Part shown: positions 1 to 64,000 of the stretch, one piece after another | How positions within the stretch are numbered: position 1 is the stretch's first letter | Layout: the number at the start of each line of letters is the position of its first letter | DNA from: an uncultured Clostridia bacterium | GTDB taxonomy: Bacteria > Bacillota > Clostridia > Christensenellales > Borkfalkiaceae | Length of the DNA: 64,000 bases | Direction: 5' to 3' | Assembly: GCA_947626575.1 (NCBI GenBank) | Contig: CANQSR010000011.1 | Span: 944 to 64,943 of the forward strand | Notes under the pieces: generated by a model | Seen by the model: only the letters and a program-made list of their open reading frames with translations | Told to the model about the DNA's origin: nothing | The model's database searches: none | Made by a program: the position numbers and the translations under genes

Positions 1-81
1 TCCGAACCCCCCGCGCCCCCGCAGCCCGACTTTATGAATACCGATGAAGAGAACGAACGGATCAACCGTGAGAACAAATAA
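1..81 (+). CDS. C-terminal fragment of an unidentified CDS entering from upstream
   Basis: Frame 1 is open from base 1 to TAA 79-81 (SEPPAPPQPDFMNTDEENERINRENK*). Too short to assign. Confidence 0.3.
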   Translation, partial: SEPPAPPQPDFMNTDEENERINRENK

Positions 82-169
82 AACGGGTGCGCGTGAAGTA
101 TGAAAGTATATAAAGTATATAATGTGCGCGTGCGCGCATACATTTTATAGTGGGGGGATAACGTGCAAC

Positions 170-835
170 GCAGGACAAAGGCTTCCCCCCACGGGGGGAA
201 GCTGTCACCATGTGACTGATGAGGGGTTTTGGACGTTCACGTCATTTCGAACCCCACAGGGGTGAGAAATCTCAAAGGACGCGATTCCTCACTTCGTTCG
301 GAATGACGTATGGAAGCCCCGCTCGTTCGGACAGGACGCTGCCTATGCGCCCCACCCCCTTGGGGAGTCCCCCTCCCATGGGAGGGGGTAGAAGCGGCCC
401 GTCGCTTTGGCATGGCGGGTCGTCGCCCCGCTCGTTCGGACAGGACGGGTACACCACCCCCTCCCCTACCCTGTCTCACGCGGGTAGAACCCCGCGTTAC
501 TTCGCCTTCGGCTCGTGGCGACCTTCGATAATAAATAGAAGCCTCGGTCGGACGGTCACCGTTCGCGCGGCAAATGCGCTCACTCACCGCAAAACGCCGC
601 CCACAGCACACTGTGCTGATGTGCGAGAATTGCGTTTTGCGACCCTCAGGTATAAGGGGGGAGGCGACGGGAAGCCCGAATAAGCGACCCGATTACCTCA
701 ACTGCGGAGAGGCGAGCAGAACGAGGAGCGCGCGGCTTCCCGCACGGAGCGTACTTTATCGTACGTGACGAAGGGAAACGTAAGCGCGACAAAGTTATGC
801 GACGTCTATACGCAGTTCGCATTACGAAGTCCAAC
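170..835. repeat. Mosaic repeat block
   Basis: It contains a C6/G6 hairpin (181-202), M1 (241-308), M2 (minus orientation, 474-644) carrying the 54-bp M8 at 499-552, and M15 (minus orientation, about 690-835). Confidence 0.85.
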
Positions 836-840
836 CAAAC

Positions 841-871
841 AAGGTGCGGAGTCGAATCGACTCCGCACCTT
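841..871 (-). terminator. Hairpin terminator after the lipoprotein gene
   Basis: AAGGTGCGGAGTCG-AAT-CGACTCCGCACCTT, a perfect 14-bp stem. Confidence 0.6.
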
Positions 872-889
872 GCTCAAAGGGGGGGAAAG

Positions 890-2686
890 TTACGTCAAAT
901 CCACGCTGTGCCTGACGTAGCCTGTGGAATTGGCCATGAGATTATATTCGACGATGAACTGCACCGTCTCGTGCGCGGGGATCTTCACCGTGTAATGGAA
1001 AGCCCTGTCAAAGGCGTCTCCAAAGCCCTCGTTGCCCCGCTGGCATGCGAAATATTCCGTTCCTGCGACGACCGAGCCGTCGATGTTTCTGACAAACGTC
1101 ACCAGCCCGCCCGTCAGATTGATGTGGACCGTCACCGTGCGCTCGCTTTCGCCGCGGTTGGTGAACGTAAATACGTCCTGGTAGTCCTTCATCCAATTGC
1201 CGATGTTGGCAAGTTTGCCGCGGGTATCATACCACCCGCAACCAACCGTGACGGGCTTTTGATCGGGCCCAAAGACGGTGTGGAAGGAGGTCATGTCCGT
1301 GCCGACGGCTTCGGGGTGACCCTGCACGTTGATGTGCGTCACCCACTCTTCGAGCGTCTGTTCGTGCCGCGTCGAGGGGATCTCCGCACCCGGTTCACCC
1401 TCGGCGGGAACGTCGTCCATATAATAGTTGCTGAATGTGACGGGGAGCTTGCCTTCGGGCGTCGCATCGTTGAACACCCAGCTTGCGCTGTTATCCACCA
1501 CATACCCGACGTCCTGCCCGCAATGCACCACGCCGTACGCTTCGGGATCGGTGATGCCGAGGTGGTCGTCGCCGCCCTCCGTTCCGGGCGCGATCTTGGC
1601 GGGGTCGTCATACACATAGTAGGCGCCCTCGGCCTTTCCCACGACGTCGAAGAGTACCGCGCCGTTCTGGCAGTTGCCCGTCACGCGTTTATCCGCCGTA
1701 TCGCCCACGTTGGCGTTGGAAAAGGCGTCCGAAGTCGTGCCGCCGAACACATAGATGAATTTCCCTGCGGGGACACGGTAGGTTATCGGCTGGAAGCCCA
1801 AGAGCGGATAGTTGCCGCTGAACCCCATGAGCGCCTTCCAGCTCGCAAGCTGGCTCTCCGTAAACCCGCCCGGGTCGGGGATCCTGAATTTCAGGTTGTA
1901 AAACTGCGTCCACTCCTGTTCGCCGAAATAGGAGCCGTCTCCCGCACGCTGGTAGCCGATGTTCTTGACGGTGACGTACATGTCCGCGGTCCCCGTATTG
2001 CGTACGCGGTAGCCGTAGAACACGCCGGGGTTCATCTTATCGCTCTGCTGCTCCATCGTGAAAAACACGCTTTGGTCGGAGACATCCTGCCGTGTGATGC
2101 AGTGGTTGACGACCTGCGGGCCTTCGGTGAGCGCTTCGGGTGCGTTGCAATACACATAGAGCGTATCCGGACGCTTGACGTATTCGATGGGGGCGGGCCG
2201 CATGGGATCGGCGGGGTCGGAGGACTCCGTGGGGATCTTGCTCGCATCCGGCACCGCGCCGATCTCGAACGGCAGTTGCGCCGTATGGTTTTTGGCCGTC
2301 ACGGTGAGGCGGATCTTTTTCGAGGCGGGAACGATGCGCACATACACCGTATCGCCCGCTTCAAGCAAAATTTCAAAGCCCTTCTCCGAGGAGACGAGGA
2401 GCGTTCCGTCTTCGCCGTAAAACTCCACCTTCCGGATGCTGCTTGCCAAAAAACTTACGCTGTACGTATCCGTGAAGGGAGCCTTCATCTTGACCGTACA
2501 CGCCGCGCCTTCCTCGATGGTCTGAAAGGAGGAAAGCCGCACAACGGGAAGGTCTGCATGATCCTTTACGTCAAACCCGCCGTTTCCGCCGCCACCGCCG
2601 CCGCCCGTACAGGCGGAAGCCGCAAGGAGCGTAAACACCGCGGCGCATAAGAGCGCACCCTTCCTTCGCATATCGCGTCTCCTCAT
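890..2686 (-). CDS. Secreted lipoprotein of unknown function
   Basis: ORF 890..2782. I prefer the internal ATG at 2686 (MRRRDMRRKGALLCAAVFTLLAASAC). It has a signal peptide with a lipobox Cys followed by a Gly-rich linker, and a hairpin terminator downstream at 841-871. Confidence 0.7.
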   Translation of the reverse strand: MRRRDMRRKGALLCAAVFTLLAASACTGGGGGGGNGGFDVKDHADLPVVRLSSFQTIEEGAACTVKMKAPFTDTYSVSFLASSIRKVEFYGEDGTLLVSSEKGFEILLEAGDTVYVRIVPASKKIRLTVTAKNHTAQLPFEIGAVPDASKIPTESSDPADPMRPAPIEYVKRPDTLYVYCNAPEALTEGPQVVNHCITRQDVSDQSVFFTMEQQSDKMNPGVFYGYRVRNTGTADMYVTVKNIGYQRAGDGSYFGEQEWTQFYNLKFRIPDPGGFTESQLASWKALMGFSGNYPLLGFQPITYRVPAGKFIYVFGGTTSDAFSNANVGDTADKRVTGNCQNGAVLFDVVGKAEGAYYVYDDPAKIAPGTEGGDDHLGITDPEAYGVVHCGQDVGYVVDNSASWVFNDATPEGKLPVTFSNYYMDDVPAEGEPGAEIPSTRHEQTLEEWVTHINVQGHPEAVGTDMTSFHTVFGPDQKPVTVGCGWYDTRGKLANIGNWMKDYQDVFTFTNRGESERTVTVHINLTGGLVTFVRNIDGSVVAGTEYFACQRGNEGFGDAFDRAFHYTVKIPAHETVQFIVEYNLMANSTGYVRHSVDLT

Positions 2687-2932
2687 TTCATTGTCGGGTT
2701 TTATTATACACGCATATTTTTCATTTGTCAACCTATTTGAAAAAAATTTTTTTCTTTTTCTGAAAAATTTTGTTTTTTGCACGACTTATTGAATATTTCG
2801 CAGTTGGAAATTTTTACGCTGAAAAAAGTTTTCATAAAATGAAATTCCCGCCGCAACGCTCCTCTCGCGGGGCGGCGGCGGGAAAAATTGCTTGGTTTGC
2901 GGGCGGAATACGCCGTGCGGGCGCGCCGAAGC

Positions 2933-4351
2933 TCAGCCTTCGGGCGTGCGGTAGAAATAGAAATACGTTTCATCCTCGCCGCAGGGGCGCATCCCCGCCG
3001 CGAGCAGCATCGTGCGCGAACGCGCGTTCTCCTTGTAGCACTTGGCTTCCAGCCGTTCGAGGTTCAGCCGCGAGAAGGCATACGCGGCGTACCCGCAAAC
3101 GGCTTCGCGCGCATAGCCCATGCCCTCGTATTCGGGCAGAAGCCGCACGCCGATCTCGGCGCGCGCATCATAGCCGAAGCGGTGCAGGACGGCTTCTCCC
3201 ACCAGCATGTCCGAAAGGTAGATGCCCAAAGGCATCTCGCGGCGCTTCGCGAAGTCCTCCCGCGCGCTCTTCAAAAAGTAGGAATCGGCGGGCCGCCGCT
3301 TGCGGTCGCTCCGCCAATCGTACCCCCAATAGCGGTTGCGCACGACGTCCCCCGCAAGGCGCGCATAGGCCGCCTTATCGGCATCCTCAACGGGCTTCAA
3401 GACCAACCGCTCCGTCCTGAAATCGGGCAGGCGCATCACGAAGTCGATGGCGCGCTTGGGGGTGACGTTGTATTTATCCACGAGTTCGCACGGGCCGTAT
3501 TGCAATTTGGATTTGCGCAGGCCGAGGTCGCCCGCATCGTCCATGCGGTTGAGAAACCGCACCCCATCCCCGCAAAACGCCCGCGCAAACTGCCGCGCGA
3601 GGAAGGGATAGACGCCCTCGCATTCCCTGAGCGCCTTCTCGATGTGTACGACGATCATGTCGCCGCACCGCTCGCCCGCGGAGAAGCCGACGACCCTGCC
3701 CCCTGCGGTGAGGATTCCCGCCCGCATGTGCAATTCCTGCATGTGCGGCAAGACCGCATAGACCTCGTCGAGTTCCTCGTCCGCAAGCGGGCTTCCCTTC
3801 GCCCGCTGGGAGGCTTCGTATTCGTGTAAGAAGGCTTCAATGGCACCCATGTCCGAGGGTAAGGCCTCGCGGAACTGCCAATCGGGGTATAATTTTTCAA
3901 ATTTGCGCACGTGGTTGCGCTGGCCCGCGTACTTCTTCCCCGGATACTCCTTGAAATCTTCCGCGCGGTAGAGATAGTCCCGCCAGCGGCGGTTGTTGGT
4001 GACAAGCATCTCCGCATAGCGCGCCGTGAGCAGGGGCAGACGCTCCTTGGGGACGTTGGTATAGTGGATGCGCTCGCCCGTATCCCGCGCGCGCTCCTCG
4101 ATGGCGGCAACGGCTCGCATCTCCGCCTCCCCGTCCCCGGAGCGCGAGAGCGGGAAATGGTAATAGCACTTGCCCGCAAAGTACTCGCGCAGAACGAGGC
4201 AATCCCCGATGAAGGCATAGGCGGGCTTTAAGGCGTCGTACCACATGTATTGGAAGGCGAGCGAAAAATCGCTGATATGCCGCGTCTGCGCCGCAAAATA
4301 CGGCGCAAGCTCCTGCATGTTCTCCCTGTCGATCGGCTGAAAAAGTTCCAT
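2933..4351 (-). CDS. Two-domain acyltransferase: N-terminal DUF2156-like domain plus C-terminal RimJ/RimL-type GNAT
   Basis: 472 aa. The C-terminus (EAVLHRFGYDARAEIGVRLLPEYEGMGYAREAV...LERLEAKCYKENARSRTML) is a GNAT pattern. The N-terminal half resembles DUF2156 / lysyl-PG-synthase C-domain proteins, recognised by eye. Confidence 0.65.
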   Translation of the reverse strand: MELFQPIDRENMQELAPYFAAQTRHISDFSLAFQYMWYDALKPAYAFIGDCLVLREYFAGKCYYHFPLSRSGDGEAEMRAVAAIEERARDTGERIHYTNVPKERLPLLTARYAEMLVTNNRRWRDYLYRAEDFKEYPGKKYAGQRNHVRKFEKLYPDWQFREALPSDMGAIEAFLHEYEASQRAKGSPLADEELDEVYAVLPHMQELHMRAGILTAGGRVVGFSAGERCGDMIVVHIEKALRECEGVYPFLARQFARAFCGDGVRFLNRMDDAGDLGLRKSKLQYGPCELVDKYNVTPKRAIDFVMRLPDFRTERLVLKPVEDADKAAYARLAGDVVRNRYWGYDWRSDRKRRPADSYFLKSAREDFAKRREMPLGIYLSDMLVGEAVLHRFGYDARAEIGVRLLPEYEGMGYAREAVCGYAAYAFSRLNLERLEAKCYKENARSRTMLLAAGMRPCGEDETYFYFYRTPEG

Positions 4352-4364
4352 AAACCTGCCTGCG

Positions 4365-4498
4365 TTCCCAGACTCTCATATAAATGGAACGCCACCCCCT
4401 CACCGCCGCAAGGGCAGCGGCGGAGCTCCCCCTCAAGGGGGCGCCGAGAACACCCCTTCGCCCCCTCAGGAGAGCGTCGGGGATACCCATGTCCGCGG
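4365..4498. repeat. Mosaic repeat block (M11-type)
   Basis: CCACCCCCTCA..CGCAAGGGC..GCTCCCCCTCAAGGGGGCGCC recurs at about 9020-9085, 55290-55345 and 60755-60790. Confidence 0.7.
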
Positions 4499-4500
4499 TC

Positions 4501-5373
4501 TCACTTGATGTTATCCAAAATATCGAGCATCTCGGAAATGCGTTCGAGGTCGTCGCGGGAGTAGTAGTCGATGTAGATGCGGCCCTTCTTTTCGGTGCCG
4601 ATCAAAGAGACCTTCGTGCCGAGCGACGTGCGGAGCCGCTCCACGAAGTGTTTGAGTTCCACGCTCGTCTTTGCCGTCTTTTTTTCCTTTTCGCGGGCGA
4701 GGATCTCCGGCGGGTTCAGTTCCTGTTTGACGGCGCGCTCCATCTCGCGCACCGAACTTCCGTTTTTGACGCACTCCGCCGCAAGGCGTATCTGCGCCTC
4801 CTTGGGCAGGGGGACGAGGGTACGCGCATGGCCCGGAGAGAGCTTGCCCGTGCGGACGAGGGCGATGACTTCGTCGGCGAGCGTGAGAAGGCGCAGCGTA
4901 TTGGCGATGGCGGGACGGGACTTGCCGATCTGCTCGGCGAGCGCCTCCTGCGTGAGGCCGTAATCCTCCATGAGCTTTTTCATGGCGTACGCCGCCTCGA
5001 TGGGGTTGAGGTCCTCGCGCTGTAAGTTTTCGATGAGGGCGAGTTCGCGGATCTGCTTTTCGTCGAGTTCGCGGATGATGACGGGGACCCGTTCCAGCCC
5101 CGCGCGGCGGGCGGCGCGGTAACGCCGTTCCCCCGCGATGATCATGTACGTCCCGTCCGCGTTCCTGTTGACGACGATGGGCGAAATGACCCCGTATTCC
5201 CGTATGGAATTCGTGAGGTCGTTCATCGCATTTTCATCGAAAGCCTTGCGCGGCTGGTCGGGGTTGGGATAGATCTCCGAAAGAAGCAGTTCGCCGCTCT
5301 TGCCCGCGGTGCGCGCTTCCTCCTCGATCCCCCCCTCGAACAGCGCGGAGAGGCCTCTCGATCCTTTCGCCAT
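4501..5373 (-). CDS. parB: Chromosome partitioning protein ParB/Spo0J
   Basis: 290 aa with the GERRYRAARRAG box, the IENLQREDLNPIE box and an HTH (QEALAEQIGKSRPAIANTLRLL). It lies directly downstream of soj. Confidence 0.95.
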   Translation of the reverse strand: MAKGSRGLSALFEGGIEEEARTAGKSGELLLSEIYPNPDQPRKAFDENAMNDLTNSIREYGVISPIVVNRNADGTYMIIAGERRYRAARRAGLERVPVIIRELDEKQIRELALIENLQREDLNPIEAAYAMKKLMEDYGLTQEALAEQIGKSRPAIANTLRLLTLADEVIALVRTGKLSPGHARTLVPLPKEAQIRLAAECVKNGSSVREMERAVKQELNPPEILAREKEKKTAKTSVELKHFVERLRTSLGTKVSLIGTEKKGRIYIDYYSRDDLERISEMLDILDNIK

Positions 5374-5375
5374 AG

Positions 5376-6140
5376 CTAATCTCCTCTTGCCGATTTTTTC
5401 AAAAACTCTTCCGCAAACGCCTCATAGGCGCGCGCCCCCATACACTTGGGGTCATATAGCGTTACGGGCTTGCCCTGCGCCGCGGACTCTGCGAGCCGCG
5501 CGCTTCGCGGGATGACCGTCTTAAAGATGCGCTTCCCGAAGATGCGCTCCGCCTCCGCGGCCGCCTGCCCGGCCGAAGCGGCGCGCACGTCGTACATCGT
5601 GAGCAGCGCGCCTTCGATGCGCAGATTTTTGTTGAGATGCCGCCTGACGAGCGTCACCGTCTCCGCAAGGCTTTCGAGCGCGGCGCTCTCCGCCCCCGTT
5701 CCGGGAACGGGAATGACGGCGCCGTCCGATGCCGTGAGCGCGTTGATGGTGAGAAGCCCCAAAGACGACGGGCAGTCGAGCAGGACGAAATCATATTGCC
5801 GCGCGGCCTGTCCGAGCGCCGCCCGCAGCAGTTTCTCGCGGTCGCGGCGGTAGATGAGTTCCTGCTCGGCGCGCGCGAGTTCGCCGCCCGCGGGGACGAG
5901 GAACACGCCCGATTCCGTCTCGGCGGCACACCCGCCGATCTGCTCATCCTCGGTGAGGATGCCGTACATCGCTCCGCCCGTCTCCACGCCGCCCAGCCAT
6001 GCCGTGGCGCCGCCGTCGGGCGAGAGATCTGCGAGCAAAACGCGCAAACCCCGTCTGGCGAGAAAGGCCGCAAGGCTGACGGCCGTGGCCGTTTTTCCTG
6101 CCCCTGCGCATTGGTTGATGAACGAAATGACCCTACCCAT
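5376..6140 (-). CDS. soj: ParA/Soj-family ATPase with an atypical deviant Walker A
   Basis: 254 aa, collinear with Soj (LLDCPSSLGLLTINALTASDGAVIPV, LLTMYD, VIPRSARLAES). The N-terminus is NQCAGAGKTAT where NQKGGVGKTTT is expected, and DLSPDG where DIDPQG is expected. Confidence 0.9.
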   Translation of the reverse strand: MGRVISFINQCAGAGKTATAVSLAAFLARRGLRVLLADLSPDGGATAWLGGVETGGAMYGILTEDEQIGGCAAETESGVFLVPAGGELARAEQELIYRRDREKLLRAALGQAARQYDFVLLDCPSSLGLLTINALTASDGAVIPVPGTGAESAALESLAETVTLVRRHLNKNLRIEGALLTMYDVRAASAGQAAAEAERIFGKRIFKTVIPRSARLAESAAQGKPVTLYDPKCMGARAYEAFAEEFLKKSARGD

Positions 6141-6197
6141 GTCCGCGATCCCCCCTGCTGCTACGTCATTTTCGTCGTGATTTTTCTCTATGAAACT

Positions 6198-8297
<2,100 letters not shown>

Positions 8298-8358
8298 ATT
8301 TGGTCTCCTTATCGAAACTTCGCACGCATATTGCGCGTGCGCACATTGTGATAGAGGT

Positions 8359-8387
8359 ATTATACCACAGATGCAGAAAATTATCAA
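8359..8387 (-). promoter_or_regulatory. SigA-type promoter of ftsH
   Basis: On the minus strand: TTGATA (8387-8382), N17, TGG-TATAAT (8364-8359). Confidence 0.65.
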
Positions 8388-8467
8388 GCGAATGCCGGGA
8401 AATCTTTCCCGCTTTTCATGTTTATCACAAAATTTTCGAAATATCCCCGCGCTGTTTGCTGCAAAAT

Positions 8468-8483
8468 TGTTTCATGTGAAACT
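8468..8483. promoter_or_regulatory. Degenerate parS-like site
   Basis: TGTTTCATGTGAAACT has 2 mismatches to the consensus. It lies 42 bp from the perfect site. Confidence 0.5.
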
Positions 8484-8509
8484 GTTCCCAAAAAATTTTC
8501 AAATTCCGA

Positions 8510-8525
8510 TGTTTCACGTGAAACA
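8510..8525. promoter_or_regulatory. parS centromere site (perfect 16-bp palindrome)
   Basis: TGTTTCACGTGAAACA matches the Firmicutes parS consensus TGTTNCACGTGAAACA. It lies about 2.4 kb from soj-parB. Confidence 0.8.
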
Positions 8526-8551
8526 TACAGCGCATAAAAATTTTTGCCCGC

Positions 8552-8592
8552 CGTGGATAGCAATGTGGATAATTTTGTGGAAATGTGGATAA
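8552..8592 (+). promoter_or_regulatory. Second DnaA-box cluster (4 co-oriented boxes in 41 bp)
   Basis: CGTGGATAG at 8552-8560, perfect TGTGGATAA at 8564-8572, TGTGGAAAT at 8576-8584, and perfect TGTGGATAA at 8584-8592. Confidence 0.65.
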
Positions 8593-8595
8593 CCC

Positions 8596-9312
8596 CTCAC
8601 TCGCCGCAGGGAAAATCATGTCATTCCGAACGGATGAGAGGAATCTCCTTATTATAATAAGGTGACCCTTCGGCAAGCTCAGGGTGACGGATTGGAGTCC
8701 CCACTCCCTGTATCCCTCTCCCCAAGGAGAGGGTAGGCCTCGCCACGCCCCCCAAGGGGGCGACGAGAGTGCAGCGACGATGTAGCCGTCTTTCTGAGCC
8801 GCATTGGCTTGGTTTTCAACGAACTGCCCATCCGCGAAGAATCTTATTGCGACCGCGTTCAATGTAGGCAGACTTCGTTTTTCGGGATGTTTCGCTTCGC
8901 TCAACATGACGAGAAATCTCAAAGCGAGATTCCTCACATACGTTCGGAATGACGCGATCTCCCCTTGCCCACCCCTTGAGGGGTGGGTGTCACCAAAGGT
9001 GACGGAAGGGGTGTCATACAAATACGCCACCCCCTCAGCCCCGCAAGGGCGCGGGTCAGCTCCCCCTCAAGGGGGCGCCAAGGATAAGGCCTCGCCGTCC
9101 CTAAGAGAACCCGAAGGCCCTCCCCCCGTTGGGGGGAGGGTGGCACGAGCAACGCGAGTGACGGATGGGGGGGGGAACGGACGGAAGAATGCCCCCCACC
9201 ACCGCCCTGCGGGCAGAGCCTCCCCCCATGTAGGGGTTGGCCTTTCACCCCCTACCTGTCCGCAAAGCGGACGTCCTCCCCCCTCAGGTATAAGGGTGGA
9301 GGCGTCTTCCCA
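8596..9312. repeat. Mosaic repeat block
   Basis: It contains M5(-) at about 8600-8745, M7(-) at 8783-8954, M6(-) at about 8955-9015, M11 at about 9020-9085, an M6-like unit at about 9125-9175, and M10 at about 9185-9250. Confidence 0.85.
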
Positions 9313-9315
9313 ATG

Positions 9316-9343
9316 AAAAATACCGCCGAGAGGCGGTATTTTC
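9316..9343 (-). terminator. Bidirectional hairpin terminator after cvpA
   Basis: AATACCGCC-GAGA-GGCGGTATT, flanked by an A-run on one side and a T-run on the other. Confidence 0.6.
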
Positions 9344-9431
9344 GCGATTTCACATTTTTTTGTTTTCACATTTTCAAATTTTGTATTTCGGCACTTTCGC
9401 ACTTTCGTATTATCGTATTCGTATTCTTCCG

Positions 9432-10007
9432 TTACAGGCGGTTGATGATCCGTCCGGGCAGGTTGGTCGCTTCAATGAACCACTCGGACGTGTAAATGGA
9501 CCTCACCACAACGCTCGATTGGATAAACTCGTTGATAAAATCCGCGTTGATCCAATGGCATACGGTAAGAAGCACGAGAATGAGGAGCAGGGCTTCGCCA
9601 AGACCCAATATTCCGCCCAAAATGCGGTCCGTCACGTTCAGCACTTTGGATTTTTCCACGAGGACGCGCGCTAACTTCCCGATGAGCCATGTGGCAAGTT
9701 TGGTGACGACGAGCAACCCGATAAAGCAGATGACGATGCTCAGCCAGCCCGCAAGCGTCTCGTTCCCCACGCCGTTCGCGATCGCAGTCGTCAGACCGAA
9801 CGAGGATTCCAACGCCGCCTGCAACGGCGTACACATGGAAAACGCGAGTACGACGGCAAGGAGCGTTCCGCCCAACTTACACACGCCGCGCACAAACCCG
9901 CGCGTACAGCCGATGATGAGGCCGATGAGGATGAGCGCGAAAAAGATGACGTCGAGGATCCAACCGCCGCCCGAACCGGCCATCGAGGCCTCGGCAAGCA
10001 AATTCAT
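9432..10007 (-). CDS. cvpA: CvpA-family membrane protein
   Basis: 191 aa with four hydrophobic helices. The N-terminal pattern WILDVIFFALILIGLIIGCTRGFVR is typical of the colicin V production protein family. Confidence 0.7.
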   Translation of the reverse strand: MNLLAEASMAGSGGGWILDVIFFALILIGLIIGCTRGFVRGVCKLGGTLLAVVLAFSMCTPLQAALESSFGLTTAIANGVGNETLAGWLSIVICFIGLLVVTKLATWLIGKLARVLVEKSKVLNVTDRILGGILGLGEALLLILVLLTVCHWINADFINEFIQSSVVVRSIYTSEWFIEATNLPGRIINRL

Positions 10008-10140
10008 GATCTATCCCTCCGAATTCTTGGTAGTCCCTATTATATCACCGCTTACGAAAAAAGTCATCCGCTTTCCGTAAAAATGTTATAAAAAATTTTA
10101 CGTTGGTCCAAACTTTCCCTGCAACTTTTGCGAGGCAACT

Positions 10141-10725
10141 ATGGAATACACCTTTCACTTCTACAACACGCTCGCCGAAACGGGGATCTTTCTCGCGCTT
10201 TCACGACTCCTCGGCCCCTGCAACGCGCCGCCCGTGGTCCTCTGCATCGGGAGCGACCTTGCCATCGGGGACAGCCTCGGCCCGCTCACGGGAACGCTTC
10301 TCCGCCGCGCGGGGTTCAGCGGCTATATCTATGGGACCTTAAAGACGCCCGTGACCGCCAAGGAGATCAAAAATATCGACGGCTTCCTGCGCAAGACGCA
10401 CCCGAAGAGCAAGATCGTCGCGGTGGACGCGGCCGTGGGGGAAGAGGCGGATATCGGGCTTCTGAAAGTGGTGGATGCCCCCCTCCGCCCCGGTTCTGGC
10501 GCGAACAAGCGGCTGGGCAAGGTGGGAGACGTCTCCGTCTTGGGCGTGGTGGCGAAAAAATCGGCGTTCTCTTACTCGCTTTTGAACCTTACGCGGCTGA
10601 ACATGGTCTACGGCATGGCCGAAACGGTGTGCGGCGCGCTCTCTCTTCTCGCATCCAAAAGCAGTTGGCGGGAGGAAAATGTTACGGGCGAACAGGAATG
10701 TTATCAGACGCGCGGTTTCGTGTAA
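10141..10725 (+). CDS. yyaC: Spore protease YyaC-like protein
   Basis: 194 aa. CIGSDLAIGDSLGPLTG and IVAVDAAVG match the YyaC/GPR-type protease family. An origin-proximal position near parB is the same as in Bacillus. Confidence 0.75.
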   Translation: MEYTFHFYNTLAETGIFLALSRLLGPCNAPPVVLCIGSDLAIGDSLGPLTGTLLRRAGFSGYIYGTLKTPVTAKEIKNIDGFLRKTHPKSKIVAVDAAVGEEADIGLLKVVDAPLRPGSGANKRLGKVGDVSVLGVVAKKSAFSYSLLNLTRLNMVYGMAETVCGALSLLASKSSWREENVTGEQECYQTRGFV

Positions 10726-10770
10726 TAAATTAACAAATTCACACGTCCCGCGAAATTTTTCTGTGTTTTC

Positions 10771-10799
10771 TTGACGAAATTATCGCGTTGGAATAAAAT
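10771..10799 (+). promoter_or_regulatory. SigA-type promoter of the 76-aa ORF
   Basis: TTGACG-N17-TAAAAT. Confidence 0.6.
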
Positions 10800-10832
10800 A
10801 ATGCTGACAAAATTCAAAAGGAGGGCAAAGCA

Positions 10833-11063
10833 ATGATCAAGACGACCAAGACCAAGACCTATGATACCGCGACCGCCGAGCTTGTCAAAAAGGTGACCGT
10901 CGGGACTTACGGCGACCCCGCCGGATATGAGATGACGATGTACCGCACTGCGGAAGGGGATTATTTCCTCTACACCTATGGCGGCGAGGCATCCGAATAT
11001 GCGACGGAAGCCATCAAGGCGTTCTCGAAAGCGGCCGCCAAGAAGTGGCTGGAAGAGAACTGA
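10833..11063 (+). CDS. Small hypothetical protein (76 aa)
   Basis: It has its own TTGACG-N17-TAAAAT promoter (10771-10799), an AGGAGG RBS, and a hairpin terminator at 11146-11180. Confidence 0.6.
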   Translation: MIKTTKTKTYDTATAELVKKVTVGTYGDPAGYEMTMYRTAEGDYFLYTYGGEASEYATEAIKAFSKAAAKKWLEEN

Positions 11064-11145
11064 CAACCGACAAAGGACTGCGCAAGAGGCCTGCACAAGC
11101 GACTTTCAACGAGAGACCGGCAAGGCCCGCAACAAGGAACAAAAA

Positions 11146-11180
11146 GATACCCGCACCCCCGTGGTGCGGGTCTCTTTTTT
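11146..11180 (+). terminator. Rho-independent terminator
   Basis: GATACCCGCAC...GTGCGGGTCTC followed by TTTTTT. Confidence 0.7.
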
Positions 11181-11184
11181 GGCG

Positions 11185-11570
11185 GGCGCATGGCCTACCC
11201 CCCTATGGGGGGGAAGGCTTGCTCTTGGCGCCCCTGAGAGGTCGCAAAACGCATTTCTCGCACATCAGCACGGTGTGCTGTGTGCGGCGTTTTGCGGTGA
11301 GTGAGCGCATTTGTAGCGCGAACGGTGACCGAACGCGGGGGTCTACCCGCGTGAGACGCTGGCGAGCGAAGCGAGACTGAGGGGTTTCGCATGTTCACGT
11401 CATTTCGAACCCCACGGGGGTGAGAAATCTCTAAGTTGAGATTCCTCACATACGTTCGGAATGACGTATGGAAGCCTTGGTCGTCGGAATGACGCGGGAA
11501 ACCCTTTCGGCCGCTTGCTTCGCTCGCGTCCACTTTCCCTAAAAGGGACAGCGAGAGGCTTTCCGCGCAA
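11185..11570. repeat. Mosaic repeat block
   Basis: It contains intact M2(+) at 11240-11356, M1 at 11399-11465, and an M9-like unit at about 11500-11560. Confidence 0.85.
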
Positions 11571-11603
11571 AACAACAGGGTCGCATTCTTGCGGCCCTGT
11601 TGC
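11570..11603 (-). terminator. Candidate terminator after jag
   Basis: On the minus strand: CAACAGGGCCGC-AAGAAT-GCGACCCTGTTG, then TTTTG. One mismatch in the stem. Confidence 0.5.
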
Positions 11604-11620
11604 TCAATCAATTGTTTTTC

Positions 11621-12583
11621 TTACTCCTCATCCCCGGACATGGTAGGGGTCTCTTCCGTCACGGGCGTCGTCTGTTCGGGTTCCTGCCCGTCCTCGGCTT
11701 TCCCTAAATACGTTCCGAAAAATCCCGAAAATCCGCCCTTCTTGTAACCGGGCGTGCCGCCGCGCGAAAGGCTCGTGCCGCTCGTTTCGGGAGTGGCCTC
11801 GGCGGGGAACTCGCGCTTGGGATAGGGCTTCTTATCGCCGTACTTGCGGTCGCGGCCGTTGTCCCTGCCGCGGCCCTTGCCGCCGCGTTTTTCGCCGTAC
11901 TTCTCGCCGTAATGGCCCTTGCCGCCGCGCTTCTCCACGCGCAGGTTTTTGGGGGTGATGACGACATAGCGCGCGGGTTCTTTGCCCTCGCTCTTGGTGG
12001 TCACCTCTTCGTTATCCACGAGCGCCGCGTGGATGATCCTTCTCTCATACGGGTTCATGGGTTCGAGGCGGACCCGCTTCCCCAGCCTCACCGCCTTGGC
12101 CGCGAGCTTTTCGGCGAGCTTCTTCAAGGTCTCCTCGCGCTCTTCGCGGTAATTCCCGCAATCGACGACCACGCGTTTGTATTCCTTCCTGCCCGTGTTG
12201 GCGACCGCGCCCGCGAGCGTCTGGATGGCGTCGATGACCTCGCCGCGCCGCCCGATCAGCCCCTTTGCCGATTCCGCTTGCAGACGGATGACGATCTTCT
12301 CGTCCTCGCTTACGAGTTCGCACGCCGCATCCGAGCCGATGAGCGGGAACAGCCCCGTCAAAAACGCCACGGCGCGCTCGCCGTCGGTATGCTCCGCCGC
12401 TTTCGTCTCTTGCGGCAACGGCTTTTTTTCCACCGTTACCCTTGCGTCCACGTGTCCGATGCCGAACAGGCCGCCTTTTTTGCCCTCGTCGAGGACCTCG
12501 ATGTCTGCTTCCTCACGGGCGATGCCGAGTTGTTTGAGGCCCGCTTCGATGGCGTCCTCTACTGTTTTGCCTTGAAATTCCAT
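11621..12583 (-). CDS. jag: Jag/KhpB RNA-binding protein (Jag_N + KH + R3H) with a long RGG-like C-terminal extension
   Basis: 320 aa. The Jag_N start is MEFQGKTVEDAIEAGLKQLG, the KH motif is GLIGRRGEVIDAIQ, and the R3H motif is MNPYERRIIHAAL. It lies directly downstream of yidC. Confidence 0.85.
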   Translation of the reverse strand: MEFQGKTVEDAIEAGLKQLGIAREEADIEVLDEGKKGGLFGIGHVDARVTVEKKPLPQETKAAEHTDGERAVAFLTGLFPLIGSDAACELVSEDEKIVIRLQAESAKGLIGRRGEVIDAIQTLAGAVANTGRKEYKRVVVDCGNYREEREETLKKLAEKLAAKAVRLGKRVRLEPMNPYERRIIHAALVDNEEVTTKSEGKEPARYVVITPKNLRVEKRGGKGHYGEKYGEKRGGKGRGRDNGRDRKYGDKKPYPKREFPAEATPETSGTSLSRGGTPGYKKGGFSGFFGTYLGKAEDGQEPEQTTPVTEETPTMSGDEE

Positions 12584-12607
12584 GGTTTCACCTCTTATCG
12601 GCAGGCG

Positions 12608-14233
12608 TCATTTGCGCCGCTTTTTATCATTGTTTCCGCCCTTACCGTGCGTTTCGTCCTTTTTGCCCTTTTCGGGTTTCGCGTTCCCGTCCTTTTCCAT
12701 CCACGGTAGCTTGCGGCCGTAACGTTCCCGGATGCGCTCTTCTTCCTTCTTCTTGAAGATGCCGCCGAGAACGGCGTTGGTGCTGAGCGTCACGAGTAGC
12801 GAGATCACGCTCGACATCGTCATGTAAATACTGAATGCCGCGCTGTACATGAACGCAAAGATCGCATAGATGATGGGCATCATGACGAGCATGACCTTTT
12901 GCGTGGCCGCGCCCTGCCCGTCTACGGTCTGGTATTGGTTGCTCTCCTTCTGGCTGCGCATGGTGATCCATTGCGAAAGCACCATGAGGCCGATGGAGAG
13001 TACGATGAGGATAAAGTACCCGTTGGGAGCGCTCTTCTGGTCCTCCAATTGGGACGTCAGATTTTCATACAGGGGCTGCGTCAGAACGACGTTCAGCTCC
13101 TTGCTCTCCACCGTCCCGTCCGCGCGGGGGATATCCACCCACGAGCTGCCGAGCTGGCTCTTGAACGTGCCGTAATCGGGGATGGGGTGGTTATAGGAGA
13201 CGTCGGGATACCACACGTTCTTGACCCACAAGAACGAGGGATTGTGCGCATCGTACCACACTTTCGCGGCCTTTGCGCCGAGGCTGATGACGTACTCGGT
13301 GCAGGCCGTGTTCTCGCTCTTGGGCGTCGCCGTCTCCTCGCCTTCGGGGACGATTTTGGAATCGGCGACGATCTTCTCCACTGCCTCCTTGGCTTCGGGG
13401 TCCGCGAGCAGGATATCCTTATCGAACCTGTACTCCTCGCGGATGCTCGCCGCGTCGAGATTATAGATGTATTCGAGATAGCGCGCGCTGTCCTGCGCAT
13501 GCACGCGCATATAGCGCGAATTTACCGTTTTCATGACGGCATTGCCGTTTGCGTCCACCTTGGGCGTGCCGTCCTCGTTGAGGTCGGCCTCCTCGTGGGT
13601 GTAGTAAAACATCTCATAGACAACGCCGTCCTCGGACATGGTATGCCCTTCTTCAAAAGTTAGAACATACTCGTCGTCCTCTTTCCCCTCAAACGTGAGG
13701 TGGTAAGGCTTGGCGAAGAGCCACTTCGACGTATCCTCGTGCTGCTCCTTGATGGTCATCGCGAAGTTGGGTCCTACAACGCCGTGTTCCAGAATGGCGG
13801 CGTTGTACTCGTTGGACATGTTGACGAAACTTTCAAGGTTGGCGTAGCGCGAGTAGGCGTTGAAGCCCTGGAATGCGACGATGAGGATGACGATGGAGAG
13901 GATCATGGGCAAGCACGCGCCGAACATGCTGTACCCGTTTTTCTTATAGAGCTCCATCATCTTGGTGTTGTACATCGTCTTATCGTTGGCGTACTGTTGT
14001 TGGAGCTTTTCGAGATCGTCCTTCATATCGCGCATGATGAGGGTCTGTTTGCGCATTTTGAAGCGTTGATAGATATCGAAGGGCAGGGTGATCGCCTTCA
14101 AGACGAGCGTAAACACGATGATGCCGAGACCGATGAGGCCGACGCCCTCGATGATGACGCGCGCAAATTGGCCGAGCCAATCCAGCCCGATATTGTAGCC
14201 CTGTTCGAGCAGGGTGATGCCGATAAAATTCAT
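12608..14233 (-). CDS. yidC: YidC/SpoIIIJ membrane insertase with a large loop insertion
   Basis: 541 aa. It has the conserved TM1, coiled-coil and TM2 (LKAITLPFDIYQRFKMRKQ...MELYKKNGYSMFGACLPMILSIVILIV) and C-terminal TMs with a basic tail. Confidence 0.85.
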   Translation of the reverse strand: MNFIGITLLEQGYNIGLDWLGQFARVIIEGVGLIGLGIIVFTLVLKAITLPFDIYQRFKMRKQTLIMRDMKDDLEKLQQQYANDKTMYNTKMMELYKKNGYSMFGACLPMILSIVILIVAFQGFNAYSRYANLESFVNMSNEYNAAILEHGVVGPNFAMTIKEQHEDTSKWLFAKPYHLTFEGKEDDEYVLTFEEGHTMSEDGVVYEMFYYTHEEADLNEDGTPKVDANGNAVMKTVNSRYMRVHAQDSARYLEYIYNLDAASIREEYRFDKDILLADPEAKEAVEKIVADSKIVPEGEETATPKSENTACTEYVISLGAKAAKVWYDAHNPSFLWVKNVWYPDVSYNHPIPDYGTFKSQLGSSWVDIPRADGTVESKELNVVLTQPLYENLTSQLEDQKSAPNGYFILIVLSIGLMVLSQWITMRSQKESNQYQTVDGQGAATQKVMLVMMPIIYAIFAFMYSAAFSIYMTMSSVISLLVTLSTNAVLGGIFKKKEEERIRERYGRKLPWMEKDGNAKPEKGKKDETHGKGGNNDKKRRK

Positions 14234-14289
14234 ATATCTCCTTGGGGACTGCGTATCGACTGAAAGTTTGTCCGCCTTGCCGGCGGGGC

Positions 14290-14771
14290 TTTTTTTCTAA
14301 TGGGAAGGGGGCAAGGCTTCCCCCCTTCGGGGCGGGTTACGACCTATCATGGACAGCAAGAGCGCGAAGGCCCCTCATCGCCGCCACTTCGTCATTTCGA
14401 ACCCCGCAGGGGTGAGAAATCTCAAAGGGCGAGATTCCTCGCTCCGCTACTTCGCCTACGGCTCGTGACGCGCTTAGATTACAATAGAAATCTCGCGCGG
14501 ACGGAATGACGCAAGGGGAAGGCTTTACGCAAACCCATTCTAAATTTCATGCGAATAACCAAAATCACAATTTTGGTTTTCGCCCTCAATTTGCGCGTCA
14601 AGCGCTTCTTGTCCGTTGGAACGTATGAGAGGATAACGCATGTTAAGGCGCGGAAGTATATTTCCCTCACGGGAATTTGTTTGGGGTAAGTTGATGCACA
14701 CCCCCCACCCTACCCTCCCCCCTCTGGTAAAATGGGGGAGGCGAGAGGAACACCCAAACAAATTTCGTGAA
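14290..14771. repeat. Mosaic repeat block splitting yidD from yidC
   Basis: It contains M1 carrying an M8 variant (14391-14510, insert at 14449-14501), M3 at 14551-14623, and the TIR-bounded M4 at 14668-14769. Confidence 0.85.
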
Positions 14772-15074
14772 CTATATCAGCCACTTCTTTTTCCAGAACA
14801 CCTCCGGCGCGGGGTCGATTCCCCCCTTGGAGAAAGGGTTGCAGCGCAAAATCCGCCACGCACCGAGCAGAATGCCGATGACTGCGCCGTAATTATTGAT
14901 ACATCGCTTGGTGTATTCCGAACATGTGGGCGTATAGAGGCAGGTGTGATGCGAAAGACGGCGCTGGTAAAAGGCGATCATGCGGATGCAGACGCCCCGC
15001 AAAAAGGGACGGAATACGCGGCGGCGGAGATACCGCCTGTTTCTCCGGACAAGTTCACGGATTGAGATCTTCAC
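14772..15074 (-). CDS. yidD: Membrane protein insertion efficiency factor YidD
   Basis: Motifs are IAFYQRRLS, TPTCSEYTKRCI, RILRCNPFSKGGIDP. The start is uncertain. GTG 15074 has AAGGAA 8 nt upstream, and the ORF-track ATG is at 15110. It overlaps the rnpA 3' end. Confidence 0.8.
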   Translation of the reverse strand: MKISIRELVRRNRRYLRRRVFRPFLRGVCIRMIAFYQRRLSHHTCLYTPTCSEYTKRCINNYGAVIGILLGAWRILRCNPFSKGGIDPAPEVFWKKKWLI

Positions 15075-15384
15075 CGAGTTTTTCCTTGCCGATGATCCTT
15101 TCGACGTCACGGCTGAACCCCTCGAAAGAATATGCCGCGGCCTTTTTGGGGATGAGAAGCACGTTGCACGGACGGATGGGCCGCGCGGTGCGGAAGGCTT
15201 CCCGAAGGAGCCGCTTGATCCTGTTCCGCTCGACGCTCTTTCCGTATTTCTTCCCCACGCAGACGGCGAGCGCCGTCTCCGGGGCGGGAGAATAGACGAA
15301 AACGAGCGTGTCCCCGTAGACCCGCTTTCCTCCTCGCAATACGGCCGTGATTTTTTTCGCCTTTTTCAGCCGCGCATATTTCAT
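15055..15384 (-). CDS. rnpA: Ribonuclease P protein component
   Basis: 109 aa and basic. VGKKYGKSVERNRIKRLLREAF matches the RnpA signature. It lies immediately downstream of rpmH. Confidence 0.85.
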   Translation of the reverse strand: MKYARLKKAKKITAVLRGGKRVYGDTLVFVYSPAPETALAVCVGKKYGKSVERNRIKRLLREAFRTARPIRPCNVLLIPKKAAAYSFEGFSRDVERIIGKEKLGEDLNP

Positions 15385-15390
15385 CGTGCT

Positions 15391-15525
15391 TTACGCGGAA
15401 ACGTGCTTTCTGCCTCTGTCTCTTCTTCTCTTGATCACTTTTCTGCCGCCGGCAGAAGCCATTCTCTTGCGGAAGCCGTGTACCTTGCTCCGCTGTCTCT
15501 TCTTGGGCTGGTAAGTTCTCTTCAT
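15391..15525 (-). CDS. rpmH: 50S ribosomal protein L34
   Basis: Not in the ORF track because it is under 60 aa. Hand translation gives [44 protein letters not shown], the canonical L34 sequence. Confidence 0.9.
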
Positions 15526-15598
15526 ATCGGTTGCTCCTTGAAGTTCGTGTTATTTGATTATAAGGGTTTTCTCGCCTTGCGTCAAGCGATTTTCCCTC

Positions 15599-16693
15599 TC
15601 ACGCCGCATTTCTGACGGGTAAAATCAGATAGAGGCTGTGTTTATCCTGCGCATTTTGCAGAATGAAGGGCGAAACCGCCCCGTTGAAGGAGACGACGAT
15701 CTCATCCTCGCCGAGCGCTTTCAGGGCGTCGAGCAGGAATTTTGCGTTCATGGAGATGGTAAGTTCCTTCCCCTCCACGCGGGCGGGAACGGGTTCGGAT
15801 ACGTTGCCGTAATCGGAATTGGAGGAGATGCGCACGCCCTCCTGCGAAATTTCCAGCGTGACGAGATTGTTCTTGTCCCCGCGGTTTAAGATGTTGGCGC
15901 GTTCCGCGCTCGCCGTAAGCTGCGCACGGGAGAGCGTCACGACGGTGGAGAACGACGTCGGGATGACGTTTTCCTTCTTGATGAAGTCGCCGAGATACAG
16001 CCGCGAGACGAGCGTAAGGCCGTCCGCGCCCGCCATGAGCATGCCGCTCTGCGTATAGAGGGTGATCTCCTCGCCGTCGCCGAGCATACGCGCGATCTCC
16101 GTGAGCGTGCGCGCGGGGCAGACGATGCTCATCGCATTGCTCTTTTCGAGGATATCCGCCTCGGAGACCGCCAGCCTGTACCCGTCGAGGGCGACCGTTT
16201 CCAGCTTGTCCCCGAAGGTCATAAGGCAGCCTTTGAGGATGGGGCGGGAATCGTCCTGCGCGCAGCAGAACGCCGTCTCGGCGATGACGGTTTTGAGCGC
16301 CTCGGACTTCATGCGGAAGGAGTTTTCCCCGACTTCGAGATCTATCTTGGGGAAATCTTCGGCGGAGAGCGCCTGCATGTAGGAGACGGAATCGCGGTAT
16401 TGCAGTTCCACGCCACGTTCCCCCGTCGAGAAGGAGATCTCCTCATCGGCGAGTTTGGAAGAGAAGTCGGCAAAGAGTTTGCCGGGGACGCAGATCTCGC
16501 CCTCCTCCAAAACTTCCGCGTTTACGAGCTTGCGGATGGAGAGTTCGCCGTCGGTGGCGAGAAGGGAAACGCCTTGCAGCGTCGCCGTGAGTTTGATGCA
16601 CTCCAAAATGGGCGCCGTCGTGCGCACCGCGCACGCCTTGGAAACCTTCGTCACCGCTTCCGAGAGCGTGAGACCGTCTGCAATAAATTTCAT
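15599..16693 (-). CDS. dnaN: DNA polymerase III beta sliding clamp
   Basis: 364 aa, starting MKFIADGLTLSEAVTKVSKACAVRTTAPILECIKL... with three-domain clamp architecture. RBS GAAGGAGAA. Confidence 0.95.
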   Translation of the reverse strand: MKFIADGLTLSEAVTKVSKACAVRTTAPILECIKLTATLQGVSLLATDGELSIRKLVNAEVLEEGEICVPGKLFADFSSKLADEEISFSTGERGVELQYRDSVSYMQALSAEDFPKIDLEVGENSFRMKSEALKTVIAETAFCCAQDDSRPILKGCLMTFGDKLETVALDGYRLAVSEADILEKSNAMSIVCPARTLTEIARMLGDGEEITLYTQSGMLMAGADGLTLVSRLYLGDFIKKENVIPTSFSTVVTLSRAQLTASAERANILNRGDKNNLVTLEISQEGVRISSNSDYGNVSEPVPARVEGKELTISMNAKFLLDALKALGEDEIVVSFNGAVSPFILQNAQDKHSLYLILPVRNAA

Positions 16694-16742
16694 CTTGTTC
16701 TCCTTCGCCGCCTTCTTTGGGAGGTGGACTTATAGAATAAAT

Positions 16743-16771
16743 ATTATAATAATAGTAGTAGGGATGTGGAA
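16743..16771 (-). promoter_or_regulatory. Candidate dnaN promoter overlapping DnaA boxes
   Basis: On the minus strand: TTCCAC (inside a DnaA box), N17, TATAAT. The -35 is weak. Confidence 0.4.
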
Positions 16772-17036
16772 AGCGTGGATAACTTTCCGCCATTTTGCGT
16801 TTCTGACGGTATTATACCGAAAATCGCGGAAAAGGTCAAGAAATTTGCCCCGTTTCCGAAAAAATGCGGGGAAATTTCCCTGTGGAAAGGCGTGTGGAAA
16901 AGTTTACGGCGCGGCATGGAAAAGCGGATAACTTTCCCGCGCCGCCCAAGCGTTTCTTCCCGCGGCGGGAAAGCGGAAGAAGAACGGGGAAGGTTGTCCA
17001 CGGAGATATCCACAATGTGCAAACATGTGGAAACAG

Positions 17037-17065
17037 TTGCAATCTTTATCCACATGTGATACAAT
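17037..17065 (+). promoter_or_regulatory. Candidate rsmG promoter (leaderless geometry) with a perfect DnaA box in the spacer
   Basis: TTGCAA-N17-TACAAT. The -10 ends 7 nt before ATG 17072, and there is no SD. Confidence 0.5.
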
Positions 17066-17071
17066 AAAGAC

Positions 17072-17755
17072 ATGCAGACAGCGCTTCCGGATTTCGGCAG
17101 GATAGCGGCGTGCATTGAGGAGCGGCGCGGCCGCTTCGAGGCATTCTATGCGCTCCTGCGCGCGTATAACGCGCGTTTCAACCTCACCTCCATTATAGAG
17201 GAAGAGGAGGTCTACGTCAAGCATTTTTGTGATTCGCTGGCGGGCATGGACCTCTTTCCCGCGGGTGCGTCCGTCGCGGAAGTGGGTTCGGGGGCGGGGT
17301 TCCCCTCTGTGCCGCTCATGTTGGCGCGCGAGGACCTTTCCTTTACCCTCATCGAGAGTACGGGCAAGAAATGCCGCTTTTTGGAGACGGCCGTGCGTGA
17401 ACTCGGCTTAAAGGCCGAAGTGGTCTGCGGCCGCGCGGAGGACCTTGCGCGGGGGGATTTGCGCGAAAAGTTCGGCGTGTGCTGTGCGCGGGCCGTGGCG
17501 CGGCTGGATACGCTCGCGGAATACTGCATGCCGCTTGTGAAAAAGGGCGGCCTCTTCATTGCCTACAAGGGCGCGGGTGAGATGGAGACGGGCAGGCGCG
17601 CCGTGGAGATCTTGGGCGGCGGCGCCATGAAAGAAATTTCTTACGACCTTCCGCGCGGCTATGGAAAGCGCACGCTGTTTTTGGTGGAAAAGGCGCGGCC
17701 GACGCCGCCGAAGTATCCGCGCGGGAACGGCGCGGAGAGGAGATCGCCGCTATGA
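17072..17755 (+). CDS. rsmG: 16S rRNA (guanine527-N7)-methyltransferase RsmG/GidB
   Basis: 227 aa with the SAM motif VAEVGSGAGFPSVPL and HFCDSL. There is no SD. A TACAAT -10 ends 7 nt before the ATG. Confidence 0.9.
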   Translation: MQTALPDFGRIAACIEERRGRFEAFYALLRAYNARFNLTSIIEEEEVYVKHFCDSLAGMDLFPAGASVAEVGSGAGFPSVPLMLAREDLSFTLIESTGKKCRFLETAVRELGLKAEVVCGRAEDLARGDLREKFGVCCARAVARLDTLAEYCMPLVKKGGLFIAYKGAGEMETGRRAVEILGGGAMKEISYDLPRGYGKRTLFLVEKARPTPPKYPRGNGAERRSPL

Positions 17756-18207
17756 ACAGGGGATTCCGCTGCGCGCTCACGGGCCACCGCGACCTTCCGC
17801 GCGATTTCGATAAGAGCGCGCTGTTCGCCGCACTCGAAAAACTCCTGCGGGAGGGGTTCTGCGTCTTTTACTGCGGCATGGCGCGCGGGTTCGATCTGCT
17901 CGCCCTTTCTTACCTTGTAGAGCGCAAAGCGGCATACCATGCCCGCGTTGAGGCCTTCATTCCGCACATGCAACAGGCGGAGTATTACGGCGAGAAAGAC
18001 CGTGAAATGTATGAGCGGCTCCTCAAACAGTGCGAAGTCGTGCATCTCGTCGCGCCGGTATATTTCAAGGGCTGCGAACTCTTCCGCGACAGGATGATGG
18101 TGGACCGGGCCGACCTCGTGTTCGCATACCTGACGCAGGAGACGGGCGGCACCGCGTACACGGTGAATTATGCGCGTTCGCAGGGCGTCGAGGTCAGGTT
18201 TTTATAG
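17752..18207 (+). CDS. DUF1273/YpsA-like SLOG-family protein
   Basis: 151 aa. The pattern TGHRDL...CGMARGFDLLA...FRDRMMVDRADLVFAY resembles DUF1273. It overlaps the rsmG stop by 4 nt. Confidence 0.65.
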   Translation: MNRGFRCALTGHRDLPRDFDKSALFAALEKLLREGFCVFYCGMARGFDLLALSYLVERKAAYHARVEAFIPHMQQAEYYGEKDREMYERLLKQCEVVHLVAPVYFKGCELFRDRMMVDRADLVFAYLTQETGGTAYTVNYARSQGVEVRFL

Positions 18208-18216
18208 GAGAAGGAT

Positions 18217-19383
18217 ATGGAGAAAGTTGCATTTGCGGACGGCGAAAAGATAGGCGTCATCGGAGAGGACGGCGTCTCGTTCTATGAGAGCGAAACGATC
18301 GCCCGCTACCGGGAATATGCCGAAACGCGCCAAAAAAACGACGAATGGAAGTATTCTGGCGAAGGCGCGCGGTTCCGCGGCGACACGGCGAAAAACGCCG
18401 CCGTGCAGACAGACGCCTATGTCAACGGCGTCGCGTGGCAGGACGGCAAAATCGTCTATGCCTACACCGTGGGCGGGTCGTCGGGCGTATGCAGAAGGCC
18501 GCAGGACCCCAAGGCGCGCGAGGAGCATATCTATTCCGCGTCCGACGCCGAGATCCTCTCCGTGCAGACGTTGGGTCCCTCTGTTGCCGTCACGGTAAAG
18601 CGCGACGAAGCCACTTCGCAGGTGGGGATCCTCGACGGGAATACGAGCGAACTCGTGACGTTTACCGAGGGGGACGCGCGCGACGCCAACGCCGCGTTCG
18701 ACGCGGCCCATCCCATGTGGATACTCTTTGACAGCGCGGGCGCGGGGCGGCTCGCGAACGGGGAGTTTTCGGGGCAGTATGCCCCCGCCGTCCTCATGCG
18801 GTTAGACCGCGAAACGCTCGCGCTCGAAGAGGTAAAGCGCGACGGCAAAAATTCCTGCGTCAAGCCCAAAACCGACGCGGACGGCGCGCTGTACTATATC
18901 AGGCGGCCCAACAAAGAGCGGCGGGATTCCGTCGTTTGGGATATTCTGCTCTTTCCCTTCCGCCTCGTGAAAGCGTTCTTCGGGCTGTTGCAGGCGTTCA
19001 CGGTCATCTTCGGAAAAACAAGCCTGACCTCGGACATGGGTACGGGCAATAATCCCACAAGCGGCAGAAAACAGGATGCGCGCAAGCTGTTCGTGGACGG
19101 CCGTCTCATCGACGCAGAGAAGGAAGAAAAGCGCAACCGCAAGCGGAAGGACCATACATACGGCTTTATCCCCGCGAGCTGGAAGCTGATGAAGGCGGCG
19201 GACGGCGCGGACGAGGTCCTCGCGAGCGGCGTGTGCGATTTTTCCGTCGGCCGCGAAGGCATTTATTATACGGACGGCCGCCATATCTACAAACTTTCGG
19301 GCGGCAAGGAGACCAAGCTCGCCGATACGAAGTGTTGTCTTAGCCTCTGCGCGGAACCGTCCGCCGAAGAATTCGATTTTTGA
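18217..19383 (+). CDS. Hypothetical protein with one central TM helix
   Basis: 388 aa with an AGGAGAAGGA RBS. The TM is VVWDILLFPFRLVKAFFGLLQAFTVIFG. The C-terminal GIYYTDGRHIYK motif looks like a beta-propeller/DUF5050 motif. Confidence 0.6.
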   Translation: MEKVAFADGEKIGVIGEDGVSFYESETIARYREYAETRQKNDEWKYSGEGARFRGDTAKNAAVQTDAYVNGVAWQDGKIVYAYTVGGSSGVCRRPQDPKAREEHIYSASDAEILSVQTLGPSVAVTVKRDEATSQVGILDGNTSELVTFTEGDARDANAAFDAAHPMWILFDSAGAGRLANGEFSGQYAPAVLMRLDRETLALEEVKRDGKNSCVKPKTDADGALYYIRRPNKERRDSVVWDILLFPFRLVKAFFGLLQAFTVIFGKTSLTSDMGTGNNPTSGRKQDARKLFVDGRLIDAEKEEKRNRKRKDHTYGFIPASWKLMKAADGADEVLASGVCDFSVGREGIYYTDGRHIYKLSGGKETKLADTKCCLSLCAEPSAEEFDF

Positions 19384-19384
19384 G

Positions 19385-19900
19385 CGGATACGGATATCCA
19401 AACGCCGGGAAGCCTCCCCCTTGTGAGGGGAAGACCTGCCCCCTTTTAAGGGGTCGCAAAACGCGCTTCTCGCACATCAGCACAGTGTGCTGTGGGCGGC
19501 GTTTTGCGGGGAGTGAGCGCATTTGCCGCGCGAACGGTGACCGAACGCGGGGTTCTACCCGCGTGAGAGGGTGGCGCGGCTTTGCCGCGTCAGGTGGGGG
19601 TGATGAAAGGCGAGAGAATGTCCCCCCCACCACCGCCCTGCGGGCGGAGCCTCCCCCCATGGGGGGTAGGCCTTTTACTATTCGTCATTCCGCACGAGGC
19701 TTCTATTCGTCATTCCGAGCGGAGCGACGAAGTAGCGCAGTCGAGGAATCACCTTATTATAATCATGTGACCCTTCGACGGGCTCAGGGTGACGGATTTA
19801 CCCCCCCCACTCCCTCAATCCCTCTCCCCAAGGAGCGGGTAGCTCTTACTTACGTCCTTCCGCGGGAAAACCGACAAAAGCTGCTTTTTTCCGACCCCAT
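19385..19900. repeat. Mosaic repeat block
   Basis: It contains M2(+) at 19452-19568, M10 at about 19615-19670, and M5(-) at about 19745-19850. Confidence 0.85.
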
Positions 19901-19957
19901 ATGACATTTTTTTCTCCCTTCCGCCTGTTATACTCATGCGGAGAAGGAGAATTTTTT

Positions 19958-20911
19958 ATGCCGTTTGAAAAGAGAGTTTGCGTACTCAAACAAGTTAAAA
20001 AGGGATTTACCGCAGACGGCAGCGCCCTATCCGGCGCCGTCTACTGCGAACGGTTGGGCGAGGAGATCACGGTCATGCCCCGCCTCTTGGGCATCGCGCC
20101 CGTCAAGGAGGGCCGCTATGCGCTCGCGCTGTGGGTGGCGGGCGGCGTCTATATCGTCGATCTGAACGGCGGGGCCAATGCGAAGATCGTTGCGCCGTCC
20201 ATGAAGGAGGGCGTGGCGGTGCTGCTCGTCTTTATCCGCAACGGGGAACCCAGCCCCGTCGCCTTCGGCAGTTGCGGGGCCGCACCCGCGTCTTACGAAG
20301 GCATTCTCGCCGAGATTTCCGCCCGCGAGAGGAAAAAGAAGGCACCCATGCCCGTACCCCCCGCCGCAGTTCCCACGGGATACCCCAACAATGCGCCCGT
20401 CGCGCCGCCGCAAGAAGAACCCTTTCGCGAAGAGAAATACGACGACGAAGCCATCGCCGAAGAAAACTTCTACCGTGAACGCGCGGTGCATGAAGATGCA
20501 ACAGCTGAAACGGAAGGCGCAAATGAGCCGCGCGAGGCAGGGGATCCGCCTTGCGGGGATGAAGAAGCGGTACATCCGTTCCGTGTCACAGCGGGCGGCC
20601 TTACATATTACCACACCGTGCGGGAAAAACTCCGGGAAGCCTTCGCCCGCTTCGAGAAGGATACGCGCCTCACGGCCGTATTCCCCTGTTCCGAATGGGT
20701 AAGGTCGGAGGGGGCGTTGCTCGGCATCATCTATGAGGGCGGACTGCCACGCTACCTGTGCGTTGCGGTGGAAGCCGCGGGCGAGCCGCCGGAGGAGATG
20801 AAGGAGCATTGCCAATTCGTCCCCGCGGGACCCTTTTCGGATACGGAGGGGTTTTATATAGTCTTTCAATCCGCCGACAGCGGGGAGTACGTGACTGTTT
20901 CTTCGGGCTAA
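19958..20911 (+). CDS. Hypothetical protein
   Basis: ORF 19901..20911. I prefer ATG 19958 (MPFEKRVCVLKQVKKGF...), which has GGAGAAGGAGAA 7 nt upstream. Confidence 0.6.
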   Translation: MPFEKRVCVLKQVKKGFTADGSALSGAVYCERLGEEITVMPRLLGIAPVKEGRYALALWVAGGVYIVDLNGGANAKIVAPSMKEGVAVLLVFIRNGEPSPVAFGSCGAAPASYEGILAEISARERKKKAPMPVPPAAVPTGYPNNAPVAPPQEEPFREEKYDDEAIAEENFYRERAVHEDATAETEGANEPREAGDPPCGDEEAVHPFRVTAGGLTYYHTVREKLREAFARFEKDTRLTAVFPCSEWVRSEGALLGIIYEGGLPRYLCVAVEAAGEPPEEMKEHCQFVPAGPFSDTEGFYIVFQSADSGEYVTVSSG

Positions 20912-21365
20912 CTGCGTATAAGCTACGCGATACGTCGTCGAAGATGCGCTTCCCTCGGTCGTGTACGTTTTAAGTACACTCCCGTCGGGAATGCTCCTTC
21001 TCCTCGTCTCGCTTGCTTCTCCGCAGTTGGGGTAACCATAACGCTTATTCGGGCAATTCACGCCCTGCGGGCGCGCCCCTTCGGGGCGTCCGCGCAAGCC
21101 CTACCCCCAACGGGGGGAGGGTGGCACGAGCGGAGCGAGTGACGGATGGGGGGCTAACTCCGTACCCCACCACCGTCCTGCCCGAACGAGCATTGTTTGG
21201 CACCCCCTCCCCTACCCCTCCCCCTCTGGTAAAAGGGGGAGGGCAAGGAGGCCCGCGCCTCCCCCCTATACATGAGGGGTCGCAAAACGCCGCACGCAGC
21301 ACACCGTGCTGATGTGCGAGAAATGCGTTTTGCGACCTCTTAGGGGCGCCAAGGGGCGGCCGCCA
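20912..21365. repeat. Mosaic repeat block
   Basis: It contains M15(+) at 20912-21055, an M6-like unit at about 21110-21160, an M4 core fragment at about 21195-21245, and the M2 hairpin sub-module alone at 21278-21347. Confidence 0.8.
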
Positions 21366-21421
21366 TTCCTTATTAACATACCTTATCCTCTCTCATCCGC
21401 GCAAATTTTGCGTGGATTTTG

Positions 21422-21450
21422 TTTACAATTCCTCCTGTCCGTGGTATAAT
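21422..21450 (+). promoter_or_regulatory. SigA-type promoter of pck
   Basis: TTTACA-N17-(TGg)TATAAT. Confidence 0.65.
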
Positions 21451-21484
21451 AGAATAGAACGGAAACGTTTTACAGGAGGTTACT

Positions 21485-23251
21485 ATGGCGCTTACCAACA
21501 ACAAAAAAGTCCTCGCGTTCGTCAAAGAGAGCGCGGAACTTGCCCAGCCCGACAACATCGTATGGATCGACGGCAGCGAGGCCCAGCTTGCGGCCCTCCG
21601 CGAAGAGGCCGTAAAGACGGGCGAAATGATCAAACTCAACCAGAAAAAGCTCCCCGGATGCTACTATCACCGCACCGCGCAAAACGATGTGGCGCGCGTC
21701 GAGGACCGTACCTTTATCTGCTGCCGCAATAAGGACGACGCAGGCCCCATCAACTATTGGATGGACCCCAAAGAGGCCTATGCCCTCTGCCGCGAGATCG
21801 CCCGCGGGAAGATGAAGGGCCGTACCATGTACGTGATCCCCTATTCGATGGGCGTTGTAGGCTCGCCGTTTTCCAAAATCGGCATCGAGGTCACGGACTC
21901 CATTTACGTCGTCCTCAACATGGCCATCATGACCCGCGTCGGCCTTGATTGTTACGACTACCTCGGCGAGGACGGGGACTTCATCAAGGGCTTCCATTGC
22001 AAATGCGATGTGGACCCCGAAAAGCGTTACATCATGCACTTCCCCGAAGATGATACCATCATCTCCGTCAACTCCGCTTACGGCGGCAACGTCCTGCTCG
22101 GCAAGAAGTGTTTTGCCCTGCGCATCGCTTCCTACCTCGGCAAGAACGAGGGCTGGATGGCCGAGCATATGCTCATTTTGGGCGTCACCTTCCCCGACGG
22201 CACCAAGAAATACCTCGCGGCGGCCTTCCCGTCCGCCTGCGGCAAGACCAACCTCGCCATGCTCATTCCCCCCAAACACTACCTCGAAAAGGGATACCGC
22301 GTGGAATGCGTGGGCGACGATATCGCATGGATCCGCGTGGGCGCGGACGGCAGGCTCTGGGCGGTCAACCCCGAAAATGGGTTCTTCGGCGTCGCGCCCG
22401 GCACCAACGAGAAGTCCAACCCCAACGCCCTCGCCGCAACGCGGCAGGGTACCATCTTCACCAACGTGGCCATCGACCCCTCCGATAACACGGTGTGGTG
22501 GGAGGGTCTCACCAAACAGCCGCCCGAAAAACTCATCGATTGGCTCGGCAACGATTGGACGCCCCAAAGCGGCGTGAAGGCCGCCCATCCCAATTCGAGG
22601 TTTACGGCGCCCGCAAGCGGTTGCCCGTGCCTCTCGCCCGCCTTCAACTCCAAGGAAGGCGTGCCGCTCGACGCCATCATCTTCGGCGGCAGACGCGCCA
22701 CGACGACCCCGCTCGTCTATCAATCCCGCGATTGGGACCACGGCGTGTTCGTGGGTTCCATCATGAGTTCCGAGACGACGGCCGCCGCGACGGGAGCTGT
22801 TGGCGTACTCCGCCACGACCCCATGGCGATGAAGCCCTTCTGCGGCTATCATATGGCAGATTACTTCGGCCATTGGATCGAAATGGGCAAGAAGATCGCG
22901 CATCCGCCCAAGATCTTCAACGTCAATTGGTTCCGGCAGGATGAAAAGGGCGAATTTTTGTGGCCGGGCTTCGGCGACAATATGCGCGTTCTCGAATGGA
23001 TCTTGAAGCGTTGCGACGGCAAAGTGGGCGCGCGCGAGACGGCCATCGGCTATGTCCCCTATGCGAAGGACATCGACCTCGAAGGTCTCGATTACAGCGA
23101 GGAGAAGCTCGAAAGCATCCTCTATGTGGATAAGAAGCGTTGGAGCGCCGAGGCGGACGAGATCGAGGGCTACTACAAGCAGTTCGGCGACCGTCTCCCC
23201 AAGGAGCTTCGCGAGAGTCTTAAAACGCTCAAAGAAAATTGCGAAAAGTGA
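21485..23251 (+). CDS. pck: Phosphoenolpyruvate carboxykinase (GTP)
   Basis: 588 aa with FPSACGKTNLAML (kinase-1a), GDDIAWI, and NSRFTAPA. It has a TTTACA-N17-TATAAT promoter and a hairpin terminator. Confidence 0.95.
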   Translation: MALTNNKKVLAFVKESAELAQPDNIVWIDGSEAQLAALREEAVKTGEMIKLNQKKLPGCYYHRTAQNDVARVEDRTFICCRNKDDAGPINYWMDPKEAYALCREIARGKMKGRTMYVIPYSMGVVGSPFSKIGIEVTDSIYVVLNMAIMTRVGLDCYDYLGEDGDFIKGFHCKCDVDPEKRYIMHFPEDDTIISVNSAYGGNVLLGKKCFALRIASYLGKNEGWMAEHMLILGVTFPDGTKKYLAAAFPSACGKTNLAMLIPPKHYLEKGYRVECVGDDIAWIRVGADGRLWAVNPENGFFGVAPGTNEKSNPNALAATRQGTIFTNVAIDPSDNTVWWEGLTKQPPEKLIDWLGNDWTPQSGVKAAHPNSRFTAPASGCPCLSPAFNSKEGVPLDAIIFGGRRATTTPLVYQSRDWDHGVFVGSIMSSETTAAATGAVGVLRHDPMAMKPFCGYHMADYFGHWIEMGKKIAHPPKIFNVNWFRQDEKGEFLWPGFGDNMRVLEWILKRCDGKVGARETAIGYVPYAKDIDLEGLDYSEEKLESILYVDKKRWSAEADEIEGYYKQFGDRLPKELRESLKTLKENCEK

Positions 23252-23265
23252 CACCTGTGGTCAAC

Positions 23266-23289
23266 AAAACCGCCTTCGGGCGGTTTTTT
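23266..23289 (+). terminator. Rho-independent terminator of pck
   Basis: AAAACCGCC-TTCG-GGCGGTTTTTT. Confidence 0.8.
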
Positions 23290-23290
23290 C

Positions 23291-24866
23291 ATATGCTTTT
23301 CTGCGGGGCGGGCGAGGCCTTGGCGCCCCTAAGAGGGGAGCTGGCACCGCAGGTGCCTGAGGGGTTTCGCTCTCGTCGCCCCTTTTAGGTCGCAAAACGC
23401 ACTTTTCGCACATCAGCACAGTGTGCTGTGGGCGGCGTTTTGCGGTGAGTGAGCGCATTTACCGCGCGAACGGTGACCGTCCAACCGAGGCTTCTATTTA
23501 TTATCGAAGGTCGCCACGAGCCGCAGGCGAAGTAACGCGGGGGGCTACCCGCGCGAGAAAGATGTCACGAGCTTGCGAGTGACAGAGGGGTTTTGAAACC
23601 CTTTCCCCCTTCGCAGGCTCAGGGTACTTTCCCTAAAAGGGACGGCTAGTTAGCGCGTGCGTTACCCTGATTGTACGTCATTCCGAGGAGCGAAGCGACG
23701 AGAAATCTCGTCTCTCGTCATGTTGAGCGAAGCGAAACATCCCGAAAAACGAAGTCCGCCTACATTGAACGCGGTCGCAATAAGATTCTTCGCGGATGGG
23801 CAGTTCGTTGAAAGTCATCCCTATGCGGCTCAGAATGACGGCTACTTCGTCGCTGCACTCTCGTCGCCCCTCTTGTGGGTCGCGGCAAGGCTACCCTCTC
23901 CTTGGGGAGAGGGACTAAGGGAGTGGGGATAAATCCGTCACCCTGAGCTTGCCGATGGGTCACATTATAATAATAAGGAGATTCCTCGGCAGAGCCTCGG
24001 AATGACGTATGGGAGCGCGGACGGAATGACGGATAGTATGACACCCCTTCCGTCACTCGCGTTGCTCGTGACACCCACCCCTCAAAGGGGTGGGCAAGGG
24101 GGCGCGTGCGTACGTCATTTCGAGGAGCGAAGCGACGAGAAATCTCGTCCCTCGTCATGTTGAGCGAAGCGAAACATCCCGAAAAACGAAGTCCGCCTAC
24201 ATTGAACGCGGTCGTAATAAGATTCTTCGCGGATAGGTAGTTCGTTGAAAGTCATCCTTATGCGGCTCAGAATGACAGCTACACCCCTTCCGTCACTCGC
24301 GTTGCTCGTGACACCCACCCCTCAAAGGGGTGGGCGAGGGGGCGCGTGCGTTGCCCTGATTGTATGTCATTCCGAGGAGCAAAGCGACGAGAAATCTCGT
24401 TCCCCGTCATGTTGAGCGAAGAGAAACATCCCGAAAAACGAAGTCCGCCTACATTGAACGCGGTCGCAATAAGATTCTTCGCGGATAGGCAGTTCGTTGA
24501 AAACCAAGCCAATGCGGCTCAGAATGACGGCTACTTCGTCGCCCCCTTGGGGCCGCGGCGAGGCCTACCCTCTCCTTGGGGAGAGGGATTAAGGGAGTGG
24601 GGATAAATCCGTCACCCTGAGCTTGCCGAAGGGTCACATTATTATAAGGAGATTCCTCGGCAGAGCCTCGGAATGACGTATATTTCCCACCTCAGTCACG
24701 CGTGACAGCTCCTCCCCAGGGGGCGCTATCGGAAACCCTTTATCCTCATTCCGAACGGAGCGAAGCGGAGTGAGTGAATTCGAATTGGTTCCATATGCCT
24801 CTTTGTTCAAGATACACTCCCCGCTCACTGCGTTCGGGGTCGGTATGAGGGAAAACTCCTTCATCC
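23291..24866. repeat. Largest mosaic repeat block (about 1.6 kb)
   Basis: It contains M2(+)::M8 at 23388-23558 (insert 23480-23533), M9 at about 23560-23650, three 169-bp M7 copies (23676-23844, 24113-24281, 24365-24533), M5 twice (about 23880-24010 and 24555-24680), M6 twice (about 24040-24100 and 24283-24345), and M13(-) at about 24745-24860. Confidence 0.9.
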
Positions 24867-24869
24867 GCT

Positions 24870-25082
24870 TTAAGGGTCTATGCCGAAAAGCGTGTTCGGC
24901 GTGACCCCATATAATTTGCAGAGCGCAAGGATCTGCTCATAATTCAGCTGAAAGACGCCGTTTTCAAAACGGCTGTATTGTTGTTGCGTCATGAGCATTT
25001 TTGCGGCGACTTCCTTTTGGGTCAAGCCCATATCTTTACGCGCTTGTTTGAGGTTCGCCCCCACCATTTTTGCAACTTCCAT
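24870..25082 (-). CDS. XRE-family helix-turn-helix transcriptional regulator
   Basis: 70 aa. LKQARKDMGLTQKEVAAKMLMTQQQYSRFENG is a classic Cro/C1 HTH. A hand count gives about 47% GC. Confidence 0.8.
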   Translation of the reverse strand: MEVAKMVGANLKQARKDMGLTQKEVAAKMLMTQQQYSRFENGVFQLNYEQILALCKLYGVTPNTLFGIDP

Positions 25083-25126
25083 GTAAGAATTATTACCATA
25101 AAGTGATGTAAAATCCTTGACTTACG

Positions 25127-25155
25127 CCGCTTTATGATGTAAAATAGAGGACGCT
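25127..25155 (+). promoter_or_regulatory. SigA-type promoter of the lipoprotein gene in the XRE divergent region
   Basis: TTGACT-N17-(TGt)TAAAAT. The 11-mer TGATGTAAAAT occurs twice (about 25104 and 25145) and is a possible XRE operator. Confidence 0.65.
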
Positions 25156-25182
25156 AAAACCATTTTATTAAGGAGAAATGAT

Positions 25183-25881
25183 ATGAAAAAGGCAATGCTT
25201 TTCATGGCGGCCGCCGTGATCGCATCCGCGCTGTGTTTTGGCGCGGCGGGCTGTGCGGAGCAAGGGATCGACCCCGAAACATTTTCAAGCGAAACCGTGA
25301 CCGCCGAGCAGTGGACCGCCGCCTTCGAAGATGATAATTTCGTAAGTTACAGATTGCATTCGTTCAGGTATCTCGCGGGCGATGACGGCGTCAATGAATC
25401 CGGAATATGTACGAAGGAAGAAAATCGGATACAAATGGAATGGACTTTGGGGGACACTTCCGCCGGAGCGGATGCTTCCACCGAAGCGACGATGCGGTAT
25501 TGCGAGAAGACAGAGGACGGTACGATCTTGTGTTACGAAAGCGCGGACGGATCAAAATGGCAGGAAACCCCCGACTATGGGGCCTACAAGACATTCGCAA
25601 ACCCCGCAAACGGTTTTTTGGAAATCATTGAGCAGTTGATGGAAGTCAATCTGCGTGAATATGAAACCTTTACATACAGTGAAGCGCAAAAAGGGTATGT
25701 TTTTACGCAAGAGACGTCTGCCATGAAGGATACCGTAACGCTAAAATTCCAGAGCGGTAAGATCGTCGCGATCTTGTGGGAAAGAATGGAAGGCGAAACA
25801 AAGACGGGAAACTATATTTGCGCAATTACATATGGCAAGCAGAACGTCGTCCGCCCCAAGGTAGAAGAGCCGTCGGAATAA
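25183..25881 (+). CDS. Lipoprotein of unknown function
   Basis: 232 aa with the signal and lipobox MKKAMLFMAAAVIASALCFGAAGC. It has a strong TTGACT-N17-TAAAAT promoter, is divergent from the XRE gene, and is lower in GC than its neighbours. Confidence 0.7.
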   Translation: MKKAMLFMAAAVIASALCFGAAGCAEQGIDPETFSSETVTAEQWTAAFEDDNFVSYRLHSFRYLAGDDGVNESGICTKEENRIQMEWTLGDTSAGADASTEATMRYCEKTEDGTILCYESADGSKWQETPDYGAYKTFANPANGFLEIIEQLMEVNLREYETFTYSEAQKGYVFTQETSAMKDTVTLKFQSGKIVAILWERMEGETKTGNYICAITYGKQNVVRPKVEEPSE

Positions 25882-25964
25882 CGAGGGCATGTTGGCTTAG
25901 CGGCGTCATCCGCGAAAGCCTCAACGCTCAAAGAAAATTGCGAAAAGTGACACCTGTGGTCGAA

Positions 25965-25989
25965 AAAAACCGCCTTCGGGCGGTTTTTT
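25965..25989 (+). terminator. Rho-independent terminator, near-identical copy of the pck terminator
   Basis: AAAAACCGCC-TTCG-GGCGGTTTTTT. Confidence 0.75.
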
Positions 25990-25990
25990 C

Positions 25991-26600
25991 TTGTGGTTTT
26001 CCGCGGGGTGGGGTGAGGCCTACCCCCTCCTTGGGGAGAGGGACTAAGGGAGTGGGGATAAATCCGTCACCCTGAGCTTGCCGAAGGGTCACATTATAAT
26101 AAGGTGATTCCTCACTTCGTTCGGAATGACGCATAGGAGCGCGGACGGAATGACGGCTACATCGTCGCTGCGTTCCTCGTCGCCCCTAAAGAGGGGAGAT
26201 GTCACGAGCTTGCGAGAGACAGAGGGGTTTTGAAACCCTTTCCCCCTTCGCAGGCTCAGGGTACTTTCCCTTTCAGGGACAGCAAGGGGGGCGGGCGGAA
26301 TGACGGATAGTATGACACCCCTTCCGTCACTCGCGTTGCTCGTGCCACCCACCCCTCAAAGGGGTGGGCGAGGGGGCGCGTGCGTTGCCCTGATTGTACG
26401 TCATTTCGAGGAGCGAAGCGACGAGAAATCCCGTTCCACGTCATGTTGAGCGAAGCGAAACATCCCGAAAAACGAAGTCCGCCTACATTGAACGCGGTCG
26501 CAATAAGATTCTTCGCGGATGGGCAGTTCGATGAAAGTCATCCTTATGCGGCTCAGAATGACGGCTGCTCCCTACCACGGTCTCCTCCGCGTCCTCGTCA
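25991..26600. repeat. Mosaic repeat block
   Basis: It contains M5 at about 26010-26130, M9 at about 26195-26285, M6 at about 26313-26375, and M7 at 26399-26566. Confidence 0.85.
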
Positions 26601-26647
26601 CCCCCTCCGCGGCGAAAGAAAATTTCACGAAAAGAATCTTATAAAAA

Positions 26648-26676
26648 TAGACAAACGCGCGCGGGCGTGATATAAT
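26648..26676 (+). promoter_or_regulatory. SigA-type promoter of hppA
   Basis: TAGACA-N17-TATAAT. Confidence 0.55.
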
Positions 26677-26708
26677 AATGGCAATGTTTCCTAATCAAGG
26701 AGGGGAAT

Positions 26709-28976
26709 ATGAATCTCTTAGTTTCAACACCCTTTGAGCATAGCGCGCTCAGCCTGAACCTGCTCACGATCATCGTCATGTTCGCAGTGGTCCTCGGCCT
26801 CGGCTATGCCGCGCTCAACTTCTTCCTCACGAAGAAGCTCAAAGAGGGCAACGAGCGGATGCAGCACATCGCCGCAAAGATCCGCGAAGGCGCGAACGCA
26901 TTCATCTTCTATGAATACAAGATCGTCGCCATCATCGGCCTCGCCGTGGCCGTGGTCCTCGCCATCCTCATCGCATGGGAGACGGGCGTCGCCTTCGTCA
27001 TCGGCGCCATCATGTCGGCGACGGCGGGCTTCATCGGCATGAAGATCGCAACGTACGCCAACGTGCGCGTCACGAACGCCGCCAACGAGAGCCGCAATAT
27101 CGGCAAGACTTTGAAAGTCGCCTTCCGCGGCGGCTCCGTCATGGGGCTGTGCGTCGCGGGGTTTGCCCTGCTCGGCGCCATCCTCGTCTACTGCATCTTC
27201 GGCTGGGCGGGCGGCATGCTCACGCTTACCGATGCGGGCGAGATCGTCTCGCATGTCAACCCCGTCACGGGGCAGAGCTACAATCTCTCCATCATCCTTT
27301 CGGGCTATGCCCTCGGCTGTTCCATCATCGCCCTCTTCAACCGCGTGGGCGGCGGCATCTACACCAAGGCCGCGGATATGGGCGCCGACCTCGTCGGAAA
27401 GACGGAGGCGCATATCCCCGAAGACGACCCCCGCAACCCCGCCACTATCGCCGATAACGTGGGCGATAACGTGGGCGACGTCGCGGGCCTCGGCGCCGAC
27501 CTTCTCGAAAGCTATGTGGGCGCCATCATGTCCACGGTCATCCTCGCCCTCGAACTCTTCAACAACACCTTGGGCGCGGCGGGGGTCATCGGCGTCTGGC
27601 TCTTGCAGAAGATGATCCTGTTCCCCATTCTCTTTGCGGGCATCGGCCTCATCGGGTGCGTTGCGGGCATCTCCTACCCCCTTTTGAAGCCCAAGCTCTC
27701 GGATAATCCGCACATGGAACTCAACCTCGCGACGTGGATCTCCGCGGGCGTGACCGTCATCGGCGGGTGTCTGCTCTCCGTGTTCCTCTTCATGGGGGAG
27801 AGCGCGGAAGCGCTCAAAGCGGCCAAGCTGAACATCGGCGTCGTTTCGCCGTGGGTGGCGGCTTCGGTCGGCATACTCGCGGGCATCGTCATCGGCATCA
27901 TCTCGGAGTACTACACGAGTTACGACCATAAGCCCACGAAGAGCATCGCGCACGCGAGCAAAGAGGGCGCGGCGCTCACCATCACGCAGGGCATGGCGAC
28001 GGGCATGATCTCGACGATGCTCCCCGTCGTCGTTTTGGGCATCGCCATCTTCTCTTGCTATGCGATCGGCGGCATGTATGGCGTCGGCTGCGGCGCGATG
28101 GGCATGCTCTCCTTCGTCGCGGCGACCGTCTCCGTGGATACGTACGGCCCCATTTCGGATAACGCGGGCGGCATCGCCGAAATGAGCATGCTCGATGAAG
28201 AGGTGCGCGATATCACGGATACCCTCGATTCCGTCGGCAACACGACGGCGGCCATCGGCAAGGGATTTGCCATCGGGAGCGCGGCGCTCGCCACCATGTC
28301 CATGATGTCGAGCTATCTGTATGCCGCGGCCGATACCTTCCTGCAAAACGGCCTTCTCACGCTCAACATCATCCGCGGGGATATCATCGTGGGCGCCATC
28401 GTGGGCGCGGCCATCCCCTTCCTGTTTTCGGGGATGCTCATCAATGCCGTCGCCAAGGCGGCGCGCAAGATGGTGGAGGAAGTGCGCCGCCAATTCCGCG
28501 AAAATCCCAAGATCCTTTCGGGCGAAGAGGACCCCGATTCCACCAAATGCGTCACCATTTCCTCGCAGGGCGCGCTCAAACAGATGATCGTGCCTTCCGT
28601 CGTCGCCATCGCCATCCCCGTCGTCTGCGGCTTCATCTTCGGCCCCGGCTTTGTGGGCGGCATCCTCATCGGCGCGACGCTCTCCGCCATCATGCTCGCC
28701 ATCTACACGGGCAACGCGGGCGGCGCGTGGGATAACGCCAAGAAGTTCATCGAATCGGGCGGCGTCGAAGGCGTCAAGAAGGGCGAAGAGGGCTATGATA
28801 CCGTCCATGACGCGGCCGTCGTGGGCGATACCGTCGGCGACCCCTTGAAAGATACCGTCGGGCCTTCCCTCGATATCCTCATCAAGATCATGTCCACGAT
28901 CTCGCTCGTGTGCGTGGTGGTGTTCCAGAACTTCAATCTGATGAAAGTACTCAATCTCACGTCCCTGTTTGCATAA
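26709..28976 (+). CDS. hppA: Membrane-bound proton/sodium-translocating pyrophosphatase
   Basis: 755 aa and polytopic, with ADNVGDNVGDVAGLGADL, GPISDNAGGIAEM and DTVGDPLKDTVGPSL. Confidence 0.95.
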   Translation: MNLLVSTPFEHSALSLNLLTIIVMFAVVLGLGYAALNFFLTKKLKEGNERMQHIAAKIREGANAFIFYEYKIVAIIGLAVAVVLAILIAWETGVAFVIGAIMSATAGFIGMKIATYANVRVTNAANESRNIGKTLKVAFRGGSVMGLCVAGFALLGAILVYCIFGWAGGMLTLTDAGEIVSHVNPVTGQSYNLSIILSGYALGCSIIALFNRVGGGIYTKAADMGADLVGKTEAHIPEDDPRNPATIADNVGDNVGDVAGLGADLLESYVGAIMSTVILALELFNNTLGAAGVIGVWLLQKMILFPILFAGIGLIGCVAGISYPLLKPKLSDNPHMELNLATWISAGVTVIGGCLLSVFLFMGESAEALKAAKLNIGVVSPWVAASVGILAGIVIGIISEYYTSYDHKPTKSIAHASKEGAALTITQGMATGMISTMLPVVVLGIAIFSCYAIGGMYGVGCGAMGMLSFVAATVSVDTYGPISDNAGGIAEMSMLDEEVRDITDTLDSVGNTTAAIGKGFAIGSAALATMSMMSSYLYAAADTFLQNGLLTLNIIRGDIIVGAIVGAAIPFLFSGMLINAVAKAARKMVEEVRRQFRENPKILSGEEDPDSTKCVTISSQGALKQMIVPSVVAIAIPVVCGFIFGPGFVGGILIGATLSAIMLAIYTGNAGGAWDNAKKFIESGGVEGVKKGEEGYDTVHDAAVVGDTVGDPLKDTVGPSLDILIKIMSTISLVCVVVFQNFNLMKVLNLTSLFA

Positions 28977-28989
28977 CGAGACCTCAGCG

Positions 28990-29019
28990 GGCGGCGGCTC
29001 TTATGGCCGCCGCTTTTCT
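28990..29019 (+). terminator. Rho-independent terminator of hppA
   Basis: GCGGCGGC-loop-GCCGCCGC, then TTTTCTT. Confidence 0.65.
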
Positions 29020-29044
29020 TAAAAAAGCGCAAAAACCTTACCCC

Positions 29045-30529
29045 ATGTTGCAATTTCTCGGAAAACTGTATGCGCAGACGGCGCAGGAGCGGTCGCTCCC
29101 GCTGTGCCGCGAGACCTTTGCGCGCACGGGCGACCGCCTCGCCTTCGAGCGGGCGTATTTCGCGCGGCGGAAATTTCTTACGGCGGCAACGCTTTTATAC
29201 GGGGCGTGCGGCGGGCAGGAATATCTCGACGGCGCGGCCGCGGAGATCTTAAAGATCCTGCGCGAACCCACGTGGGTGCATCCCGCGCACGGGGACGAGA
29301 TCGACCTCTTTGCCGCGGAGACAGGCCTTTTGTTCGCCGAAGCGAGCGCGGCCCTGCCTCTTCCGCAGGCGATAGAAGAGGAGGTGCGGGAAGAGCTTCT
29401 GCGGCGCATCGCCGCACCGTTTTGCGCCCGGAAATTTTGGTGGGAAGAGGCGGAGAACAATTGGTCGGCCGTCTGCATGGGCAACGTGGCGGGGACGCTC
29501 TACCGTACGGACAGGGCGGCGTTTTCCGCGCAAGAGGGGCGTATCCGCGCGGCGCTGTGCCGTTATCTTGACGGCTTCCCCGCCGACGGCTACTGCTTCG
29601 AGGGGCTGGAATATTGGAACTTCGGCTTCGGCGCCTTCGCCTATATCGCGGACTTGGTATGCCCCGATTTGCTCTTTGCCCCCAAAGTGCGCGAGATCGC
29701 GCAGTATCCGCAGCGGTGTTTTCTGCGGGGAAACGTCACGGCGAGTTTTTCCGATTGCCCGCCTTACGGCAAGGCGGACAGGGGGCTTATCACCTTCCTT
29801 TCGCAAAAATTCGGCCTGCCGCTTCTTCCTGAGGAGCAGACCTATCTGCGCGCGGAGAACTGCGCGTGGCTTCCCCTCTCCCGCGCCGCGGCATACGGCG
29901 CTAAGACGTCGCCCGCGCCGACGTATCGGGAGGGCGTTTACGGCGCAAAGGCGGCCATCTTCCACAGGGACGGGTTTTCGCTCGCCGTGAAGGCGGGCAA
30001 CAACGGTGAGCCGCACAACCACAACGACGTCGGCTCCTTCATCTTCTCGGCGGACGGCGGGCCGATCGTTGCCGACCTCGGCCAGCCGCTCTATGACAGG
30101 GACTATTTTTCCGCCCGCCGCTATGAAAATTTGGCCGCGTCCTCCTTTGGGCATAGCGTGCCTATCGTGAACGGCAAGGGGCAGTGCGCGGGAGAGACAT
30201 ACGGCGGGACGCTCGCGGCGGACGGCCTCAGCGTGGAGTTCTCCGCGGCCTATGCGGACTGCAAAAAACTTTCGCGCAAATTTTCGTTTTTGCCACATGG
30301 GGTGGCAATTTTCGACGAATTTTCCGCTTCCGACCGCATCACGGAGCGGTTTATCTCCATACGGCCCGAAGCGGCGGCGCGGATCCGCTCCGAGGACGGC
30401 TTCGCCGCGCGCATCGAGGCGCGGACGTGGCGCGACCACGGCGGCGCGGAAAAGCCCGTGTATCTGGTGGACTTCGAGGTCCCCGCAGGGCGGACTTCCG
30501 CCGCATTTACCATCACTTGCGAAGAATAA
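29045..30529 (+). CDS. Heparinase II/III-like family protein
   Basis: NGEPHNHNDVGSFIF and FGHSVPIVNG motifs are present. The ORF-track start 28910 is rejected because the hppA terminator hairpin (28990-29019) lies inside it. ATG 29045 is chosen. Confidence 0.65.
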   Translation: MLQFLGKLYAQTAQERSLPLCRETFARTGDRLAFERAYFARRKFLTAATLLYGACGGQEYLDGAAAEILKILREPTWVHPAHGDEIDLFAAETGLLFAEASAALPLPQAIEEEVREELLRRIAAPFCARKFWWEEAENNWSAVCMGNVAGTLYRTDRAAFSAQEGRIRAALCRYLDGFPADGYCFEGLEYWNFGFGAFAYIADLVCPDLLFAPKVREIAQYPQRCFLRGNVTASFSDCPPYGKADRGLITFLSQKFGLPLLPEEQTYLRAENCAWLPLSRAAAYGAKTSPAPTYREGVYGAKAAIFHRDGFSLAVKAGNNGEPHNHNDVGSFIFSADGGPIVADLGQPLYDRDYFSARRYENLAASSFGHSVPIVNGKGQCAGETYGGTLAADGLSVEFSAAYADCKKLSRKFSFLPHGVAIFDEFSASDRITERFISIRPEAAARIRSEDGFAARIEARTWRDHGGAEKPVYLVDFEVPAGRTSAAFTITCEE

Positions 30530-30568
30530 AAACCGCCCCGTGCGGGGCGTAGTACAGAGGAAAAACCC

Positions 30569-31300
30569 ATGAATTGGATCGACGTTTTGCTTGTTTGCTT
30601 CTTTCTCTTTTTTATCGGCAGCACGCTCGGCTGGTGCCTCGAAGTGCTGTTCCGCCGCTTTTTCTCGGCGAAGAAGTGGATCAATCCGGGCTTTCTGACG
30701 GGACCCTATCTGCCGCTTTACGGCTTCGGCGTCGTGGGCCTCTTCGGCATCTCCCTGATCCCCATCCATACGGGCATGGATTGGCTCGACGCCGTCCTCA
30801 TCATTCTCATCATGGGGGCCGCGATGACGCTCATCGAGTACATCGCGGGGCTGATCTTTATCAAAGGGATGGGCATCAAACTGTGGGATTATTCCAACCG
30901 ATGGGGAAACATACAGGGTATCATCTGCCCGCTGTTTTCGCTGTTTTGGCTGCTCGTGGCGGTGTTCTTTTACTTCGTCATCGACGCGCCCGTCATCCAA
31001 GCCGTCACGTGGTTCGTCCACCACATCGAATTTGCGTTCGTCGTGGGCATCTTTTTCGGCGTGTTTTTCGTGGACCTCGGCCATTCGCTGAATGTTTCGG
31101 CGCGCATCCGCAAGTTTGCGAAGGAGCATGACGTCGTCGTCCACTTCGAAAAACTCAAAGAAGCCGTGCGCGAACGAATGGAAGAACACAAGGTGAAGGT
31201 GAGCTTTGCGTTCCCGTTCAAGTCGCTTTCCGAGTTCAAGGAAGAACTCACCGAGCGCAAAGAAAAGTTCTCCGTCGCCCGCAAAAAGAAACAGGAGTAA
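30569..31300 (+). CDS. Polytopic membrane protein (putative ABC-transporter type IV family, PF06541-like)
   Basis: 243 aa. The N-terminus FFLFFIGSTLGWCLEVLFRRF is typical of this family. A terminator lies at 31324-31362. Confidence 0.65.
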   Translation: MNWIDVLLVCFFLFFIGSTLGWCLEVLFRRFFSAKKWINPGFLTGPYLPLYGFGVVGLFGISLIPIHTGMDWLDAVLIILIMGAAMTLIEYIAGLIFIKGMGIKLWDYSNRWGNIQGIICPLFSLFWLLVAVFFYFVIDAPVIQAVTWFVHHIEFAFVVGIFFGVFFVDLGHSLNVSARIRKFAKEHDVVVHFEKLKEAVRERMEEHKVKVSFAFPFKSLSEFKEELTERKEKFSVARKKKQE

Positions 31301-31323
31301 TGACCGCTTAGAGCAAAAACGAC

Positions 31324-31362
31324 GGGGGCATGTCTGCAAGACATGCCCCCGATTTTCATTTT
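31324..31362 (+). terminator. Rho-independent terminator
   Basis: GGGGGCATGTC-TGCAA-GACATGCCCCC, then GATTTTCATTTT. Confidence 0.7.
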
Positions 31363-31364
31363 GT

Positions 31365-32400
31365 TGTGATTTGTTCCCCAAGGGGACAGCGCAAAGGCCT
31401 ACCCCCCACGGGGGGAGGCTCCGCCCGCAGGGCGGTGGTGGGGGGTAGGCTTCCCCCACCTGTCTCGCTGCGCGAGCCACCCGCCCCCACAAGCAGGGGC
31501 GGGTCTCGTCGCCCCTTATAGGGGAGATGTCACGAGCCTGCGAGTGACAGAGGGGTTTTGAACCCCTTTCGGCCCGTTGGGCCACTTTCCCCCAAGGGGA
31601 CAGCAAGAGCGCAAAGGCCTACCTCCCACGGGGGGCGGGACGCGGCTCGTTCGGGCAGGACGCTACTCATGCTCCCCACCCCCTTGGGGAGTCCCCCTCC
31701 CACGGGAGGGGGTAGAAGCGGCCCGTCGCTCGGACGTGGCAAATCAATGGCTCCGTAGACGCCTGGGGGGAGGGCTTCCAATTACTTGCCTTAGCCCGAA
31801 TTGATTTCGGGCGTGGGCGACCAAATTTGCAGAGTCTTGTCTGCTTCTTGTCCGTTGAAACGAACAAGAGGATAATGCAAGTTAAGGCGTTAAAGTATAT
31901 TTCCCTCACGGTTGCGGACTTACGACACCCCTTTGGTCGCGCAAGGACGGCGCGACACTTTCCCCTCAAGGGGACAGCGAGAAAAAAGCAAAACAAATTT
32001 CGTGAATAAAATTTCTTGCGAATAACCAAAATCGCATTTTGGTTTTCGCCCTCAATTTGCGCGTCAAGCGCTTGTTGTTCGTTGGAACGAATGAGAGGAC
32101 CAAGTAAATGAAGGCGGGGAAGTAAATTTCCCTCACGGAAATTTGTTTGGGGTTCGTTGATGCACCCCCTACCTAAATCCTCCCCCCTCAGGTATAAGGG
32201 GGGAGGCGGGGGTACAACCAAACAAATTTCGTGAATAAAATTTCTTGCGAATAACCAAAACCACGCTTTTGGTTTTCGCCCTCAATTTGCGCGTCAAGCG
32301 CTTGTTGTCCGTTGAAACGAACAAGAGGACCAAGTAAATGAAGGCGCGGGCGTTTGTTTCCCTCGTTGGATTTGTTTTCCGCAGGAAAAGAAATCCAACG
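31365..32400. repeat. Mosaic repeat block (about 1 kb)
   Basis: It contains M10 at about 31395-31450, M9 at about 31525-31600, M14 at about 31780-31870, M3 twice (about 32020-32095 and 32253-32325), and M4 at 32134-32233. Confidence 0.85.
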
Positions 32401-32405
32401 AAACC

Positions 32406-33164
32406 TTACATCACGACGATGTTTCTCGCCGTGAATTTATCTTTGAGTTCCTGCGGGAAATTATCGTCCGTGATGAGGACGTCGATATCTTCGAGGCGCG
32501 CGAACGTATATGGCATGATCTTGCCGATCTTGGAGCTATCCAGCATCATATACATGGATTTCGCCTTTCTCCTCGTCATTTTGAGGAGGTCCGCCTCCAC
32601 CTGCGAAGCGCAGGAGAAGCCGTTCTCCGGCGTAAACGCCGAGGCCGAGATGATGGCAAGCTCGAAATTCGTATTGTCAAAGTACGCCTTCGCAACAGGC
32701 GAAGCCGTAGACAAATTGTCCTTCATCACCTGCCCGCCGAGGACGGTTAAGTGTACGTTCTTCTTCTGCGCGATCTCAATGGCCACCGCAAGCCCGTTCG
32801 TGAACACATGGATGTTGATATCGGGCATTTCCTTTGCAAGATATAAAGAAGTCGTGCCGCCGTCCACGAAGAGCGAGGTGTTTTCGTCGATGAGGCGCGC
32901 CGCTTTTTGCGCGATCTTGATCTTTTCGTCGGTATGGATGGCGGTTTTCTTGGTATAAGGCTCGCCCGATACCTTCTGCACTTCCTTCACCGACATCGCG
33001 CCGCCCCTTACGCGGATGATGCGCCCCTCCTGTTCGAGCTGATACAGGTCGCGCCGCAGAGTCATCTGCGAGACGTGGGGGAAATAGTCATCGAGTTGTT
33101 CAAGGGTCAGCCTGCCCCGCTTATCGAGGAGTTCTGCAATTTCTTCTACGCGGTCCCGTTTCAT
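32406..33164 (-). CDS. DeoR-family transcriptional regulator
   Basis: 252 aa with an N-terminal HTH (VSQMTLRRDLYQLEQEG) and a C-terminal DeoR sugar-binding domain (LFVDGGTTSL). It looks lower in GC by eye. Confidence 0.85.
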   Translation of the reverse strand: MKRDRVEEIAELLDKRGRLTLEQLDDYFPHVSQMTLRRDLYQLEQEGRIIRVRGGAMSVKEVQKVSGEPYTKKTAIHTDEKIKIAQKAARLIDENTSLFVDGGTTSLYLAKEMPDINIHVFTNGLAVAIEIAQKKNVHLTVLGGQVMKDNLSTASPVAKAYFDNTNFELAIISASAFTPENGFSCASQVEADLLKMTRRKAKSMYMMLDSSKIGKIMPYTFARLEDIDVLITDDNFPQELKDKFTARNIVVM

Positions 33165-33484
33165 AAGTTGATATCTCTCCTTTATAATCCTTTGTAATAT
33201 TTTAACACGTTATTCCACGGAATGCAAGCGATTTCACAGAAAATTTGTGGAAAAGCGGAAACATTTTTGAAAATTTTGTTAATACGCCCGCAGCGTGCGA
33301 AATTGCGGTGAAAAGTTTTTTCATTTTACGGCGCGGAGCGCCTTCTGCCGCCGTCATACGGCGGCTTGGCCGTATGACGGCGGCAGCGATACAGGGCTTC
33401 CGCCGCGGAAGGCCGCCGCGCGGCCTTCGCGGATGATATCGCGCCCCGCAAGACAAATTTCATGAATACGTTGCGCAAAAATCG

Positions 33485-33513
33485 TTGCCTTTTCGCCCGA
33501 AGAATGGTAAAAT
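33485..33513 (+). promoter_or_regulatory. Promoter with leaderless geometry for ORF 33520
   Basis: TTGCCT-N17-(TGg)TAAAAT. The -10 ends 7 nt before the ATG. Confidence 0.5.
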
Positions 33514-33519
33514 AGCGGC

Positions 33520-34167
33520 ATGGAAACCGGTAATTTTTTGCAGGGGCTCGACGAATATTTTTGCGCCCAATATGCCGATTATGTGCGCATCAGCGCGATC
33601 GAGGGGTACGTCATGCCCGAAGTGCTGTACGTCGCGCGGGACGGGAACATCGCCCGCCGCGATTCCGCGTGCATGCGGCTCAGCCACCAGCAGAACGCGG
33701 GCGAATTGCTCGCGCGCTTCAAGGAGGGGCTTGCGGATACCGATTTTACCTTTTCCTTCCGTTTCCCCAAATTCAAGGAGCGGATGCACGCGCTTTTCAG
33801 GGGCAAGAAGGGCAGTTTTTCCCATCTTTTGCCCGCCGCGCTCGCCCGTGCGGGCGAAACGGCGGAATCTGCGGGGGAAAAACTTTCCATCGCGCCGCGC
33901 TATTGGAAAAAGATCGTAAAGGGTACCCTCTATCCCGAAAAAAATACCATTCTCGCGCTTGCGATCGTCACGCGGATGCAACAGGAAGATGCGCTCGCGC
34001 TGCTCGGAAGCTGTCAGTTCACGCTTGACCATACTTCCGTGCGGGATATCGTCGCGGAGTATCTCATCGTCCGCAAGATCTTCAATCCCGCCATGCGGGA
34101 CGCCTGCCTTGCGGAATACAAAATAGACACTCTTCCCATCGCGGCGGAGAAACAGCATACGGTATAG
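33520..34167 (+). CDS. Hypothetical protein
   Basis: 215 aa. There is no SD. A TTGCCT-N17-TAAAAT promoter ends 7 nt before the ATG, so this may be a leaderless mRNA. cysE follows 12 nt downstream. Confidence 0.5.
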   Translation: METGNFLQGLDEYFCAQYADYVRISAIEGYVMPEVLYVARDGNIARRDSACMRLSHQQNAGELLARFKEGLADTDFTFSFRFPKFKERMHALFRGKKGSFSHLLPAALARAGETAESAGEKLSIAPRYWKKIVKGTLYPEKNTILALAIVTRMQQEDALALLGSCQFTLDHTSVRDIVAEYLIVRKIFNPAMRDACLAEYKIDTLPIAAEKQHTV

Positions 34168-34179
34168 GGGAGGTCCCCC

Positions 34180-34830
34180 ATGTTCTTTCGTAAACTTCGC
34201 GCGGATATCGGCGCCGCCATGCGGAACGACCCCGCCGCGCGCAACCGCTTTGAAGTATATCTGACTTACGGCGGCGTCCGCGCCCTCATCTGGCACCGCC
34301 GCGCCTATTTCTTTTACACCAGACTGCACTTTAAGACGCTCGCCCGCATGATGTCCTCGTGGGCGAAATTCAAAACGGGCATCGAGATCCACCCCGCCGC
34401 AAAGATCGCCCCCGGCGTCTTTATCGACCACGGCGCGGGCGTCGTCATCGGCGAGACCGCCGAGGTCGAGGAGGGCGTCGTCATCTACCAGGGCGTAACG
34501 CTCGGCGGCACGGGCAAGGAAAAGGGCAAGCGCCACCCGACGGTGAAGCGGAACGCCGTCATCTCCTGCGGCGCCAAAGTCCTCGGCGGGTTTACCGTCG
34601 GCGAAGGCGCGCGCATCGGCGCGGGCGCCGTCGTATTGAAGGAAGTCCCGCCGTATGCCACCGTCGTGGGCGTTCCCGGCCGCGTGGTGCGCATCAACGG
34701 TGAAAAAACGCAAACGCTCATCCCCGAAAGGGAGGACCCCGTCCTCAAAGAGCTGTGCGCCCTGCGCGAGCGCGTATTCGCGCTGGAAGAGCAGCTTCAA
34801 GAGCAAAAAGATAAGAATGACAGCAAATGA
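34180..34830 (+). CDS. cysE: Serine O-acetyltransferase
   Basis: 216 aa with hexapeptide repeats and GIEIHPAAKIAPGVFIDHGAGVVIGETA. Confidence 0.9.
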   Translation: MFFRKLRADIGAAMRNDPAARNRFEVYLTYGGVRALIWHRRAYFFYTRLHFKTLARMMSSWAKFKTGIEIHPAAKIAPGVFIDHGAGVVIGETAEVEEGVVIYQGVTLGGTGKEKGKRHPTVKRNAVISCGAKVLGGFTVGEGARIGAGAVVLKEVPPYATVVGVPGRVVRINGEKTQTLIPEREDPVLKELCALRERVFALEEQLQEQKDKNDSK

Positions 34831-34855
34831 CCATACCATGTCCGAGGTAAAGGCT

Positions 34856-36244
34856 ATGAAAATTTATAATTCACGCACACGCAGAAAGGAAGAATTTGTT
34901 CCCATCGAGGAAGGAAAGGTCAAGATGTATGCCTGCGGCATCACCGTTTCGGGCGAGGCCCACATCGGGCATGGCTTTCAGGCCCTCGTCTATGACGTGT
35001 TCCGCAAATTTCTCGAAAAACAGGGCTATGAAGTGACCTATGCCCGCAATTATACGGATGTGGATGATAAGATCATCGCCAAGAGCCGCGAGACGGGCAT
35101 CCCCGCCGACGAGTACGCCGCGATGATGATCGCAAAGATAGACGCCGTCATGGCGAAGGCGAACATCGGCGAACCCACGCTGTGGCTCAAAGCGACCGAA
35201 CACATCGGCGACATCATTTCCTTCATCCAAGACCTCATCCGCGGGGGGCATGCCTACGAAGGGGGCAACGGAGACGTCTATTTCGACGTGGATAGCTACC
35301 CCGCTTACGGGCAGCTTTCCGGAAGGAGCAAGGAGGAAATGCTCGACGGCGTGCGCGTGGAAAACGACGAGCGCAAGAAGAACGCCTATGACTTTGCGCT
35401 GTGGAAGGCGGCAAAGCCGGGCGAGATCTTTTGGGATTCGCCGTGGGGCAAGGGCAGGCCGGGGTGGCACATCGAGTGTTCGGCGATGAACCGCGCCGCG
35501 TTCGGCGAGCGCATCGATATCCACGGCGGCGGCCGCGACCTCATCTTCCCCCATCACGAGAACGAGATCGCGCAGACGGAGTCGCTCACGGGCAAGACAT
35601 TCGCAAACTATTGGATGCACAACGGGCTTATCAAAGTCAACGGGCAGAAGATGTCCAAATCGCTCGGAAACGTGCTGCTCATGGAGGACGTTCTCGCAAA
35701 GTATTCGGATGAGGCGCTGAAATTCGCGCTCCTCTCCACCAACTACCGCAGCGACCTCAACATCACGGACAACCTGTTCCCCGATGCCGAGGCTCACCTT
35801 GTGCGGTTTTATACGCTCATCGACAAGATCGAGACGGCTTTCCCCGCGGAGGAGGGGGGCATGTCCGAGATCGACGCGAAATTCGACGCGGCGATGAGCG
35901 ACGATTTCAACGCCGCGCTGGCGCTTTCCGATCTCTTCGGATATTTCAAGGAGGCGGGAAAACTGCTTGCGGAAGGCGACCCCGCCGCGCGGAGGATCAC
36001 CAACCAACTGCGGGCGACGTACGGACTTTTGGGCATTTTGCAAAAGGACGCGAAGGCATATCTTGCGCAATACGCGCCCAAGGCGGACGACGTTCCCGCC
36101 GAAGTGAAGGCGGTGGCGGAGGCGCGCGCCGAAGCGCGGAAAAACAAGGATTGGGCGAGATCCGACGAACTGCGCGAGAAGCTCAAAGCGCTCGGCTATG
36201 CCGTAAAGGATTCCAAGGACGGATATACCCTCACGCGCCTTTGA
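34856..36244 (+). CDS. cysS: Cysteine--tRNA ligase
   Basis: Starts MKIYNSRTRRKEEF, has a HIGH-like motif (EAHIGH), KMSKS, and WHIECSAM. The start was moved from the ORF-track 34655 to ATG 34856, after the cysE stop. Confidence 0.92.
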   Translation: MKIYNSRTRRKEEFVPIEEGKVKMYACGITVSGEAHIGHGFQALVYDVFRKFLEKQGYEVTYARNYTDVDDKIIAKSRETGIPADEYAAMMIAKIDAVMAKANIGEPTLWLKATEHIGDIISFIQDLIRGGHAYEGGNGDVYFDVDSYPAYGQLSGRSKEEMLDGVRVENDERKKNAYDFALWKAAKPGEIFWDSPWGKGRPGWHIECSAMNRAAFGERIDIHGGGRDLIFPHHENEIAQTESLTGKTFANYWMHNGLIKVNGQKMSKSLGNVLLMEDVLAKYSDEALKFALLSTNYRSDLNITDNLFPDAEAHLVRFYTLIDKIETAFPAEEGGMSEIDAKFDAAMSDDFNAALALSDLFGYFKEAGKLLAEGDPAARRITNQLRATYGLLGILQKDAKAYLAQYAPKADDVPAEVKAVAEARAEARKNKDWARSDELREKLKALGYAVKDSKDGYTLTRL

Positions 36245-36249
36245 CGCAA

Positions 36250-36480
36250 GTCCGGGGTTTAACAGGATGACGCCTCACGTCATTTTGCCCTCCCTCACGT
36301 CATTTTGCACCCCGCCCGTCATTTCGAACCCCAAAGGGGTGAGAAATCTCCAAGGATGAGATTCCTCACTTCGTTCGGAATGACGTGTTACACATTCGTT
36401 ACTTCGCCTTACGGCTCGTATCGCGCTGAGTCTACAATAGAAGCCTCGCGCGTTCGGAATGACGTATGAGCGCGTCCCCC
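36250..36480. repeat. Mosaic repeat block upstream of alaS
   Basis: It contains iterated CACGTCATTTTGC units (about 36276-36320), M1 at 36318-36384, and a solo M1 arm carrying M8 (insert at 36401-36454). Confidence 0.8.
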
Positions 36481-36514
36481 CATAAACCGATAAACCATAA
36501 ACGGAGCAAATATT

Positions 36515-38326
36515 ATGAAGATCACAGGAAAGGAACTCAGACAAAAATGGCTCGATTTCTATAAGGCGCGCGGACACGCCGATATCGGCGCGGTCTCGCT
36601 CATCGGCGACGGCGCAACGGGCGTCATGTTCAACGTCGCGGGTATGCAGCCCCTCATGCCCTACCTCTTGGGCAAACAGCACCCCGCCGGTAAGCGTCTT
36701 TGCAACGTGCAGGGCTGTATGCGCACCGTGGATATCGACAGCGTCGGCGACGCTTCCCACTTCACCTTTTTCGAGATGATGGGCAATTGGTCGCTCGGCG
36801 ATTACTTCAAAAAGGAAAAGACGGCGTGGACCTTCGAACTGCTCACCCGCGTGTTCGGCCTCGATAAGGACAAGCTGTGTACGACGGTCTTCGAGGGTAA
36901 CGCCTCCGCCCCCCGCGACAGCGAGACGGCCGAACTGCTCATCGGCCTCGGCATCCGCCCCGAACACGTCTTTTTCCTGCCCAAATCGGATAATTGGTGG
37001 GAACTCGAAGGCACCGTGGGGACGCCCTGCGGCCCCGATAACGAGTGGTTCTACCCCCTCGACGCAGACAAAAAGGACCCCGTTTTCCCCGACGATTACG
37101 TCGAGATCGGCAACGACGTCTATATGCAGTACAAAAAGACGGCGGACGGTTACGAGCCGCTCGCGAGCAAAAATGTGGACACGGGGTTTGGTTTTGACCG
37201 CATGCTCCTCTTTTTGAACGGTCTCGACGACGCCTACCTCACCGACCTCTTCACGGGCGTACTCAAAAAACTCGAAGAGCTTTCGGGCAAGAAGTATGCG
37301 GACGGCGGCGAGGCACAGCGCGCCATGCGCATCATCGCCGACCACACCCGCACGACGGTCATGCTCATCGGCGACGTGCAGGGCATCCTGCCCTCCAACG
37401 TGGGGGCGGGCTACATCCTCCGCCGCATCATGCGCAGGGCCATCCGTTACTGCCGCCAGCTCGGCGTCTCCTCCGACGCCATGTGCGAAGCCGCGAAGAT
37501 CTACATCCGCGAAGTCTACAACGAGGCCTATCCGCTGCTTGCCGAAAAGGAAGAGTACATCCTCGGCGAGATCAAGAAGGAGGCCGAACGCTTCGAGGCC
37601 ACGCTCGCCACGGGCATGAAGGAATTCGATAAGTGCATCGCGGGCATCGCGCGCAAGAACGAATTCATGAAGAAGCAGGATCCCGCGTATATTGAGGAGA
37701 CGGTCATCGGCGGCAAACAGGCCTTCCGTCTCTATGATACGTACGGCTTCCCGCTCGAACTTACCGAGGAACTTGCGGCCGAGAAGGGCCTCTCGGTGGA
37801 CCGCGAAGGGTTCGAAGCGGCCTTCAAGGAGCATCAGGAGAAGAGCCGCGTCATCCCCAAGGGGGAAGCCAAGGGCGGCCTCGAATCGCATTCCGAGATG
37901 GCCACCAAGTACCATACCGCCACGCACCTTCTCAACGCGGCCTTGAAGCGGGTCCTCTCCCCCGACTGCAACCAGAAGGGAAGCAACATCAACGACGAGC
38001 GCATGCGCTTCGATTTCAACTTCGAACGCGCCATGACGCCGGAGGAAGTGAAGGCCGTCGAAGATCTCGTCAACGAGAAGATCAGAGAGGATATCCCCGT
38101 CGTATTCCGCGAGATGAGCCTCGAAGAGGCGCGTGCGGAGCAGTTTGTGGGCGTATTTGACAGCAAGTACGGCGAGGTCGTCAAGACGTATTCCATCGGC
38201 GACTTCTCCAAGGAAATGTGCGGCGGCCCGCACGTGGAACGCACGGGCGTTTTGGGGCATTTCCGCATCGTGAAGGAGCAGTCCTCTTCGGCGGGCATCC
38301 GCCGCATCAAAGCGGTTCTGGAATAA
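36515..38326 (+). CDS. alaS: Alanine--tRNA ligase, short form (603 aa, no C-Ala domain)
   Basis: FFEMMGNWSLGDYFK, GPCGPDNEWFY and VDTGFGFDRML mark the class II core. HTATHLLNAAL and CGGPHV mark the editing site. The protein ends about 270 aa earlier than canonical bacterial AlaRS. Confidence 0.85.
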   Translation: MKITGKELRQKWLDFYKARGHADIGAVSLIGDGATGVMFNVAGMQPLMPYLLGKQHPAGKRLCNVQGCMRTVDIDSVGDASHFTFFEMMGNWSLGDYFKKEKTAWTFELLTRVFGLDKDKLCTTVFEGNASAPRDSETAELLIGLGIRPEHVFFLPKSDNWWELEGTVGTPCGPDNEWFYPLDADKKDPVFPDDYVEIGNDVYMQYKKTADGYEPLASKNVDTGFGFDRMLLFLNGLDDAYLTDLFTGVLKKLEELSGKKYADGGEAQRAMRIIADHTRTTVMLIGDVQGILPSNVGAGYILRRIMRRAIRYCRQLGVSSDAMCEAAKIYIREVYNEAYPLLAEKEEYILGEIKKEAERFEATLATGMKEFDKCIAGIARKNEFMKKQDPAYIEETVIGGKQAFRLYDTYGFPLELTEELAAEKGLSVDREGFEAAFKEHQEKSRVIPKGEAKGGLESHSEMATKYHTATHLLNAALKRVLSPDCNQKGSNINDERMRFDFNFERAMTPEEVKAVEDLVNEKIREDIPVVFREMSLEEARAEQFVGVFDSKYGEVVKTYSIGDFSKEMCGGPHVERTGVLGHFRIVKEQSSSAGIRRIKAVLE

Positions 38327-38329
38327 GAA

Positions 38330-38745
38330 GAACTCCTCATTCCGAGGCTCCGCAGGGGCCGAGTGAATCTTTAACTCATCGGTTTCATGATACATCTTCG
38401 TTTAAGATACACTCCCCGCTCACTGCGTTCGGGGTCGGTATGAGGGAAACTCTTTCGGCTTAATACGTCATTCCGAACGCAGTGAGGAATCTCGTCCGCC
38501 GTCATACTGCCCCGCCCGCACGTTCTTTGTGACGTCGAAGGGCGGCACGAGGAGCGGAGCGACGAAGTAAGAACGAAGCCCGCTTCCACAATACTTGGTC
38601 GCAATAAGATTCTTCGCGGATGGGCAATTCGTTGAAAGCCATGTTGTTGCGGCTCAGAATGACGTTCAAAGCTCGGCCGGACGGAATGACGAATAGAACG
38701 CTTCGGCGCGGACAGAATGACGTACGGCGCGTCGGCATATGAAAG
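38330..38745. repeat. Mosaic repeat block
   Basis: It contains M13(-) at about 38335-38460, an M7 fragment at about 38590-38680, and several GGAATGACG cores. Confidence 0.75.
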
Positions 38746-38757
38746 TAAGGAGAAACC

Positions 38758-39327
38758 ATGACGGCAAAAGAGAAACTGCACGCAGGGCTATTATATAAGG
38801 TAGACGACGAGCTTCGCGCCGAGCTTGCCGCGTGCAAGAAAAAGTGCGTCGAATACAACAATACGCCGCGCGAGGATACGGAAAAACGTGAGGCCGTCAT
38901 GCGCGCCATCCTCGGCAAGTGCGGCAAAAATTTCTTCATCGAGAGCAACGTCTGGTTCGATTACGGCTACAACACCGAAGTCGGAGAAAATTTCTATGCC
39001 AACCACGACTGCGTATTCCTCGATACGGGCAAGCTCACCTTCGGCGACAACGTGTTCATCGCGCCGCAATGCGGATTTTATACGGCGGGGCATCCCCTCG
39101 ACGCCAAAACGCGCGACGCCCGGCTCGAATTCGCAAAGCCCATCCGCGTGGGAAACAGCGTGTGGATCGGCGGCGGGGTGCGCGTGCTTCCCGGCGTGAC
39201 CATCGGCGACAACGTCGTCATCGGAGCGGGGGCGGTCGTGGTACACGATATCCCGTCCGATAGCGTTGCGGTGGGCAATCCCGCGCGCGTCGTGAAAAGG
39301 CTGCCTGCGGCGGATACGGGGGAATAA
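38758..39327 (+). CDS. maa: Maltose/galactoside O-acetyltransferase family (hexapeptide)
   Basis: 189 aa, starting MTAKEKLHAGLLYK, with GDNVFIAPQCGFYTAGHPLD and VGNSVWIGGGVRVLPGVTIGDNVVIGAGAVV. Confidence 0.85.
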   Translation: MTAKEKLHAGLLYKVDDELRAELAACKKKCVEYNNTPREDTEKREAVMRAILGKCGKNFFIESNVWFDYGYNTEVGENFYANHDCVFLDTGKLTFGDNVFIAPQCGFYTAGHPLDAKTRDARLEFAKPIRVGNSVWIGGGVRVLPGVTIGDNVVIGAGAVVVHDIPSDSVAVGNPARVVKRLPAADTGE

Positions 39328-39432
39328 ACCCCGCCCGGAAGGCGCGCCGCGGCGGACGTTTTTTCGTCCGTTCCGTGAACGAAAATATTTGGACTTTTCC
39401 GAAAAAATCTTAAAATCCAAATGCAAAACAGC

Positions 39433-39461
39433 TTGACGGAACGTTTTCGAGGTCCTATAAT
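39433..39461 (+). promoter_or_regulatory. SigA-type promoter of rplM-rpsI
   Basis: TTGACG-N17-TATAAT. Confidence 0.65.
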
Positions 39462-39467
39462 AAAGAG

Positions 39468-39568
39468 GTAGCCGGCAAGAAGAGGCAGAAAACGCTCCCC
39501 CGTGCGGACCCAAAACAAGCCGGCAACATGGTTGTTACTGCCTTCGGGATATTACAAGGAGTACGGAT
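39468..39568 (+). promoter_or_regulatory. Structured 5' leader of rplM (possible L13 autoregulatory leader)
   Basis: About 100 nt lie between the promoter and the RBS, with complementary GCCGGC...GCCGGC and GGCA...TGCC segments. Firmicutes carry an L13 leader at this position, but the assignment is not verified. Confidence 0.35.
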
Positions 39569-40000
39569 ATGAAAACCTACATGGCAAACGCGCAAACGGT
39601 CGAGAGAAAGTGGTACGTCGTCGATGCCGACGGCCTTCCCCTCGGTAGACTTGCTTCCAAGGTCGCGGCCATTTTGCGCGGCAAAAACAAGCCCACATTC
39701 ACTCCCAACGTCGATACGGGCGATTTTGTGATCATTATCAACAGCGATAAAGCCGTTCTCACAGGCAAGAAACTTGAGAACAAATTTTACCGTTATCATA
39801 CGGGCTACATCGGCGGCCTCAAAGAGACGCCTTACAGCAAGATGATGGCGGAACACAGCGACCTCGCGGTGTACGAAGCCGTGCGCGGCATGCTTCCCAA
39901 AAATTCTCTCGGCCGCCAGATGCTGAAAAAGCTGAGAGTATATAAGGGACCTGAACACAAGCACGAAGCGCAGAAACCCGAAGCGCTGAAATTATTTTAA
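39569..40000 (+). CDS. rplM: 50S ribosomal protein L13
   Basis: 143 aa, starting [30 protein letters not shown]. Confidence 0.95.
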
Positions 40001-40015
40001 GGTGGGGGGAAAGAC

Positions 40016-40429
40016 ATGGCCAAAGCGACGATCAAGAAAAAGTTACAGTTTTGGGGCACCGGCAGAAGAAAGAAGGCAATTGCGCGCGTGCGTCTCATCC
40101 CCGGCGGCAGCGGCGCGATCGTGATCAACGACCGCACCCTCGAAGATTACTTCCCGCAAGGCACGACGCAGTATGTTGTGAAGCAGCCTCTTGCCGAAGT
40201 GAGCGCCGAAGGGAAATATGATATCTTCGTCAACGTCATCGGCGGCGGATATACCGGGCAAGCCGGGGCGATCCGTCTCGGCATCGCGAGAGCGCTTCTC
40301 GAAGCGGAACCCGAATGCCGCCCCGCGCTCAAAAAGGCGGGCTTCCTCACGAGGGATCCCCGCGTCAAGGAGAGAAAGAAGTACGGCTTGAAGAAAGCAC
40401 GCCGTGCGCCGCAGTTCTCCAAGAGATGA
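40016..40429 (+). CDS. rpsI: 30S ribosomal protein S9
   Basis: 137 aa with [14 protein letters not shown] and a C-terminal RRAPQFSKR. Confidence 0.95.
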
Positions 40430-40434
40430 TTTCA

Positions 40435-40460
40435 AAAACCGACCCGTGCGGGTCGGTTTT
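40435..40460 (+). terminator. Rho-independent terminator of rplM-rpsI
   Basis: AAAACCGACCC-GTGC-GGGTCGGTTTT. Confidence 0.8.
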
Positions 40461-40462
40461 CG

Positions 40463-40870
40463 CTATTGTTCCCCCTCATACCGACCCCGAACGCAGTGAG
40501 CGGGGAGTGTATCTTGAACGAAAAAGCATTCATTGAACCAATTCGAATTCACTCACTTCGCTTCGTTCGGAATGAGGCATCGGGGCGACGAGAACAAGCC
40601 TCTTGCCCACCCCTTGAGGGGTGGGTGTCACCGCAGGTGACGGAAGGGGTGTCATATAAAAACACCCCCTACCTGTCACGGCAGAGCCGTGACGTCCGTC
40701 TCACGCGGGTAGAACCCCGCGTTCGGTCACCGTTCGCGCTACAAATGCGCTCACTCACCGCAAAACGCCGCACACAGCACACCGTGCTGATGTGCGAGAA
40801 GCGCGTTTTGCGACCCCTCAGGTATAAGGGGGGAGGCGGGCGTCTCCCCTCATATGGACCCCAAGGGGGG
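40463..40870. repeat. Mosaic repeat block
   Basis: It contains M13(+) at about 40470-40575, M6 at about 40600-40655, and intact M2(-) at 40699-40815. Confidence 0.85.
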
Positions 40871-40916
40871 AAGCCCCGCTTTCGCCCTTCTTACTGTCAC
40901 ACGCAAAGGAGTTATC

Positions 40917-41747
40917 ATGTTTTATACGACCGTCGATTTATACGATTATTTTCACATTCCCCGCGGGGAAAATGCGGGCGGGTCGCTGACCGTCTATGCG
41001 CGTTCCCGCAATCCCGAAAATTCGCCCCGCATCCGTCCCGCCATCCTGATCGCGGCGGGCGGCGGCTATAACTACCTCTCTTTCCGCGAGGGCGAACCCG
41101 TCGCCTTGAAATTTCTCGCCGAGGGGTATGCCGTATTCCTGCTCAATTACACCATCTGCACGCCCTATCCCGTGCCGCTCATCGAGGCGGCGATGGCGAT
41201 GAAGTATATCCGCGAAAACGCGCAAACGTACGCCGTGGATGCAGACCGCGTCTGCGCGGCGGGCTTTTCTGCGGGCGGCCATCTCGTGGGGATGCTCGCC
41301 ACGATGTTCGGCGAAAAAGAGGTCATAGAGCGCATCGGAGGGGGGCATGTCCGCCCCGACGCCGTCATTTTGAGTTATCCCGTCATCACGACGGGCATCC
41401 GTACGCACGGCGACACGGCCAATACCATATCGGGCGGCGACCCCAAACTTGCGGCCCGCCTCTCCCTTGAAAAGCGCGTGACGAAGGAGAGTTCGCCCGC
41501 ATTCATCTGGCACACGTCGGAGGACGACTGCGTTGCCGTCGAGAACGCGTTTCTGATGGCGCAGGCCTACCGTGCGGCGGGCGTGCCGTTTGAACTGCAC
41601 ATCTTCGAGAAGGGCGGCCACGGCCTGTCCACGTCGGATATCGAAGTCTGCAACGAACGCGGGTGCCGCGGCGACGTCGAGGCCGTGCGCATGTGGATCC
41701 CCCTCGCCCTGAATTTCTTGAAGGCCCGCGGCTTCGAGGTGCGATAA
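40917..41747 (+). CDS. Alpha/beta-hydrolase fold esterase
   Basis: Nucleophile elbow GFSAGGH and a C-terminal GGHG. ATG 40917 with an AAGGAG RBS is preferred. The ORF-track upstream extension (40854) runs into a repeat block. Confidence 0.8.
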   Translation: MFYTTVDLYDYFHIPRGENAGGSLTVYARSRNPENSPRIRPAILIAAGGGYNYLSFREGEPVALKFLAEGYAVFLLNYTICTPYPVPLIEAAMAMKYIRENAQTYAVDADRVCAAGFSAGGHLVGMLATMFGEKEVIERIGGGHVRPDAVILSYPVITTGIRTHGDTANTISGGDPKLAARLSLEKRVTKESSPAFIWHTSEDDCVAVENAFLMAQAYRAAGVPFELHIFEKGGHGLSTSDIEVCNERGCRGDVEAVRMWIPLALNFLKARGFEVR

Positions 41748-41749
41748 GA

Positions 41750-42105
41750 CTTCCCCTTGCTGTCCCTTATTGTAACAATGTGACCCTTCGACAGGCTCAG
41801 GGTGACGGATTTATCCCCACTCCTTGAATCCCTCTCCCCAAGGAGAGGGTAGGCCGAACGTCGTTACGTCCGCGCGAGGCGTTCTATTCGTCATTCCGAA
41901 CGAAGTGAGGAATCTCGTTTTTTGAGATTTCTCACCCCTGCGGGGTTCGGAATGACGTATTGGGCGATGGGTACATGCCTCTTGCCCATCACTACAAGGG
42001 GCGACGAGACCTTGCTGTCCCTTATCGTAATAATGTGACCCTTCGACAGGCTCAGGGTGACGGATTTATTCCCCGTCCGCGCAATCCGCCGAGGGTGGGC
42101 AAGGC
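41750..42105. repeat. Mosaic repeat block
   Basis: It contains M5(-) at about 41770-41860, M1 at 41890-41956, and an M5 fragment at about 42030-42075. Confidence 0.8.
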
Positions 42106-42108
42106 CCC

Positions 42109-42312
42109 TCATTTCTTCGCCTTTCTGCTGATTTGTTCGTGGCGGGCGAGGAGACCGCCGAGGGCGTCGCGGCCCGCGTTGGGCGCGGAAGGCGTCTCCG
42201 TCCCGTAGGCGGGTGCGGAGAAGGCGGGATCGTCCGCCTTGGGCTGCGTTTGCTCTCCCGCCGTGAGCGCAGAGAGCGCATCGAGCAGTTCAAAGATACC
42301 GAATTTTTCCAT
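42109..42312 (-). CDS. Small hypothetical protein (67 aa)
   Basis: Internal ATG 42312 (MEKFGIFELLDALSAL...) with GGAG about 10 nt upstream. No family recognised. Confidence 0.4.
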   Translation of the reverse strand: MEKFGIFELLDALSALTAGEQTQPKADDPAFSAPAYGTETPSAPNAGRDALGGLLARHEQISRKAKK

Positions 42313-42425
42313 TGCGGCACACTCCGTTGAAGCCCTGCGGCCGCCAAAACGGCCGCGCGGGACATAAAATACCGTTCCCTGCACAAAAATTTTCCAAAAA
42401 ACGTGCAAGTTTCACGGGTTTTTGA

Positions 42426-42454
42426 TTGCCAAAAGCCTTGATTTAGTTTATAAT
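42426..42454 (+). promoter_or_regulatory. SigA-type promoter of the 845-aa ORF (large lipoprotein gene)
   Basis: TTGCCA-N17-TATAAT. Confidence 0.6.
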
Positions 42455-42508
42455 GAAAAATGTATCGTTAGAACCATAAATTTTCCAAAGACGGTAAGGA
42501 TACAGCAT

Positions 42509-44959
42509 ATGCGAAATGTAACGAAAAAATTTTTAGCATTGGCGACGGCGGCGGTCCTCTCCGCGGGCGCCCTCTCGCTCGCCGCCTGCGGCTCCGGCTT
42601 CCGGAATCCCGCGGCGATCCAGCCGGGCGAAGTGACTTCCAACGGCGGCTTCGTCGTCTCGGTGGGCGATGACGCCAACGGGTATTACTACTTCATCAAC
42701 GGCGTCGAGACGGCCACTTCCGACAACACTTACGGCACGCCCGTGAAGGGCGCGCTGATGCGCGTGAAGAAATCCGAACTTGCGCAGGGCAAAGGGGAAG
42801 GCGAACTCGTCATTCCCTCCCTCATGGTCGCGGGCGACTACACGGCGGGCCTCTTCATTTACGGCGAACGCATCTACTATGCCACCCCCACCAACGTGCG
42901 CAACACCACGGGCGTCGTCGAAAACTCCTACCTCGACTTCAAGAGCGCCAAGCTCGACGGCACGGACATCAAAGACCTCTTCCGTCTCTCCTCCAACACG
43001 ACGGTCTATCGCTATGTGGAAGTGGACGGCACGGTGTACGCCGTCTATGCGTCCGGTTCGAGTACCTACACCCTGCATTCCTATAATACGTCGAACGGCA
43101 CGGATACCGTTCTTGCGGACGGCGTGACCAAGTACGCGTTCGACAGCAACGATAAGACCAACGCCACCGTCTATTATACGATGAGCGTGACGGAGAACGT
43201 CGCCACCGACAGCGCGCGCACGGCAGGGTATAACCAGCTCTACCGCGTATCCGCGGCCGCCACCGAAGCGCCCGAAGGGTATGCCTACAAGGATGCGGGC
43301 TATTGGGACGAGTTCCGCGAATGGATCGACGAGAACAACAGCGGGAACATCCCCTATACCAACCTCGGCGAACTTGTCCTGGACGGCATCAGCACGAACA
43401 ACGGCAAGACCATCTTCAACCACAGCGAGAAGGACCCTTCCACCCCCTTCGGCTACACCTACACCCTGCGTTCCTACCAGAACGGCGGCATCTATTTCAC
43501 GCTGGCGGAGACCAACGGCAAGGGCGGTGACCTCTATTATCTTTCCGAGGCAAAGATCGCGGAGAGCGGGTTCGATTCCATCGGGTCCAATCCCGTTGCC
43601 AACCCCGAAGAGGGCAAGAGCGAGGCCTGCGTGAAGCTTGCCAACGACATCGACGCGGCAAACAAGGCGACGGATTCCGCCTATTACTATATCGACGACG
43701 ACGGGCATCACTATCTCTATGTGGAGAGCGGGAGCATTTACCGCGCCGATTTGGACGGCAAAGGCGGCATTACGAGCGATCTCATGATCGCCACGGGCGC
43801 GGGGTCCGCGACCATCGTTGCCCTCGACAGCACGTCCTCCGATGCGTACGGGTACGTCTATTATTCGCAGACCAACGGCAACGGCCTTTCCGTGGAGCGC
43901 GCGGTCTATGACGGCGACGCGGAGAACTACAAGAACCTCACCTATGACGGCGAGAACAACGCGGCGTATAAGCCCGTGAAGGTCCTCAACCTGCAACACG
44001 TGAGCGGCTGGTATAACTATGAGGTGATCGACGGCACCGTGTTCTATGCGGACGCCGAGCAGTTCGGCGGCACGGCGTATAGCTACACGGCCGCAGTCAG
44101 CCTCAAAAAAGACGGCAAGCTCATGGACAACGTCGAACTCAAAGCCTTCAACGATAGCTATGAGGCCATCACGAGTACGGATAAGTCGGTGGGCCTCTTC
44201 GGCAAGCTCAACGATGCCTTCGGCGATTCCGACCTCTCCAACGCCATCAAGTATTACTTCTACACGGGGGAGAGCGAACAGTTCAAGGCGAACATCGATG
44301 AAGCCCTCACCTATGGCGAAAAAGATACGTCGCTCTACACCGAGGAAGAGCAGAAGGCGTTCAATGCCTATGTGAACGGCAAAGAGTACAAGACGTCGCA
44401 GGATAAAGTCCTGTTCGCGGCCGGCGAGCGGACGCTGTACGATGCCTTCCGCACCCGTCTCGGCAGGATGAGCGATGCGGACGAAGAGACATACGATAAC
44501 TATTGGAAGACGAGCGGGCTGGCGCATTACACCCCTCCCGCAGAGGAAGATACGGGCCTCGCATGGTGGGCATGGCTGCTCATCGCGATCGCGATCGCAC
44601 TCGTCGTGGCGGCGGGCGTGCTGTGCGGATTGTACTTCTTCTACTACAAGAAGAAGGCGAAGGCCACAACCGAGCCGAGGCGCAAGGTGCGCACGCAGGT
44701 GGACGAGGATATCGACGTCTATGCGGACGAGACCTCCGAACCGGAGGACCCGGAGAGCGCAGGAGCCGCGGAAGAGCCTTCCGAAGAGACGGAGGAGTCG
44801 GAAGAGGACTTCGAAGAACCTGTTCCCGAAGAACCCGCTCCCGAAGAACCCGCTGCAGAACCTGTTGAGGAACCCGCTCCCGCCGAGCCTGTTGAGGAAC
44901 CCGTTGAGGAACCGGCACCTGTTGAAGAACCGGCCCCCGAACAGCCTTCGGAAAACTAA
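42509..44959 (+). CDS. Large surface lipoprotein with a C-terminal TM anchor and an acidic Pro/Glu repeat tail
   Basis: Signal and lipobox MRNVTKKFLALATAAVLSAGALSLAAC. Repeated IYY/LYY-type motifs, the TM WWAWLLIAIAIALVVAAGVLCGLYFFYY, then EEPxPEEP repeats. Promoter TTGCCA-N17-TATAAT and a terminator at 44971-45000. Confidence 0.75.
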   Translation: MRNVTKKFLALATAAVLSAGALSLAACGSGFRNPAAIQPGEVTSNGGFVVSVGDDANGYYYFINGVETATSDNTYGTPVKGALMRVKKSELAQGKGEGELVIPSLMVAGDYTAGLFIYGERIYYATPTNVRNTTGVVENSYLDFKSAKLDGTDIKDLFRLSSNTTVYRYVEVDGTVYAVYASGSSTYTLHSYNTSNGTDTVLADGVTKYAFDSNDKTNATVYYTMSVTENVATDSARTAGYNQLYRVSAAATEAPEGYAYKDAGYWDEFREWIDENNSGNIPYTNLGELVLDGISTNNGKTIFNHSEKDPSTPFGYTYTLRSYQNGGIYFTLAETNGKGGDLYYLSEAKIAESGFDSIGSNPVANPEEGKSEACVKLANDIDAANKATDSAYYYIDDDGHHYLYVESGSIYRADLDGKGGITSDLMIATGAGSATIVALDSTSSDAYGYVYYSQTNGNGLSVERAVYDGDAENYKNLTYDGENNAAYKPVKVLNLQHVSGWYNYEVIDGTVFYADAEQFGGTAYSYTAAVSLKKDGKLMDNVELKAFNDSYEAITSTDKSVGLFGKLNDAFGDSDLSNAIKYYFYTGESEQFKANIDEALTYGEKDTSLYTEEEQKAFNAYVNGKEYKTSQDKVLFAAGERTLYDAFRTRLGRMSDADEETYDNYWKTSGLAHYTPPAEEDTGLAWWAWLLIAIAIALVVAAGVLCGLYFFYYKKKAKATTEPRRKVRTQVDEDIDVYADETSEPEDPESAGAAEEPSEETEESEEDFEEPVPEEPAPEEPAAEPVEEPAPAEPVEEPVEEPAPVEEPAPEQPSEN

Positions 44960-44970
44960 ACCGATAAACA

Positions 44971-45000
44971 AAGCTCCCCTGTGTTTGCAGGGGAGCTTTT
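44971..45000 (+). terminator. Rho-independent terminator
   Basis: AGCTCCCCTG-loop-CAGGGGAGCT, then TTTT. Confidence 0.75.
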
Positions 45001-45420
45001 CCATGTCCTTGGCGAAAAGAGGCCTTGGCGCCCCTATTAGGGGAGCCGGCGAGGCCATGGCCTCGACTGAGGGGTTTCGGATGTTTACGTCATTCCGCGC
45101 GAAGCGTTTACGTCATTCCGTCCGAAGCCTCTATGCGCCAATCCGAGCGAGGCCTCTATACGTCATTCCGAACGAAGTGAGGAATCTCTCCTTTGAGATT
45201 TCTCACCCCTATGGGGTTCGAAATGACGTCCGAGGCGCTTACGTCATTCCGACCGAGGCCTCTATGCGTCATTCCGAGCGAAGCACGAGCCGCAGGCGAA
45301 GTGGCGCAGTCGAGGAATCACTTGGTTTTAATAATGTGACCCTTCGACAGGCTCAGGGTGACGAATGTACCCCCGCTCCCCAAATCCGCTACGGCGGCAG
45401 GGACCGCCTTAGGCCCCCCG
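45001..45420. repeat. Mosaic repeat block
   Basis: It contains an M11-like start, several GTCATTCCG cores, M1 at 45162-45227, and an M5 fragment at about 45320-45370. Confidence 0.8.
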
Positions 45421-45483
45421 ACCCCGCCGCAGAACCCTCAAAAAATTTTTTTCTGTTTTTTTCCGAAATACATAAAAAAACGG

Positions 45484-45512
45484 TTTACAAAAAAAATAAA
45501 TCTTAATATAAT
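45484..45512 (+). promoter_or_regulatory. SigA-type promoter of the zinc-ribbon/comFC unit
   Basis: TTTACA-N17-TATAAT in an AT-rich tract. Confidence 0.65.
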
Positions 45513-45552
45513 TTATTAGCCTGTAAGAGGGCGGCCAGCGGAGGATAGAAAA

Positions 45553-46053
45553 ATGGTTCGTTACATGAAATGCCCGCGTTGCGATTTGAACTATATTGAT
45601 GCGGAAAAACAGGAGTATTGCGACGTCTGTCTCAAAGAAATGAAAGGCATCCCGACAGGGCTTGAAGAGATCGAGGAAGCGGAAGATGAACTTCCCACCG
45701 AACTCTGCCCCGTCTGCGGCGAAAATATGATGCGTGCCGGCGAAAAGATGTGCGATGAGTGCCGCAAAAAGATGGAGTACGACGAGACGGAGGAGGCCGA
45801 GAGCGAAGAGGACGACGAGTGGCGCGAGTACCTCGACGACGACGCGGAGGACCTTTCGGGCGAGATCGGCGAGCTGGATGCGGAATTCGGCGAAGAGTTT
45901 GCCGACGAAGAGGAAGAGGAGGAAGAGCCGGAAGAGGCCGCGGACGACGAAGAGGATCTGGATTACGTCACGGGCGACGAAATTTACACCCTCACCGACG
46001 ACGATGACGATGAGGACGAGGCCGACGAAAGATCCGAGGACGATGATTTCTGA
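45553..46053 (+). CDS. Zinc-ribbon protein with an acidic C-terminal tail
   Basis: 166 aa with CPRC...CDVC and CPVC...CDEC pairs, then a long D/E tract. GGAGGA RBS and a TTTACA-N17-TATAAT promoter. Confidence 0.6.
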   Translation: MVRYMKCPRCDLNYIDAEKQEYCDVCLKEMKGIPTGLEEIEEAEDELPTELCPVCGENMMRAGEKMCDECRKKMEYDETEEAESEEDDEWREYLDDDAEDLSGEIGELDAEFGEEFADEEEEEEEPEEAADDEEDLDYVTGDEIYTLTDDDDDEDEADERSEDDDF

Positions 46054-46116
46054 TGAAGGAAGCGGGTATTTGCCCGCTTTTTCCATGGGGCCGCATGCCC
46101 CCGTTTCCTGCACACG

Positions 46117-46860
46117 ATGAAAAATTTATTTGCCCGTTTGGGCGCGCGCATCAAGAAATACGACGACGCGCACAACTTCACCTGCGACGTCTGCGGGCGC
46201 GAAGTGTTCGGCGGCGAACGCATCTGCGGCAGTTGCCGCGATAAGCTCCCCTATAACCGCGGCGTCATCTGCCCTCTCTGCGGCCGCCGCGAGAAGGAGG
46301 AGGGCATTTGCCTTACGTGCAAAGAGCGGCCGATCGGCGTCGAAAAGGCACGCTCCGTCTTTACCCACGAAGGCGATGCGGCCCGCCTCGTCGTGCGCTT
46401 CAAGCGCGGGCAGAAGTATTTATACCGCACGCTCGGCGAAGAGCTGTTCGCGCTCTGCGAGCGTGAGTTTTCAAGGCCCGATGCCCTCGTGGCGATCCCC
46501 ATGTCCGAAAAGGCGCAGGCAAAGCGCGGGTATAACCAGGCGGAACTGCTCGCCGTGCGCCTCTCCGAGCTTTGGGGCGTCCCCGTCATCGCACCCGTCC
46601 GCAAGGCGCGCGAAACGAGTTCGCAGAAGTTCTTGGGCCGCGCCGAGCGCACGGAAAACCTGCGCGGCTCCTTCCACGTCTTTGACCGCAAGGCCGTGCG
46701 GGATAAGACCCTGCTCATCGTGGACGACACCATGACGACGGGCGCGACCATCACGGAATTTGCCGAAGTATTGCGGCGCGCGGGCGCGAAAAAGCTGTTC
46801 GCCGCAACGGTCACGAGCGTTGCGGAAAAGAGTCCGACGGGGTACAGAGACGTAAAATGA
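46117..46860 (+). CDS. comFC: ComF-family phosphoribosyltransferase-like protein
   Basis: 247 aa with an N-terminal Cys4 (CDVCG...CGSC, CPLCG...CLTC) and the PRT motif LLIVDDTMTTGATI. Confidence 0.85.
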   Translation: MKNLFARLGARIKKYDDAHNFTCDVCGREVFGGERICGSCRDKLPYNRGVICPLCGRREKEEGICLTCKERPIGVEKARSVFTHEGDAARLVVRFKRGQKYLYRTLGEELFALCEREFSRPDALVAIPMSEKAQAKRGYNQAELLAVRLSELWGVPVIAPVRKARETSSQKFLGRAERTENLRGSFHVFDRKAVRDKTLLIVDDTMTTGATITEFAEVLRRAGAKKLFAATVTSVAEKSPTGYRDVK

Positions 46861-46952
46861 GCCTACCATGTCCGAGGATAGGCGGTCAGAAAACAAATTT
46901 GTATAATAATTTCCCACCTCCGCATAATGACGTTATACGGAGGTTTTTATTT

Positions 46953-47495
46953 ATGAAGGCAACGGGGATCGTAAGAAGGATCGATGAACTCGGCAGGGTG
47001 GTCATCCCGAAAGAAATACGGCGCACGCTGCGCATCCGCGAGGGGGACCCCCTCGAACTCTTTACCGACCGCGATGAACTCATGCTCAAAAAATATTCGC
47101 CCATCGCGTCCGTGGACCGCTTTGCGGAGGGGACGGTGAAGTCTCTGAACGAACAGAGCGGGCTTACGGCGGTCATCACCGACGGCGACGTCGTGCTTGC
47201 GGCGGCGGGCGCGGGCAAGAAGGGGCTGGTCGGCAAGACGGTCTCGGATAAGCTCACCGAGATCATGTCCTCGCGCAGGAGCTATCTTGCGAGCCGCGCG
47301 GAGGGCGGCGAAGTGGTGCCGATCACGTCCGAGGGGACGGATTTCACGGCGGAAGTCATCGTCCCCATCGTGGCGAACGGCGACTGTTTGGGAACGGTGA
47401 TCTTGCTGTCAGCGGAAGAGGGATTTGTCCCCGAAGGTTCGGCGGTCAAATTGACCCGCCTCACCGCGGATATCATCGCAAACCAATTCGAGTAA
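46953..47495 (+). CDS. spoVT: Stage V sporulation protein T (AbrB-type N-domain + GAF-like)
   Basis: MKATGIVRRIDELGRVVIPKEIRRTLRIREGDPLE is a SpoVT/AbrB swapped hairpin. GGAGG RBS. The upstream extension in the ORF track is rejected. Confidence 0.9.
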   Translation: MKATGIVRRIDELGRVVIPKEIRRTLRIREGDPLELFTDRDELMLKKYSPIASVDRFAEGTVKSLNEQSGLTAVITDGDVVLAAAGAGKKGLVGKTVSDKLTEIMSSRRSYLASRAEGGEVVPITSEGTDFTAEVIVPIVANGDCLGTVILLSAEEGFVPEGSAVKLTRLTADIIANQFE

Positions 47496-47496
47496 T

Positions 47497-48296
47497 TAAG
47501 TTTCGTAAATTTCTATCATATAGAAGCCCTTTAAGACTAAGGGCATAGAAATTTACGATAGAAACCCGCGTTGGCGCCTTAACGCTCTTGGCTCTCTTCT
47601 TCGTTCCAACGGACAAGAAGCGCTTGACGCGCAAATTGAGGGCGAAAACCAAAATGCGATTTTGGTTATTCGCAATAGATTTAGAATGGGTTTGCGGGAA
47701 GCTTTCCCCAAGGGGAAGACCTGCCCCTACTTGTGGGGGCGCAAAACGCAATTCTCGCACATCAGCACAGTGTGCTGTGGGCGGCGTTTTGCGGTGAGTG
47801 AGCGCATTCGCCGCGCGAACGGTGACCGAACGCGGGGTTCTACCCGCGTGAGAGGGTGGCGCGGCTTTGCCGCGTCAGGTGGGGGAAGCCTCCTCGCTGT
47901 CCCTCTTAGGGAAAGTGGCGCGAAGCGCCGAAAGGGTTTTCCCTCATACCGACCCCGAACGCAGTGAGCGGGGAGTGTATCCTGAGCGGAGAGGTATCAT
48001 GGAACCGAATGAGTTAAAGATTCACTCACTCCACTTCGCTTCGTTCGGAATGAGGCCGAAAGGGTTTCACCCCTTAGTCTCGGCGGTGGCCCACGTCATT
48101 CCAACGACCGTAGGGAGAGTCTCGGCCGGTGGCCTACGTCATTCCGAGGAGCGGAGCGACGAGGAATCTCGCTTTTAGAGATTTCTCACCCCTATGGGGT
48201 TCGAAATGACGTGCGGACAGGTAGGGGGTTGACGAAATGACGTGCGGACAGGCAGGGAGGTTGCCGAAATGACGTGCGGACAGGTAGGGGGTGCCT
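47497..48296. repeat. Mosaic repeat block
   Basis: It contains the M12 hairpin at 47497-47560, M3(-) at about 47590-47670, M2(+) at 47738-47853, M13 at about 47940-48060, M1 at 48138-48210, and three 31-32-bp tandem units at 48203-48296. Confidence 0.85.
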
Positions 48297-48314
48297 AAAT
48301 GCCCCCGCTACATA

Positions 48315-49748
48315 ATGAAACAGGCATCCTATCTGCGCGGGGCCGCCATTCTGACGTTGGGCGGACTCGCGGCCAAGGTCATCGGCGCGCTCTACCGCAT
48401 CCCCCTCGCCAACGCGCTGGGCGGGTACGGCATGGGCCTCTATCAGATGGCCTATCCGCTCTTCTGCGTCCTTCTCACCTTTACGTCGACGGGCATTCCG
48501 TCGGCGCTTTCCCGCGTTGTGGCCGCCGAACGCGCCCGCGGCACGGAGAACGGCGGCACGGTCCGTTCCGCGCTGCGTCTCTTCGGCTTCCTCGGCGCGG
48601 CGGGGACGGCCGCCATGCTGCTCTTTGCCCTTCCCATGGCGGGCTTGCAGGGGGACGAGGGGCTTGTTTCCTGTTATGTGATGCTCGCGCCGTCTGTTTT
48701 GCTCGTCGCCCTTCTCTCGGTTTTCCGCGGCTACTTTCAGGGCTGCGGCGATATGGCCCCGACGGCGGTCTCCGAACTCATCGAGCAGGCCGTGAAGGCG
48801 GGCGTGGGCATTTTTTTCGCATACAGGTATCAAAATACGCCCGAACGCGCCGCCGCATACGTGCTACTTTCGGTCACGGTTTCGGAGGCCGCGGCCCTAC
48901 TTATTCTCATGCTCCGCTACCGCTTTACGCGGCACAGCCGCACCCTCCGCGCCCGCACGCAGCATCCGCGCAATCTTCTCGCGCCCGTCCTGCCCGTGAT
49001 GGCGGCGAGCGCGCTTCTGCCCCTCTCGCAGATGGCGGATTCGGTACTCTTGGTGCGCCTTCTGAGCGTACACGCCTCGGATGCGGTCGCGCAGTACGGC
49101 CTCTTTTCGGGCGGCGCAGTCGCGCTGTACAGTCTGCCCGCCACGGCGGCCTACGGCTTTGCGGCCGCGGCCGTTCCTGAGATCTCCCGCGCCGCCGCGA
49201 GGGGGGACGCGGCGGAGGGCAAACGGCATTCTCTTACGGCGCTCTTCATCACGCTCGCCCTCGCGCTTCCGTGCGCGGCCGGGCTTGCTCTCCTTGCCCG
49301 CCCCGTGGTGGACTTTTTGTACCCCTCCCTCTCCTCTGCCGATGCGGCGCTCCTCGTGCAATTGGTGCGCATGACGGCCGTCTCGGCCGCCACGCTCGCG
49401 GGCGTGGAGACGCTCGCGGCCTGTCTTACGGGCATGGGCAGGGCGAAATACGCCGCGCTCTCCATGCTCGTTGCCGTCCTCGTAAAATTTGCGGTGCAGG
49501 CGGCCCTTGTCCCGCGGCCGCAATTCGGCATCGGCGGCGCCGCGATTGCGGCAGATCTGTGCTTTTTGATTGCTTTTTTCATGGATTTGTATTATACTGT
49601 AAGAAAACCCAAGGAGAGAGCCTATGATCACGGTCGTGAGTCTCGGCGCGGCGCGCGGGGAAGTGACCCTCAGAGGGTTGGAAGCCATACGGAGGGCGGA
49701 CGAAGTCCTCGTCCGCACGGCGGCCGCACCTTCCTCAAAGACGTTTGA
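48315..49748 (+). CDS. MOP-superfamily flippase (MurJ/SpoVB/YabM-like)
   Basis: It starts at MKQASYLRGAAILTLGGLAAKVIGALYRIPLAN and has about 12 TM helices. The spoVT-yabM-yabN order matches Bacillus. The hydrophilic tail overlaps the next gene by 125 nt. Confidence 0.8.
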   Translation: MKQASYLRGAAILTLGGLAAKVIGALYRIPLANALGGYGMGLYQMAYPLFCVLLTFTSTGIPSALSRVVAAERARGTENGGTVRSALRLFGFLGAAGTAAMLLFALPMAGLQGDEGLVSCYVMLAPSVLLVALLSVFRGYFQGCGDMAPTAVSELIEQAVKAGVGIFFAYRYQNTPERAAAYVLLSVTVSEAAALLILMLRYRFTRHSRTLRARTQHPRNLLAPVLPVMAASALLPLSQMADSVLLVRLLSVHASDAVAQYGLFSGGAVALYSLPATAAYGFAAAAVPEISRAAARGDAAEGKRHSLTALFITLALALPCAAGLALLARPVVDFLYPSLSSADAALLVQLVRMTAVSAATLAGVETLAACLTGMGRAKYAALSMLVAVLVKFAVQAALVPRPQFGIGGAAIAADLCFLIAFFMDLYYTVRKPKERAYDHGRESRRGARGSDPQRVGSHTEGGRSPRPHGGRTFLKDV

Positions 49749-51021
49749 CGACGAAAAGATCCCATACACATCCCTCGATTTTCTCTATGAGAGATGCCGC
49801 AATTACGATACGCTCACGCGGCGCATCGTGCGCGAAGTGCGTTCGCGCGCACGGGGCGGAAAGAACGTTGCCTACTGCGTGGACGGCGGCGTGTTCGAAG
49901 ATGAAGCCGCCCGCATTTTACTTACCAAAAAGACGGTCTCCTGCATCGACGGCCCGTCCAAGGCCGCCCGCATCGCGGCGCTTGCCCGCCTCGGCGATCA
50001 CACGGCCGTCTCGGCGTTCGCCATCCATGATGCAAAACTCGCCCTGCCGCTCGTCGTCTATGATCTGACGGCGGACAACGTGGGCGACGTCAAACTGCTG
50101 CTCGCCGAAAAATACGGCGACGAAGCGCCCGCGTTTTTGGCCGCGGGCGGCCGCACGTTTTCCCTGCCTATCTATGAAATCGATAGGCATCCCTTGGACA
50201 TGGGTGCGGGCGTTGCGGTCTATGACCTTCCGTTGTTGCAAAAAAAGAAGTTCGATTTTGAAGACTTCATCGCCATTTTGCGCCGTCTGCGCGCCCCGGA
50301 CGGGTGTCCGTGGGACCGCGTGCAGACGCACGAGAGCATCCGCATCAACGCCATCGAAGAAGCCTATGAACTCGTGGACGCCATCGACCGCGGCGACGCG
50401 GAACGGATGCTTGAAGAGACGGGAGACGTGCTGATGCAGGCGGCGTTCCACGCCCTCATCGAAGAGGAGCGCGGCGGATTTACGGTGACGGACATGCTCA
50501 CCGCCGTCTCGGAAAAGCTCATCACGCGGCATACGCACATCTTCGGGCAGGACAAGGCGCAGGATGCCGATGGCGCGCTCTCCGTGTGGGAGAAAAACAA
50601 GATGACGGAAAAGCACCAGACGACCTATTCGGACGCCGTCAACGACGTACCCGAATGTTTCCCCGCGCTGCTTCGCGCCCAGAAGATCGCAAAGCGGATG
50701 CAAAAGGGCGGCTGGGACGCCGCCACGATCGAGAATTTCGAGAAGAAATTCCGCGAGGAATACGGCGAACTCATGGAGGCCTTCCGTGCGGGCGACGCCG
50801 CGCACATCGCGGAGGAACTCGGCGACGTGCTGTTCTGCGCGGTAGAACTTGGGCGCGCCGTCGGGGCGGACTGCGAGCAGGCGCTTCTCGATACCGTCAA
50901 AAAGATGCAGGCGCGTTACAACGCCTATGAGGCGATGGTCCTTGCCGACGGCAAGGACGTAAACAAGCTCACCAAGGAAGAGCGCGATACTTATTATGAG
51001 AGGGCAAAACATGCTTCATGA
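49624..51021 (+). CDS. mazG: YabN-type fusion: tetrapyrrole-methylase-like domain + MazG NTP pyrophosphohydrolase
   Basis: 465 aa, with MITVVSLGAARG at the N-terminus and MazG repeats (EEAYELVDAI, EELGDVLF). AAGGAGAGAG RBS. Confidence 0.9.
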   Translation: MITVVSLGAARGEVTLRGLEAIRRADEVLVRTAAAPSSKTFDDEKIPYTSLDFLYERCRNYDTLTRRIVREVRSRARGGKNVAYCVDGGVFEDEAARILLTKKTVSCIDGPSKAARIAALARLGDHTAVSAFAIHDAKLALPLVVYDLTADNVGDVKLLLAEKYGDEAPAFLAAGGRTFSLPIYEIDRHPLDMGAGVAVYDLPLLQKKKFDFEDFIAILRRLRAPDGCPWDRVQTHESIRINAIEEAYELVDAIDRGDAERMLEETGDVLMQAAFHALIEEERGGFTVTDMLTAVSEKLITRHTHIFGQDKAQDADGALSVWEKNKMTEKHQTTYSDAVNDVPECFPALLRAQKIAKRMQKGGWDAATIENFEKKFREEYGELMEAFRAGDAAHIAEELGDVLFCAVELGRAVGADCEQALLDTVKKMQARYNAYEAMVLADGKDVNKLTKEERDTYYERAKHAS

Positions 51022-51955
51022 ACTATCTATCGCGGGCATGGTATGCCCCAATAACGTCATCCTTGCGCCCATGGCGGGCTATACGAACTATCCCTTCCGC
51101 ACCATGTGCGAGAGTTTGGGGGCGGGGCTTACGGTCTCCGAGATGGTGAGCGCGAAGGGCCTTCACTATAAAAACGAGGATACGCGGCTGCTTTTGTACC
51201 ACGGCGGCGGGAAGGGTACGCGGCCGCTCGCCGTACAGCTCTTCGGGAGCGACCCCGACATCATGCGCGAGGCCTGCGAGAGCGAGGAGCTGGCGGATTA
51301 CGACCTCATCGACATCAACATGGGCTGCCCCATGCCCAAGATCACCCGCAACGGGGAGGGTTGCGCGCTCATGGACAACATGCCGCTCGCCGAAAAGGTC
51401 ATCTCCGCATGCGTCAAGAGCGGCAAGCGCATCTCCGTCAAGTTCCGCACGGGCATGGTTCCCGAACGGAAGGTCACCCGCGAGTTCGCGAAGATGTGCG
51501 AGGGCGCGGGAGCTGCGATGATCACCGTCCACGGCAGGACGGCCGACAAGATCTACGCGGGGCCTTGCGACTTCGCGGAGATCGCCGCCGCAAAGCAGGC
51601 CGTAAGCATCCCCGTCGTCGCCAACGGCGGCGTTTGGAACAAGAAAGATGCTGATAAAATATTGAAAATGACGGGCGCAGACGCGGTCATGGTAGGCAGA
51701 GCCGCGCTCTATAACCCCCGCGTGTTCTGTGAGATCACGGAGAGCGAGGCCCCGCCCATTTTGCCGCTCTTCAAGGAGCAGATGGCGCTTACGCGGATCA
51801 TCTACGGCGAGCGTTTTGCGCTCGTATATATGCGCAAGATGGCGGCGTTCTATATCAAAGGGCTGCCGGGTTCGGCGACGCACCGCCGCGAGCTGTTCGA
51901 GGCGGAGAGCTGTGAGGATGTTTTGCGGCTCACCCAGCGCATTTGGGGCGATTGA
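51011..51955 (+). CDS. dus: tRNA-dihydrouridine synthase
   Basis: VILAPMAGYTNYPFR, DINMGCP and ITVHGRT. ATG 51011 overlaps the mazG stop. A perfect hairpin terminator lies at 52001-52030. Confidence 0.9.
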   Translation: MLHELSIAGMVCPNNVILAPMAGYTNYPFRTMCESLGAGLTVSEMVSAKGLHYKNEDTRLLLYHGGGKGTRPLAVQLFGSDPDIMREACESEELADYDLIDINMGCPMPKITRNGEGCALMDNMPLAEKVISACVKSGKRISVKFRTGMVPERKVTREFAKMCEGAGAAMITVHGRTADKIYAGPCDFAEIAAAKQAVSIPVVANGGVWNKKDADKILKMTGADAVMVGRAALYNPRVFCEITESEAPPILPLFKEQMALTRIIYGERFALVYMRKMAAFYIKGLPGSATHRRELFEAESCEDVLRLTQRIWGD

Positions 51956-52000
51956 CGGCCGTTTCCCGGCGTTTTCGGCGCAAAAATCAAAAAATTTTTT

Positions 52001-52030
52001 GTAAACCGTTGTGAAACGGTTTACTTTTTT
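52001..52030 (+). terminator. Rho-independent terminator of dus
   Basis: GTAAACCGTT-GTGA-AACGGTTTAC, then TTTTTT. Confidence 0.8.
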
Positions 52031-52048
52031 ATTCCGGCATGTTATAAT
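52020..52048 (+). promoter_or_regulatory. Strong promoter-like element 830 nt upstream of gyrB
   Basis: TTTACT-N17-(TGt)TATAAT, immediately after the dus terminator. No ORF lies before gyrB. Confidence 0.55.
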
Positions 52049-52129
52049 GACCCTGTCTCGCGCGCGTGCGCGCTATATAGATTGATATACAGTATAACAC
52101 AATGAACTTGCGCGCGGGCGCGCTATGTG

Positions 52130-52860
52130 AGGGAAAGGTTATTCCCCTCGCTGTCCCGGAAAGGGAAAGTGGGCGCGAGCGGCCGAAAGGGTTTTCACGT
52201 CATTTCGAACCGCAGGGGTGAGAAATCTCAAAGAACGAGATTCCTCACTTCGTTACTTCGTCTTCGGCTCGTGGCGACCTTCGATAATAAATAGATGCCT
52301 CGGTCGTTCGGAATGACGTATTAGGCCGAAAGGGTTTCAAAACCCCTCTGTCACTCGTAAACTCGTGACATCTGTCTCACGCGGGTAGAACCCCGCGTTC
52401 GGTCATCGTTCGCGCTACAAATGCGCTCACTCACCGCAAAACGCCGCCCACAGCACACCGTGCTGATGTGCGAGAAGTGCGTTTTGCGACCTCAAAGGGG
52501 CGACGAGACCTGCCCCTTGCTAAGGGGGCGGGTGGCGCGGCTTTGCCGCGTCAGGTGGGGGTAGGGCTTCCCCAATTATTTGCCTTAGGCGGAATTCACT
52601 TCCGCCGACCGCCCGCACATTCTTTGTTGTCTAAGGGCGTCACGAGCGCAAAGCGCGAAGTAGGGCGACCCAATTTGCAGAGCCCCCTGTCTGCTTGTTG
52701 TCTGCGAGAACATCGCATCGGGACCAAGCCCGTAAAAATAAAAACCAAAATCGAATCACGGAAATTTGTTTTAGGGCGGTTGATATGCACCCCCCACCCC
52801 ACCCTCCCCCCTTTGGTCAAAAGGGGGAGGCAAATAGGAGGCAAAACAAATTTCGTGAAA
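52130..52860. repeat. Mosaic repeat block upstream of gyrB
   Basis: It contains M1::M8 (about 52199-52317, insert at 52255-52308), M9(-) at about 52320-52372, intact M2(-) at 52375-52491, M14 at about 52570-52700, and M4 at 52757-52857. Confidence 0.85.
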
Positions 52861-52875
52861 ACATAGGAGTGTTTT

Positions 52876-54789
<1,914 letters not shown>

Positions 54790-54908
54790 CCCTTGCCCAC
54801 CCCTTGAGGGGTGGGTGGCACGGCTTCGCCGTGACGGAAGGGGTGTCATATATCTTGCCCACCTTAGACGGGTGGGTGGCACGGCTTCGCCGTGACGGAA
54901 GGGGTGGC
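54790..54908. repeat. Two tandem M6 units between the gyrB stop and the DUF559 start
   Basis: CTTGCCCACC..GGGTGGGTGGCACGGCTTCGCCGTGACGGAAGGGGTG occurs twice. Confidence 0.85.
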
Positions 54909-55265
54909 ATGATGAATGAACTTTACAATCCCAAGCTGATACAAAACGCCAAGTCATTGCGCAAAGGAATGACAAAGGAAGAGCGCAAGCTGTGGTATAC
55001 GTTCCTTCGTTATCTTCCCGTCAAATTTGTGCGTCAAAAAGCTCGTGGTTTTTACATCGCGGATTTTTATTGTGCGGAAGCGAGGTTGGCCATAGAATTG
55101 GACGGATCTCAACACTTTGAAGAAGCGGGCGAACGGCGCGACTTAATACGGGATGCCTTTTTTTCGGCACACGGGATTCGCGTTGTGCGATATTCCAACT
55201 ACGATATTGCAATGCACTATGATGTTGTAAAAGCGGATATTTTGAAGCAGTTGGGATTGGATTGA
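54909..55265 (+). CDS. DUF559 (Vsr-like PD-(D/E)xK) endonuclease-domain protein
   Basis: 118 aa with MTKEERKLWYTFLR...FVRQKARGFYIADFYC...LAIELDG. Clearly AT-richer than its neighbours by eye. The start codon and SD lie in the end of an M6 repeat. Confidence 0.8.
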   Translation: MMNELYNPKLIQNAKSLRKGMTKEERKLWYTFLRYLPVKFVRQKARGFYIADFYCAEARLAIELDGSQHFEEAGERRDLIRDAFFSAHGIRVVRYSNYDIAMHYDVVKADILKQLGLD

Positions 55266-55269
55266 CTTC

Positions 55270-56006
55270 TCTGCCGCATAAAGAGAACGCCACCCCCTCA
55301 GACCCGCAAGGGCGCGGGCCAGCTCCCCCTCAAGGGGCAGCCAAGAAGGCCGGCCGCGAAACCCCATTCCCCAATCGCTTGCCTTAGCCCGAATTTACTT
55401 CGGGCGTGGGCGACCCAATTTGCAGAGTCCTGTCTGCTTGTTGTCCGCGAGAACATCTCATCGGAACCAAGTCCGTAAAAATAAAAAGCAAAATCGTCTC
55501 ACGGAAATTTGTTTTGGGGGCGGTTGATGTACACCCCCCACCCTACCCTCCCCCCTTTGGTAAAAAGGGGGAGGCAAATAGGAAGCAAAACAAATTTCGT
55601 GAACACCTTCTCAAATCACTGCGAATAACCAAAACCACGCTTTTGGTTTTCGCCCTCAATTTGCCGGCTTGCGGCCTCTTGTCCGCGAGAACATCTCATC
55701 GGAACCAAGTCTGTAAAAATAAAAAGCAAAATCGTCTCACGGAAATTTGTTTTGGGGGCGGTTGATGTACACCCCCCACCCTACCCTCCCCCCTTTGGTC
55801 AAAAGGGGGAGGCAAATAGGAAGCAAAACAAATTTCGTGAACACCTTCTCAAATCACTGCGAATAACCAAAATCACGCTTTTGGTTTTCGCCCTCAATTT
55901 GCGCGGTGCGCTTGTTGTCCGCGAGAACATCTCATCGGAACCAAGTCCGTAAAAGCAAAACCCACAATCGACCCACGGGCATTTTGTTGCACAACAAAAT
56001 GCCGTG
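55270..56006. repeat. Mosaic repeat block upstream of gyrA, including a 2.3-copy tandem array of period about 237 bp
   Basis: It contains M11 at about 55290-55345, M14 at about 55370-55445, tandem composite units starting at 55443, 55681 and 55917 (with M4 at 55500-55601 and 55738-55839), and a terminal TIR-like hairpin at 55974-56006. Confidence 0.9.
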
Positions 56007-56027
56007 AAAAAATCATAGGAGTTTAAT

Positions 56028-58661
<2,634 letters not shown>

Positions 58662-58739
58662 AGAAAGCGGACGGATTTTAAGCGGGGGAAAGGGCAATGA
58701 GACCGCGTTTCCCCATACCATGTCCGCGGACATGGCTTC

Positions 58740-59150
58740 AAAAACACAGAAAAAGAGCCGAGGCCCCGCCCCGGCTCTTTGCTTATGTTTTGTGCATTTT
58801 GCCGCCCCTATGGGGGACGGCAAAGCTCTACCCCCTCCTTGGGGAGGGGGATTCAGGGAGTGGGGATTATTCCCCACCACAGTCACGCTCACGCGTGACA
58901 GCTCCTCCCCGGGGAGGCGCTTTGGGAAACCCTTATCGGCCCGATACGTCATTCCGAAACGAAGTGAGGAATCTCGTTCTTTGAGATTTCTCACCCCTAC
59001 GGGGTTCGAAATGACGTGAACCCACATGGCGCTTTGGGAAACCCTTATCGGCCCGATACGTCATTCCGAAACGAAGTGAGGAATCTCGTTCTTTGAGATT
59101 TCTCACCCCTACGGGGTTCGAAATGACGCAAGAGGGACGGTGAGGCGTTT
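58740..59150. repeat. Mosaic repeat block with a perfect 101-bp tandem duplication
   Basis: It contains an M5 fragment at about 58830-58870. The segments 58916-59016 and 59028-59128 are identical and each holds an M1 unit. They are separated by 11 bp. Confidence 0.9.
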
Positions 59151-59164
59151 TTTCTTGCCTCTTC

Positions 59165-59797
59165 TCAGATCTTCGAATAGCCGTACGAATTGATGAGCGC
59201 GTCGATGCGCACGCCCTCGCGGCAGAGCGGGCATTCGCCCGGCTTATAGGAGCGGTATGCGGGCAGGTCCTCGCCCCCGATGAGCCGCCTTACGGGTACG
59301 CCCGGAATCTCGAAGTCGCCGCCGAATACCGTGGCAACGCCGACGGGGTCGCCGTCGTAATAGCGGATGCCGCGGACCGCGCCCATGGCCGTGATGCCCG
59401 TCGTCGCCGTGGCGGCGAGGATCAGCACATGGCGGTTTTTGACGTACGGCACGAGGTTGTCCCGCAGGAGCAGTTTTTCATCCGCGGTAAATTCGGGGGA
59501 GATGACGGCGATCTCCTGTTTCATGTTGATGCCCGTGGAATTTGTAAATTCTTCCGCAAGGAACGCGCCCACCATCTTCATGCGTTCGAGCGTGATGATG
59601 GTATCGACGGGGACGTCGGAAAAGCTCTCGGCGAACAGTTTTGCCGTGATGCGCGCGAGCGGCGCTTCGGACTTGACGCGCGTCATATCCACGCAGTAAT
59701 TGATGTGGGAGTGTTGGGTGGCAAAGTGGCCGGGGATGACGCGTACGCGGACTTTGTTGTTGCGCGCCGCAAAGAGTTCAAAAGCCTTGGTTTCCAT
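59165..59797 (-). CDS. Phosphoribosyltransferase-like protein of unknown role
   Basis: 210 aa. HVLILAATATTGITAMGAV resembles a degenerate PRT loop. There is a C-terminal CPLC. It is divergent from grpE. Confidence 0.55.
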   Translation of the reverse strand: METKAFELFAARNNKVRVRVIPGHFATQHSHINYCVDMTRVKSEAPLARITAKLFAESFSDVPVDTIITLERMKMVGAFLAEEFTNSTGINMKQEIAVISPEFTADEKLLLRDNLVPYVKNRHVLILAATATTGITAMGAVRGIRYYDGDPVGVATVFGGDFEIPGVPVRRLIGGEDLPAYRSYKPGECPLCREGVRIDALINSYGYSKI

Positions 59798-59933
59798 ACA
59801 ATGGGACCTCCCTTTTCTCTATTTTAGTATAAATTCCCCCGCTTGTAAAGGGCGTAAACGGAAAATTCACGGAATTTTTTTGGCTTTTTTCGGAAAAACC
59901 GTTTAGAAAATCTTTTTTTACATTATATGTAAG

Positions 59934-60545
59934 ATGTCAAAAAACCAAGAAGGTGCGACCGTGGACAAAGAGAAAAAGAAAAAATCTGCCGTGGCAAACG
60001 GCGCGGAGGACCCTGTTCCTGCCGAAGAGCTTCCCCAAGAACCCTGCGTGGCCGCATCCCCTGAGACGCCCCCCGCGGAGCCGCCGCAGGAGGCCCCCGC
60101 AGAGGATGCCGCGCTCACGGAGGCACGGGCGCAGGCCGAGGATTTCAAGCGCAAGTGGTACGCCGTGACGGCGGAATACGAGAACTACCGCCGCAGGACG
60201 GCGGGCGAGAGCGCCAAACGGTATAACGAAGGGCGCGCCGACGTCGTCTCCAAGCTGTTCCCCATCGCGGATAATCTCGAACGCGCGCTCGCGAGCTGTG
60301 AGACGGAAGCGACGAAAAAGGGCATCGAAATGGTGGTGAAGGCCTTTGAAAAGATCCTCGAAGGCGAACACATCACCGAGATCAACCCCGTAGGCCAACC
60401 CTTCGACGCCGAGAAACACGAGGCGATCATGGCCGTGGACCCCGCCGAAGGCGAGACGGGCGGAACAGTGAAGAGCGTGTATCTCAAAGGGTATGAGAAG
60501 GATGGGAAAGTACTTCGCTTTGCGCAAGTCATCGTTATAAAATAA
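59934..60545 (+). CDS. grpE: Nucleotide exchange factor GrpE
   Basis: 203 aa. The C-terminus (FDAEKHEAIMAV...VLRFAQVIV) is the GrpE signature. The N-terminus is Pro/Glu-rich. There is no SD before ATG 59934, and GTG 59961 is an alternative start. Confidence 0.88.
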   Translation: MSKNQEGATVDKEKKKKSAVANGAEDPVPAEELPQEPCVAASPETPPAEPPQEAPAEDAALTEARAQAEDFKRKWYAVTAEYENYRRRTAGESAKRYNEGRADVVSKLFPIADNLERALASCETEATKKGIEMVVKAFEKILEGEHITEINPVGQPFDAEKHEAIMAVDPAEGETGGTVKSVYLKGYEKDGKVLRFAQVIVIK

Positions 60546-60900
60546 ACGCATATTTGCGTCGCAATACTTCGTCATACTGCGTTTTTCTTGGTCACGTACG
60601 GGAAAGTACGCTCCCTGCGAAAAGCCTCGTATTCCTTGTCTTGCTCGCAACTCTGCGTTTATGATGAACTCGGATGAGTTTCGAAAATTTCTATCATTTA
60701 GAAACCTCTTAAAAATAAGGGCATAGAAATTTTCGAGACGATTTGTTCCCTTGGCGCCCCTTTGAGGGGAGCTGCCCCGCGGTCTTGCGGGGCTGAGGGG
60801 TTTCGGAAACCCTTCCCCAAGGGGAAGACCTGCCCCTACTTGTGGGGGCGGGTGGCGCGGCTTTGCCGCGTCAGGTGGGGGTAGGCCTTCACCCCCCCAA
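60546..60900. repeat. Mosaic repeat block between grpE and dnaK
   Basis: It contains M15(+) from 60546, the M12 hairpin at about 60676-60745, then M11-like and M2-flank-like segments. Confidence 0.8.
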
Positions 60901-60945
60901 AAAATCAAACCAAAAAAATCTGAAATCAAAAGGAGTGAATATATT

Positions 60946-62736
60946 ATGAGTAAGGTAATCGGTATCGACTTAGGAACAACCAATTCGTGCGTGGCGGTGA
61001 TGGAAGGCGGCGAGCCTGTGGTCATCGCGAATGCGGAGGGCAGCCGCACGACCCCTTCCGTCGTCGCGTTCCAAAAGGACGGCTCCCGCGTCGTGGGGCA
61101 GGTCGCAAAGCGTCAGGCGGTCGCCAACCCCGATAAGACCGTCATCTCCATCAAACGCAAGATGGGGTCGGATTATAAAGTGAAGATCGACGAAAAATCC
61201 TATTCTCCGCAGGAGATCTCCGCCATGATCCTCTCCAAACTCAAACAGGACGCGGAGGCCTATCTCGGCGGCAAAGTGACGGACGCCGTCATCACCTGCC
61301 CCGCTTACTTCACCGACGCACAGCGGCAGGCCACCAAGGATGCGGGGAAAATTGCGGGCCTCAACGTGCTTCGTATCATCAACGAACCCACGGCGGCTGC
61401 GCTCTCTTACGGCCTCGATAAGGAGAAGGAAAACAGCAAGGTCATGATCTATGACCTCGGCGGCGGCACCTTCGATGTCTCCATCCTTGAAATCTCCGAC
61501 GGTGTGTTCGAAGTCCTCGCGACCAACGGCAACAATATGCTCGGCGGCGACGATTTCGATAAGCGGCTCATGGATTACATGGTGGATGAATTCAAGAAGA
61601 GCCACGGCGTGGACCTCTCCAAGGACAAGATGGCCATGCAACGCCTCAAAGAGGCGGCGGAGAAGGCCAAGATCGAACTCTCCGGCATGAACCAGACCTC
61701 CGTCTCCCTTCCCTTCATCTCCATGACGGACGCGGGTCCCGCGCACCTCGAACTTGATATCACGCGCCAGAAATTCGAAGCGCTGATTTCCGACCTCATC
61801 GAAAAGACGGCCGAACCCATGCGTCTCGCCATGAAGGACGCCGGCCTCTCCTATAACGACATCGATAAAGTCATCCTCGTGGGCGGCTCGACGCGCGTTC
61901 CCGCCGTCGTTGCCAAGGTCAAAGAGATCACGGGCAAGGAGCCGTTCAAGGGGATCAATCCCGATGAGTGCGTCGCCATCGGCGCGGCTATCCAGGGCGG
62001 CGTTCTGACGGGCGAAGTCAAGGACGTCCTTCTTCTCGACGTCATGCCGCTCTCGCTCGGCATCGAGACGCTCGGCGGCGTGTTTACCCGCCTCATCGAC
62101 CGGAATACGACCATCCCCGTCAAGAAATCGCAGGTATTCTCCACGGCGGCGGATAACCAGACGAGCGTGGAGATCCACATCTTGCAGGGCGAACGCGAGT
62201 TCTGCCGCGATAACAAGACGATGGGCCGCTTCATGCTGACGGGCATTGCGCCCGCGCCCCGCGGCATCCCGCAGATCGAAGTCACATTCGACGTCGATGC
62301 CAACGGCATCGTCCACGTCGAGGCGAAAGACCTCGGCACGGGCAAGTCCACGGATATCACCATCACGTCGTCCACCAACCTCTCGGAGGATGAGATCAAC
62401 AAGGCGGTGAAGGATGCGGAGCAGTACGCCGAAGAGGATAAGAAGCGCAAGGCCAAGGTAGATGCGAAGAACAAGCTCGACGGCCTCATCTTCTCCGTGG
62501 AGCAGACCATCAAGGACAGCGAGGGCAAGCTCTCCGATGAGGACAAGGCGACCTTGCAGTCGGCGGTCGACGAGGCCAAGAAAGACCTCGAAGCGGACGA
62601 CGAGGAGAAGTATAACGCGGCGTTCGAAGAACTTTCGAAGAAGATCCAGCCCGTAATCGCCAAGCTGTACCAGCAGAATGCGGGCGCGCAGGGCGGCGAA
62701 GATCCCAACGCCGGCGGCGACGAATTCCATCAGTAA
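60946..62736 (+). CDS. dnaK: Molecular chaperone DnaK (Hsp70)
   Basis: 596 aa with [23 protein letters not shown] and [13 protein letters not shown]. Confidence 0.97.
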
Positions 62737-62739
62737 AGG

Positions 62740-63330
62740 TTTCGCGCGATTTCTTTTCTGCGAAAATAAATCCGCGCGAGGGAAATGTGCGTTGACGCCT
62801 TAATGGGCTTATCCTCTCATCCGTTCCAGCGGACAAGAAGCGCTTGACGCGCAAATTGAGGGCGAAAACCAAAATTGTGATTTTGGTTATTCGCAGAAAA
62901 TCAGAACGTTCACGAAATTTGTTTGGGCAACCTCATGCCTCCCCCCTTTTACCAGAGGGGGGAGGGTAGGGTAGGGGGTGTACATCAACGAACCCCAAAC
63001 AAATTTCCGTGAGGGAAATGTGCGTTGATGCCTTAACATGCGTTATCCTCTCATACATTCCAACGGACAAGAAGCAGGCAGGGTTCTGCAAATTGGGTCG
63101 CCCACGCCCGAAGTAAATTCGGGCTAAGGCAAGTAATTGGAAGCCCTACCCCCAACGGGGGGGAGGGTGGCACGAGCAACGCGAGTGACGGATGGGGGGT
63201 AAAACTAACTCCGTCCCCCCACCACCGCCCTGCGGGCGGAGCCTCCCCCCCAAGGGGTAGGCCTTCGCGCTTTTCAAGCAAAAAAGTAAAATCGTATCAC
63301 GGAAATTTGTTTTCCAAAACAAATTTCGTG
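62740..63330. repeat. Mosaic repeat block between dnaK and dnaJ
   Basis: It contains M3(-) at about 62815-62890, M4(-) at 62911-63011, M14(-) at about 63060-63140, an M6-like unit at about 63150-63200, M10 at about 63205-63265, and an empty TIR hairpin at 63298-63330. Confidence 0.85.
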
Positions 63331-63339
63331 AGGTAATCT

Positions 63340-64000
63340 ATGGCTGAAAAAAAGAACTATTACGAGATTCTCGGCGTCAAGAAGGACGCTTCCGATGAGG
63401 AGATCAAGGCGGCTTATAAAAAGCTCGTCAAGATGTACCACCCCGATTTGCATCCGAACGATCCGCTCGCCGCGGAAAAGTTCAAGGAGATCAACGAGGC
63501 CAACGAGGTACTCTCCGATAAGCAGAAGCGTGCGGCGTACGATTATGAACAGGAGCATCCGGGCATGGGCGGTCCCGGCGGCATGGGCGGCTTCGGCGGC
63601 TTTGGCGGGTTCGGCGATATCTTCGATTCCATCTTCCAAGGCTTCGGCGGCGGCGCATCCGTGCAGCGCGATACCACGGGCGAGGATATCCGTTATACGA
63701 TGAACATCTCCTTTATGGACGCCGCCAAGGGCTGCCATAAGGAGTTTACTTATATGCGCAACGAGCCGTGCCGCGATTGCCGCGGGACGGGCGCGAAAAA
63801 CGGCACCGCCTTCAAGACGTGCGCAAAGTGCGGCGGGAAGGGGCAGGTACGCTTTACGCAGGAGACCATGTTCGGCAGGACCGTCCGCGTGGGGGCATGT
63901 CCCGATTGCGGCGGCCGCGGCAAGATCGTGACGGATAAATGCCCCGCCTGCAAGGGCAAGGGCTATCTTCGCCGCGAGACGACGGTCTCCTTCGATATCC
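63340..64000 (+). CDS. dnaJ: Molecular chaperone DnaJ (5' part, runs off the window)
   Basis: Not in the ORF track because it is open-ended. Hand translation gives [37 protein letters not shown] (J domain with HPD), a G/F region, and CxxCxGxG zinc-finger repeats ([32 protein letters not shown]). Confidence 0.93.

Follow-up and report, generated by a model that had tools for sequence, protein, structure and literature searches.

The superfamily of CGTC-tagged REP hairpins is already published, and the survey in question found no dedicated transposase for these repeats (PMC3733652). Neisserial arrays in which hairpins of this kind are interspersed with other repeat families are called NIMEs, and a phage recombinase uses the dRS3 (CGTC-1) hairpins as integration targets (PMC1797815). 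E. coli carries the BoxC/PIT/TMECO triplex repeats (PMC4666352). Here we analysed a 64-kb stretch of DNA from an uncultured Clostridia bacterium (the window), in which a preliminary description had reported intergenic repeat modules of a family that it did not recognize as described; each of these three published groups resembles part of the mosaic.

Self-BLAST assigns approximately 10.9 kb of the window (17%; range 10,604–10,905 bases) to repeats, of which 98% is intergenic and only 178 bases fall inside the gene list, whereas no repeated bases arose when the window was resampled five times under a first-order Markov model. Repeats account for 64% of all intergenic DNA; of the 28 spacers that measure 100 bp or more, 22 contain them, as does a block before the first gene (22–23 spacers in total). 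Seventeen seed families with 2–12 copies each, at approximately 70–97% identity, have a union of 8.1 kb, and some motifs greatly exceed expectation (GTCATTYCGAR, 49 occurrences versus 6.0 expected; GTGACGGAWGGGGTG, 10 versus 0.23). As previously stated, the genes beside the blocks are unique core housekeeping genes, among them parB/parA, ftsH, jag, yidC, dnaN, PEPCK, H+-PPase, cysS, alaS, gyrB, gyrA, grpE and dnaK; coding density is approximately 74% by our gene list rather than the 80% given earlier. The results establish a genuine combinatorial mosaic that lies between genes and uses its modules in both orientations, and the REP/BIME-like character proposed for it holds. The modules are not confined to this window, as they would be after a purely local duplication: related MAGs carry them at sites that are not orthologous, and further copies turned up in IMG/VR (more than 78 and more than 120 contig stretches) and in metagenomes. 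No Rfam family matched the modules at threshold. Predicted single-stranded DNA folding gave z-scores of −3.1 to −6.0 for M1, IR-L, M2, M5 and S16, and one IR-R copy folded no better than shuffles.

The preliminary description, from which the names M1 to M15 are taken, distinguished at least 15 module types. These reduce to a few superfamilies, namely class I double-hairpin modules, class II CGTC-tagged hairpins, and the lineage-specific long hairpins and tandem units M2, M3/M14/S16 and M12; as a whole, the earlier interpretation is partly supported. Class II comprises approximately 35 CGTC-tagged REP hairpins in the window with the pattern CGTC-ATTCCGA…GAGGAAT-CTC, mostly arranged as inverted dimers (M1) or bounding segments of 70–300 bp (M7 and M13). 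The tag is present on 28 of 29 hairpins, the stem begins with AT and inverted dimers are formed. The GTCATTCCGA hairpins share the tag and the AT-start stem with the published CGTC-tagged REPs but differ from them in loop length and tail (PMC3733652). With its two inverted hairpins, M1 has the architecture of a REPIN, and the arrays resemble neisserial dRS3/NIME arrays. No mobilizing enzyme for class II was found within the window.

A single covariance model (R1) takes in M5, M6, M10, M11 and more as class I, with 36 full-length matches in the window (E < 0.01), none of them in coding sequence. The two strands are used about equally (16 plus, 20 minus), with mixed orientations within the same block. 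In each module, a C-rich/G-rich outer hairpin closed by a TTGA-type loop is combined with a G-rich tail and an inner hairpin, the stem of which varies freely in sequence yet is always Watson–Crick paired; this C-rich/G-rich/G-rich build resembles that of the BoxC/PIT/TMECO repeats (PMC4666352). Pairing is seen in 98.7% of cells across 150 independent copies, and compensatory changes affect 11 of 14 pairs (207 cells), a level reached by none of 500 shuffles; G–T/U wobble pairs are almost absent. Covariation beyond shuffles, the near-absence of wobble pairs and the equal use of both strands establish that class I structure is under selection at the DNA level. The outer stem and tail are also conserved at the nucleotide level across unrelated phage and host contexts, which points to a specific recognizing factor rather than to generic structure.

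Mobility genes had been reported as absent, and no RAYT-, IS200- or IS110-type gene is indeed present in the window; however, a DUF559 (PF04480) gene, one of the targets that the preliminary description had itself proposed searching for, lies at 54909–55265 on the plus strand between gyrB and gyrA. Its 118-aa product (Pfam, 91.6 bits) belongs to a Vsr-like PD-(D/E)XK nuclease family, keeps all 27 family-invariant columns in an alignment of 28 sequences and matches PDB 3HRL, an ‘endonuclease-like protein’. Two tandem class I modules on the plus strand (IR-L, 54790–54908; modules at 54795–54845 and 54857–54906) begin right after the gyrB stop codon and abut the DUF559 start, with the IR-L tail GGAAGGGGTG (GAGGTG) at the expected SD position, and an inverted module on the minus strand (IR-R, 55291–55342) follows the gene; these are the modules previously called M6 and M11.

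Inverted modules bracket DUF559 in all five lineages inspected (the window, L007, L024, and the P0153 and P0214 loci). Of 69 DUF559 loci from metagenomes, 61 contain a module no farther than 120–150 nt from the gene, and 32 have the plus-upstream, minus-downstream arrangement. Matches number 127 in the 23 kb that lie up to 150 nt from the gene, versus 2 in 86 kb beyond 600 nt, an enrichment of about 200-fold. An identical 114-aa DUF559 protein with identical modules occurs in at least four different gene contexts, and identity among these copies stops exactly at the outer hairpins; the exact protein of the window was found in one genomic context only. Many homologues lie on contigs of 0.5–2 kb, as expected where genes are flanked by repeats. 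Solo class I modules of the window are 82–94% identical to the DUF559 flanks of another species. Neither a target-site duplication nor a clean pair of filled and empty sites was found, and no cognate DUF559 gene for the outer-stem subtypes CCCCCC, CCCTCTCC and CCTCCCCCC lies within the 64 kb. In 650 kb of IMG/VR contigs, 103 class I modules lack an adjacent DUF559, and a single distant homologue is present in these contigs. Modules can therefore exist, and may spread, where no DUF559 lies in cis.

The blocks, for which no strand is assigned, mix these families. The first (170–889) contains a class I module (180–226), an M1 dimer (241–307), S17, F2, M2 (553–645) and reverse-complement M15 (674–815), and block 4352–4500 a solo IR-R-type class I module (M11, 4393–4445). 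Block 8388–9431 has a DnaA-box cluster (approximately 8560–8610), a CGTC hairpin pair (8620/8953) enclosing reverse-complement M5 and M7, a gene-less IR-L plus IR-R pair (8967–9079) and a pair of a second subtype (9117–9242). Next are 10726–11620, with M2 (11237–11356) and an M1 dimer (11399–11465); 14234–14979, with an M1 half (14391–14421), F2, M3 (14542–14668) and S16 (14666–14771); and 19384–19900, with M2 (19449–19572), class I (M10, 19623–19672), a CGTC hairpin (19709–19750) and reverse-complement M5. Block 20912–21484 starts with M15 (20912–21060) immediately 3′ of the stop codon of gene 19901–20911 and continues with class I modules (21098–21153 and 21201–21244) and an M2 half. The largest block (23252–24869, 1.6 kb) combines M2, F2, M9, two M5 and M13 with three M7 (23670–23845, 24110–24282 and 24359–24534) and two class I modules (24042–24095 and 24282–24335); 25882–26708 holds M5, an M1 half, M9, class I (26316–26369) and M7 (26393–26566). 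Four class I modules (31397–31445, 31457–31504, 31561–31604 and 31926–31978) share block 31301–32405 with S17 and a tandem-like M14/M3/S16 array (31778–32364).

An M1 dimer (36318–36384) and partial CGTCATTT repeats form block 36245–36514, and M13, a CGTC hairpin (38467–38491) and an M7-like unit extending to 38663 form 38327–38757. M13 recurs in 40430–40853, with a gene-less class I pair starting at 40605–40651 and M2 (40696–40818). Two blocks pair M1 dimers with M5: 41748–42421 (reverse-complement M5, dimer 41890–41956, M5 fragment) and 44960–45552 (dimer 45162–45227, CGTC hairpin 45268–45319, M5 fragment). Block 47496–48290 contains an M12 hairpin, reverse-complement M3, M2 (47735–47857), M13, an M1-like dimer (48138–48210) and GAAATGACGTGCGGACAGG three times in tandem; 51956–52875 contains a CGTC pair (52199/52317), F2, M9, M2, class I (52508–52557) and M14/S16. 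Upstream of gyrA (55343–56027), M14 precedes two tandem units of approximately 238 bp (55480–55955), each made of a long S16 hairpin, which has a class I core, and an M3-like hairpin. Block 58662–59164 has an M5 fragment and M1 dimers at 58948–59015 and 59060–59127, 112 bp apart. The last two are 60546–60945 (M12, 60677–60736; class I, 60753–60800 and 60828–60877) and 62737–63331 (reverse-complement M3/S16/M14 array, 62778–63140; class I pair, 63143–63199 and 63215–63262).

We consider it somewhat better than an even bet (roughly 55%) that the blocks are accumulations of several unrelated short, non-coding, hairpin-forming DNA repeat families, with class I modules as the ends of a DUF559 element that spreads by nicking and repair. 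The families would have undergone a recent expansion in this Clostridia lineage, with copies accumulating beside and within each other at any site that tolerates insertion, producing the ‘combinatorial’ mosaic. The association of DUF559 with class I modules, including copies in several contexts, is demonstrated here, and from it we infer that DUF559 is the enzyme that mobilizes them. The class I module would be the terminal inverted repeat of a mini-element of approximately 0.45 kb with DUF559 as its only gene, and solo and gene-less paired modules would be its non-autonomous derivatives. DUF559 may recognize and nick the module in its folded form, whether hairpin, cruciform or intrastrand triplex. 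With another copy as the template, repair or recombination would then duplicate or relocate modules. Such a system would be analogous to that of RAYT genes with flanking REPs, although the nuclease fold differs. M2, M3/M14/S16 and M12 probably expanded locally through duplication.

It is possible, albeit unlikely, that all of the families, class I included, instead depend for their mobility on a classical enzyme that acts in trans from a gene elsewhere in the genome, either an HUH transposase of the RAYT/IS200 type that works on single-stranded hairpins or a hairpin-targeting IS110-type recombinase as in Neisseria, with DUF559 as a passenger or insertion-attracting gene. The REP/REPIN precedent, the architecture of M1, the phage recombinase that targets dRS3 hairpins (PMC1797815) and the abundance of class I in viral contigs without DUF559 are consistent with this, and the gene census of this genome covers the 64-kb window. 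A literature search found no DUF559 protein with functional data besides Caulobacter VsrA, which has been interpreted as a nickase for T:G mismatch repair (PMC12907096); DUF559 may thus belong to host repair and be a mere hotspot for module insertion. However, no HUH- or IS110-type gene occurs in the window or beside modules in any locus examined, the CGTC REP survey likewise lacked a dedicated transposase (PMC3733652), and the concentration and inverted-orientation bias of class I at DUF559, which mirror the argument that links RAYT to REPs, are difficult to reconcile with a passenger role.

Comparison with relatives shows that the repeats are lineage-specific. The gyrB–gyrA spacer is 1,239 bp here versus 310, 625 and 15 bp in three relatives (GyrB identity of 97%, 93% and 90%, respectively), the spoVT spacer (block 47496–48290) is 795 bp versus 50 bp in L006, and class I modules number 36 per 64 kb versus 1, 4 and 0 per 22 kb. 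The compact spacers of related species indicate a lineage-specific burst, and the scarcity or absence of modules in close relatives with the same core genes indicates that the elements are dispensable. Together with the conserved outer stem and tail, which point to a specific recognition factor, this makes it improbable that the repeats are host-maintained structural DNA of the BIME/NIME/BoxC kind (gyrase or nucleoid-protein sites, recombination-promoting arrays, or replication or transcription punctuation), spread and reshuffled by ordinary recombination and slippage with no dedicated enzyme. Such processes would fit the tandem duplications (two, three and three copies; the 112-bp M1 unit; the 238-bp units) and the synteny breakpoints that coincide with module edges (the L014 chimera; L020 versus L021), and in E. 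coli the BoxC/TMECO loci are rearrangement hotspots (PMC4666352) and the ycjD–BoxC segment beside fabI is missing from approximately 38% of genomes.

Some modules are placed as if they acted in RNA, as intercistronic stabilizers, processing sites, SD-sequestering hairpins or multicopy small RNAs. Many IMG/VR class I modules precede an SD and start codon by 5–8 nt and keep a single orientation with respect to the gene, the IR-L tail occupies the SD position of DUF559, every M15 copy comes after a stop codon and is oriented like the gene, and M5 has weak sub-threshold matches to whalefall-1 RNA. We nevertheless judge action at the RNA level highly improbable, given both module orientations within the same block, the lack of an Rfam match at threshold and a covariation that is nearly all Watson–Crick, atypical for RNA helices. 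Collapsed or chimeric repeats in the MAG have a negligible chance of explaining the mosaic: same-species contigs in other assemblies do end inside repeat blocks and one assembly (L004) has one 112-bp M1 unit of block 58662–59164 instead of two, but four independent ENA assemblies recover stretches of 3.6–16 kb, several blocks included, at 99.94–100% identity, and the same module types occur in hundreds of unrelated contigs.

If class I modules are indeed the ends of a DUF559 mini-element, this element and its gene-less copies may show how such hairpin repeats spread.

We find that the window covers a core region near the replication origin of an uncultured Clostridia species. Its GC content is 58%, true reading frames are marked by a GC3 of about 0.8, and its genes include parB, parA, ftsH, jag, yidC, dnaN, PEPCK, H+-pyrophosphatase, cysS, alaS, gyrB, gyrA, grpE and dnaK. 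The exact GyrA and GyrB proteins were found in several ENA/NCBI metagenome assemblies. Self-BLAST identified 10.6–10.9 kb of repeated DNA, with just 178 bases of it inside genes; Markov resamples of the window yielded zero repeated bases. Repeats constitute 64% of the intergenic DNA. Of the 28 spacers with a length of 100 bp or more, 22 contain repeats, as does a block ahead of the first gene, which bears out the twenty-two intergenic blocks counted in the preliminary description. They fall into 17 seed families of 2–12 copies each (identity of about 70–97%), and the motif GTCATTYCGAR occurs 49 times against 6 expected. Coding density, according to our own gene list, is about 74%.

The region was matched at 99.94–100% identity in four independent assemblies, and the repeat region is therefore not an artefact. 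The contigs of those assemblies tend to stop within repeat blocks, as expected if the repeats are multi-copy genome-wide. The preliminary description had not recognised the repeats as a described family, and an Rfam search at gathering thresholds of the window and 13 module-rich loci gave no hit in the window and one tRNA overall, with no catalogued RNA family on any module. BLAST of modules M7 and M5 (M1–M15 being the module names of that description) against PLSDB plasmids gave no match. A scan of GTDB genomes with the left arm of M1 gave a single match, in a Flavobacteriales MAG, so the species of the window is absent from the representatives scanned. Literature searches using nucleotide and peptide strings of the repeats returned primers and noise only. 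This dense repeat mosaic is genuine. It belongs to a general kind already known (REP/BIME/NIME/BoxC-like) and extends it to a new host group; REP, BIME, NIME and BoxC repeats make up a noticeable fraction of many bacterial genomes. Its new and testable feature is a mini-element built around a DUF559 gene.

Two other features adjoin or contain repeat blocks. A DnaA-box-like cluster at 8540–8620 (three TGTGGATAA in about 50 bp) lies in the ftsH–cvpA spacer next to a repeat block, and an AT-rich stretch at 9300–9440 was noted with it; the cluster is possibly oriC. No dnaA was recognised within the window, and dnaN is at 15599–16693 on the minus strand. A direct repeat of about 66 bp (23224–23290 and 25925–25990), which consists of the PEPCK 3′ end and terminator, brackets a 2.6-kb segment that holds 1.6 kb of repeats, a minus-strand ORF for a 70-aa HTH (XRE-like) protein (24870–25082) and a lower-GC ORF for a 232-aa lipoprotein-like protein (25183–25881). 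This segment looks like an insertion with target duplication.

Orthologous spacers were compared with those of three relatives (L006, L007 and L009), in which they are compact; the relatives have few modules in common with the window, and at other sites. The gyrB–gyrA spacer is 1,239 bp in the window, compared with 310, 625 and 15 bp in L006, L007 and L009, whose GyrB proteins are 97%, 93% and 90% identical, respectively, and the spacer 3′ of spoVT is 795 bp compared with 50 bp in L006. A covariance model of the class I double-hairpin module (R1) identified 36 copies in the 64 kb of the window and 1, 4 and 0 copies, respectively, in about 22 kb of each relative. Compact spacers and low module counts in the relatives show that the mosaic is a recent burst in this lineage and that it is dispensable. 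We sought target-site duplications and empty sites, and the spacers of L006, the nearest relative, were too diverged for alignment. Two M1 dimers lying 112 bp apart at 58948–59127 are present in the window and three assemblies, and a fourth assembly of the same region (L004) has one copy (3534–3634). The single copy reflects either a real copy-number polymorphism or assembly collapse; because collapse is possible, we did not count the 112-bp difference as mobility.

Much of the mosaic is built from two classes of hairpin. The approximately 35 class II units have the form CGTC-ATT(C/T)CGA(A/G)-[5–32 nt]-(C/T)GAG(A/G)AAT-CTC. In M1, two such hairpins form an inverted dimer, with a CCCC-N3-GGGG interior in one and CGAAG in the other; M7 and M13 are longer segments between inverted class II hairpins; the 8 M1 dimers and the pairs that bound M7-type units are all intergenic. 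A C precedes to give the CGTC tag in 28 of 29 window hairpins, M13 having CCTC, and in IMG/VR copies the tag is TGTC (122) or CGTC (56). The stem starts ATT(C/T)C…G(A/G)AAT, with 5 bp followed by tandem G·A and a further 1–2 bp. This hairpin type is very widespread: it was found in more than 120 IMG/VR stretches with GC contents of 34%–66%, the commonest copy being GTCATTCCGAGCGAAGCGAGGAATC. The two classes seldom occur together outside this genome. A possible role of DUF559 for the CGTC hairpins as well was dropped, as no DUF559 gene adjoins class II in 1.08 Mb of IMG/VR loci.

Several details of these hairpins were recorded in passing. Many contain GCGAAGC (for example, M7 copies at 23688–23700 and 23722–23734, and IMG/VR copies), an unusually stable DNA mini-hairpin, and many contain 5′-CGAG/5′-CGAG tandem G·A motifs; such features are seen more typically in structured single-stranded DNA than in RNA. 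One exact 33-nt hairpin of the M1 left arm, GTCATTTCGAACCCC-NNN-GGGGTGAGAAATCTC, occurs in another phylum, in the Flavobacteriales MAG (JAESRW010000258.1, GC 43%, locus L005, 3892–3924), for which we estimate that about 1e-5 matches are expected by chance. At 48205–48295, directly upstream of a murJ-like gene, a unit of about 31 nt, (T)TGACGAAATGACGTGCGGACAGGTAGGGGG, is present in three tandem copies, each of which includes the GAAATGACG half of the CGTC hairpin.

Class II resembles the CGTC-tagged REP superfamily (Di Nocera, De Gregorio and Rocco 2013, PMC3733652) in its unpaired CGTC (or TGTC/CCTC) tag, its stem start of A-T and T-A, its short unpaired tail and its occurrence mostly as inverted intergenic pairs with no dedicated transposase nearby, there being no transposase in the window. 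It differs in its tail (CTC in 24 of 29 hairpins, against the published CCA), in its interior of 5–32 nt compared with a loop of 4–5 nt, and in a stem that is broken by tandem G·A where the published stem is 8–9 bp. The paper lists five phyla for the superfamily, and its text has no match for Firmicutes. Neisserial dRS3 is CGTC-1 and lies in mosaic arrays interleaved with other repeats (PMC3733652), and thus the NIME arrays are the nearest described counterpart of the mosaic. In both, short ATTCC…GGAAT-type hairpins are arrayed between genes among many repeat families of 50–200 bp, array length varies among relatives and core genes adjoin (PMC1797815). For example, 23252–24869 alternates CGTC hairpins with M5, M7 and class I modules, and the spacers of relatives are shorter or empty. 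The window hairpins (CGTC-ATTCCGA[R]…[Y]GAGGAAT-CTC, with tandem G·A and a variable loop) do not have the 20-bp dRS3 form ATTCCC-N8-GGGAAT and are related to it via the CGTC classification only. In further contrast, they form mostly inverted dimers instead of regular dRS3–RS–dRS3 arrays, the host is a Clostridia MAG, and the arrays hold a second, unrelated module class that is tied to DUF559. NIME arrays had not been observed outside Neisseria as of a 2007 report (PMC1797815).

That second class, class I, was modelled by R1 from 13 copies. The 36 full-length matches in the window (E < 0.01) are all intergenic (plus strand, 16; minus strand, 20). They take in M5, M6, M10 and M11 as well as the cores of two other units. 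In IMG/VR, a pattern scan found the module in 78 stretches (103 exact pattern matches) and the covariance model found 182 modules at E ≤ 1e-6. The IMG/VR copies hardly depart from the consensus GCCTTCCCCTTGAGGGGAAGGTG-[inner hairpin]-GGATGAGGTG, with inner stems that differ wholly from one copy to the next. Across 150 copies aligned to the model, 98.7% of cells are paired and double changes occur in 11 of 14 pairs (207 cells); none of 500 shuffles reaches this pairing and slid controls collapse. Fitting these copies to the model biases the alignment towards pairing, but the pattern can be seen clearly in the raw sequences too. Pairs of the G-U/G-T type hardly occur, an indication of pairing in DNA and not in RNA. 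In 650 kb of IMG/VR module loci, there is one DUF559-like ORF, which does not adjoin any module, so the modules persist without the gene in cis. On the IMG/VR (pro)phage contigs (L029–L106), class I usually occupies a short gap between co-oriented genes and reads CACCTCATCC…GGGGAAGGC, followed by a Shine–Dalgarno (SD) sequence and an ATG 5–8 nt on. The inner loop there is often TCA, that is, TGA on the gene strand, and the upstream ORF may therefore terminate inside the module.

Among the closest described systems are the BoxC/PIT/TMECO repeats of Enterobacteria and Cyanobacteria, with a C-rich arm followed by a G-rich arm and then by another G-rich block, together able to form an intrastrand triplex; these repeats are intergenic, without strand bias, frequently in inverted pairs and linked to rearrangements (PMC4666352, Holder et al. 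2015). Class I shares the three-block order (C-rich arm, loop, G-rich arm, linker, second G-rich block), the intergenic location, the lack of strand bias, the frequent inverted pairs and the tie to rearrangements. Read from the sequence, M5 (CCCTCTCC-TTGG-GGAGAGGG-ACTAA-GGGAGTGG) obeys the purine-motif triad rule, with 8 of 8 triads allowed, compared with 7 of 8 in the viral class I consensus and 6 of 8 in the window module IR-L1. Where BoxC has a 3-nt second loop, the majority of class I modules have an additional hairpin that covaries. The strict TMECO pattern CCCTCNCCC-N3-6-GGGNGAGGG-N3-GGGNGAGGG has no match in the window and R1 scores a non-significant 8 bits on E. coli BoxC, results that suggest resemblance, not membership.

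Between gyrB and gyrA lies a 118-aa DUF559 gene (54909–55265), which is already among the gene calls of public assemblies and was confirmed by Pfam (91.6 bits against PF04480; curated cut-off, 20.6). Residues D52, E63, D65 and H69 are invariant across 28 sequences and PDB 3HRL, probably a protein of N. gonorrhoeae, matches the protein (E = 7e-12), and by homology we assign it to the Vsr-like PD-(D/E)XK nucleases. Upstream, two tandem copies of CTTGCCCACCCCTTGAGGGGTGGGTGGCAC…GTGACGGAAGGGGTG (IR-L) start right after the gyrB stop and abut the DUF559 start; downstream is the inverted counterpart, CACCCCCTCAG…AGCTCCCCCTCAAGGGGCAGCC (IR-R). DUF559 genes in four other lineages have the same flank arrangement. 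The arrangement comprises two hairpins, an outer C-rich/G-rich one (TTGA/TCAA loop) and an inner one, together with a G-rich tail, GGA(T/A)G(A/G)GGTG, which lies 5–6 nt ahead of the ATG, the position for an SD sequence.

The association extends well beyond this gene. Among metagenomic loci of DUF559 relatives with enough flank, 61 of 69 have a module within 120–150 nt and 32 of 69 have the arrangement of plus-strand module upstream and minus-strand module downstream. Module density at DUF559 loci is 127 per 23 kb within 150 nt of the gene compared with 2 per 86 kb beyond 600 nt. Many DUF559 homologues are on contigs of 0.5–2 kb. An exact-protein look-up placed the DUF559 protein of the window in one genomic context. 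An identical 114-aa DUF559 protein (P0153) occurs with identical modules in at least four gene neighbourhoods, with the identity ending exactly at the outer hairpins. No target-site duplication is visible at four independent mini-element junctions. Terminal modules are triplicated in tandem on both sides in one locus (L020) and alternate as IR-L/IR-R/IR-L in another, from a different lineage (L024). In the window, gene-less IR-L + IR-R pairs (8967–9079 and from 40605 onward) look like internal-deletion derivatives of the DUF559 element, and solo class I copies correspond to M6 and M11, with 82–94% identity to the L024 flanks.

Two junctions deserve separate mention. One P0153 locus (L014) has the left neighbourhood of L013 and the right neighbourhood of L012, joined at the mini-element, which reflects either a rearrangement in which two copies of the element recombined or an assembly chimera created at the repeat. 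Two loci of another DUF559 protein, P0214 (L020 and L021), share their right flank and differ on the left, where mutS/miaB lies in one locus and prophage genes (P22-like portal, HTH) lie in the other; the junction coincides exactly with the outer edge of IR-L, which is present in three copies in L020 and one in L021.

We found no description in the literature of a hairpin-flanked DUF559 mobile unit. The sole functional work on DUF559 that we found treats the protein as a Vsr-like repair nickase (PMC12907096). ‘DUF559 domain-containing protein’ is among the products enriched as predicted targets of programmed inversion (PMC9881135), which is consistent with a gene flanked by inverted repeats.

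The E. coli DUF559 gene, ycjD, provides a further likeness to BoxC, copies of which lie immediately 3′ of it. The gene is preceded by a hairpin, CACCTCATTCTGAC…GTCAGAATGAGGTG, and downstream of it lie two BoxC/TMECO repeats, one degenerate and one intact, and a duplicate of the ycjD 3′ end. At the K-12 locus (NC_000913, 1351040–1351830), the upstream hairpin is 43 nt long and perfect, with ATGAGGTG arms. The fabI–ycjD–sapF arrangement is present in 3,346 of 5,426 complete E. coli genomes, and in the remainder the match stops at query position 788, about 40 bp from BoxC. Roughly 38% of the complete genomes lack the ycjD–BoxC segment beside fabI; in O157:H7, a TetR/RND cluster occupies the site. 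The text of PMC4666352 contains no match for DUF559, ycjD or endonuclease.

REPINs are REP doublets mobilised by RAYT, and in REPtrons the RAYT gene is flanked by its own REPs. The system described here resembles these and the E. coli BIMEs in that a small single gene lies between inverted copies of the abundant hairpin repeat of the genome, gene-less copies are in large excess and inverted hairpin doublets occur (M1). It differs in that the flanked gene encodes a PD-(D/E)XK (Vsr-like) nuclease instead of a Y1 HUH transposase, and in the lack of a GTAG tag (the class II tag is CGTC). No Y1_Tnp domain was found in the window ORFs tested and no RAYT in the available sequence. Like pneumococcal BOX elements and MITEs, the modules are modular and non-coding, with TIR-like ends in M7 (GTCATTCCGAG…CTCAGAATGAC), M13 and the class I pairs; in contrast, no target-site duplications were seen, and sequence similarity is absent. 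No parent IS with terminal repeats matching the modules was found.

The remaining units are more local. M2 is a 60-nt hairpin (DNA folding z-score, −6.0), M3, M14 and our seed family S16 together form tandem units of about 238 bp (55480–55955 and related arrays), and M12 is a further local unit, scanned within the window. The cores of M2 and M3 have no match in IMG/VR, so these two look lineage-specific. A leader or riboswitch role for M3 was rejected, as its copies are turned towards the 3′ ends of genes no less often than towards the 5′ ends. In S16, the loop of a long AT-rich stem holds a class I-like core, and in L007 a class I module sits within a long hairpin, both of which hint that hairpin tips are preferred landing sites. 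M15 (20912–21060, plus strand, and 674–815, minus strand, in the window; 11915–12080 in L006; 11915–12020 in L007) starts (A/C)(C/T)GCGTATA directly 3′ of a stop codon in three cases and 6 nt on in one, always in gene orientation. The L007 copy is followed by a second copy of the last approximately 30 nt of gyrB, as if its insertion had displaced and re-created the gyrB 3′ end. At a relaxed E-value, Rfam gave only sub-threshold resemblances of M5 to whalefall-1 and Poribacteria-1: five M5 copies (23892–23930, 24566–24604, 8697–8735, 41813–41851 and 58829–58867) score 21–23 bits against whalefall-1 RNA (RF01762), below the gathering score of 37. Because the whalefall-1 consensus hairpin, CUCUCCUUGGGGAGAG + GGGUGAGGA, is similar to BoxC-type modules, this RNA family may itself be a repeat of that kind.

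With the anatomy, covariation, DUF559 association, copies in multiple contexts and lineage-specific burst as observations, a mechanism can be proposed. By the reasoning that tied RAYTs to REPs, we infer that DUF559 is the enzyme that acts on class I modules. The nuclease would recognise the structured termini and start duplication or relocation by nick-and-repair, gene-less modules would be mobilised in trans, and the mosaic would grow as further insertions land beside or inside hairpins already present and as units duplicate locally in tandem. The chief points against this reading are that modules with no DUF559 nearby are plentiful and that no clean empty site was found. We give a probability of roughly 0.3 to the full reading, in which DUF559 Vsr-like nucleases would be the dedicated enzymes of widespread, unrecognised mini mobile elements. 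Their terminal double-hairpins, BoxC/PIT-like and possibly triplex-forming, would proliferate gene-less, in a REPtron-like system with a PD-(D/E)XK nickase in place of the HUH transposase, active in Clostridia and their phages and possibly ancestral to ycjD plus BoxC. Such a system would account for the origin of BoxC-type repeats and for their ‘genomic instability’.

Without DUF559 as the driver, the finding is still a lineage-specific repeat burst that has made intergenic DNA about one quarter of a core chromosomal region, and a NIME-like mosaic in a Firmicute, far from the groups in which such arrays were described. To our knowledge, the CGTC and BoxC repeat types have no known mobilising enzyme or origin; for one repeat class, a 118-aa nuclease gene that is consistently bracketed by repeats is now a testable candidate. 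If DUF559 drives the modules, this would give a function to a very large family of ‘unknown function’. It would also explain rearrangement hotspots in E. coli and gut Clostridia, the fragmented metagenome assemblies of these abundant gut lineages and a large class of spurious database ORFs.

Follow-up and report, generated by a model that had tools for sequence, protein, structure and literature searches.

Short dispersed repeats make up about 17% of the window, the 64-kb stretch of DNA analysed here, and are entirely intergenic. One of them, a 54-nt unit called M8, sits inside two unrelated repeat modules, M2 and M1, which raises the question of whether so small a unit moves on its own and, if so, by what means. 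The window is an origin-proximal housekeeping part of the chromosome with a GC content of about 58%. It encodes ParB, ParA, FtsH, GidB, Jag, YidC, YidD, DnaN, PEPCK, H+-PPase, CysS, an AlaS-like protein, Dus, GyrB, GyrA, GrpE and DnaK, and no tRNA genes were found in it. The nearest named relatives are MAGs labelled "uncultured Clostridia bacterium isolate Lapin-..." and Candidatus Gallimonas.

Copies of M8 and their hosts in the window

The exact 54-mer that represents M8, ACTTCGCCTTCGGCTCGTGGCGACCTTCGATAATAAATAGAAGCCTCGGTCGGA, lies at 499-552 on the plus strand and recurs with two mismatches at 23480-23533 on the minus strand; in shuffled windows zero matches are expected. Nine M8 copies or derivatives were found in the window by a covariance-model search, every one of them intergenic (Table 1). 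An earlier reading made from the sequence only (hereafter the sequence-only reading) had claimed that M8 is inserted precisely in two M2 copies of 171 bp, with five further M2 copies empty at the exact point, and this was confirmed by BLAST and by comparison of the junctions. By BLAST, the two filled units are 95% identical across 171 bp and belong to the same M2 subfamily, and in the five empty copies M2 positions 1-25 are joined straight to positions 80-171 (numbering of the 171-bp unit). Filled copies read ...CCCCGCGTT^ACTTCG...GGTCGGA^CGGTCACC and empty copies ...CCCCGCGTT^CGGTCACC. This boundary at M2 site 1 admits no shift, and comparison of filled with empty copies reveals no target duplication. 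The coordinates given earlier for the empty copies were correct, but the length of exactly 117 bp does not hold for 47738-47853, which has 116 bp. The two filled M2 copies of the window may both derive by copying from a single composite, and not from two separate insertions.

A third copy, at 52255-52308, lies within the hairpin loop of M1, an unrelated repeat (GAGATTCCTCACTTCGTT^...^CGGAATGAC) that also occurs many times in the window without an insert. This M8 copy ends in the tail TCGTT instead of TCGGA. The sequence-only reading had placed the same unit in M1 right arms at three sites. The placement and the identity (92.6%) hold for 52255-52308; the copies at 14449-14501 and 36401-36454 are real, but they share only 73-78% identity with M8 and form a subfamily with a CGCGC stem. 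Furthermore, the 5' flank at 14449 is CCGCT and not CGTT as had been stated, and the copy at 36401 lies not inside an M1 but in a partial second arm, beside the intact empty M1 at 36358-36384. The common orientation of M8 in M1-type hairpins was borne out. As to the reported lack of flanking duplications, filled and empty pairs show none, but the copies at 52255 (TCGTT) and 36401 (CGTT) are ambiguous, the last 4-5 nt of the insert being equal to the 5' flank; a short target duplication may have occurred at those two copies alone. Four entries of Table 1 had been missed, namely 38509-38568, 52607-52661 and the chimeras at 45251-45302 and 19687-19733, the last two being parts of one larger composite repeat with about 60 nt of shared flank.

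Table 1. M8 copies, M8 derivatives and filled or empty host repeats in the 64-kb window (^, insertion point)
Feature	Coordinates	Strand	Context or remarks
M8 copy, 54 nt	499-552	+	M2 site 1, GCGTT^CGGTCACC; covariance model 64.8 bits
Filled M2 unit, 171 bp (117-bp M2 plus M8)	474-644	+	BLAST
M8 copy, 2 mismatches	23480-23533	-	same M2 site 1
Second filled M2 unit, 171 bp	23388-23558	-	BLAST
M8 copy, 92.6% identical to 499-552	52255-52308	+	loop of M1 hairpin 52237-52317
M8-like copy, CGCGC-stem subfamily	14449-14501	+	loop of M1 hairpin 14431-14510; flanks CCGCT^...^CGGAATGAC
M8-like copy, 1-nt indel in tag	36401-36454	+	flanks ATTCGTT^...^CGGAATGACG; adjoins empty M1
M8-like copy, long tag variant ACTTCGTCGCTCCGCTCCTCGT	38509-38568	-	flanks ...TTCTT^ and ^CAGTATGAC
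M8-like copy, tag variant ACTTCG-CGC-TTT-GCG-CTCGT	52607-52661	-	flanks ...GCCCT^ and ^CGGCGG
Chimeric M8 derivative	45251-45302	-	tag, then M1 arm (CGGAATGACG), then M8 3' half
Second chimeric M8 derivative	19687-19733	-	same composite repeat as 45251-45302
Empty M2, 117 bp	19452-19568	-	
Empty M2	11240-11356	-	
Empty M2	40699-40815	+	
Empty M2, 116 bp	47738-47853	-	
Empty M2	52375-52491	+	
Empty M1 hairpin	36358-36384	+	GAGATTCCTCACTTCGTT^CGGAATGAC
Empty M1 hairpin	45162-45188	-	
Empty M1 hairpin	41890-41916	-	
Empty M1 hairpin	38467-38493	-	
Empty M1 hairpin	58948-58975	-	
Empty M1 hairpin	59060-59087	-	

Filled and empty sites in unrelated hosts

Matched filled and empty sites come from two positions in M2 (sites 1 and 2), from M1-type loops and from an IS200-like transposon, four host contexts in all. 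At M2 site 1, a single 8-kb locus of another species (L075) carries one empty M2 and one filled M2, and its insert belongs to an M8 subfamily different from that of the window inserts. The M2 hosts of the window and of this locus (L075b) are 90.6% identical, whereas their inserts are only 75% identical (66% outside the tag). M2 site 2, AATGCGCT^CACTC, is filled in L051 and L077 and empty in L009, L032 and the window, and L019 has inserts at both M2 sites. M1 loops are filled at 52237-52317 and 14431-14510 as against many empty copies. The nearest relatives of window inserts, found in L108 (89%) and L116 (91%; 90.9% for the insert at 14449-14501), sit in other contexts. Judged by sequence identity, the M8 subfamilies do not track their hosts. 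Both M2 insertion sites are M2 module junctions, and thus M2 may itself be assembled by the same kind of event; its third segment is exchanged in other species and is found alone at 21225-21337. Among close strains no filled and empty alleles were found, the rabbit-gut metagenome contigs being 99.8-100% identical to the window except for L120, in which modules are swapped.

The fourth host came from a metagenome scan, which led to an IS200-like element; in L130, a Y1_Tnp gene lies 140 bp from the tag. The IS200-like open reading frame encodes 153 amino acids (Pfam Y1_Tnp, E = 4e-37), and its TnpA belongs to a very large protein family, one member of which is from Candidatus Gallimonas. When 25 IS200-like copies in independent contexts were compared, 24 were empty at GCCCG^AAAATG (...GGGCTTACAGCCCG^AAAATGAAAAACCACCGG...), and one, in L163, had exactly 35 extra nucleotides at that point, CCCCCGCCTATGGCGGCACGAGCCGCAGGTGAAGT, an M8-type unit read on the opposite strand. 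Ten P0134 copies of the IS, L163 included, encode the same TnpA. Read in M8 orientation, the site is CATTTT^...^CGGGC, in the right-end region. The same site is filled in the more distant IS of L130 and in a lineage of elements of about 390 bp (L127-L159, L027, L096). Because the latter keep the last 8 tnpA codons and the IS right end, they are MITEs; an RNA gene was considered for the element in L127-L159 and rejected on the strength of the tnpA remnant, the IS right end and the absence of an Rfam match. An IS200-derived MITE is also present in Lapin-002 bin43. M8 itself was considered as the end of an IS200/IS605 element. This was rejected, since 24 of the 25 copies are without the unit and the true IS ends, GGTAACTAAAA[CCCGCGGATAGTCCGCGGG] and [CCACCGGCTATGCCGGTGG]ATGTTTATT, differ from M8.

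These comparisons support M8 as a discrete unit whose insertions into unrelated hosts share a defined junction and a single orientation and leave no target duplication, and M8 is very probably mobile in its own right. Mobility, which the sequence-only reading had suggested, is upheld by independent target contexts, namely M2 site 1, M2 site 2, M1-type loops, the IS200-like right end and several unique contexts. The nested, site-specific and duplication-free character of the insertions is also seen in further hosts and species.

The junction rule

The base preceding the insert (-1) is T in 41 of 45 copies. Further upstream there is a preference for G at -3 (27/45) and C at -4 (23/45), giving a C-G-(C/G/T)-T pattern. 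Wherever an empty counterpart sets the 3' boundary, base +1 is C (CGGTCACC, CACTC, CG(G/A)AATGAC and CGGGC), with the exception of a single T in an M2 variant. In all of more than 45 contexts, which have only a T in common, the 5' boundary falls at the identical nucleotide. The junctions thus have a motif in common, where variable junctions with none had been named as an argument against mobility, but CGTT^CGG, the exact target proposed at the same time, is too restrictive. More generally, the junctions follow ...T^C(G/A) in unpaired DNA beside or inside a hairpin, a target looser than a fixed 4-5-mer; filled and empty pairs are without duplication, and orientation is fixed. In M1, the insertion site lies within the loop closed by ATTCC/GGAAT; the M2 sites lie 1-2 nt past a hairpin foot and directly ahead of another hairpin; and the IS200-like site lies between two hairpins.

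The 5' flank (...CGNT) is similar to the 3' end of M8 itself (...CGGN). Moreover, tails other than GGGG or GGA are equal to the flank: TCGTT at 52255, CGTT at 36401, 11 nt in L044 and CGGT in L106. The likeness and the flank-copying tails would fit one recognition element that reads both cut sites. Relative to the locally dominant coding strand, which is a noisy proxy in a small sample, 15 copies have the same orientation and 12 the opposite.

Architecture and conservation of the M8 family

Units of the M8 family are 35-57 nt long and are laid out as 5'-ACTTCG, a mini stem-loop, CTCGT(G), a GC-rich stem-loop (CCGSSC...GSSCGG) and a tail of 2-3 nt-3'. The mini stem-loop in the tag has 2-3 bp and is usually CC-TNC-GG plus a free N, otherwise CGC-NNN-GCG or CGG-CTGTT-CCG; the alternation of CC/GG, CGC/GCG and CGG/CCG therefore indicates that the mini-hairpin covaries. 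The main hairpin has 6-7 bp, which also covary, and its loop ranges from 3-4 nt in the 35-nt unit to about 22 nt in units of 50-57 nt. In an alignment of 30 copies, 95.5% of main-stem cells are paired, compared with 81% after shuffling (0 of 500 shuffles reach the observed value) and 29-53% with slid partners. Double changes occur at two positions of the main stem (CG 19 / AU 8 and CG 17 / GC 11). The folding of M8 as single-stranded DNA had been put forward as a check together with the sequence-only reading; for the window M8, it is not better than that of shuffled sequence (z = -0.1), and in the optimum TCGCC pairs instead with GGCGA.

The same kind of unit is present at about 40 loci from about 25 related uncultured Clostridia species. 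These loci were retained from a first scan, in which species-representative genomes were searched for the initial 18 nt and which returned 116 loci; as the pattern has only about 17 specified bases, many of the 116 are chance or coding matches, and only the Clostridia loci were kept. With the covariance model, 52 copies were found in 263 kb of related loci; such units are abundant between the genes of this clade of high-GC gut Clostridia. The tag is nearly invariant between species that share only about 70% DNA identity in their housekeeping genes, which points to a conserved trans-acting reader. Rfam returned nothing in the window at gathering score, nothing in 200-900 at E <= 1 and nothing over the MITE and IS loci. 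Viral contigs scanned for M8 gave zero matches, and a literature search for the tag sequence gave zero papers.

A possible route of movement

M8 has discrete boundaries, filled and empty sites in four hosts, a junction rule, a fixed orientation and covarying stems. We see about an even chance that it is a very small, non-autonomous, hairpin-bearing insertion element moved as folded single-stranded DNA, the likeliest agent being an HUH Y1 enzyme; the Y1 route specifically is proposed more tentatively. M8 would be moved in trans, as a folded single strand, by a structure-specific nuclease/ligase, for which the likeliest candidate is an HUH Y1 transposase, either RAYT-like or IS200-like. The enzyme would read the conserved tag and the hairpin; its left cut would follow the flanking T, and its right cut the G-run that comes after the hairpin. 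The unit would always enter in a single orientation, where T^C falls in DNA that is not paired, be it the loop of a hairpin or the interval that separates two hairpins. Such entry would account for the nesting of M8 in M1-type REP-like hairpins, at the two M2 junctions and in the IS200-like right-end region.

The assignment to an HUH/Y1 enzyme of the IS200/IS605 type, already made in the sequence-only reading, is plausible in that insertion leaves no duplication, follows a short 5' motif and has a fixed orientation. In its favor, the IS200-like family and its MITEs exist in the wider clade, and about 18 nt separate the left junction of M8 from the hairpin foot. At the left end of IS608, the junction and the hairpin foot are separated by 19 nt. 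Against it, M8 has a single substantial hairpin, where the ends of IS200/IS605 elements have two. In addition, neither a Y1 nor any other transposase was found within the 64-kb window or in related MAG DNA totalling about 263 kb. A tblastn search with approximate TnpA and E. coli RAYT sequences as queries had L130 as its sole match. The IS itself fits the guide-target rule, with AAAA before both hairpins against TTTT^ and TATT^, whereas comparison of the target with the four nucleotides just before the M8 hairpin revealed no obvious IS608-style complementarity. The folding result for the window M8 also counts against the Y1 route, as does the presence of M8 in the IS200-like element as a nested insert and not as its terminus.

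Comparison with known systems

In its behavior, M8 comes nearest to REP sequences or to the small dispersed repeats (SDRs) of cyanobacteria. The closest known system is that of REP/BIME sequences and RAYT (Y1 HUH) transposases (Bertels & Rainey 2011, PMC3116915; Di Nocera et al. 2013, PMC3733652). Like REPs, M8 is short, high-copy and extragenic, and combines a conserved unpaired tag with an imperfect hairpin whose stems covary; it also clusters into mosaics and inserts in the loops of other palindromes. The GTAG-23 REPs of T. roseum sit within palindromes of the form CCGSSCC(n3-4)GGSSCGG (Di Nocera et al. 2013, PMC3733652), and the stem of M8 is itself of this type. M8 differs from REPs in its tag, ACTTCG...CTCGTG, which is 18-22 nt long, contains a mini-hairpin and has no GTAG or CGTC on either strand. 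It differs from REPINs in that its copies are mostly singletons inside other repeats, with no regular inverted pairs seen, and from the REP/RAYT system in that tblastn with the approximate E. coli query found no RAYT in the loci searched. Uncultured Clostridia fall outside the REP survey, in which Firmicutes are not mentioned (PMC3733652).

It is the M1 host hairpin, and not M8, that resembles CGTC-type REPs or the dRS3 of Neisseria, since the M1 right arm on the other strand reads CGTC-ATTCC...GGAAT-C. In CGTC REPs, the stem comes after a CGTC tag and opens with AT; stems have 8-9 bp and loops 4-5 nt, and no transposase is known for this type (PMC3733652). In M1, by contrast, the stem has 5 bp and the loop 8-14 nt.

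Like derivatives of IS200/IS605 elements (PATEs and MITEs), M8 goes in just 3' of a short motif, always in the same orientation, and leaves the target unduplicated. It differs in having one substantial hairpin in place of subterminal hairpins at both ends, and in its length of 35-57 nt, against at least 100 nt for known derivatives. Its ends are not homologous to those of the TnpA-encoding IS, in which it is a nested passenger (L163, L130 and the MITE lineage), no guide-target complementarity is visible, and no strand bias was seen by the noisy proxy above (15:12). The SDRs of heterocyst-forming cyanobacteria, from the work of Elhai et al. in 2008, are reportedly tiny (tens of nucleotides), nested in larger repeats or hairpins, precise in their boundaries and free of duplications; we know of no enzyme that mobilises them. 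M8 is likewise tiny, nested and duplication-free, but it is unrelated in sequence and phylum, is longer, and has a covarying hairpin of its own and an invariant tag.

M8 could also stand for a previously undescribed minimal class of mobile DNA, in which one folded strand gives both cut sites, be it as a one-hairpin HUH substrate or as the substrate of an enzyme not yet tied to transposition, and which is conserved across a clade of gut Clostridia and remodels REP-like hairpins and IS200 ends. We regard this wider claim as speculative and rather doubtful.

Alternative explanations

M8 might have spread without a dedicated enzyme, by template switching or gene conversion while DNA is replicated or repaired, guided by microhomology to CGYT on the left and CGG on the right. 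CGTT^CGG around the site is indeed common to M1 and M2, the start of M8, ACTTCG(CC)TTCGG, is similar to the M1 loop ACTTCGTTCGG, and the 3' tail equals the 5' flank over 4-11 nt in the window copies at 52255 and 36401 and in L044. The chimeras at 45251-45302 and 19687-19733 also speak for it, and the intergenic arrays turn over fast, strain L120 having other modules in place of 52128-52662. However, the 5' boundary is set at the same nucleotide in more than 45 contexts with only a T in common, and the IS200 site CATTTT^CGGGC and M2 site 2, GCGCT^CACTC, share little microhomology with the M1 site. The near-invariance of the tag over species with housekeeping genes of about 70% identity and the fixed orientation argue in the same direction, and enzyme-free spread is considered unlikely.

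Another class of enzyme might move M8, for instance a tyrosine recombinase acting on folded strands, as with integron attC sites, an IS110-type RNA-guided recombinase or a rolling-circle HUH enzyme of the IS91/Helitron type. Precise insertion in one orientation at a short motif without duplication speaks for these as well, and the apparent absence of a lagging-strand-like bias (15:12, by the noisy proxy above) is in keeping with them. Helitron and IS91 termini have a GC-rich hairpin shortly before the 3' end, and M8 has one just ahead of its own. Nevertheless, its termini match neither attC R-boxes (G^TT) nor IS91 targets (GTTC/CTTG), and no such gene was found in the window or the loci. To our knowledge, no element as small as M8 belongs to the integron attC, IS110 or IS91/Helitron systems, and we regard such an enzyme as quite improbable.

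M8 might instead have a function, as a structured RNA or as a module that binds protein, such as a hairpin that stabilises mRNA or resembles a terminator; its presence or absence would then reflect selection and not transposition. Covarying stems, strong conservation of the tag between species and the intergenic position of every copy would suit such a role. Nonetheless, M8 occurs in both orientations relative to neighboring genes and within other repeats and a transposon end, has no T-run, and has no Rfam match even at E = 1; moreover, function would leave identical units at unrelated sites unexplained. This explanation is very unlikely.

Least probable by far is that M8 is not mobile itself and was copied only within the composites M2+M8 and M1+M8, a reading that could draw on the 95% identity of the filled M2 pair over 171 bp within one M2 subfamily and on the roughly 60 nt of flank shared by the chimeras at 19687 and 45251, but that is already largely refuted by near-identical M8 units in unrelated M1 and M2, by filled and empty pairs in four host types, including one filled among 25 near-identical IS copies, and by insert subfamilies that are independent of host divergence.

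Significance

How very short bacterial repeats such as REPs and SDRs move and become nested is poorly understood, and the M8 family is unusually clean material for this question, with a 5' end that does not shift by even one nucleotide, a simple T^C rule, filled and empty sites in four hosts, and one filled against 24 empty IS copies. Because the junctions are clean, the sites of cleavage and joining are directly testable with oligonucleotides and candidate Y1 enzymes. For these uncultured gut Clostridia, about 17% of a housekeeping region is a fast-changing mosaic of nested hairpins, which matters for MAG assembly and strain typing.

The IS200-like element and its MITE

The IS200-like element is ~700 bp long and codes for a 152-aa Y1 TnpA. 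The T-run of a rho-independent terminator is the invariable 5′ neighbor of its insertions (TTTTT^GGTAAC...), and AAAA lies directly 5′ of each of the two end hairpins. Under an IS608-style guide rule, this fits cleavage at TTTT^ on the left and at TATT^ on the right. A MITE of ~390 bp that descends from this element retains the element's right end together with the final 8 tnpA codons, is closed by a terminator-like hairpin, and also carries the nested 35-mer of M8 type (M8 being a hairpin-bearing insert that opens with a conserved tag). The MITE is 88–99% conserved across many metagenome contigs (GC 48–60%), and it gave no match in Rfam.

Positions of the repeats and landmarks compared
Feature	Location	Strand	Example or sequence
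IS200-like copies	L160-L184		L160:1360-2075
MITE from IS200-like element	L127-L159, L027, L096		L128:6360-6755
M1-type hairpin	window 36358-36384 and 16 further sites		GAGATTYCTC-loop-CGRAATGAC
M2 unit filled twice	L019:7040-7220		
Composite repeat, two copies	window 19620-19740, 45190-45310	-	GGTCACATTATTA...GTGATTCCTCGACTGCGCY
M8-type units with flank-repeating tail	L044:5903-5965; window 52246-52308; L106:1481-1543		
M1+M8+M2 block 5′ of gyrB (535 bp)	window 52128-52662		
Corresponding L120 block (~210 bp)	L120:77-286		
Repeat-crowded region (3.4 kb)	window 23252-26708		
Suggested replication origin	window ~16700-17070		

Host hairpins and nested inserts

The loop of the M1-type hairpin, a REP-like host of M8, is strongly variable (8–14 nt). 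Its opposite strand reads CGTC-ATTCC...GGAAT, and the hairpin therefore resembles, on that strand, CGTC-tagged REPs and the dRS3 of Neisseria. A similar hairpin (GAGATTGC...GCAATGAC) was observed in L097, from an unrelated soil MAG.

In both copies of the larger composite repeat, the M8 tag is joined to an M1 arm that is followed by the M8 3′ half, so that CGGAATGACG occurs twice in each copy. These copies have the appearance of recombinants or of units nested twice over. In a single unit of M2, the 117-bp host repeat, M8-type inserts fill both site 1 and site 2, and a truncated tag-like fragment (ACTTTGTCGCTATGCTCCT) lies immediately 5′ of the second insert.

M8-type 3′ tails other than GGGG or GGA repeat the final 4–11 nt of the 5′ flank, the repeat being 11 nt long (CTGCGCTTGGT) in L044. 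Such tails could result from imprecise processing of the right end, or from conversion against the flank.

The 18-mer ACTTCGCCTNCGGCTCGT may be in wider use than the M8 family, because it was found in other hairpins. At five Lachnospiraceae loci (L013, L015, L062, L069, and L070) it is central in a non-M8 hairpin repeat (...CTCAA-18mer-TTTCGTTRAG...), and it makes up a long hairpin's loop in L080 and L047.

Turnover of intergenic repeats

The switch in gene orientation from minus (ParB...DnaN) to plus (GidB...DnaK) suggests a replication origin; dnaN is present, and no dnaA was found beside it among the scanned ORFs of the window. The repeat-crowded region has nearly no coding capacity, its coding content being limited to one small gene of HTH type and an ORF of 232 aa that has no Pfam match; several of its modules have 8–10 copies across the window. 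The YidC-YidD spacer measures 58 bp in L080 vs. 540 bp in the window. In the L120 strain, the gyrB DNA of which is 99.2% identical to that of the window, other repeat modules stand in place of the block 5′ of gyrB. This difference points to an intergenic repeat mosaic that turns over very fast.

Follow-up and report, generated by a model that had tools for sequence, protein, structure and literature searches.

A chromosomal Soj/ParA orthologue with degenerate dimerisation and catalytic motifs in an uncultured Clostridia bacterium

Introduction

ParA proteins are defined by an ATP-driven switch between dimer and monomer, and work in Bacillus subtilis suggests that the monomer has separate jobs, the restraint of DnaA and the control of SMC release. 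In the 64,000 nucleotides from an uncultured gut bacterium of the Borkfalkiaceae that we have analysed (the window), the parA/soj gene encodes a protein in which residues of this switch have been replaced, which raises the question of what such a gene is still kept for. A preliminary description of this DNA had reported three replacements (Lys11 by Cys, Gly12 by Ala and Asp40 by Ser), regarded them as a natural triple substitution predicted to alter the switch, and linked them to an origin without dnaA. The features of the locus are collected in Table 1.

Table 1. Features of the ftsH-parA-parB locus in the window
Feature	Position	Strand	Remarks
parA/soj orthologue, 254 aa	5376..6140	(-)	ATG start; intact ORF, degenerate catalytic and dimerisation motifs
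Deviant Walker A, QCAGAGKT (canonical QKGGVGKT)	6090..6113	(-)	Lys11>Cys, Gly12>Ala, Val14>Ala; P-loop G15-K16-T17 kept
Walker A'/switch I, LLADLSPDGGAT (canonical LLVDLDPQGNAT)	6003..6038	(-)	D38 kept; D40>Ser, Q42>Asp, N44>Gly
Loop after switch I, AWLGGVE (canonical TGLGFSKG..)	5982..6002	(-)	2 aa shorter, Trp48 gained
Walker B/switch II, FVLLDCPSSLG	5757..5789	(-)	Asp122 kept; invariant Pro125>Ser (DCPPS>DCPSS)
PVPGTGAESAALESL in place of near-invariant PIQSEYYALEGLSQL	5667..5711	(-)	Loop and N-terminus of helix 152-168
TMYDVR, retained motif	5583..5600	(-)	Invariant Arg186 kept
IPRSARLAESAAQG (canonical IPRNVRLSEAPSHG)	5472..5513	(-)	P211, R212, R215, E218 kept; N213, A219-P220-S221 changed
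parB/spo0J, 290 aa	4501..5373	(-)	Canonical core; start 2 nt past parA stop
ParB N-terminal peptide, MAKGSRGLSALF (canonical MAKGLGRGLSALF)	5338..5373	(-)	Arg kept, conserved Leu lost, one residue shorter
Perfect parS, TGTTTCACGTGAAACA	8510..8525	(.)	Upstream of ftsH
Second parS copy	8468-8483		2 mismatches
ftsH	6198..8387	(-)	Upstream neighbour of parA, 57 nt apart

Results

The gene is the chromosomal soj/parA orthologue

By its position the gene product is the chromosomal Soj/ParA orthologue, as had been proposed: the order ftsH-parA-parB is common to the family relatives, and the wider order yidC-jag-...-ftsH-parA-parB is kept as well. The homology and the fold of a ParA/MinD P-loop domain were found with Pfam (PF13614, 124.8 bits against a cut-off of 27; PF01656, 68.9 bits; and a weak match to PF06564, BcsQ), among solved structures (the closest being the ParA/Soj entries 8RAY, with E = 4.5e-53, 1WCV and 2BEK) and in an AF2 model with a pLDDT of 93 and a TM of 0.90-0.95 against Soj/ParA structures. 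The score for the NCBIfam equivalog NF041546 (ParA_partition) was 87.1 bits, under the cut-off of 180, a comparison that covered the query protein alone and carries little weight.

The parB gene adjoins parA, its ribosome site GAGGAG sits within the last parA codons, and parS lies nearby; the number of parS sites found was reached in 0 of 100 shuffles. The true start of ftsH may be located downstream of the listed TTG. ParB had been described as fully canonical, and this holds for its domains (Pfam ParB_N, HTH_ParB and ParB_C; TIGR00180, 196.5 bits against a cut-off of 58.45) and for its GERRYRA and ENLQRED motifs, but not for the N-terminal peptide that activates ParA, which reads KGSRGLSALF instead of KGLGRGLSALF and is thus shorter and without the Leu. 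A role has been assigned to the residues Leu7 and Arg9 of this peptide (PMC11229316).

Twenty near-invariant positions have changed

The translation of the ORF was as the preliminary description gave it, and the HMMER alignment with solved Soj/ParA proteins is gap-free over the N-terminus from residue 1. It pairs C11-A12 with the K-G in 'nqkggvgkt', and S40 with the Asp in 'lvdldpqgnat', in the same column as the engineered D44A of Thermus thermophilus Soj (2BEK), which is Ala in 8RAY_B. In a reference set of 142 canonical ParA relatives, K11 is conserved in 99% and both G12 and D40 in 100% of the proteins; the three replacements are real. However, the full extent of the change is larger: among the 73 positions that are at least 97% conserved in this set (near-invariant from here on), 20 are altered in the query, while a canonical protein differs at 0.49 of them on average and at 6 at most. 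The further changed sites are V14, T18, N22, Q42, N44, G90, P125, Q146, E148, A151, E153, G154, Q157, N213 and A219-S221.

The query reads CAGAGKT where the deviant Walker A, KGGxxK[ST], has the signature lysine that makes the cross-dimer ATP contact (PMC6582323), and of the two aspartates (DxD) of Walker A'/switch I it keeps D38 and has Ser for D40. In the loop after switch I, most family members have a Phe behind LG, which the alignment shows to be absent from the query; the equivalent of this Phe in Helicobacter pylori ParA, Phe52, stacks on Arg9 of the ParB N-peptide (PMC11229316). The canonical QSEYYALEGL segment is also altered and reads PGTGAESAAL, with no basic residue. In the degenerate relatives described below, the change of Pro125 to Ser is found in all, and the gain of Trp48 is common to four members of the group.

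Other parts of the protein are retained, among them the P-loop GK(T) and the PRSARLAES segment, as had been noted before. The residues G15, K16, T17, D38, D122, N133, R186, P211, R212, R215 and E218 are kept in all five degenerate lineages, and the P-loop Lys/Thr together with the Walker B aspartate are therefore present throughout the group, in the query as well as in its four degenerate relatives. Arg186 of the TMYDVR motif probably aligns with R189 of B. subtilis Soj.

The source of the window is a metagenome-assembled genome (97%-complete, 35 contigs), and errors of sequencing or assembly, a misread frame or a misalignment might thus hide a normal KGG...D. We regard such an artefact as practically impossible and have discarded it. 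The alignment is free of gaps, the codons at the three altered sites are TGC GCA ... TCG, so that the change from Lys to Cys requires more than one base change, and an independent, 99%-identical protein encoded on other contigs (P0001) has identical residues at the degenerate sites. Moreover, degenerate homologues are present in four further species.

Relatives carry other replacements or have lost parA

Degenerate ParA proteins were found in a small set of species within one large genus, the query and the four further species. The preliminary description had asked whether orthologues share the residues C-A-...-S; they share the degenerate state, with replacement residues that vary from one to the other. 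K11 is replaced by C, S, Q, C and R, G12 by A, K, A, T and E, and D40 by S, A, S and A across the lineages. Different replacements at the same sites are what a loss of constraint predicts, and not what is expected for a new motif.

In the same genus, parA has been cleanly deleted in G131, G203, G182 and G173, in which ftsH abuts parB and ParB is kept. Clean deletion of parA, again with ftsH next to parB and with ParB retained, was also found in the genera g6, g9, g12, g18 and g23 of the family, and a ParA-deleted sister exists for each degenerate lineage. In the ParB tree, G011 and G182 join the query group (89/93), whereas in the ParB+FtsH tree they stand beside the canonical G083 (100/100); because of this conflict, one or two origins of the degenerate state are both compatible with the data.

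McdA, the ParA-type ATPase that positions carboxysomes, offers a precedent for a working enzyme with a non-lysine at the signature position and a ParA fold, as it retains GG together with the aspartates of Walker A', has a conserved substitute lysine, Lys151, at the N-terminus of a later helix (the one behind the beta-strand after switch II), and is a very active ATPase (PMC6582323, PMC8684754). Its structures 6NON and 6NOP are structural matches of the query model (TM ~0.85). A query protein that dimerised and hydrolysed ATP by compensated means of this kind would be in line with the lysine that P0002 has one position later (NPSKGVGKT), with the Trp48 gain, with the high-confidence predicted fold and with the Arg-containing ParB N-peptide. 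Nevertheless, we find this quite improbable. When the Lys151 position was mapped from the HMMER ranges of 6NOP and the helix start of the model, which is approximate, residues 146-158 of the query (PGTGAESAALESL) contained neither Lys nor Arg, and no conserved basic residue was found in this segment among the relatives, which speaks against a relocated lysine like that of McdA. In contrast to McdA, whose Walker A' is intact, the query has also lost Gly12 and the catalytic Asp40 (Ser or Ala in the group), and position 12 is K, T or E in relatives. Furthermore, the replacements vary and ParA changes at several times the rate of ParB, whereas a catalytic solution that had newly become fixed would show the reverse, and the gene is deleted in close relatives.

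Selection on the degenerate ParA is relaxed but purifying

Between species of the degenerate group ParA is 60-62% identical and ParB 86-90%, whereas canonical pairs of the genus are 81% identical in ParA and 79% in ParB, and across the family ParA is better conserved than ParB in 351 of 378 pairs. The terminal branches are 0.4-0.75 long for ParA and 0.05-0.1 for ParB. We estimated dN/dS by NG86 and with a maximum likelihood (ML) codon model. With the ML model, omega was 0.130 in degenerate ParA, as against 0.049 in canonical ParA and values of 0.045 and 0.049 in ParB; with NG86, degenerate ParA gave 0.24-0.34 as compared to 0.05-0.11 in close canonical pairs. The GC1 and GC2 of parA (upward) and its Ala content have drifted towards the genomic bias, a drift that parB does not present. 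When the gene was divided into 71 'active-site/interface' codons and the 182 others, omega was about equally raised in both sets. This does not support a relaxation of the catalytic module only, and it has the look of a general relaxation rather than of one module lost around a well-kept core. The idea of a specific triple substitution gives way to a protein-wide relaxation in a lineage with parA-deleted sisters.

The ORF is open in five lineages at a pairwise dS of ~1, and under neutral substitution alone the chance of finding no stop is ~0.006-0.012 per lineage. Neither frame disruptions nor a dN/dS near 1 were found in the degenerate genes, and the five intact ORFs, together with the conservation of the P-loop Lys/Thr and the Walker B Asp, argue that this is not a neutral pseudogene.

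A protein without any useful activity could also be maintained if its ORF were held open by its place in the ftsH-parA-parB operon, as a nonsense mutation or a frameshift would have a polar effect on parB, and whatever protein is made has to fold and be non-toxic; deletion would then be the end point. The repeated clean deletion of parA in sisters and in other genera, the rise of omega over the whole protein and not at catalytic sites alone, the drift of GC1, GC2 and amino-acid composition towards mutational bias, and the tight coupling of parB, with its start 2 nt after the parA stop and GAGGAG inside parA, are all in agreement with such a relic. However, omega is far below 1 by both methods (0.13 by ML, 0.24-0.34 by NG86), and none of the five diverged lineages has lost K16, T17, D38, D122, R186, R212 or R215. 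The conservation of nucleotide-binding residues and arginines is not obviously explained by constraints of fold or toxicity alone. Furthermore, deletions of the G131 type indicate that parB can be expressed without an upstream parA, so that operon polarity is no absolute constraint. We thus consider a functionless relic unlikely.

No other ParA was found in the genome

The preliminary description had suggested a search for a second, canonical parA. In the 97%-complete genome no such gene was found with the protein, PF13614 or PF01656 as queries, the only matches being MinD, Mrp/ApbC and Ffh; MinD (KGGVGKT) and Mrp (KGGVGKS) provide internal controls, as they retain the deviant Walker A. SMC is present in the genome. 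The dnaA gene is on another contig, where it has the same neighbours as in 12 further species of the genus, one of which, G097, has a canonical ParA. It follows that dnaA has been relocated genus-wide, without relation to the degeneration of ParA, so that the link drawn to a 'dnaA-less origin' does not stand. A rewired Soj-DnaA circuit would still be conceivable.

Discussion

In this work, we have found a chromosomal ParA that has lost residues of its switch, evolves at an accelerated rate with a raised dN/dS, is deleted in relatives and is not accompanied by a second ParA in its genome. We propose that it is probably a Soj that has no ATPase cycle, is monomeric and retains a minor, hydrolysis-independent role under relaxed but real purifying selection. 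In other words, the protein is most likely in partial retirement, with a small remaining task for which ATP hydrolysis would not be needed.

This proposal is built on the residues that are gone and on those that remain. Gone are the signature lysine and the adjacent glycine, which permit the ATP-sandwich dimer, and with them the catalytic aspartate of switch I, the proline of switch II, the conserved stretch of the dimer face and the loop that holds the ParB N-terminal peptide in H. pylori ParA. That the ATP-dependent monomer/dimer switch is altered or abolished is the natural inference, as had been put forward; among the relatives, position 12 is occupied by K, T or E and position 40 by A or S. 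From these residues we predict the loss of the ATP-dependent sandwich dimer, of non-specific DNA binding and of the ParB-stimulated ATPase, so that the protein would neither cycle ATP, nor bind the nucleoid as a dimer, nor be fired by ParB. The Lys/Thr of the core P-loop, Asp38, the Asp of Walker B and the overall fold are retained, and nucleotide is therefore probably still bound, by a monomer. However, Gly12 to Ala is milder than the studied Gly12 to Val and some dimerisation might occur in the query species, and the Arg still present in the ParB N-peptide could mean that the contact between ParA and ParB is still important. Segregation of the origin would rest on ParB-parS-SMC alone, like in ParA-less bacteria, and deletion of the gene, as in the relatives, would be one step further.

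The relaxed yet real purifying selection suggests that some dispensable role, independent of hydrolysis, has been retained. The candidates are the activities of the B. subtilis Soj monomer, which are the inhibition of DnaA and the control of SMC release from ParB. In fact, Soj G12V and K16A behave as monomers and retain in vivo activities without dimer, DNA binding or ATPase cycle (PMC9564211), and the Soj monomer has been proposed as a DnaA inhibitor (PMC7614844). One may go further and suppose that a monomer-locked, hydrolysis-dead Soj is kept purely as a regulator, for instance as a constitutive DnaA brake or as a controller of SMC release at ParB-parS; this is conceivable but doubtful in our opinion. 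To the best of our knowledge, B. subtilis is the only species in which monomeric Soj is known to act on DnaA and SMC, and the protein-wide pattern of relaxation suits a disappearing gene as much as a repurposed one.

The query substitutions fall on columns of well-studied laboratory alleles in proteins of the same family, size and fold and with the same ParB/Spo0J-parS partner, namely B. subtilis Soj (G12V, K16A, D40A), T. thermophilus Soj (D44A, 2BEK) and H. pylori ParA (D41A). The allele at position 12 is a dimerisation-defective ATP-bound monomer and the one at position 40 is hydrolysis-deficient (PMC9564211, PMC11229316, PMC9178275). In contrast to these alleles, the query changes are natural, combined and joined by ~17 more at near-invariant sites; its Gly12 has become Ala and not Val, and it is also without the signature lysine, which none of the three standard Soj alleles removes. 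Unlike in B. subtilis, the operon is placed downstream of ftsH and a Noc paralogue did not come to light. A naturally degenerate deviant Walker A is also known in BcsQ, a MinD/ParA-family member with RGGVGTT and a non-canonical action (Table 1 of PMC9178275). However, BcsQ forms a family of its own, which is stably conserved and acts in cellulose secretion, whereas the query is a Soj orthologue with recent degeneration within one genus. Finally, the ParB-only genera of the same family (g6, g9, g12 and g23) resemble the query in that ParB-parS (and SMC) is retained and ParA function is dispensable. ParB-only chromosomes, with no ParA, are also known in Streptococcus and Staphylococcus. The query differs from these ParB-only chromosomes in that parA is still present, intact and selected, in an intermediate position between full ParABS and ParB-only.

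If the protein were only a slowly dying remnant, it would be a case of ordinary gene decay on top of the known dispensability of ParA in Firmicutes-type bacteria. If instead it were a regulator, it would be the counterpart in evolution of the B. subtilis G12V 'ATP-Soj' allele, and it would indicate that ParA can go on as a regulatory monomer after its function as a segregation motor has ended. This natural lineage has lost the switch residues, while purifying selection has kept the gene through a substantial synonymous divergence (pairwise dS of ~1), and a single genus holds the comparative series of intact, disabled and deleted ParA, from which it may be learnt which functions of ParA are dispensable and what ParB-parS-SMC does alone.

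Results

The parA/soj ORF (hereafter the query; Table below) agrees with the hand translation in the preliminary description, and its Pfam matches are AAA_31 (124.8 bits) and CbiA (68.9 bits). Its closest solved structures are chromosomal ParA/Soj proteins (8RAY, E = 4.5e-53; T. thermophilus Soj 1WCV/2BEK, ~2e-44), and an AlphaFold2 model built from 38 sequences (mean pLDDT 93) gave TM values of 0.90-0.95 on Soj/ParA structures. The top structural match was 9a6n_A, an integrative model of the B. subtilis Soj-NrdR complex. The gap between ftsH, which lies upstream, and parA is 57 nt, the parB ribosome site (GAGGAG) lies within the final parA codons, and relatives share the order yidC-jag-...-DUF1256-cvpA-ftsH-parA-parB-(LPG_synthase_C/GNAT). 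According to these sequence matches and the conserved gene order, the query is the chromosomal Soj orthologue, both by position and by sequence. The ftsH-parA-parB context is unlike the Bacillus-type rsmG-noc-soj-spo0J, and the ParB loading site (parS, 8468-8525) is directly upstream of it.

Features of the parA region, and the ParB-like ORF of a ParA-less relative (locus coordinates)
Feature	Location	Position	Strand	Remarks
parA/soj	window	5376-6140	-	254-aa ORF, starts MGRVISFINQCAGAGKTATAV...LLADLSPDGGAT
parB	window	4501-5373	-	starts 2 nt past parA stop
parS, perfect	window	8510-8525		TGTTTCACGTGAAACA; upstream of ftsH
parS, 2 mismatches	window	8468-8483		upstream of ftsH
ParB-like ORF, genome G005 (genus g6)	L041	956-1819	-	LLAAEKDFHAAKIAG at the CTP-binding GERRxRA motif

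In a HMMER alignment with Soj that is gap-free across the N-terminus, Cys11-Ala12 of the query align with the Lys-Gly of KGGVGKT and Ser40 with the second Asp of VDLDPQGNAT, which is the column where the T. thermophilus Soj dimer of structure 2BEK has its engineered D44A. The preliminary description had claimed the loss of K11, G12 and D40, and this was confirmed: the codons (TGC, GCA and TCG) rule out a single-base error from KGG/D, P0001, a protein from other contigs, carries identical residues at the altered sites, and no alternative alignment restores KGG or the Asp. The three changes are real but too few, as the query departs from 20 of the 73 positions at which conservation reaches 97% or more among 142 aligned canonical relatives (ParAs with the usual QKGGVGKT-type Walker A), which themselves depart from 0.49 on average and 6 at most. 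Further changes affect V14, T18 (GKTTT>GKTAT) and N22, Q42 and N44 (PQGN>PDGG), G90, P125 (DCPPS>DCPSS), N213 and A219-P220-S221 (EAPS>ESAA), and the entire QSEYYALEGLSQL segment of canonical ParA is replaced by PGTGAESAALESL. The P-loop GK(T) is retained as had been described (G15, K16 and T17), together with D38, D122 (Walker B), N133, R186, P211, R212, R215 and E218.

The search for a second canonical parA found none in the 97%-complete assembly, where the only other relatives were MinD, Mrp/ApbC and Ffh. MinD (KGGVGKT, DFDFG) and Mrp/ApbC (KGGVGKS) have intact motifs, so that, within this genome, the motif loss is specific to Soj. SMC is present, and only one ParB-family gene, with no Noc paralogue, was detected. 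The suggested tie between the ParA change and a "dnaA-less origin" did not hold: dnaA is on another contig of the same genome, where it has the neighbours that it also has in 12 further species of the genus, among them G097 with its canonical ParA, and none of the window genes around dnaN lies beside dnaA. The placement of dnaA apart from the origin region is therefore a genus-wide trait, with no link to the ParA change.

A search of 5.8 billion proteins returned only a handful of close relatives of the query (Table below), and the remaining matches, at 52% identity or less, were all canonical.

Close relatives of the query
Protein	Identity to query	Walker A and switch I motifs
P0001	99%	
P0002	60%	NPSKGVGKT...VDSAPNARAT
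P0003	61%	NQQAGVGKT...VDLSPDAATT
P0004	58%	NQCTAAGKT...IDAAPNGRAT
P0046 (genome G011)	54%	NQREGVGKT, Asp40 kept

Apart from P0001, the orthologues do not share the C-A-...-S combination of the query: the same positions are altered, but with differing residues (C/S/Q/C/R at position 11, A/K/A/T/E at 12 and S/A/S/A/D at 40), and these varied replacements at shared sites are a signature of lost constraint and not of a new motif. Among 121 sampled species of the genus, only G222 (62%, P0003-like) and G011 (55%) were of the degenerate type; 111 others matched the query at 45-52% identity, with every N-terminus read being canonical, and seven had no ParA match. Two otherwise canonical ParAs on single contigs, P0017 (NQMGGVGKT) and P0093 (NKNGGVGKT), carry a lone change of the signature lysine, and these could be either errors or early isolated changes at the same residue.

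Within the degenerate group, pairwise identity is 60-62% for ParA versus 86-90% for the neighbouring ParB, in contrast to 81% and 79%, respectively, between canonical species of the genus; family-wide, ParA is better conserved than ParB in 351 of 378 pairs. Terminal branches measure 0.4-0.75 substitutions per site for ParA versus 0.05-0.1 for ParB. Under the GY+F3X4+G4 codon model, the maximum-likelihood omega of ParA was 0.130 in the degenerate group versus 0.049 in the canonical members of the genus (ParB, 0.045 and 0.049), and pairwise NG86 values were 0.24-0.34 versus 0.05-0.11 for close canonical pairs of similar dS; the increase affects both the catalytic/interface codons and the remainder. 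Furthermore, GC1/GC2 of parA rises from 0.51-0.58/0.33-0.40 to 0.61-0.69/0.45-0.51, with Ala approximately doubled and Lys down by about half, and parB composition shows no shift. As GC3 of these genomes is 0.7-0.8, the parA shift is drift toward the mutational or fixation bias. Altogether, identity, branch lengths, omega and composition show that purifying selection has been relaxed on ParA alone and not on ParB. The degenerate parA genes have an unusually high Ala, Gly and Arg content; the adjoining parB genes do not.

We also considered, and rejected, the possibility that these genes are pseudogenes. Against this, an open frame of 251-256 codons is kept in all five degenerate lineages, which are separated by a dS of ~1, as are the nucleotide-binding K16, T17, D38 and D122, and omega is well below 1. 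In a neutral simulation with substitutions only, the chance of no stop was 0.6-1.2% per lineage after 0.4-0.5 changes per site.

Among 151 genomes of the family, 146 contain ParB and 111 contain ParA, which is absent from genera g6 (0/11), g9 (0/4) and g23 (0/5), nearly so from g12 (1/11), and absent from some members of g18 and g22; ParB is kept in all of these. In ten ParA-less genomes examined, including G131, G203, G182 and G173 from the same genus and G012, G023, G008, G005 and G018 from others, ftsH is directly followed by parB, and tblastn found no parA remnant. Such clean excision has occurred many times in the family (loci L037-L042 and L080-L082), at least in those four genomes in the window's own genus, with ParB retained in nearly all cases.

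The preliminary description had called ParB fully canonical. Its ParB_N, HTH and C-terminal domains are in fact intact, with GERRYRA and ENLQRED present, but the N-terminal ParA-activating peptide is one residue shorter and has lost a conserved Leu. The degenerate group shares this state with G131, G203 and G011 (KGSRGLSALF, KGGRGLSALF and KGRGLSSLF versus canonical KGLGRGLSALF). The peptide is still present in recent ParA losers (G131, G018) and in the degenerate group, and is lost in the long-term ParA-less genera g9 (G008, L040), g12 (G012, L038) and g6 (G005, L041), where ParA loss looks to have been accompanied by loss of this peptide. The ParB-like ORF of G005 is alignable with ParB only from residue 64 on, and its CTP switch may be degenerate as well; a second ParB-like copy is present in that genome.

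In the ParB tree, the query, P0002 and P0003/G222 form one clade (100/100), which groups with G131+G203 and with the half-degenerate G011 plus the ParA-less G182 (89/93), the canonical G032 being sister to all of them. In a ParB+FtsH concatenate the query clade stays with G131+G203 (97/91), and G011+G182 (100/98) moves beside the canonical G083 (100/100). The strongly supported conflict on the placement of G011 (L004) and G182 (L081) relative to G083 (L003) makes a single or a double onset of degeneration both possible, and recombination around or within ftsH-parA-parB is a possible cause. In both trees every degenerate lineage has a ParA-deleted sister; the G173 deletion is independent, elsewhere in the genus.

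Discussion

The query is a Soj/ParA by descent that lacks the signature Lys and the catalytic Asp among the motifs defining deviant-Walker-A ATPases. The signature lysine, which touches the partner subunit's ATP, mediates dimerisation (PMC6582323). In Soj, G12V gives monomeric behaviour with ATP bound and K16A monomeric behaviour without nucleotide (PMC9564211), and the switch-I Asp mutants TtSoj D44A and HpParA D41A are hydrolysis-deficient (PMC9178275, PMC11229316). As the lysine and the catalytic Asp are gone and position 12 bears a side chain (K, T or E in relatives), the query is expected, from its residues, to bind nucleotide still but neither to form the sandwich dimer nor to hydrolyse; lacking the dimer, it would be unable to attach to the nucleoid or to work as a segregation ratchet. 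In McdA, which also lacks the signature lysine, the loss is compensated and the protein is highly active; a rescue lysine of that type, from a later helix N-terminus, was rejected here, as the corresponding segment lacks any basic residue, and none is conserved there.

The contact with ParB could be affected too. In the H. pylori ParA-DNA-ParB(1-10) structure the conserved contact residues of ParB are Leu7 and Arg9, and Arg9 stacks on ParA Phe52, the residue after the LG of switch I (PMC11229316). The equivalent of Phe52 is Phe in most family members and G/V/A/L in the degenerate proteins, in which the loop after this LG is two residues shorter. Together with the shortened ParB peptide, and judging from this distant structure, both sides of the contact would appear to be eroded.

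The only documented dimer-independent Soj activities are DnaA inhibition (PMC7614844) and the regulation of SMC release and origin trapping (PMC9564211), and our preferred guess is that the gene is kept for one of these roles. A fully viable alternative is that the protein is a functionless remnant, kept for a time by operon and folding constraints, and that the gene is on its way out. If a monomeric protein does retain a role, the NrdR-bound Soj model (9a6n_A) points to further reported partners that it could still serve.

The nearest precedents are Soj laboratory alleles, McdA, ParB-only chromosomes and BcsQ, a stably degenerate family that is separate from Soj. In a limited literature search we found no published description of a chromosomal Soj that has degenerated naturally and is still maintained by selection. 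In GC-biased genomes, richness in Ala, Gly and Arg with raised GC1/GC2 may be a usable composition-based indicator that selection has been relaxed. Moreover, this one genus holds a clean comparative series in which ParA is intact, disabled or deleted.

Follow-up and report, generated by a model that had tools for sequence, protein, structure and literature searches.

This clostridial chromosome very probably has its replication origin in the 378-bp intergenic gap between dnaN and rsmG. Judging from sequence comparisons, we place at roughly 0.88 the probability of the full reading: the gap is an oriC used in the canonical, DnaA-dependent mode, dnaA has moved away from it, and the resulting layout has become fixed in a clade of uncultured Clostridia. 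We favor this reading because a complete module of DnaA boxes, spacer, DnaA-trios and A/T-rich tract lies directly upstream of dnaN, because 138 related loci conserve both this module and the order of the genes, and because several origin-proximal marks surround the gap: strand bias and skew switch here, gyrBA is in the region, and two parS sites lie next to parAB at a distance of 8 kb. The initial annotation of the window (the whole 64-kb stretch analyzed here) had proposed an origin at this place, and these observations support the proposal. What is new is the clade-wide, dnaN-linked origin context, which is unusual for Firmicutes; the same layout in cyanobacteria and the canonical mechanism were known already.

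The dnaN-rsmG gap and its surroundings

The genes around the gap had been described as a leftward dnaN followed by rpmH, rnpA, yidD, yidC and jag, with rsmG pointing rightward. Pfam searches confirmed all of these except rpmH, which does lie directly behind dnaN, and gyrB was likewise placed in the window, away from the origin:

11621-12583, minus strand: jag (Pfam)
12608-14233, minus strand: yidC (Pfam)
14772-15074, minus strand: yidD (Pfam)
15055-15384, minus strand: rnpA (Pfam)
15391-15525, minus strand: rpmH, ribosomal protein L34, directly downstream of dnaN
15599-16693, minus strand: dnaN, sliding clamp of 364 aa (Pfam, all three DNA_pol3_beta domains)
16694-17071, no strand: candidate oriC, the gap between the divergent genes dnaN and rsmG (box count, density, conserved blocks)
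17072-17755, plus strand: rsmG, diverging from the origin candidate (Pfam)
17752-18207, plus strand: ypsA, diverging from the origin candidate
52876-54789: gyrB

Gene orientation switches at the gap, as had been claimed: to its left, 12 of 13 genes are minus-strand, and to its right, 21 of 22 are plus-strand, a count that took in the genes identified with Pfam, rpmH and the unassigned ORF at 890-2782. Because the same flanking genes are common to the relatives, the orientation argument is not independent across them. The minima of cumulative GC, AT and purine skew in the 64-kb window fell at 13,694, 17,918 and 15,613, respectively, all within 3 kb of the gap; the GC skew alone is weak and noisy, and with only 64 kb visible the chromosome-wide minimum is out of view.

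Additional origin-proximal sites were found with parAB at a distance of 8 kb from the gap, upstream of ftsH-parA-parB:

8468-8483: parS site with two mismatches
8510-8525: parS site, perfect TGTTTCACGTGAAACA
8544-8592: four head-to-tail DnaA boxes, two of them perfect, after the parS pair

The parS pair upstream of ftsH was kept in nearly all relatives holding ftsH, and about 11 of these have a box cluster beside it.

The gap itself holds nine DnaA boxes in 378 bp at no more than two mismatches to TTATCCACA, against 0.92 expected from the window background of 2.44 per kb at that stringency (Poisson P = 6e-7), and four at no more than one mismatch (P = 5e-6). The earlier count of at least nine box-like 9-mers, one of them perfect, was thereby borne out. 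No other 400-bp stretch in the window is as dense in boxes, and over 57 related loci plus the window the boxes were 23-fold enriched in the gap (6.8 vs. 0.29 per kb). The distal boxes returned by the box search are as follows:

16881-16889, minus strand: DnaA box
16893-16901, minus strand: DnaA box
16923-16931, minus strand: DnaA box
16994-17002, plus strand: DnaA box
17006-17014, plus strand: DnaA box
17026-17034, minus strand: DnaA box
17046-17054, plus strand: DnaA box, the only perfect one in the gap

Several of them are conserved columns in an alignment of 35 species. If they act like the distal boxes in Bacillus subtilis incC (PMC6669920), these seven would raise the local concentration of DnaA. 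Rfam and tRNA scans of the 64-kb window gave no match.

The unwinding module and the promoter-like sites

On the dnaN side of the distal boxes, the gap contains a second group of elements, and promoter-like sites face both flanking genes:

16730-16761, no strand: A/T-rich tract, presumed DNA unwinding element, overlapping the trios (read from the sequence)
16747-16761, plus strand: five DnaA-trios, TAA TAA TAG TAG TAG (read from the sequence; pattern search)
16762-16764, plus strand: 3-nt G/C-rich spacer GGA, between trios and boxes (read from the sequence)
16765-16782, minus strand: two tandem origin-proximal DnaA boxes, TTATCCACG then CTTTCCACA toward dnaN (box search; pattern search)
16811-16839, minus strand: promoter-like TTGACC-17-TATAAT toward dnaN, upstream of the unwinding module (11 of 12 consensus positions)
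17037-17065, plus strand: promoter-like TTGCAA-17(TG)-TACAAT for rsmG, with a perfect DnaA box in its spacer

The basal unwinding system has been defined by at least three DnaA-trios (NAN, consensus 3'-GAT-5') no more than 16 bp from a box with at most two mismatches; its usual form has tandem boxes and 10-13 bp between the better box and the trios (PMC8287927). In the window, TTATCCACG and CTTTCCACA are joined by the spacer to five trios of the form 3'-GAT/AAT-5', the GAT ones adjoining the boxes, and 12 bp lie between the better box and the trios. The A/T-rich tract adjoins the trios and is about 88% A/T over 16730-16761 in a window of 58% G+C; the nearly pure A/T run that had been reported at 16731-16760 indeed has A or T at 27 of its 30 positions.

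We infer that DnaA binding, unwinding and firing take place at this gap, in a sequence of steps modeled on B. subtilis. DnaA would bind the tandem boxes at 16765-16782, with the seven distal boxes at 16881-17054 as its supply; it would then oligomerize across the 3-nt spacer onto the five trios at 16747-16761 and open the adjoining A/T-rich tract, where the helicase would load and from which forks would depart both ways.

This set of elements is shared by the relatives. The equivalent tandem pair upstream of their dnaN genes is conserved with the consensus TTGTCCACA-TTTCCAC, nearly all of them have an A/T-rich run after the trios, and boxes, promoters, trios and A/T tract form aligned conserved blocks in 35 species. 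A strict box-spacer-trio pattern, searched for in 4 Mb, occurred at 110 sites, 107 of which were upstream of dnaN; just upstream of this gene lay 62 of 62 sites in the genome-derived loci (2.1 Mb) and 45 of 48 in the metagenome loci (1.9 Mb). Two of the exceptions were loci with ypsA between the module and dnaN. The strict pattern was failed by about 14 of 58 genome loci and by half of the metagenome loci, most of which have a degenerate version that is recognizable by eye. With DnaN diverging to as little as 47% identity, boxes, spacing and trios are all under clear purifying selection.

Both promoters had been said in the initial annotation to overlap DnaA boxes. For rsmG this is correct: the perfect box sits in the spacer of its putative promoter, the ATG begins 6 nt past the -10 hexamer, and hexamer and adjacent box are conserved in the 35-species alignment. 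For dnaN it is not: the best site (16839-16811), conserved in relatives as CTTGAA-17-TATAAT, lies between the two groups of boxes and off any box. A transcript from this putative promoter would nevertheless cross both boxes of the module and the unwinding site, and DnaA occupancy probably tunes dnaN and rsmG as well. A promoter-like site of its own precedes rpmH (15585-15557).

Might the cluster serve only to place dnaN and rsmG under DnaA control, or to titrate DnaA, with the true origin elsewhere beside dnaA? The missing dnaA, the boxes in or near both promoter-like sites and the weak GC skew would suit such an explanation, as would the non-origin box cluster at 8544-8592; non-origin clusters are also known in B. 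subtilis (PMC2533591). We nonetheless find it unlikely. Regulation has no need of tandem boxes, spacer, five trios and A/T tract in a fixed geometry; the module pattern is essentially absent elsewhere in the 4 Mb scanned; and replication-linked gene orientation flips exactly at the gap. More distant relatives (labeled Christensenellales bacterium or Clostridia bacterium) also argue against it. In these, dnaA is divergent from dnaN (L148), in tandem with it (L156) or 2 kb downstream of it (L153), and L148 and L156 have the same module upstream of dnaN even with dnaA adjacent. Like the window, the distant relatives have neighbors that include parAB, cvpA, DUF1256, ftsH and rpmH-jag; unlike the window, all three of these loci still have dnaA nearby. 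Other contigs labeled Christensenellales, moreover, carry a solitary dnaA with neither dnaN nor a box cluster in its vicinity. In L161 and L158, dnaA is next to recF or between rsmI and rpmE.

A clade-wide layout and the search for dnaA

Uncultured Clostridia, some of them labeled Christensenellaceae, supplied 138 related loci with the arrangement of the window, in which rsmG leads away from oriC on one side and dnaN, rpmH, rnpA, yidC and jag lead away on the other. Of the 104 loci that reach far enough, 101 have a divergent rsmG no more than 1.5 kb from dnaN on its upstream side, and rnpA lies downstream of dnaN in 125 of 125. Origin contigs of related MAGs measure 448 kb (CANQFA01), 404 kb (CAJULB01), 316 kb and 302 kb, and in samples ERZ1108162 and ERZ1106930 such contigs have 570-650x coverage. 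The layout is fixed across a large clade. The best 120 DnaN matches were all at least 67% identical and all within the clade, and a metagenome scan with a DnaN alignment returned, among the matches listed, clade members only; the DnaN of the window is 41% identical to that of MAGs labeled Christensenellales bacterium. A search for canonical neighbors by way of identical L34 proteins led to the same species only.

These loci bear directly on whether the arrangement without dnaA could stem from faulty assembly or binning. The window does come from a 65.9-kb metagenome-derived contig, in a genome full of interspersed repeats that break assemblies. The same junctions, however, were assembled independently in 138 contigs that come from many studies and hosts, among them contigs of 300-450 kb and contigs with identical proteins from several samples, and the origin gap is free of interspersed repeats. 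We regard an artefact as scarcely credible.

The absence of dnaA and recF from the 64 kb, asserted in the initial annotation, was upheld: tblastn with the DnaA proteins of E. coli and B. subtilis gave no match in the window even at E<=1, nor did RecF queries from two relatives. Neither gene was found in the approximately 10 kb past the window's right end that are covered by same-species contigs with identical proteins, and no dnaA occurred within 10 kb on either side of the gap in the 138 related loci (1.95 Mb). To the left of the window, same-species contigs break in the same repeat-rich spot.

Individual candidates for dnaA were rejected. The ORF at 49624-51021 encodes MazG and a methylase instead. 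Those at 18217-19383, 19901-20911, 890-2782 and 42422-44959 have no DnaA similarity and no significant Pfam match, two of them showing marginal matches only (E about 0.07). A dnaA just past tilS-hpt in two loci (L086 and L095) was discounted, since their neighbors differ from the arrangement in L158; so was the idea of a second dnaN paralogue beside dnaA, since the dnaN of L153 groups with outgroup DnaN.

An exhaustive search of representatives identified the nearest outgroup DnaN, whose contig supplied a Christensenellales DnaA for further searches. Assignment of DnaA proteins to the clade was attempted by nucleotide overlap, shared repeats, composition and identity pattern, amino-acid composition proving an unreliable proxy; among approximately 206 near-full-length DnaA matches (the best 120 per search), none was assignable to the clade. 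Because DnaA proteins of the clade are expected to rank below the best 120, their absence among the matches listed is uninformative. The gene presumably lies at another chromosomal site, which in this species would be over 16.7 kb from the origin on the left side and over approximately 57 kb from it on the right.

A clade devoid of DnaA would account both for the lack of the gene in the 1.95 Mb that surround the origins in 138 relatives and for the listed matches; the boxes would then be relics or the targets of some other protein, as in DnaA-independent bacteria. We consider this remote: relics would decay, whereas boxes, spacing and trios are maintained down to 47% DnaN identity; perfect boxes are overrepresented elsewhere in the window as well (22 vs. 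5.6 expected); and the clade's DnaA proteins are expected to rank below the matches listed. A variant, in our estimation very unlikely, has the conserved box-trio module read by a different initiator or another replication route used in a clade without any DnaA or, in a milder form, dnaA residing at a distant, box-less locus. Were the last the case, the ancestral two-part origin would have been split, with loss of initiator autoregulation and of origin-linked gene dosage; and were dnaA at a box-less locus, as in two related contigs, control of the amount of initiator would have to differ from the B. subtilis model.

In the reading that we prefer, a canonical oriC abandoned by its initiator gene, the unwinding module would have stayed with dnaN while dnaA left and rsmG came to stand in its place; rpmH-rnpA-yidD-yidC-jag now trail dnaN on the same strand.

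Comparison with known origins and use as a marker

Like the window, B. subtilis incC (DnaA-box#6/#7) has tandem boxes, a short G/C-rich spacer, 3'-GAT/AAT-5' trios, an A/T-rich tract and the dnaN start, in the same order and orientation, with further boxes 100-280 bp distal. The B. subtilis origin is bipartite, however, with the module placed between dnaA and dnaN and another cluster of boxes upstream of dnaA, whereas the window has no dnaA, all boxes within one 378-bp gap, and rsmG as the far flank. The bipartite order of Firmicutes, with rpmH followed by boxes, dnaA, boxes with the module, and dnaN, is not that of the window or of the 138 loci, which have no dnaA; rpmH follows dnaN on the same strand rather than diverging from dnaA-dnaN.

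Cyanobacterial origins are typically linked to dnaN, with dnaA elsewhere, which has been explained by dnaA having been translocated out of an ancestral dnaA-dnaN origin (PMC4009838); this explanation fits the present clade too. As in cyanobacteria, the window has its boxes, several of the TTTTCCACA type, clustered directly upstream of dnaN with no adjacent dnaA, and it is a dnaN-linked origin as defined in that work (PMC4009838). The window differs in belonging to another phylum and reflecting an independent event, in having dnaN followed by rpmH-rnpA-yidC-jag and facing rsmG, and in its clear trio module. The dnaN-linked origin is shared with cyanobacteria in layout, not by descent.

In E. 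coli, oriC lies approximately 42 kb from dnaA. Situated between mnmG/gidA and mioC, it resembles the window in the uncoupling of the initiator gene and in having a gid-family gene as a neighbor. It differs in being GATC-rich, whereas the gap has no GATC sites and is flanked by dnaN and rsmG instead of mnmG and mioC, and in its module, which scores weakly in E. coli (PMC8287927) and is strong here. The uncoupling had been called unusual; that holds for Firmicutes but not for bacteria generally, given the cyanobacteria (PMC4009838) and the separation of oriC from dnaA in E. coli (PMC8287927). We found no literature linking Christensenellaceae or Christensenellales to dnaA or to an origin.

When growth rates are estimated from metagenome coverage, the outcome depends on the assumed position of the origin. 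Origin finders take dnaA as their default indicator gene (PMC10225481), a marker that would misplace the origin in these Clostridia; the gap between rsmG and dnaN, or the box-trio module upstream of dnaN, would serve better. In the clade and in the two relatives with a confirmed module, the lasting unit is the unwinding module with dnaN, rather than dnaA with the origin, a linkage that is useful in judging the minimal ancestral origin. The layout is carried by an abundant group of gut Clostridia, sampled from rabbits, mice, ruminants and humans.

DnaA boxes and predicted unwinding elements in the dnaN-rsmG gap

The 378-bp intergenic region between the divergent dnaN and rsmG genes (16694-17071; hereafter "the gap") had been proposed from sequence alone to hold an oriC-like cluster of at least nine DnaA boxes, including a perfect one. 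Scanning confirmed this: the gap contains nine boxes with two or fewer mismatches to TTATCCACA (four with at most one; one perfect), compared with 0.92 expected from the window background (Poisson P = 6e-7). No 400-bp stretch elsewhere in the window is equally dense. From rsmG to dnaN, the elements are arranged as follows:

17037-17065: rsmG promoter-like site, with the perfect DnaA box within its spacer
between 17054 and 16881: seven DnaA boxes, on the rsmG side of the dnaN promoter-like site
16839-16811: dnaN promoter-like site TTGACC-17-TATAAT, directed at dnaN
16782-16765: tandem boxes TTATCCACG and CTTTCCACA, on the dnaN side of that promoter-like site
between the tandem boxes and the trios: 3-nt spacer
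16747-16761: five trinucleotides, TAA TAA TAG TAG TAG in plus-strand reading (equivalent to 3'-GAT/AAT-5', GAT closest to the boxes)
dnaN end of the gap: A/T-rich tract, then the ribosome-binding site, then the dnaN start

The basal unwinding system, defined for B. subtilis incC and present in most bacterial origins (PMC8287927; PMC6669920), comprises a box no more than 16 bp from at least three NAN trios; the boxes are usually tandem, and the better one lies 10-13 bp from the trios (PMC8287927). In the gap, this distance is 12 bp, and we conclude that its tandem boxes, spacer, trios and A/T tract are such a system. By analogy, the window's distal boxes may be the counterpart of the distal part of incC, whose proposed role is to increase DnaA concentration locally (PMC6669920).

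Two further properties of the gap were observed. The rsmG -10 hexamer ends 6 nt upstream of the ATG (17060-17074), so the rsmG mRNA may be leaderless. When single-stranded, the gap adopts a more stable fold than its shuffled counterparts do (z = -4.7), probably owing to its oppositely oriented boxes.

Strand bias and conservation of the layout

Pfam scans bore out the neighborhood described in the initial annotation, namely dnaN and rsmG as flanks and rpmH-rnpA-yidD-yidC-jag after dnaN. To the left of the gap, the order on the minus strand is parB, parA, ftsH, cvpA, jag, yidC, yidD, rnpA, rpmH, dnaN, with a plus-strand DUF1256 gene between cvpA and jag. To the right lie rsmG and ypsA on the plus strand and, farther on, PEPCK, H+-pyrophosphatase, cysS, alaS, spoVT, mazG, dus, gyrB, gyrA, grpE, dnaK and dnaJ, nearly all on the same strand. 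The reported switch in strand bias was likewise upheld: when Pfam-assigned genes, rpmH and the unassigned ORF 890-2782 are counted, the minus strand carries 12 of 13 genes on the left and the plus strand carries 21 of 22 on the right. The G+C content of the window is ~58%. Cumulative skew reaches its minima at 13,694 (GC), 17,918 (AT) and 15,613 (purine), the GC skew of the window being weak when taken alone.

A DnaN scan of species-representative genomes returned 58 loci (DnaN identity 84% to 47%) from rabbit, mouse, ruminant, human and other samples; all are metagenome-assembled genomes (MAGs) labelled uncultured Clostridia, Christensenellaceae, Christensenella sp., Ca. Borkfalkiaceae or Ca. 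Scatosoma. A metagenome scan added 80, for a total of 138 loci (1.95 Mb) of what we call the clade. Among these, rsmG is divergent and no more than 1.5 kb upstream of dnaN in 101 of the 104 loci that reach far enough, and rnpA follows dnaN in 125/125. DnaA boxes are 23-fold enriched in the rsmG-dnaN gaps. The strict box-spacer-trio pattern occurs upstream of dnaN in 44/58 genome loci and 37/73 metagenome loci; most loci failing it have a degenerate version, as judged by eye. Strict-pattern sites fell upstream of dnaN in 62 of 62 cases in the 2.1 Mb scanned for genome loci and in 45 of 48 in 1.9 Mb for metagenome loci. Aligning 35 gaps revealed conserved blocks at both promoters (that of rsmG together with its box), at the box groups and tandem boxes, and at the trios and A/T tract. 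DnaN of the clade stands apart: an exhaustive representative-protein search put clade representatives at 52% and 47% identity to that of the window, and all others at ≤42%.

The box cluster, the complete unwinding module, the clade-wide conservation and the strand and skew switch within these 64 kb support the interpretation of the gap as the replication origin, to which we assign a probability of roughly 0.88.

Position of dnaA and comparison with known origins

As the initial annotation had claimed, neither dnaA nor recF was found in the window; nor did dnaA turn up in the ~10 kb past its right end on contigs of this species (L062/L063). E. coli and B. subtilis DnaA queries (the latter validated by its 43% identity, E = 4e-138, to E. 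coli DnaA) had no match, even at E ≤ 1, across the 138 loci (1.95 Mb). The proposed uncoupling of dnaA from the origin is real and clade-wide. Mainly from the purifying selection visible on the boxes and trios, we infer that dnaA is probably encoded elsewhere in these genomes.

Contigs of more distant relatives, together with three lone-dnaA contexts of unplaced lineage, carry dnaA as follows (< and >, direction of transcription; //, intergenic region):

L148 (Christensenellales bacterium, nearest outgroup, DnaN 41% identical): jag< yidC< rnpA< rpmH< PHP< M42< tilS< dnaA< // >dnaN
L156 (another lineage): canonical recF< dnaA> module dnaN>
L153 (another lineage): dnaN> two genes dnaA>
L152 (lineage not placed): dnaA, with no dnaN in reach (3.7 kb upstream, 10 kb downstream)
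L158/159 (Christensenellales bacterium, 50% G+C): tilS> hpt> MTS> rsmI> dnaA> rpmE> prmC> prfA>, with neither dnaN nor a box cluster within 10 kb of dnaA
L160/161 (61% G+C): recF< // dnaA>, with a box-free 387-bp gap and no dnaN within 10 kb of dnaA

L148 has a box-trio module like that of the window upstream of dnaN, and the window's layout probably derives from an L148-type order (rpmH< ... dnaA< // module >dnaN) by two rearrangements. Inversion of the PHP-through-dnaN segment would make dnaN the immediate upstream neighbour of rpmH and leave the origin on the other side of dnaN; a second event, breaking the order between the origin and dnaA, would join rsmG-ypsA to the origin. Within the clade, symmetric exchanges around the origin are seen: parAB-ftsH lies on the rsmG side or the jag side, depending on lineage.

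The three lone-dnaA contexts (L152, L158/159 and L160/161), whose lineage could not be placed, show identities to reference DnaAs in a pattern that matches that of the most basal DnaN lineage sharing the clade's gene order. They look as the missing half of the window's arrangement would be expected to; none could be tied to the clade by contig or genome.

By its predicted mechanism, the window's probable origin is an ordinary DnaA-type origin. It does not have the bipartite layout of Firmicutes, since the defining feature, dnaA between two box clusters, is missing. Cyanobacteria have the same dnaN-linked layout without adjacent dnaA: their origin typically neighbours dnaN only, and a translocation of dnaA has been put forward for them (PMC4009838). 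Uncoupling from dnaA is all that the window's origin has in common with the E. coli origin; in contrast to the latter, the gap has 0 GATC sites and no mnmG or mioC neighbours. A literature search found no paper describing a dnaA-uncoupled origin for Christensenellales or Christensenellaceae. The gene context is new, and the kind of element and its mechanism are already known; the finding is useful in practice for predicting origins in gut MAGs and has some evolutionary interest.

Across L148, L152, L153, L156, L158 and L161, dnaA varies unusually in its placement with respect to dnaN: it is in tandem, divergent, 2 kb downstream or solitary. No box with ≤1 mismatch occurs in the recF-dnaA gap of L161, and the single 1-mismatch box near dnaA in L158 is inside the gene; because neither has a box cluster upstream of dnaA, autoregulation of dnaA may be absent in both. 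In one of three contigs (L155, 7053-8157), the dnaN near dnaA was called as two pieces of 82 and 254 aa, reflecting either a frameshift or an assembly error.

parS sites, repeats and other local features

A further origin-proximal mark is a pair of parS sites 8.2 kb away from the gap and upstream of ftsH-parA-parB; one is a perfect TGTTTCACGTGAAACA, a 16-bp palindrome. After the pair, whose members are ~42 bp apart, come four DnaA boxes arranged head to tail, of which two are perfect (8468-8592). Almost all relatives that include ftsH keep the pair upstream of it, and the adjacent box cluster recurs in ~11 loci.

In the 73-bp gap after dnaN, rpmH has its own strong promoter-like site (TTGACG-17-TATAAT, 15557-15585, minus strand), so the rpmH-rnpA operon need not rely on dnaN transcription. 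Two plus-strand ORFs near the origin, 18217-19383 (388 aa) and 19901-20911 (336 aa), have no significant Pfam match; a minority of relatives also carry the former, next to ypsA or at another site close to the origin. In one relative (L034), an insertion of ~2 kb (7683-9720) bearing two ORFs (202 and 412 aa) separates ypsA from the origin, and rsmG-ypsA is inverted, yet the unwinding module is still directly upstream of dnaN. The gyrB and gyrA genes are usually adjacent; here, a DUF559 gene and two copies of a 229-bp tandem repeat (98% identical, 238 bp start-to-start) lie between them, at 54804-55265 and 55436-55902.

The genome is dense in short interspersed repeat modules; the 64 kb contain at least 60 families of direct repeats and 159 inverted pairs. 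They occur in most of the larger intergenic regions (e.g., 1-890, 8600-9320, 11200-11470, 14390-14770, 19420-19800, 23360-24660, 25990-26570, 31760-32400, 40690-40855, 41740-42070, 47555-47885, 52190-52860, 55430-55990, 58800-59130 and 62800-63150); the origin gap contains none. A check of the more distant contigs L152, L158, L160 and L161 revealed none of these modules. Contig ends of the window species and its relatives often fall at repeat-rich spots.
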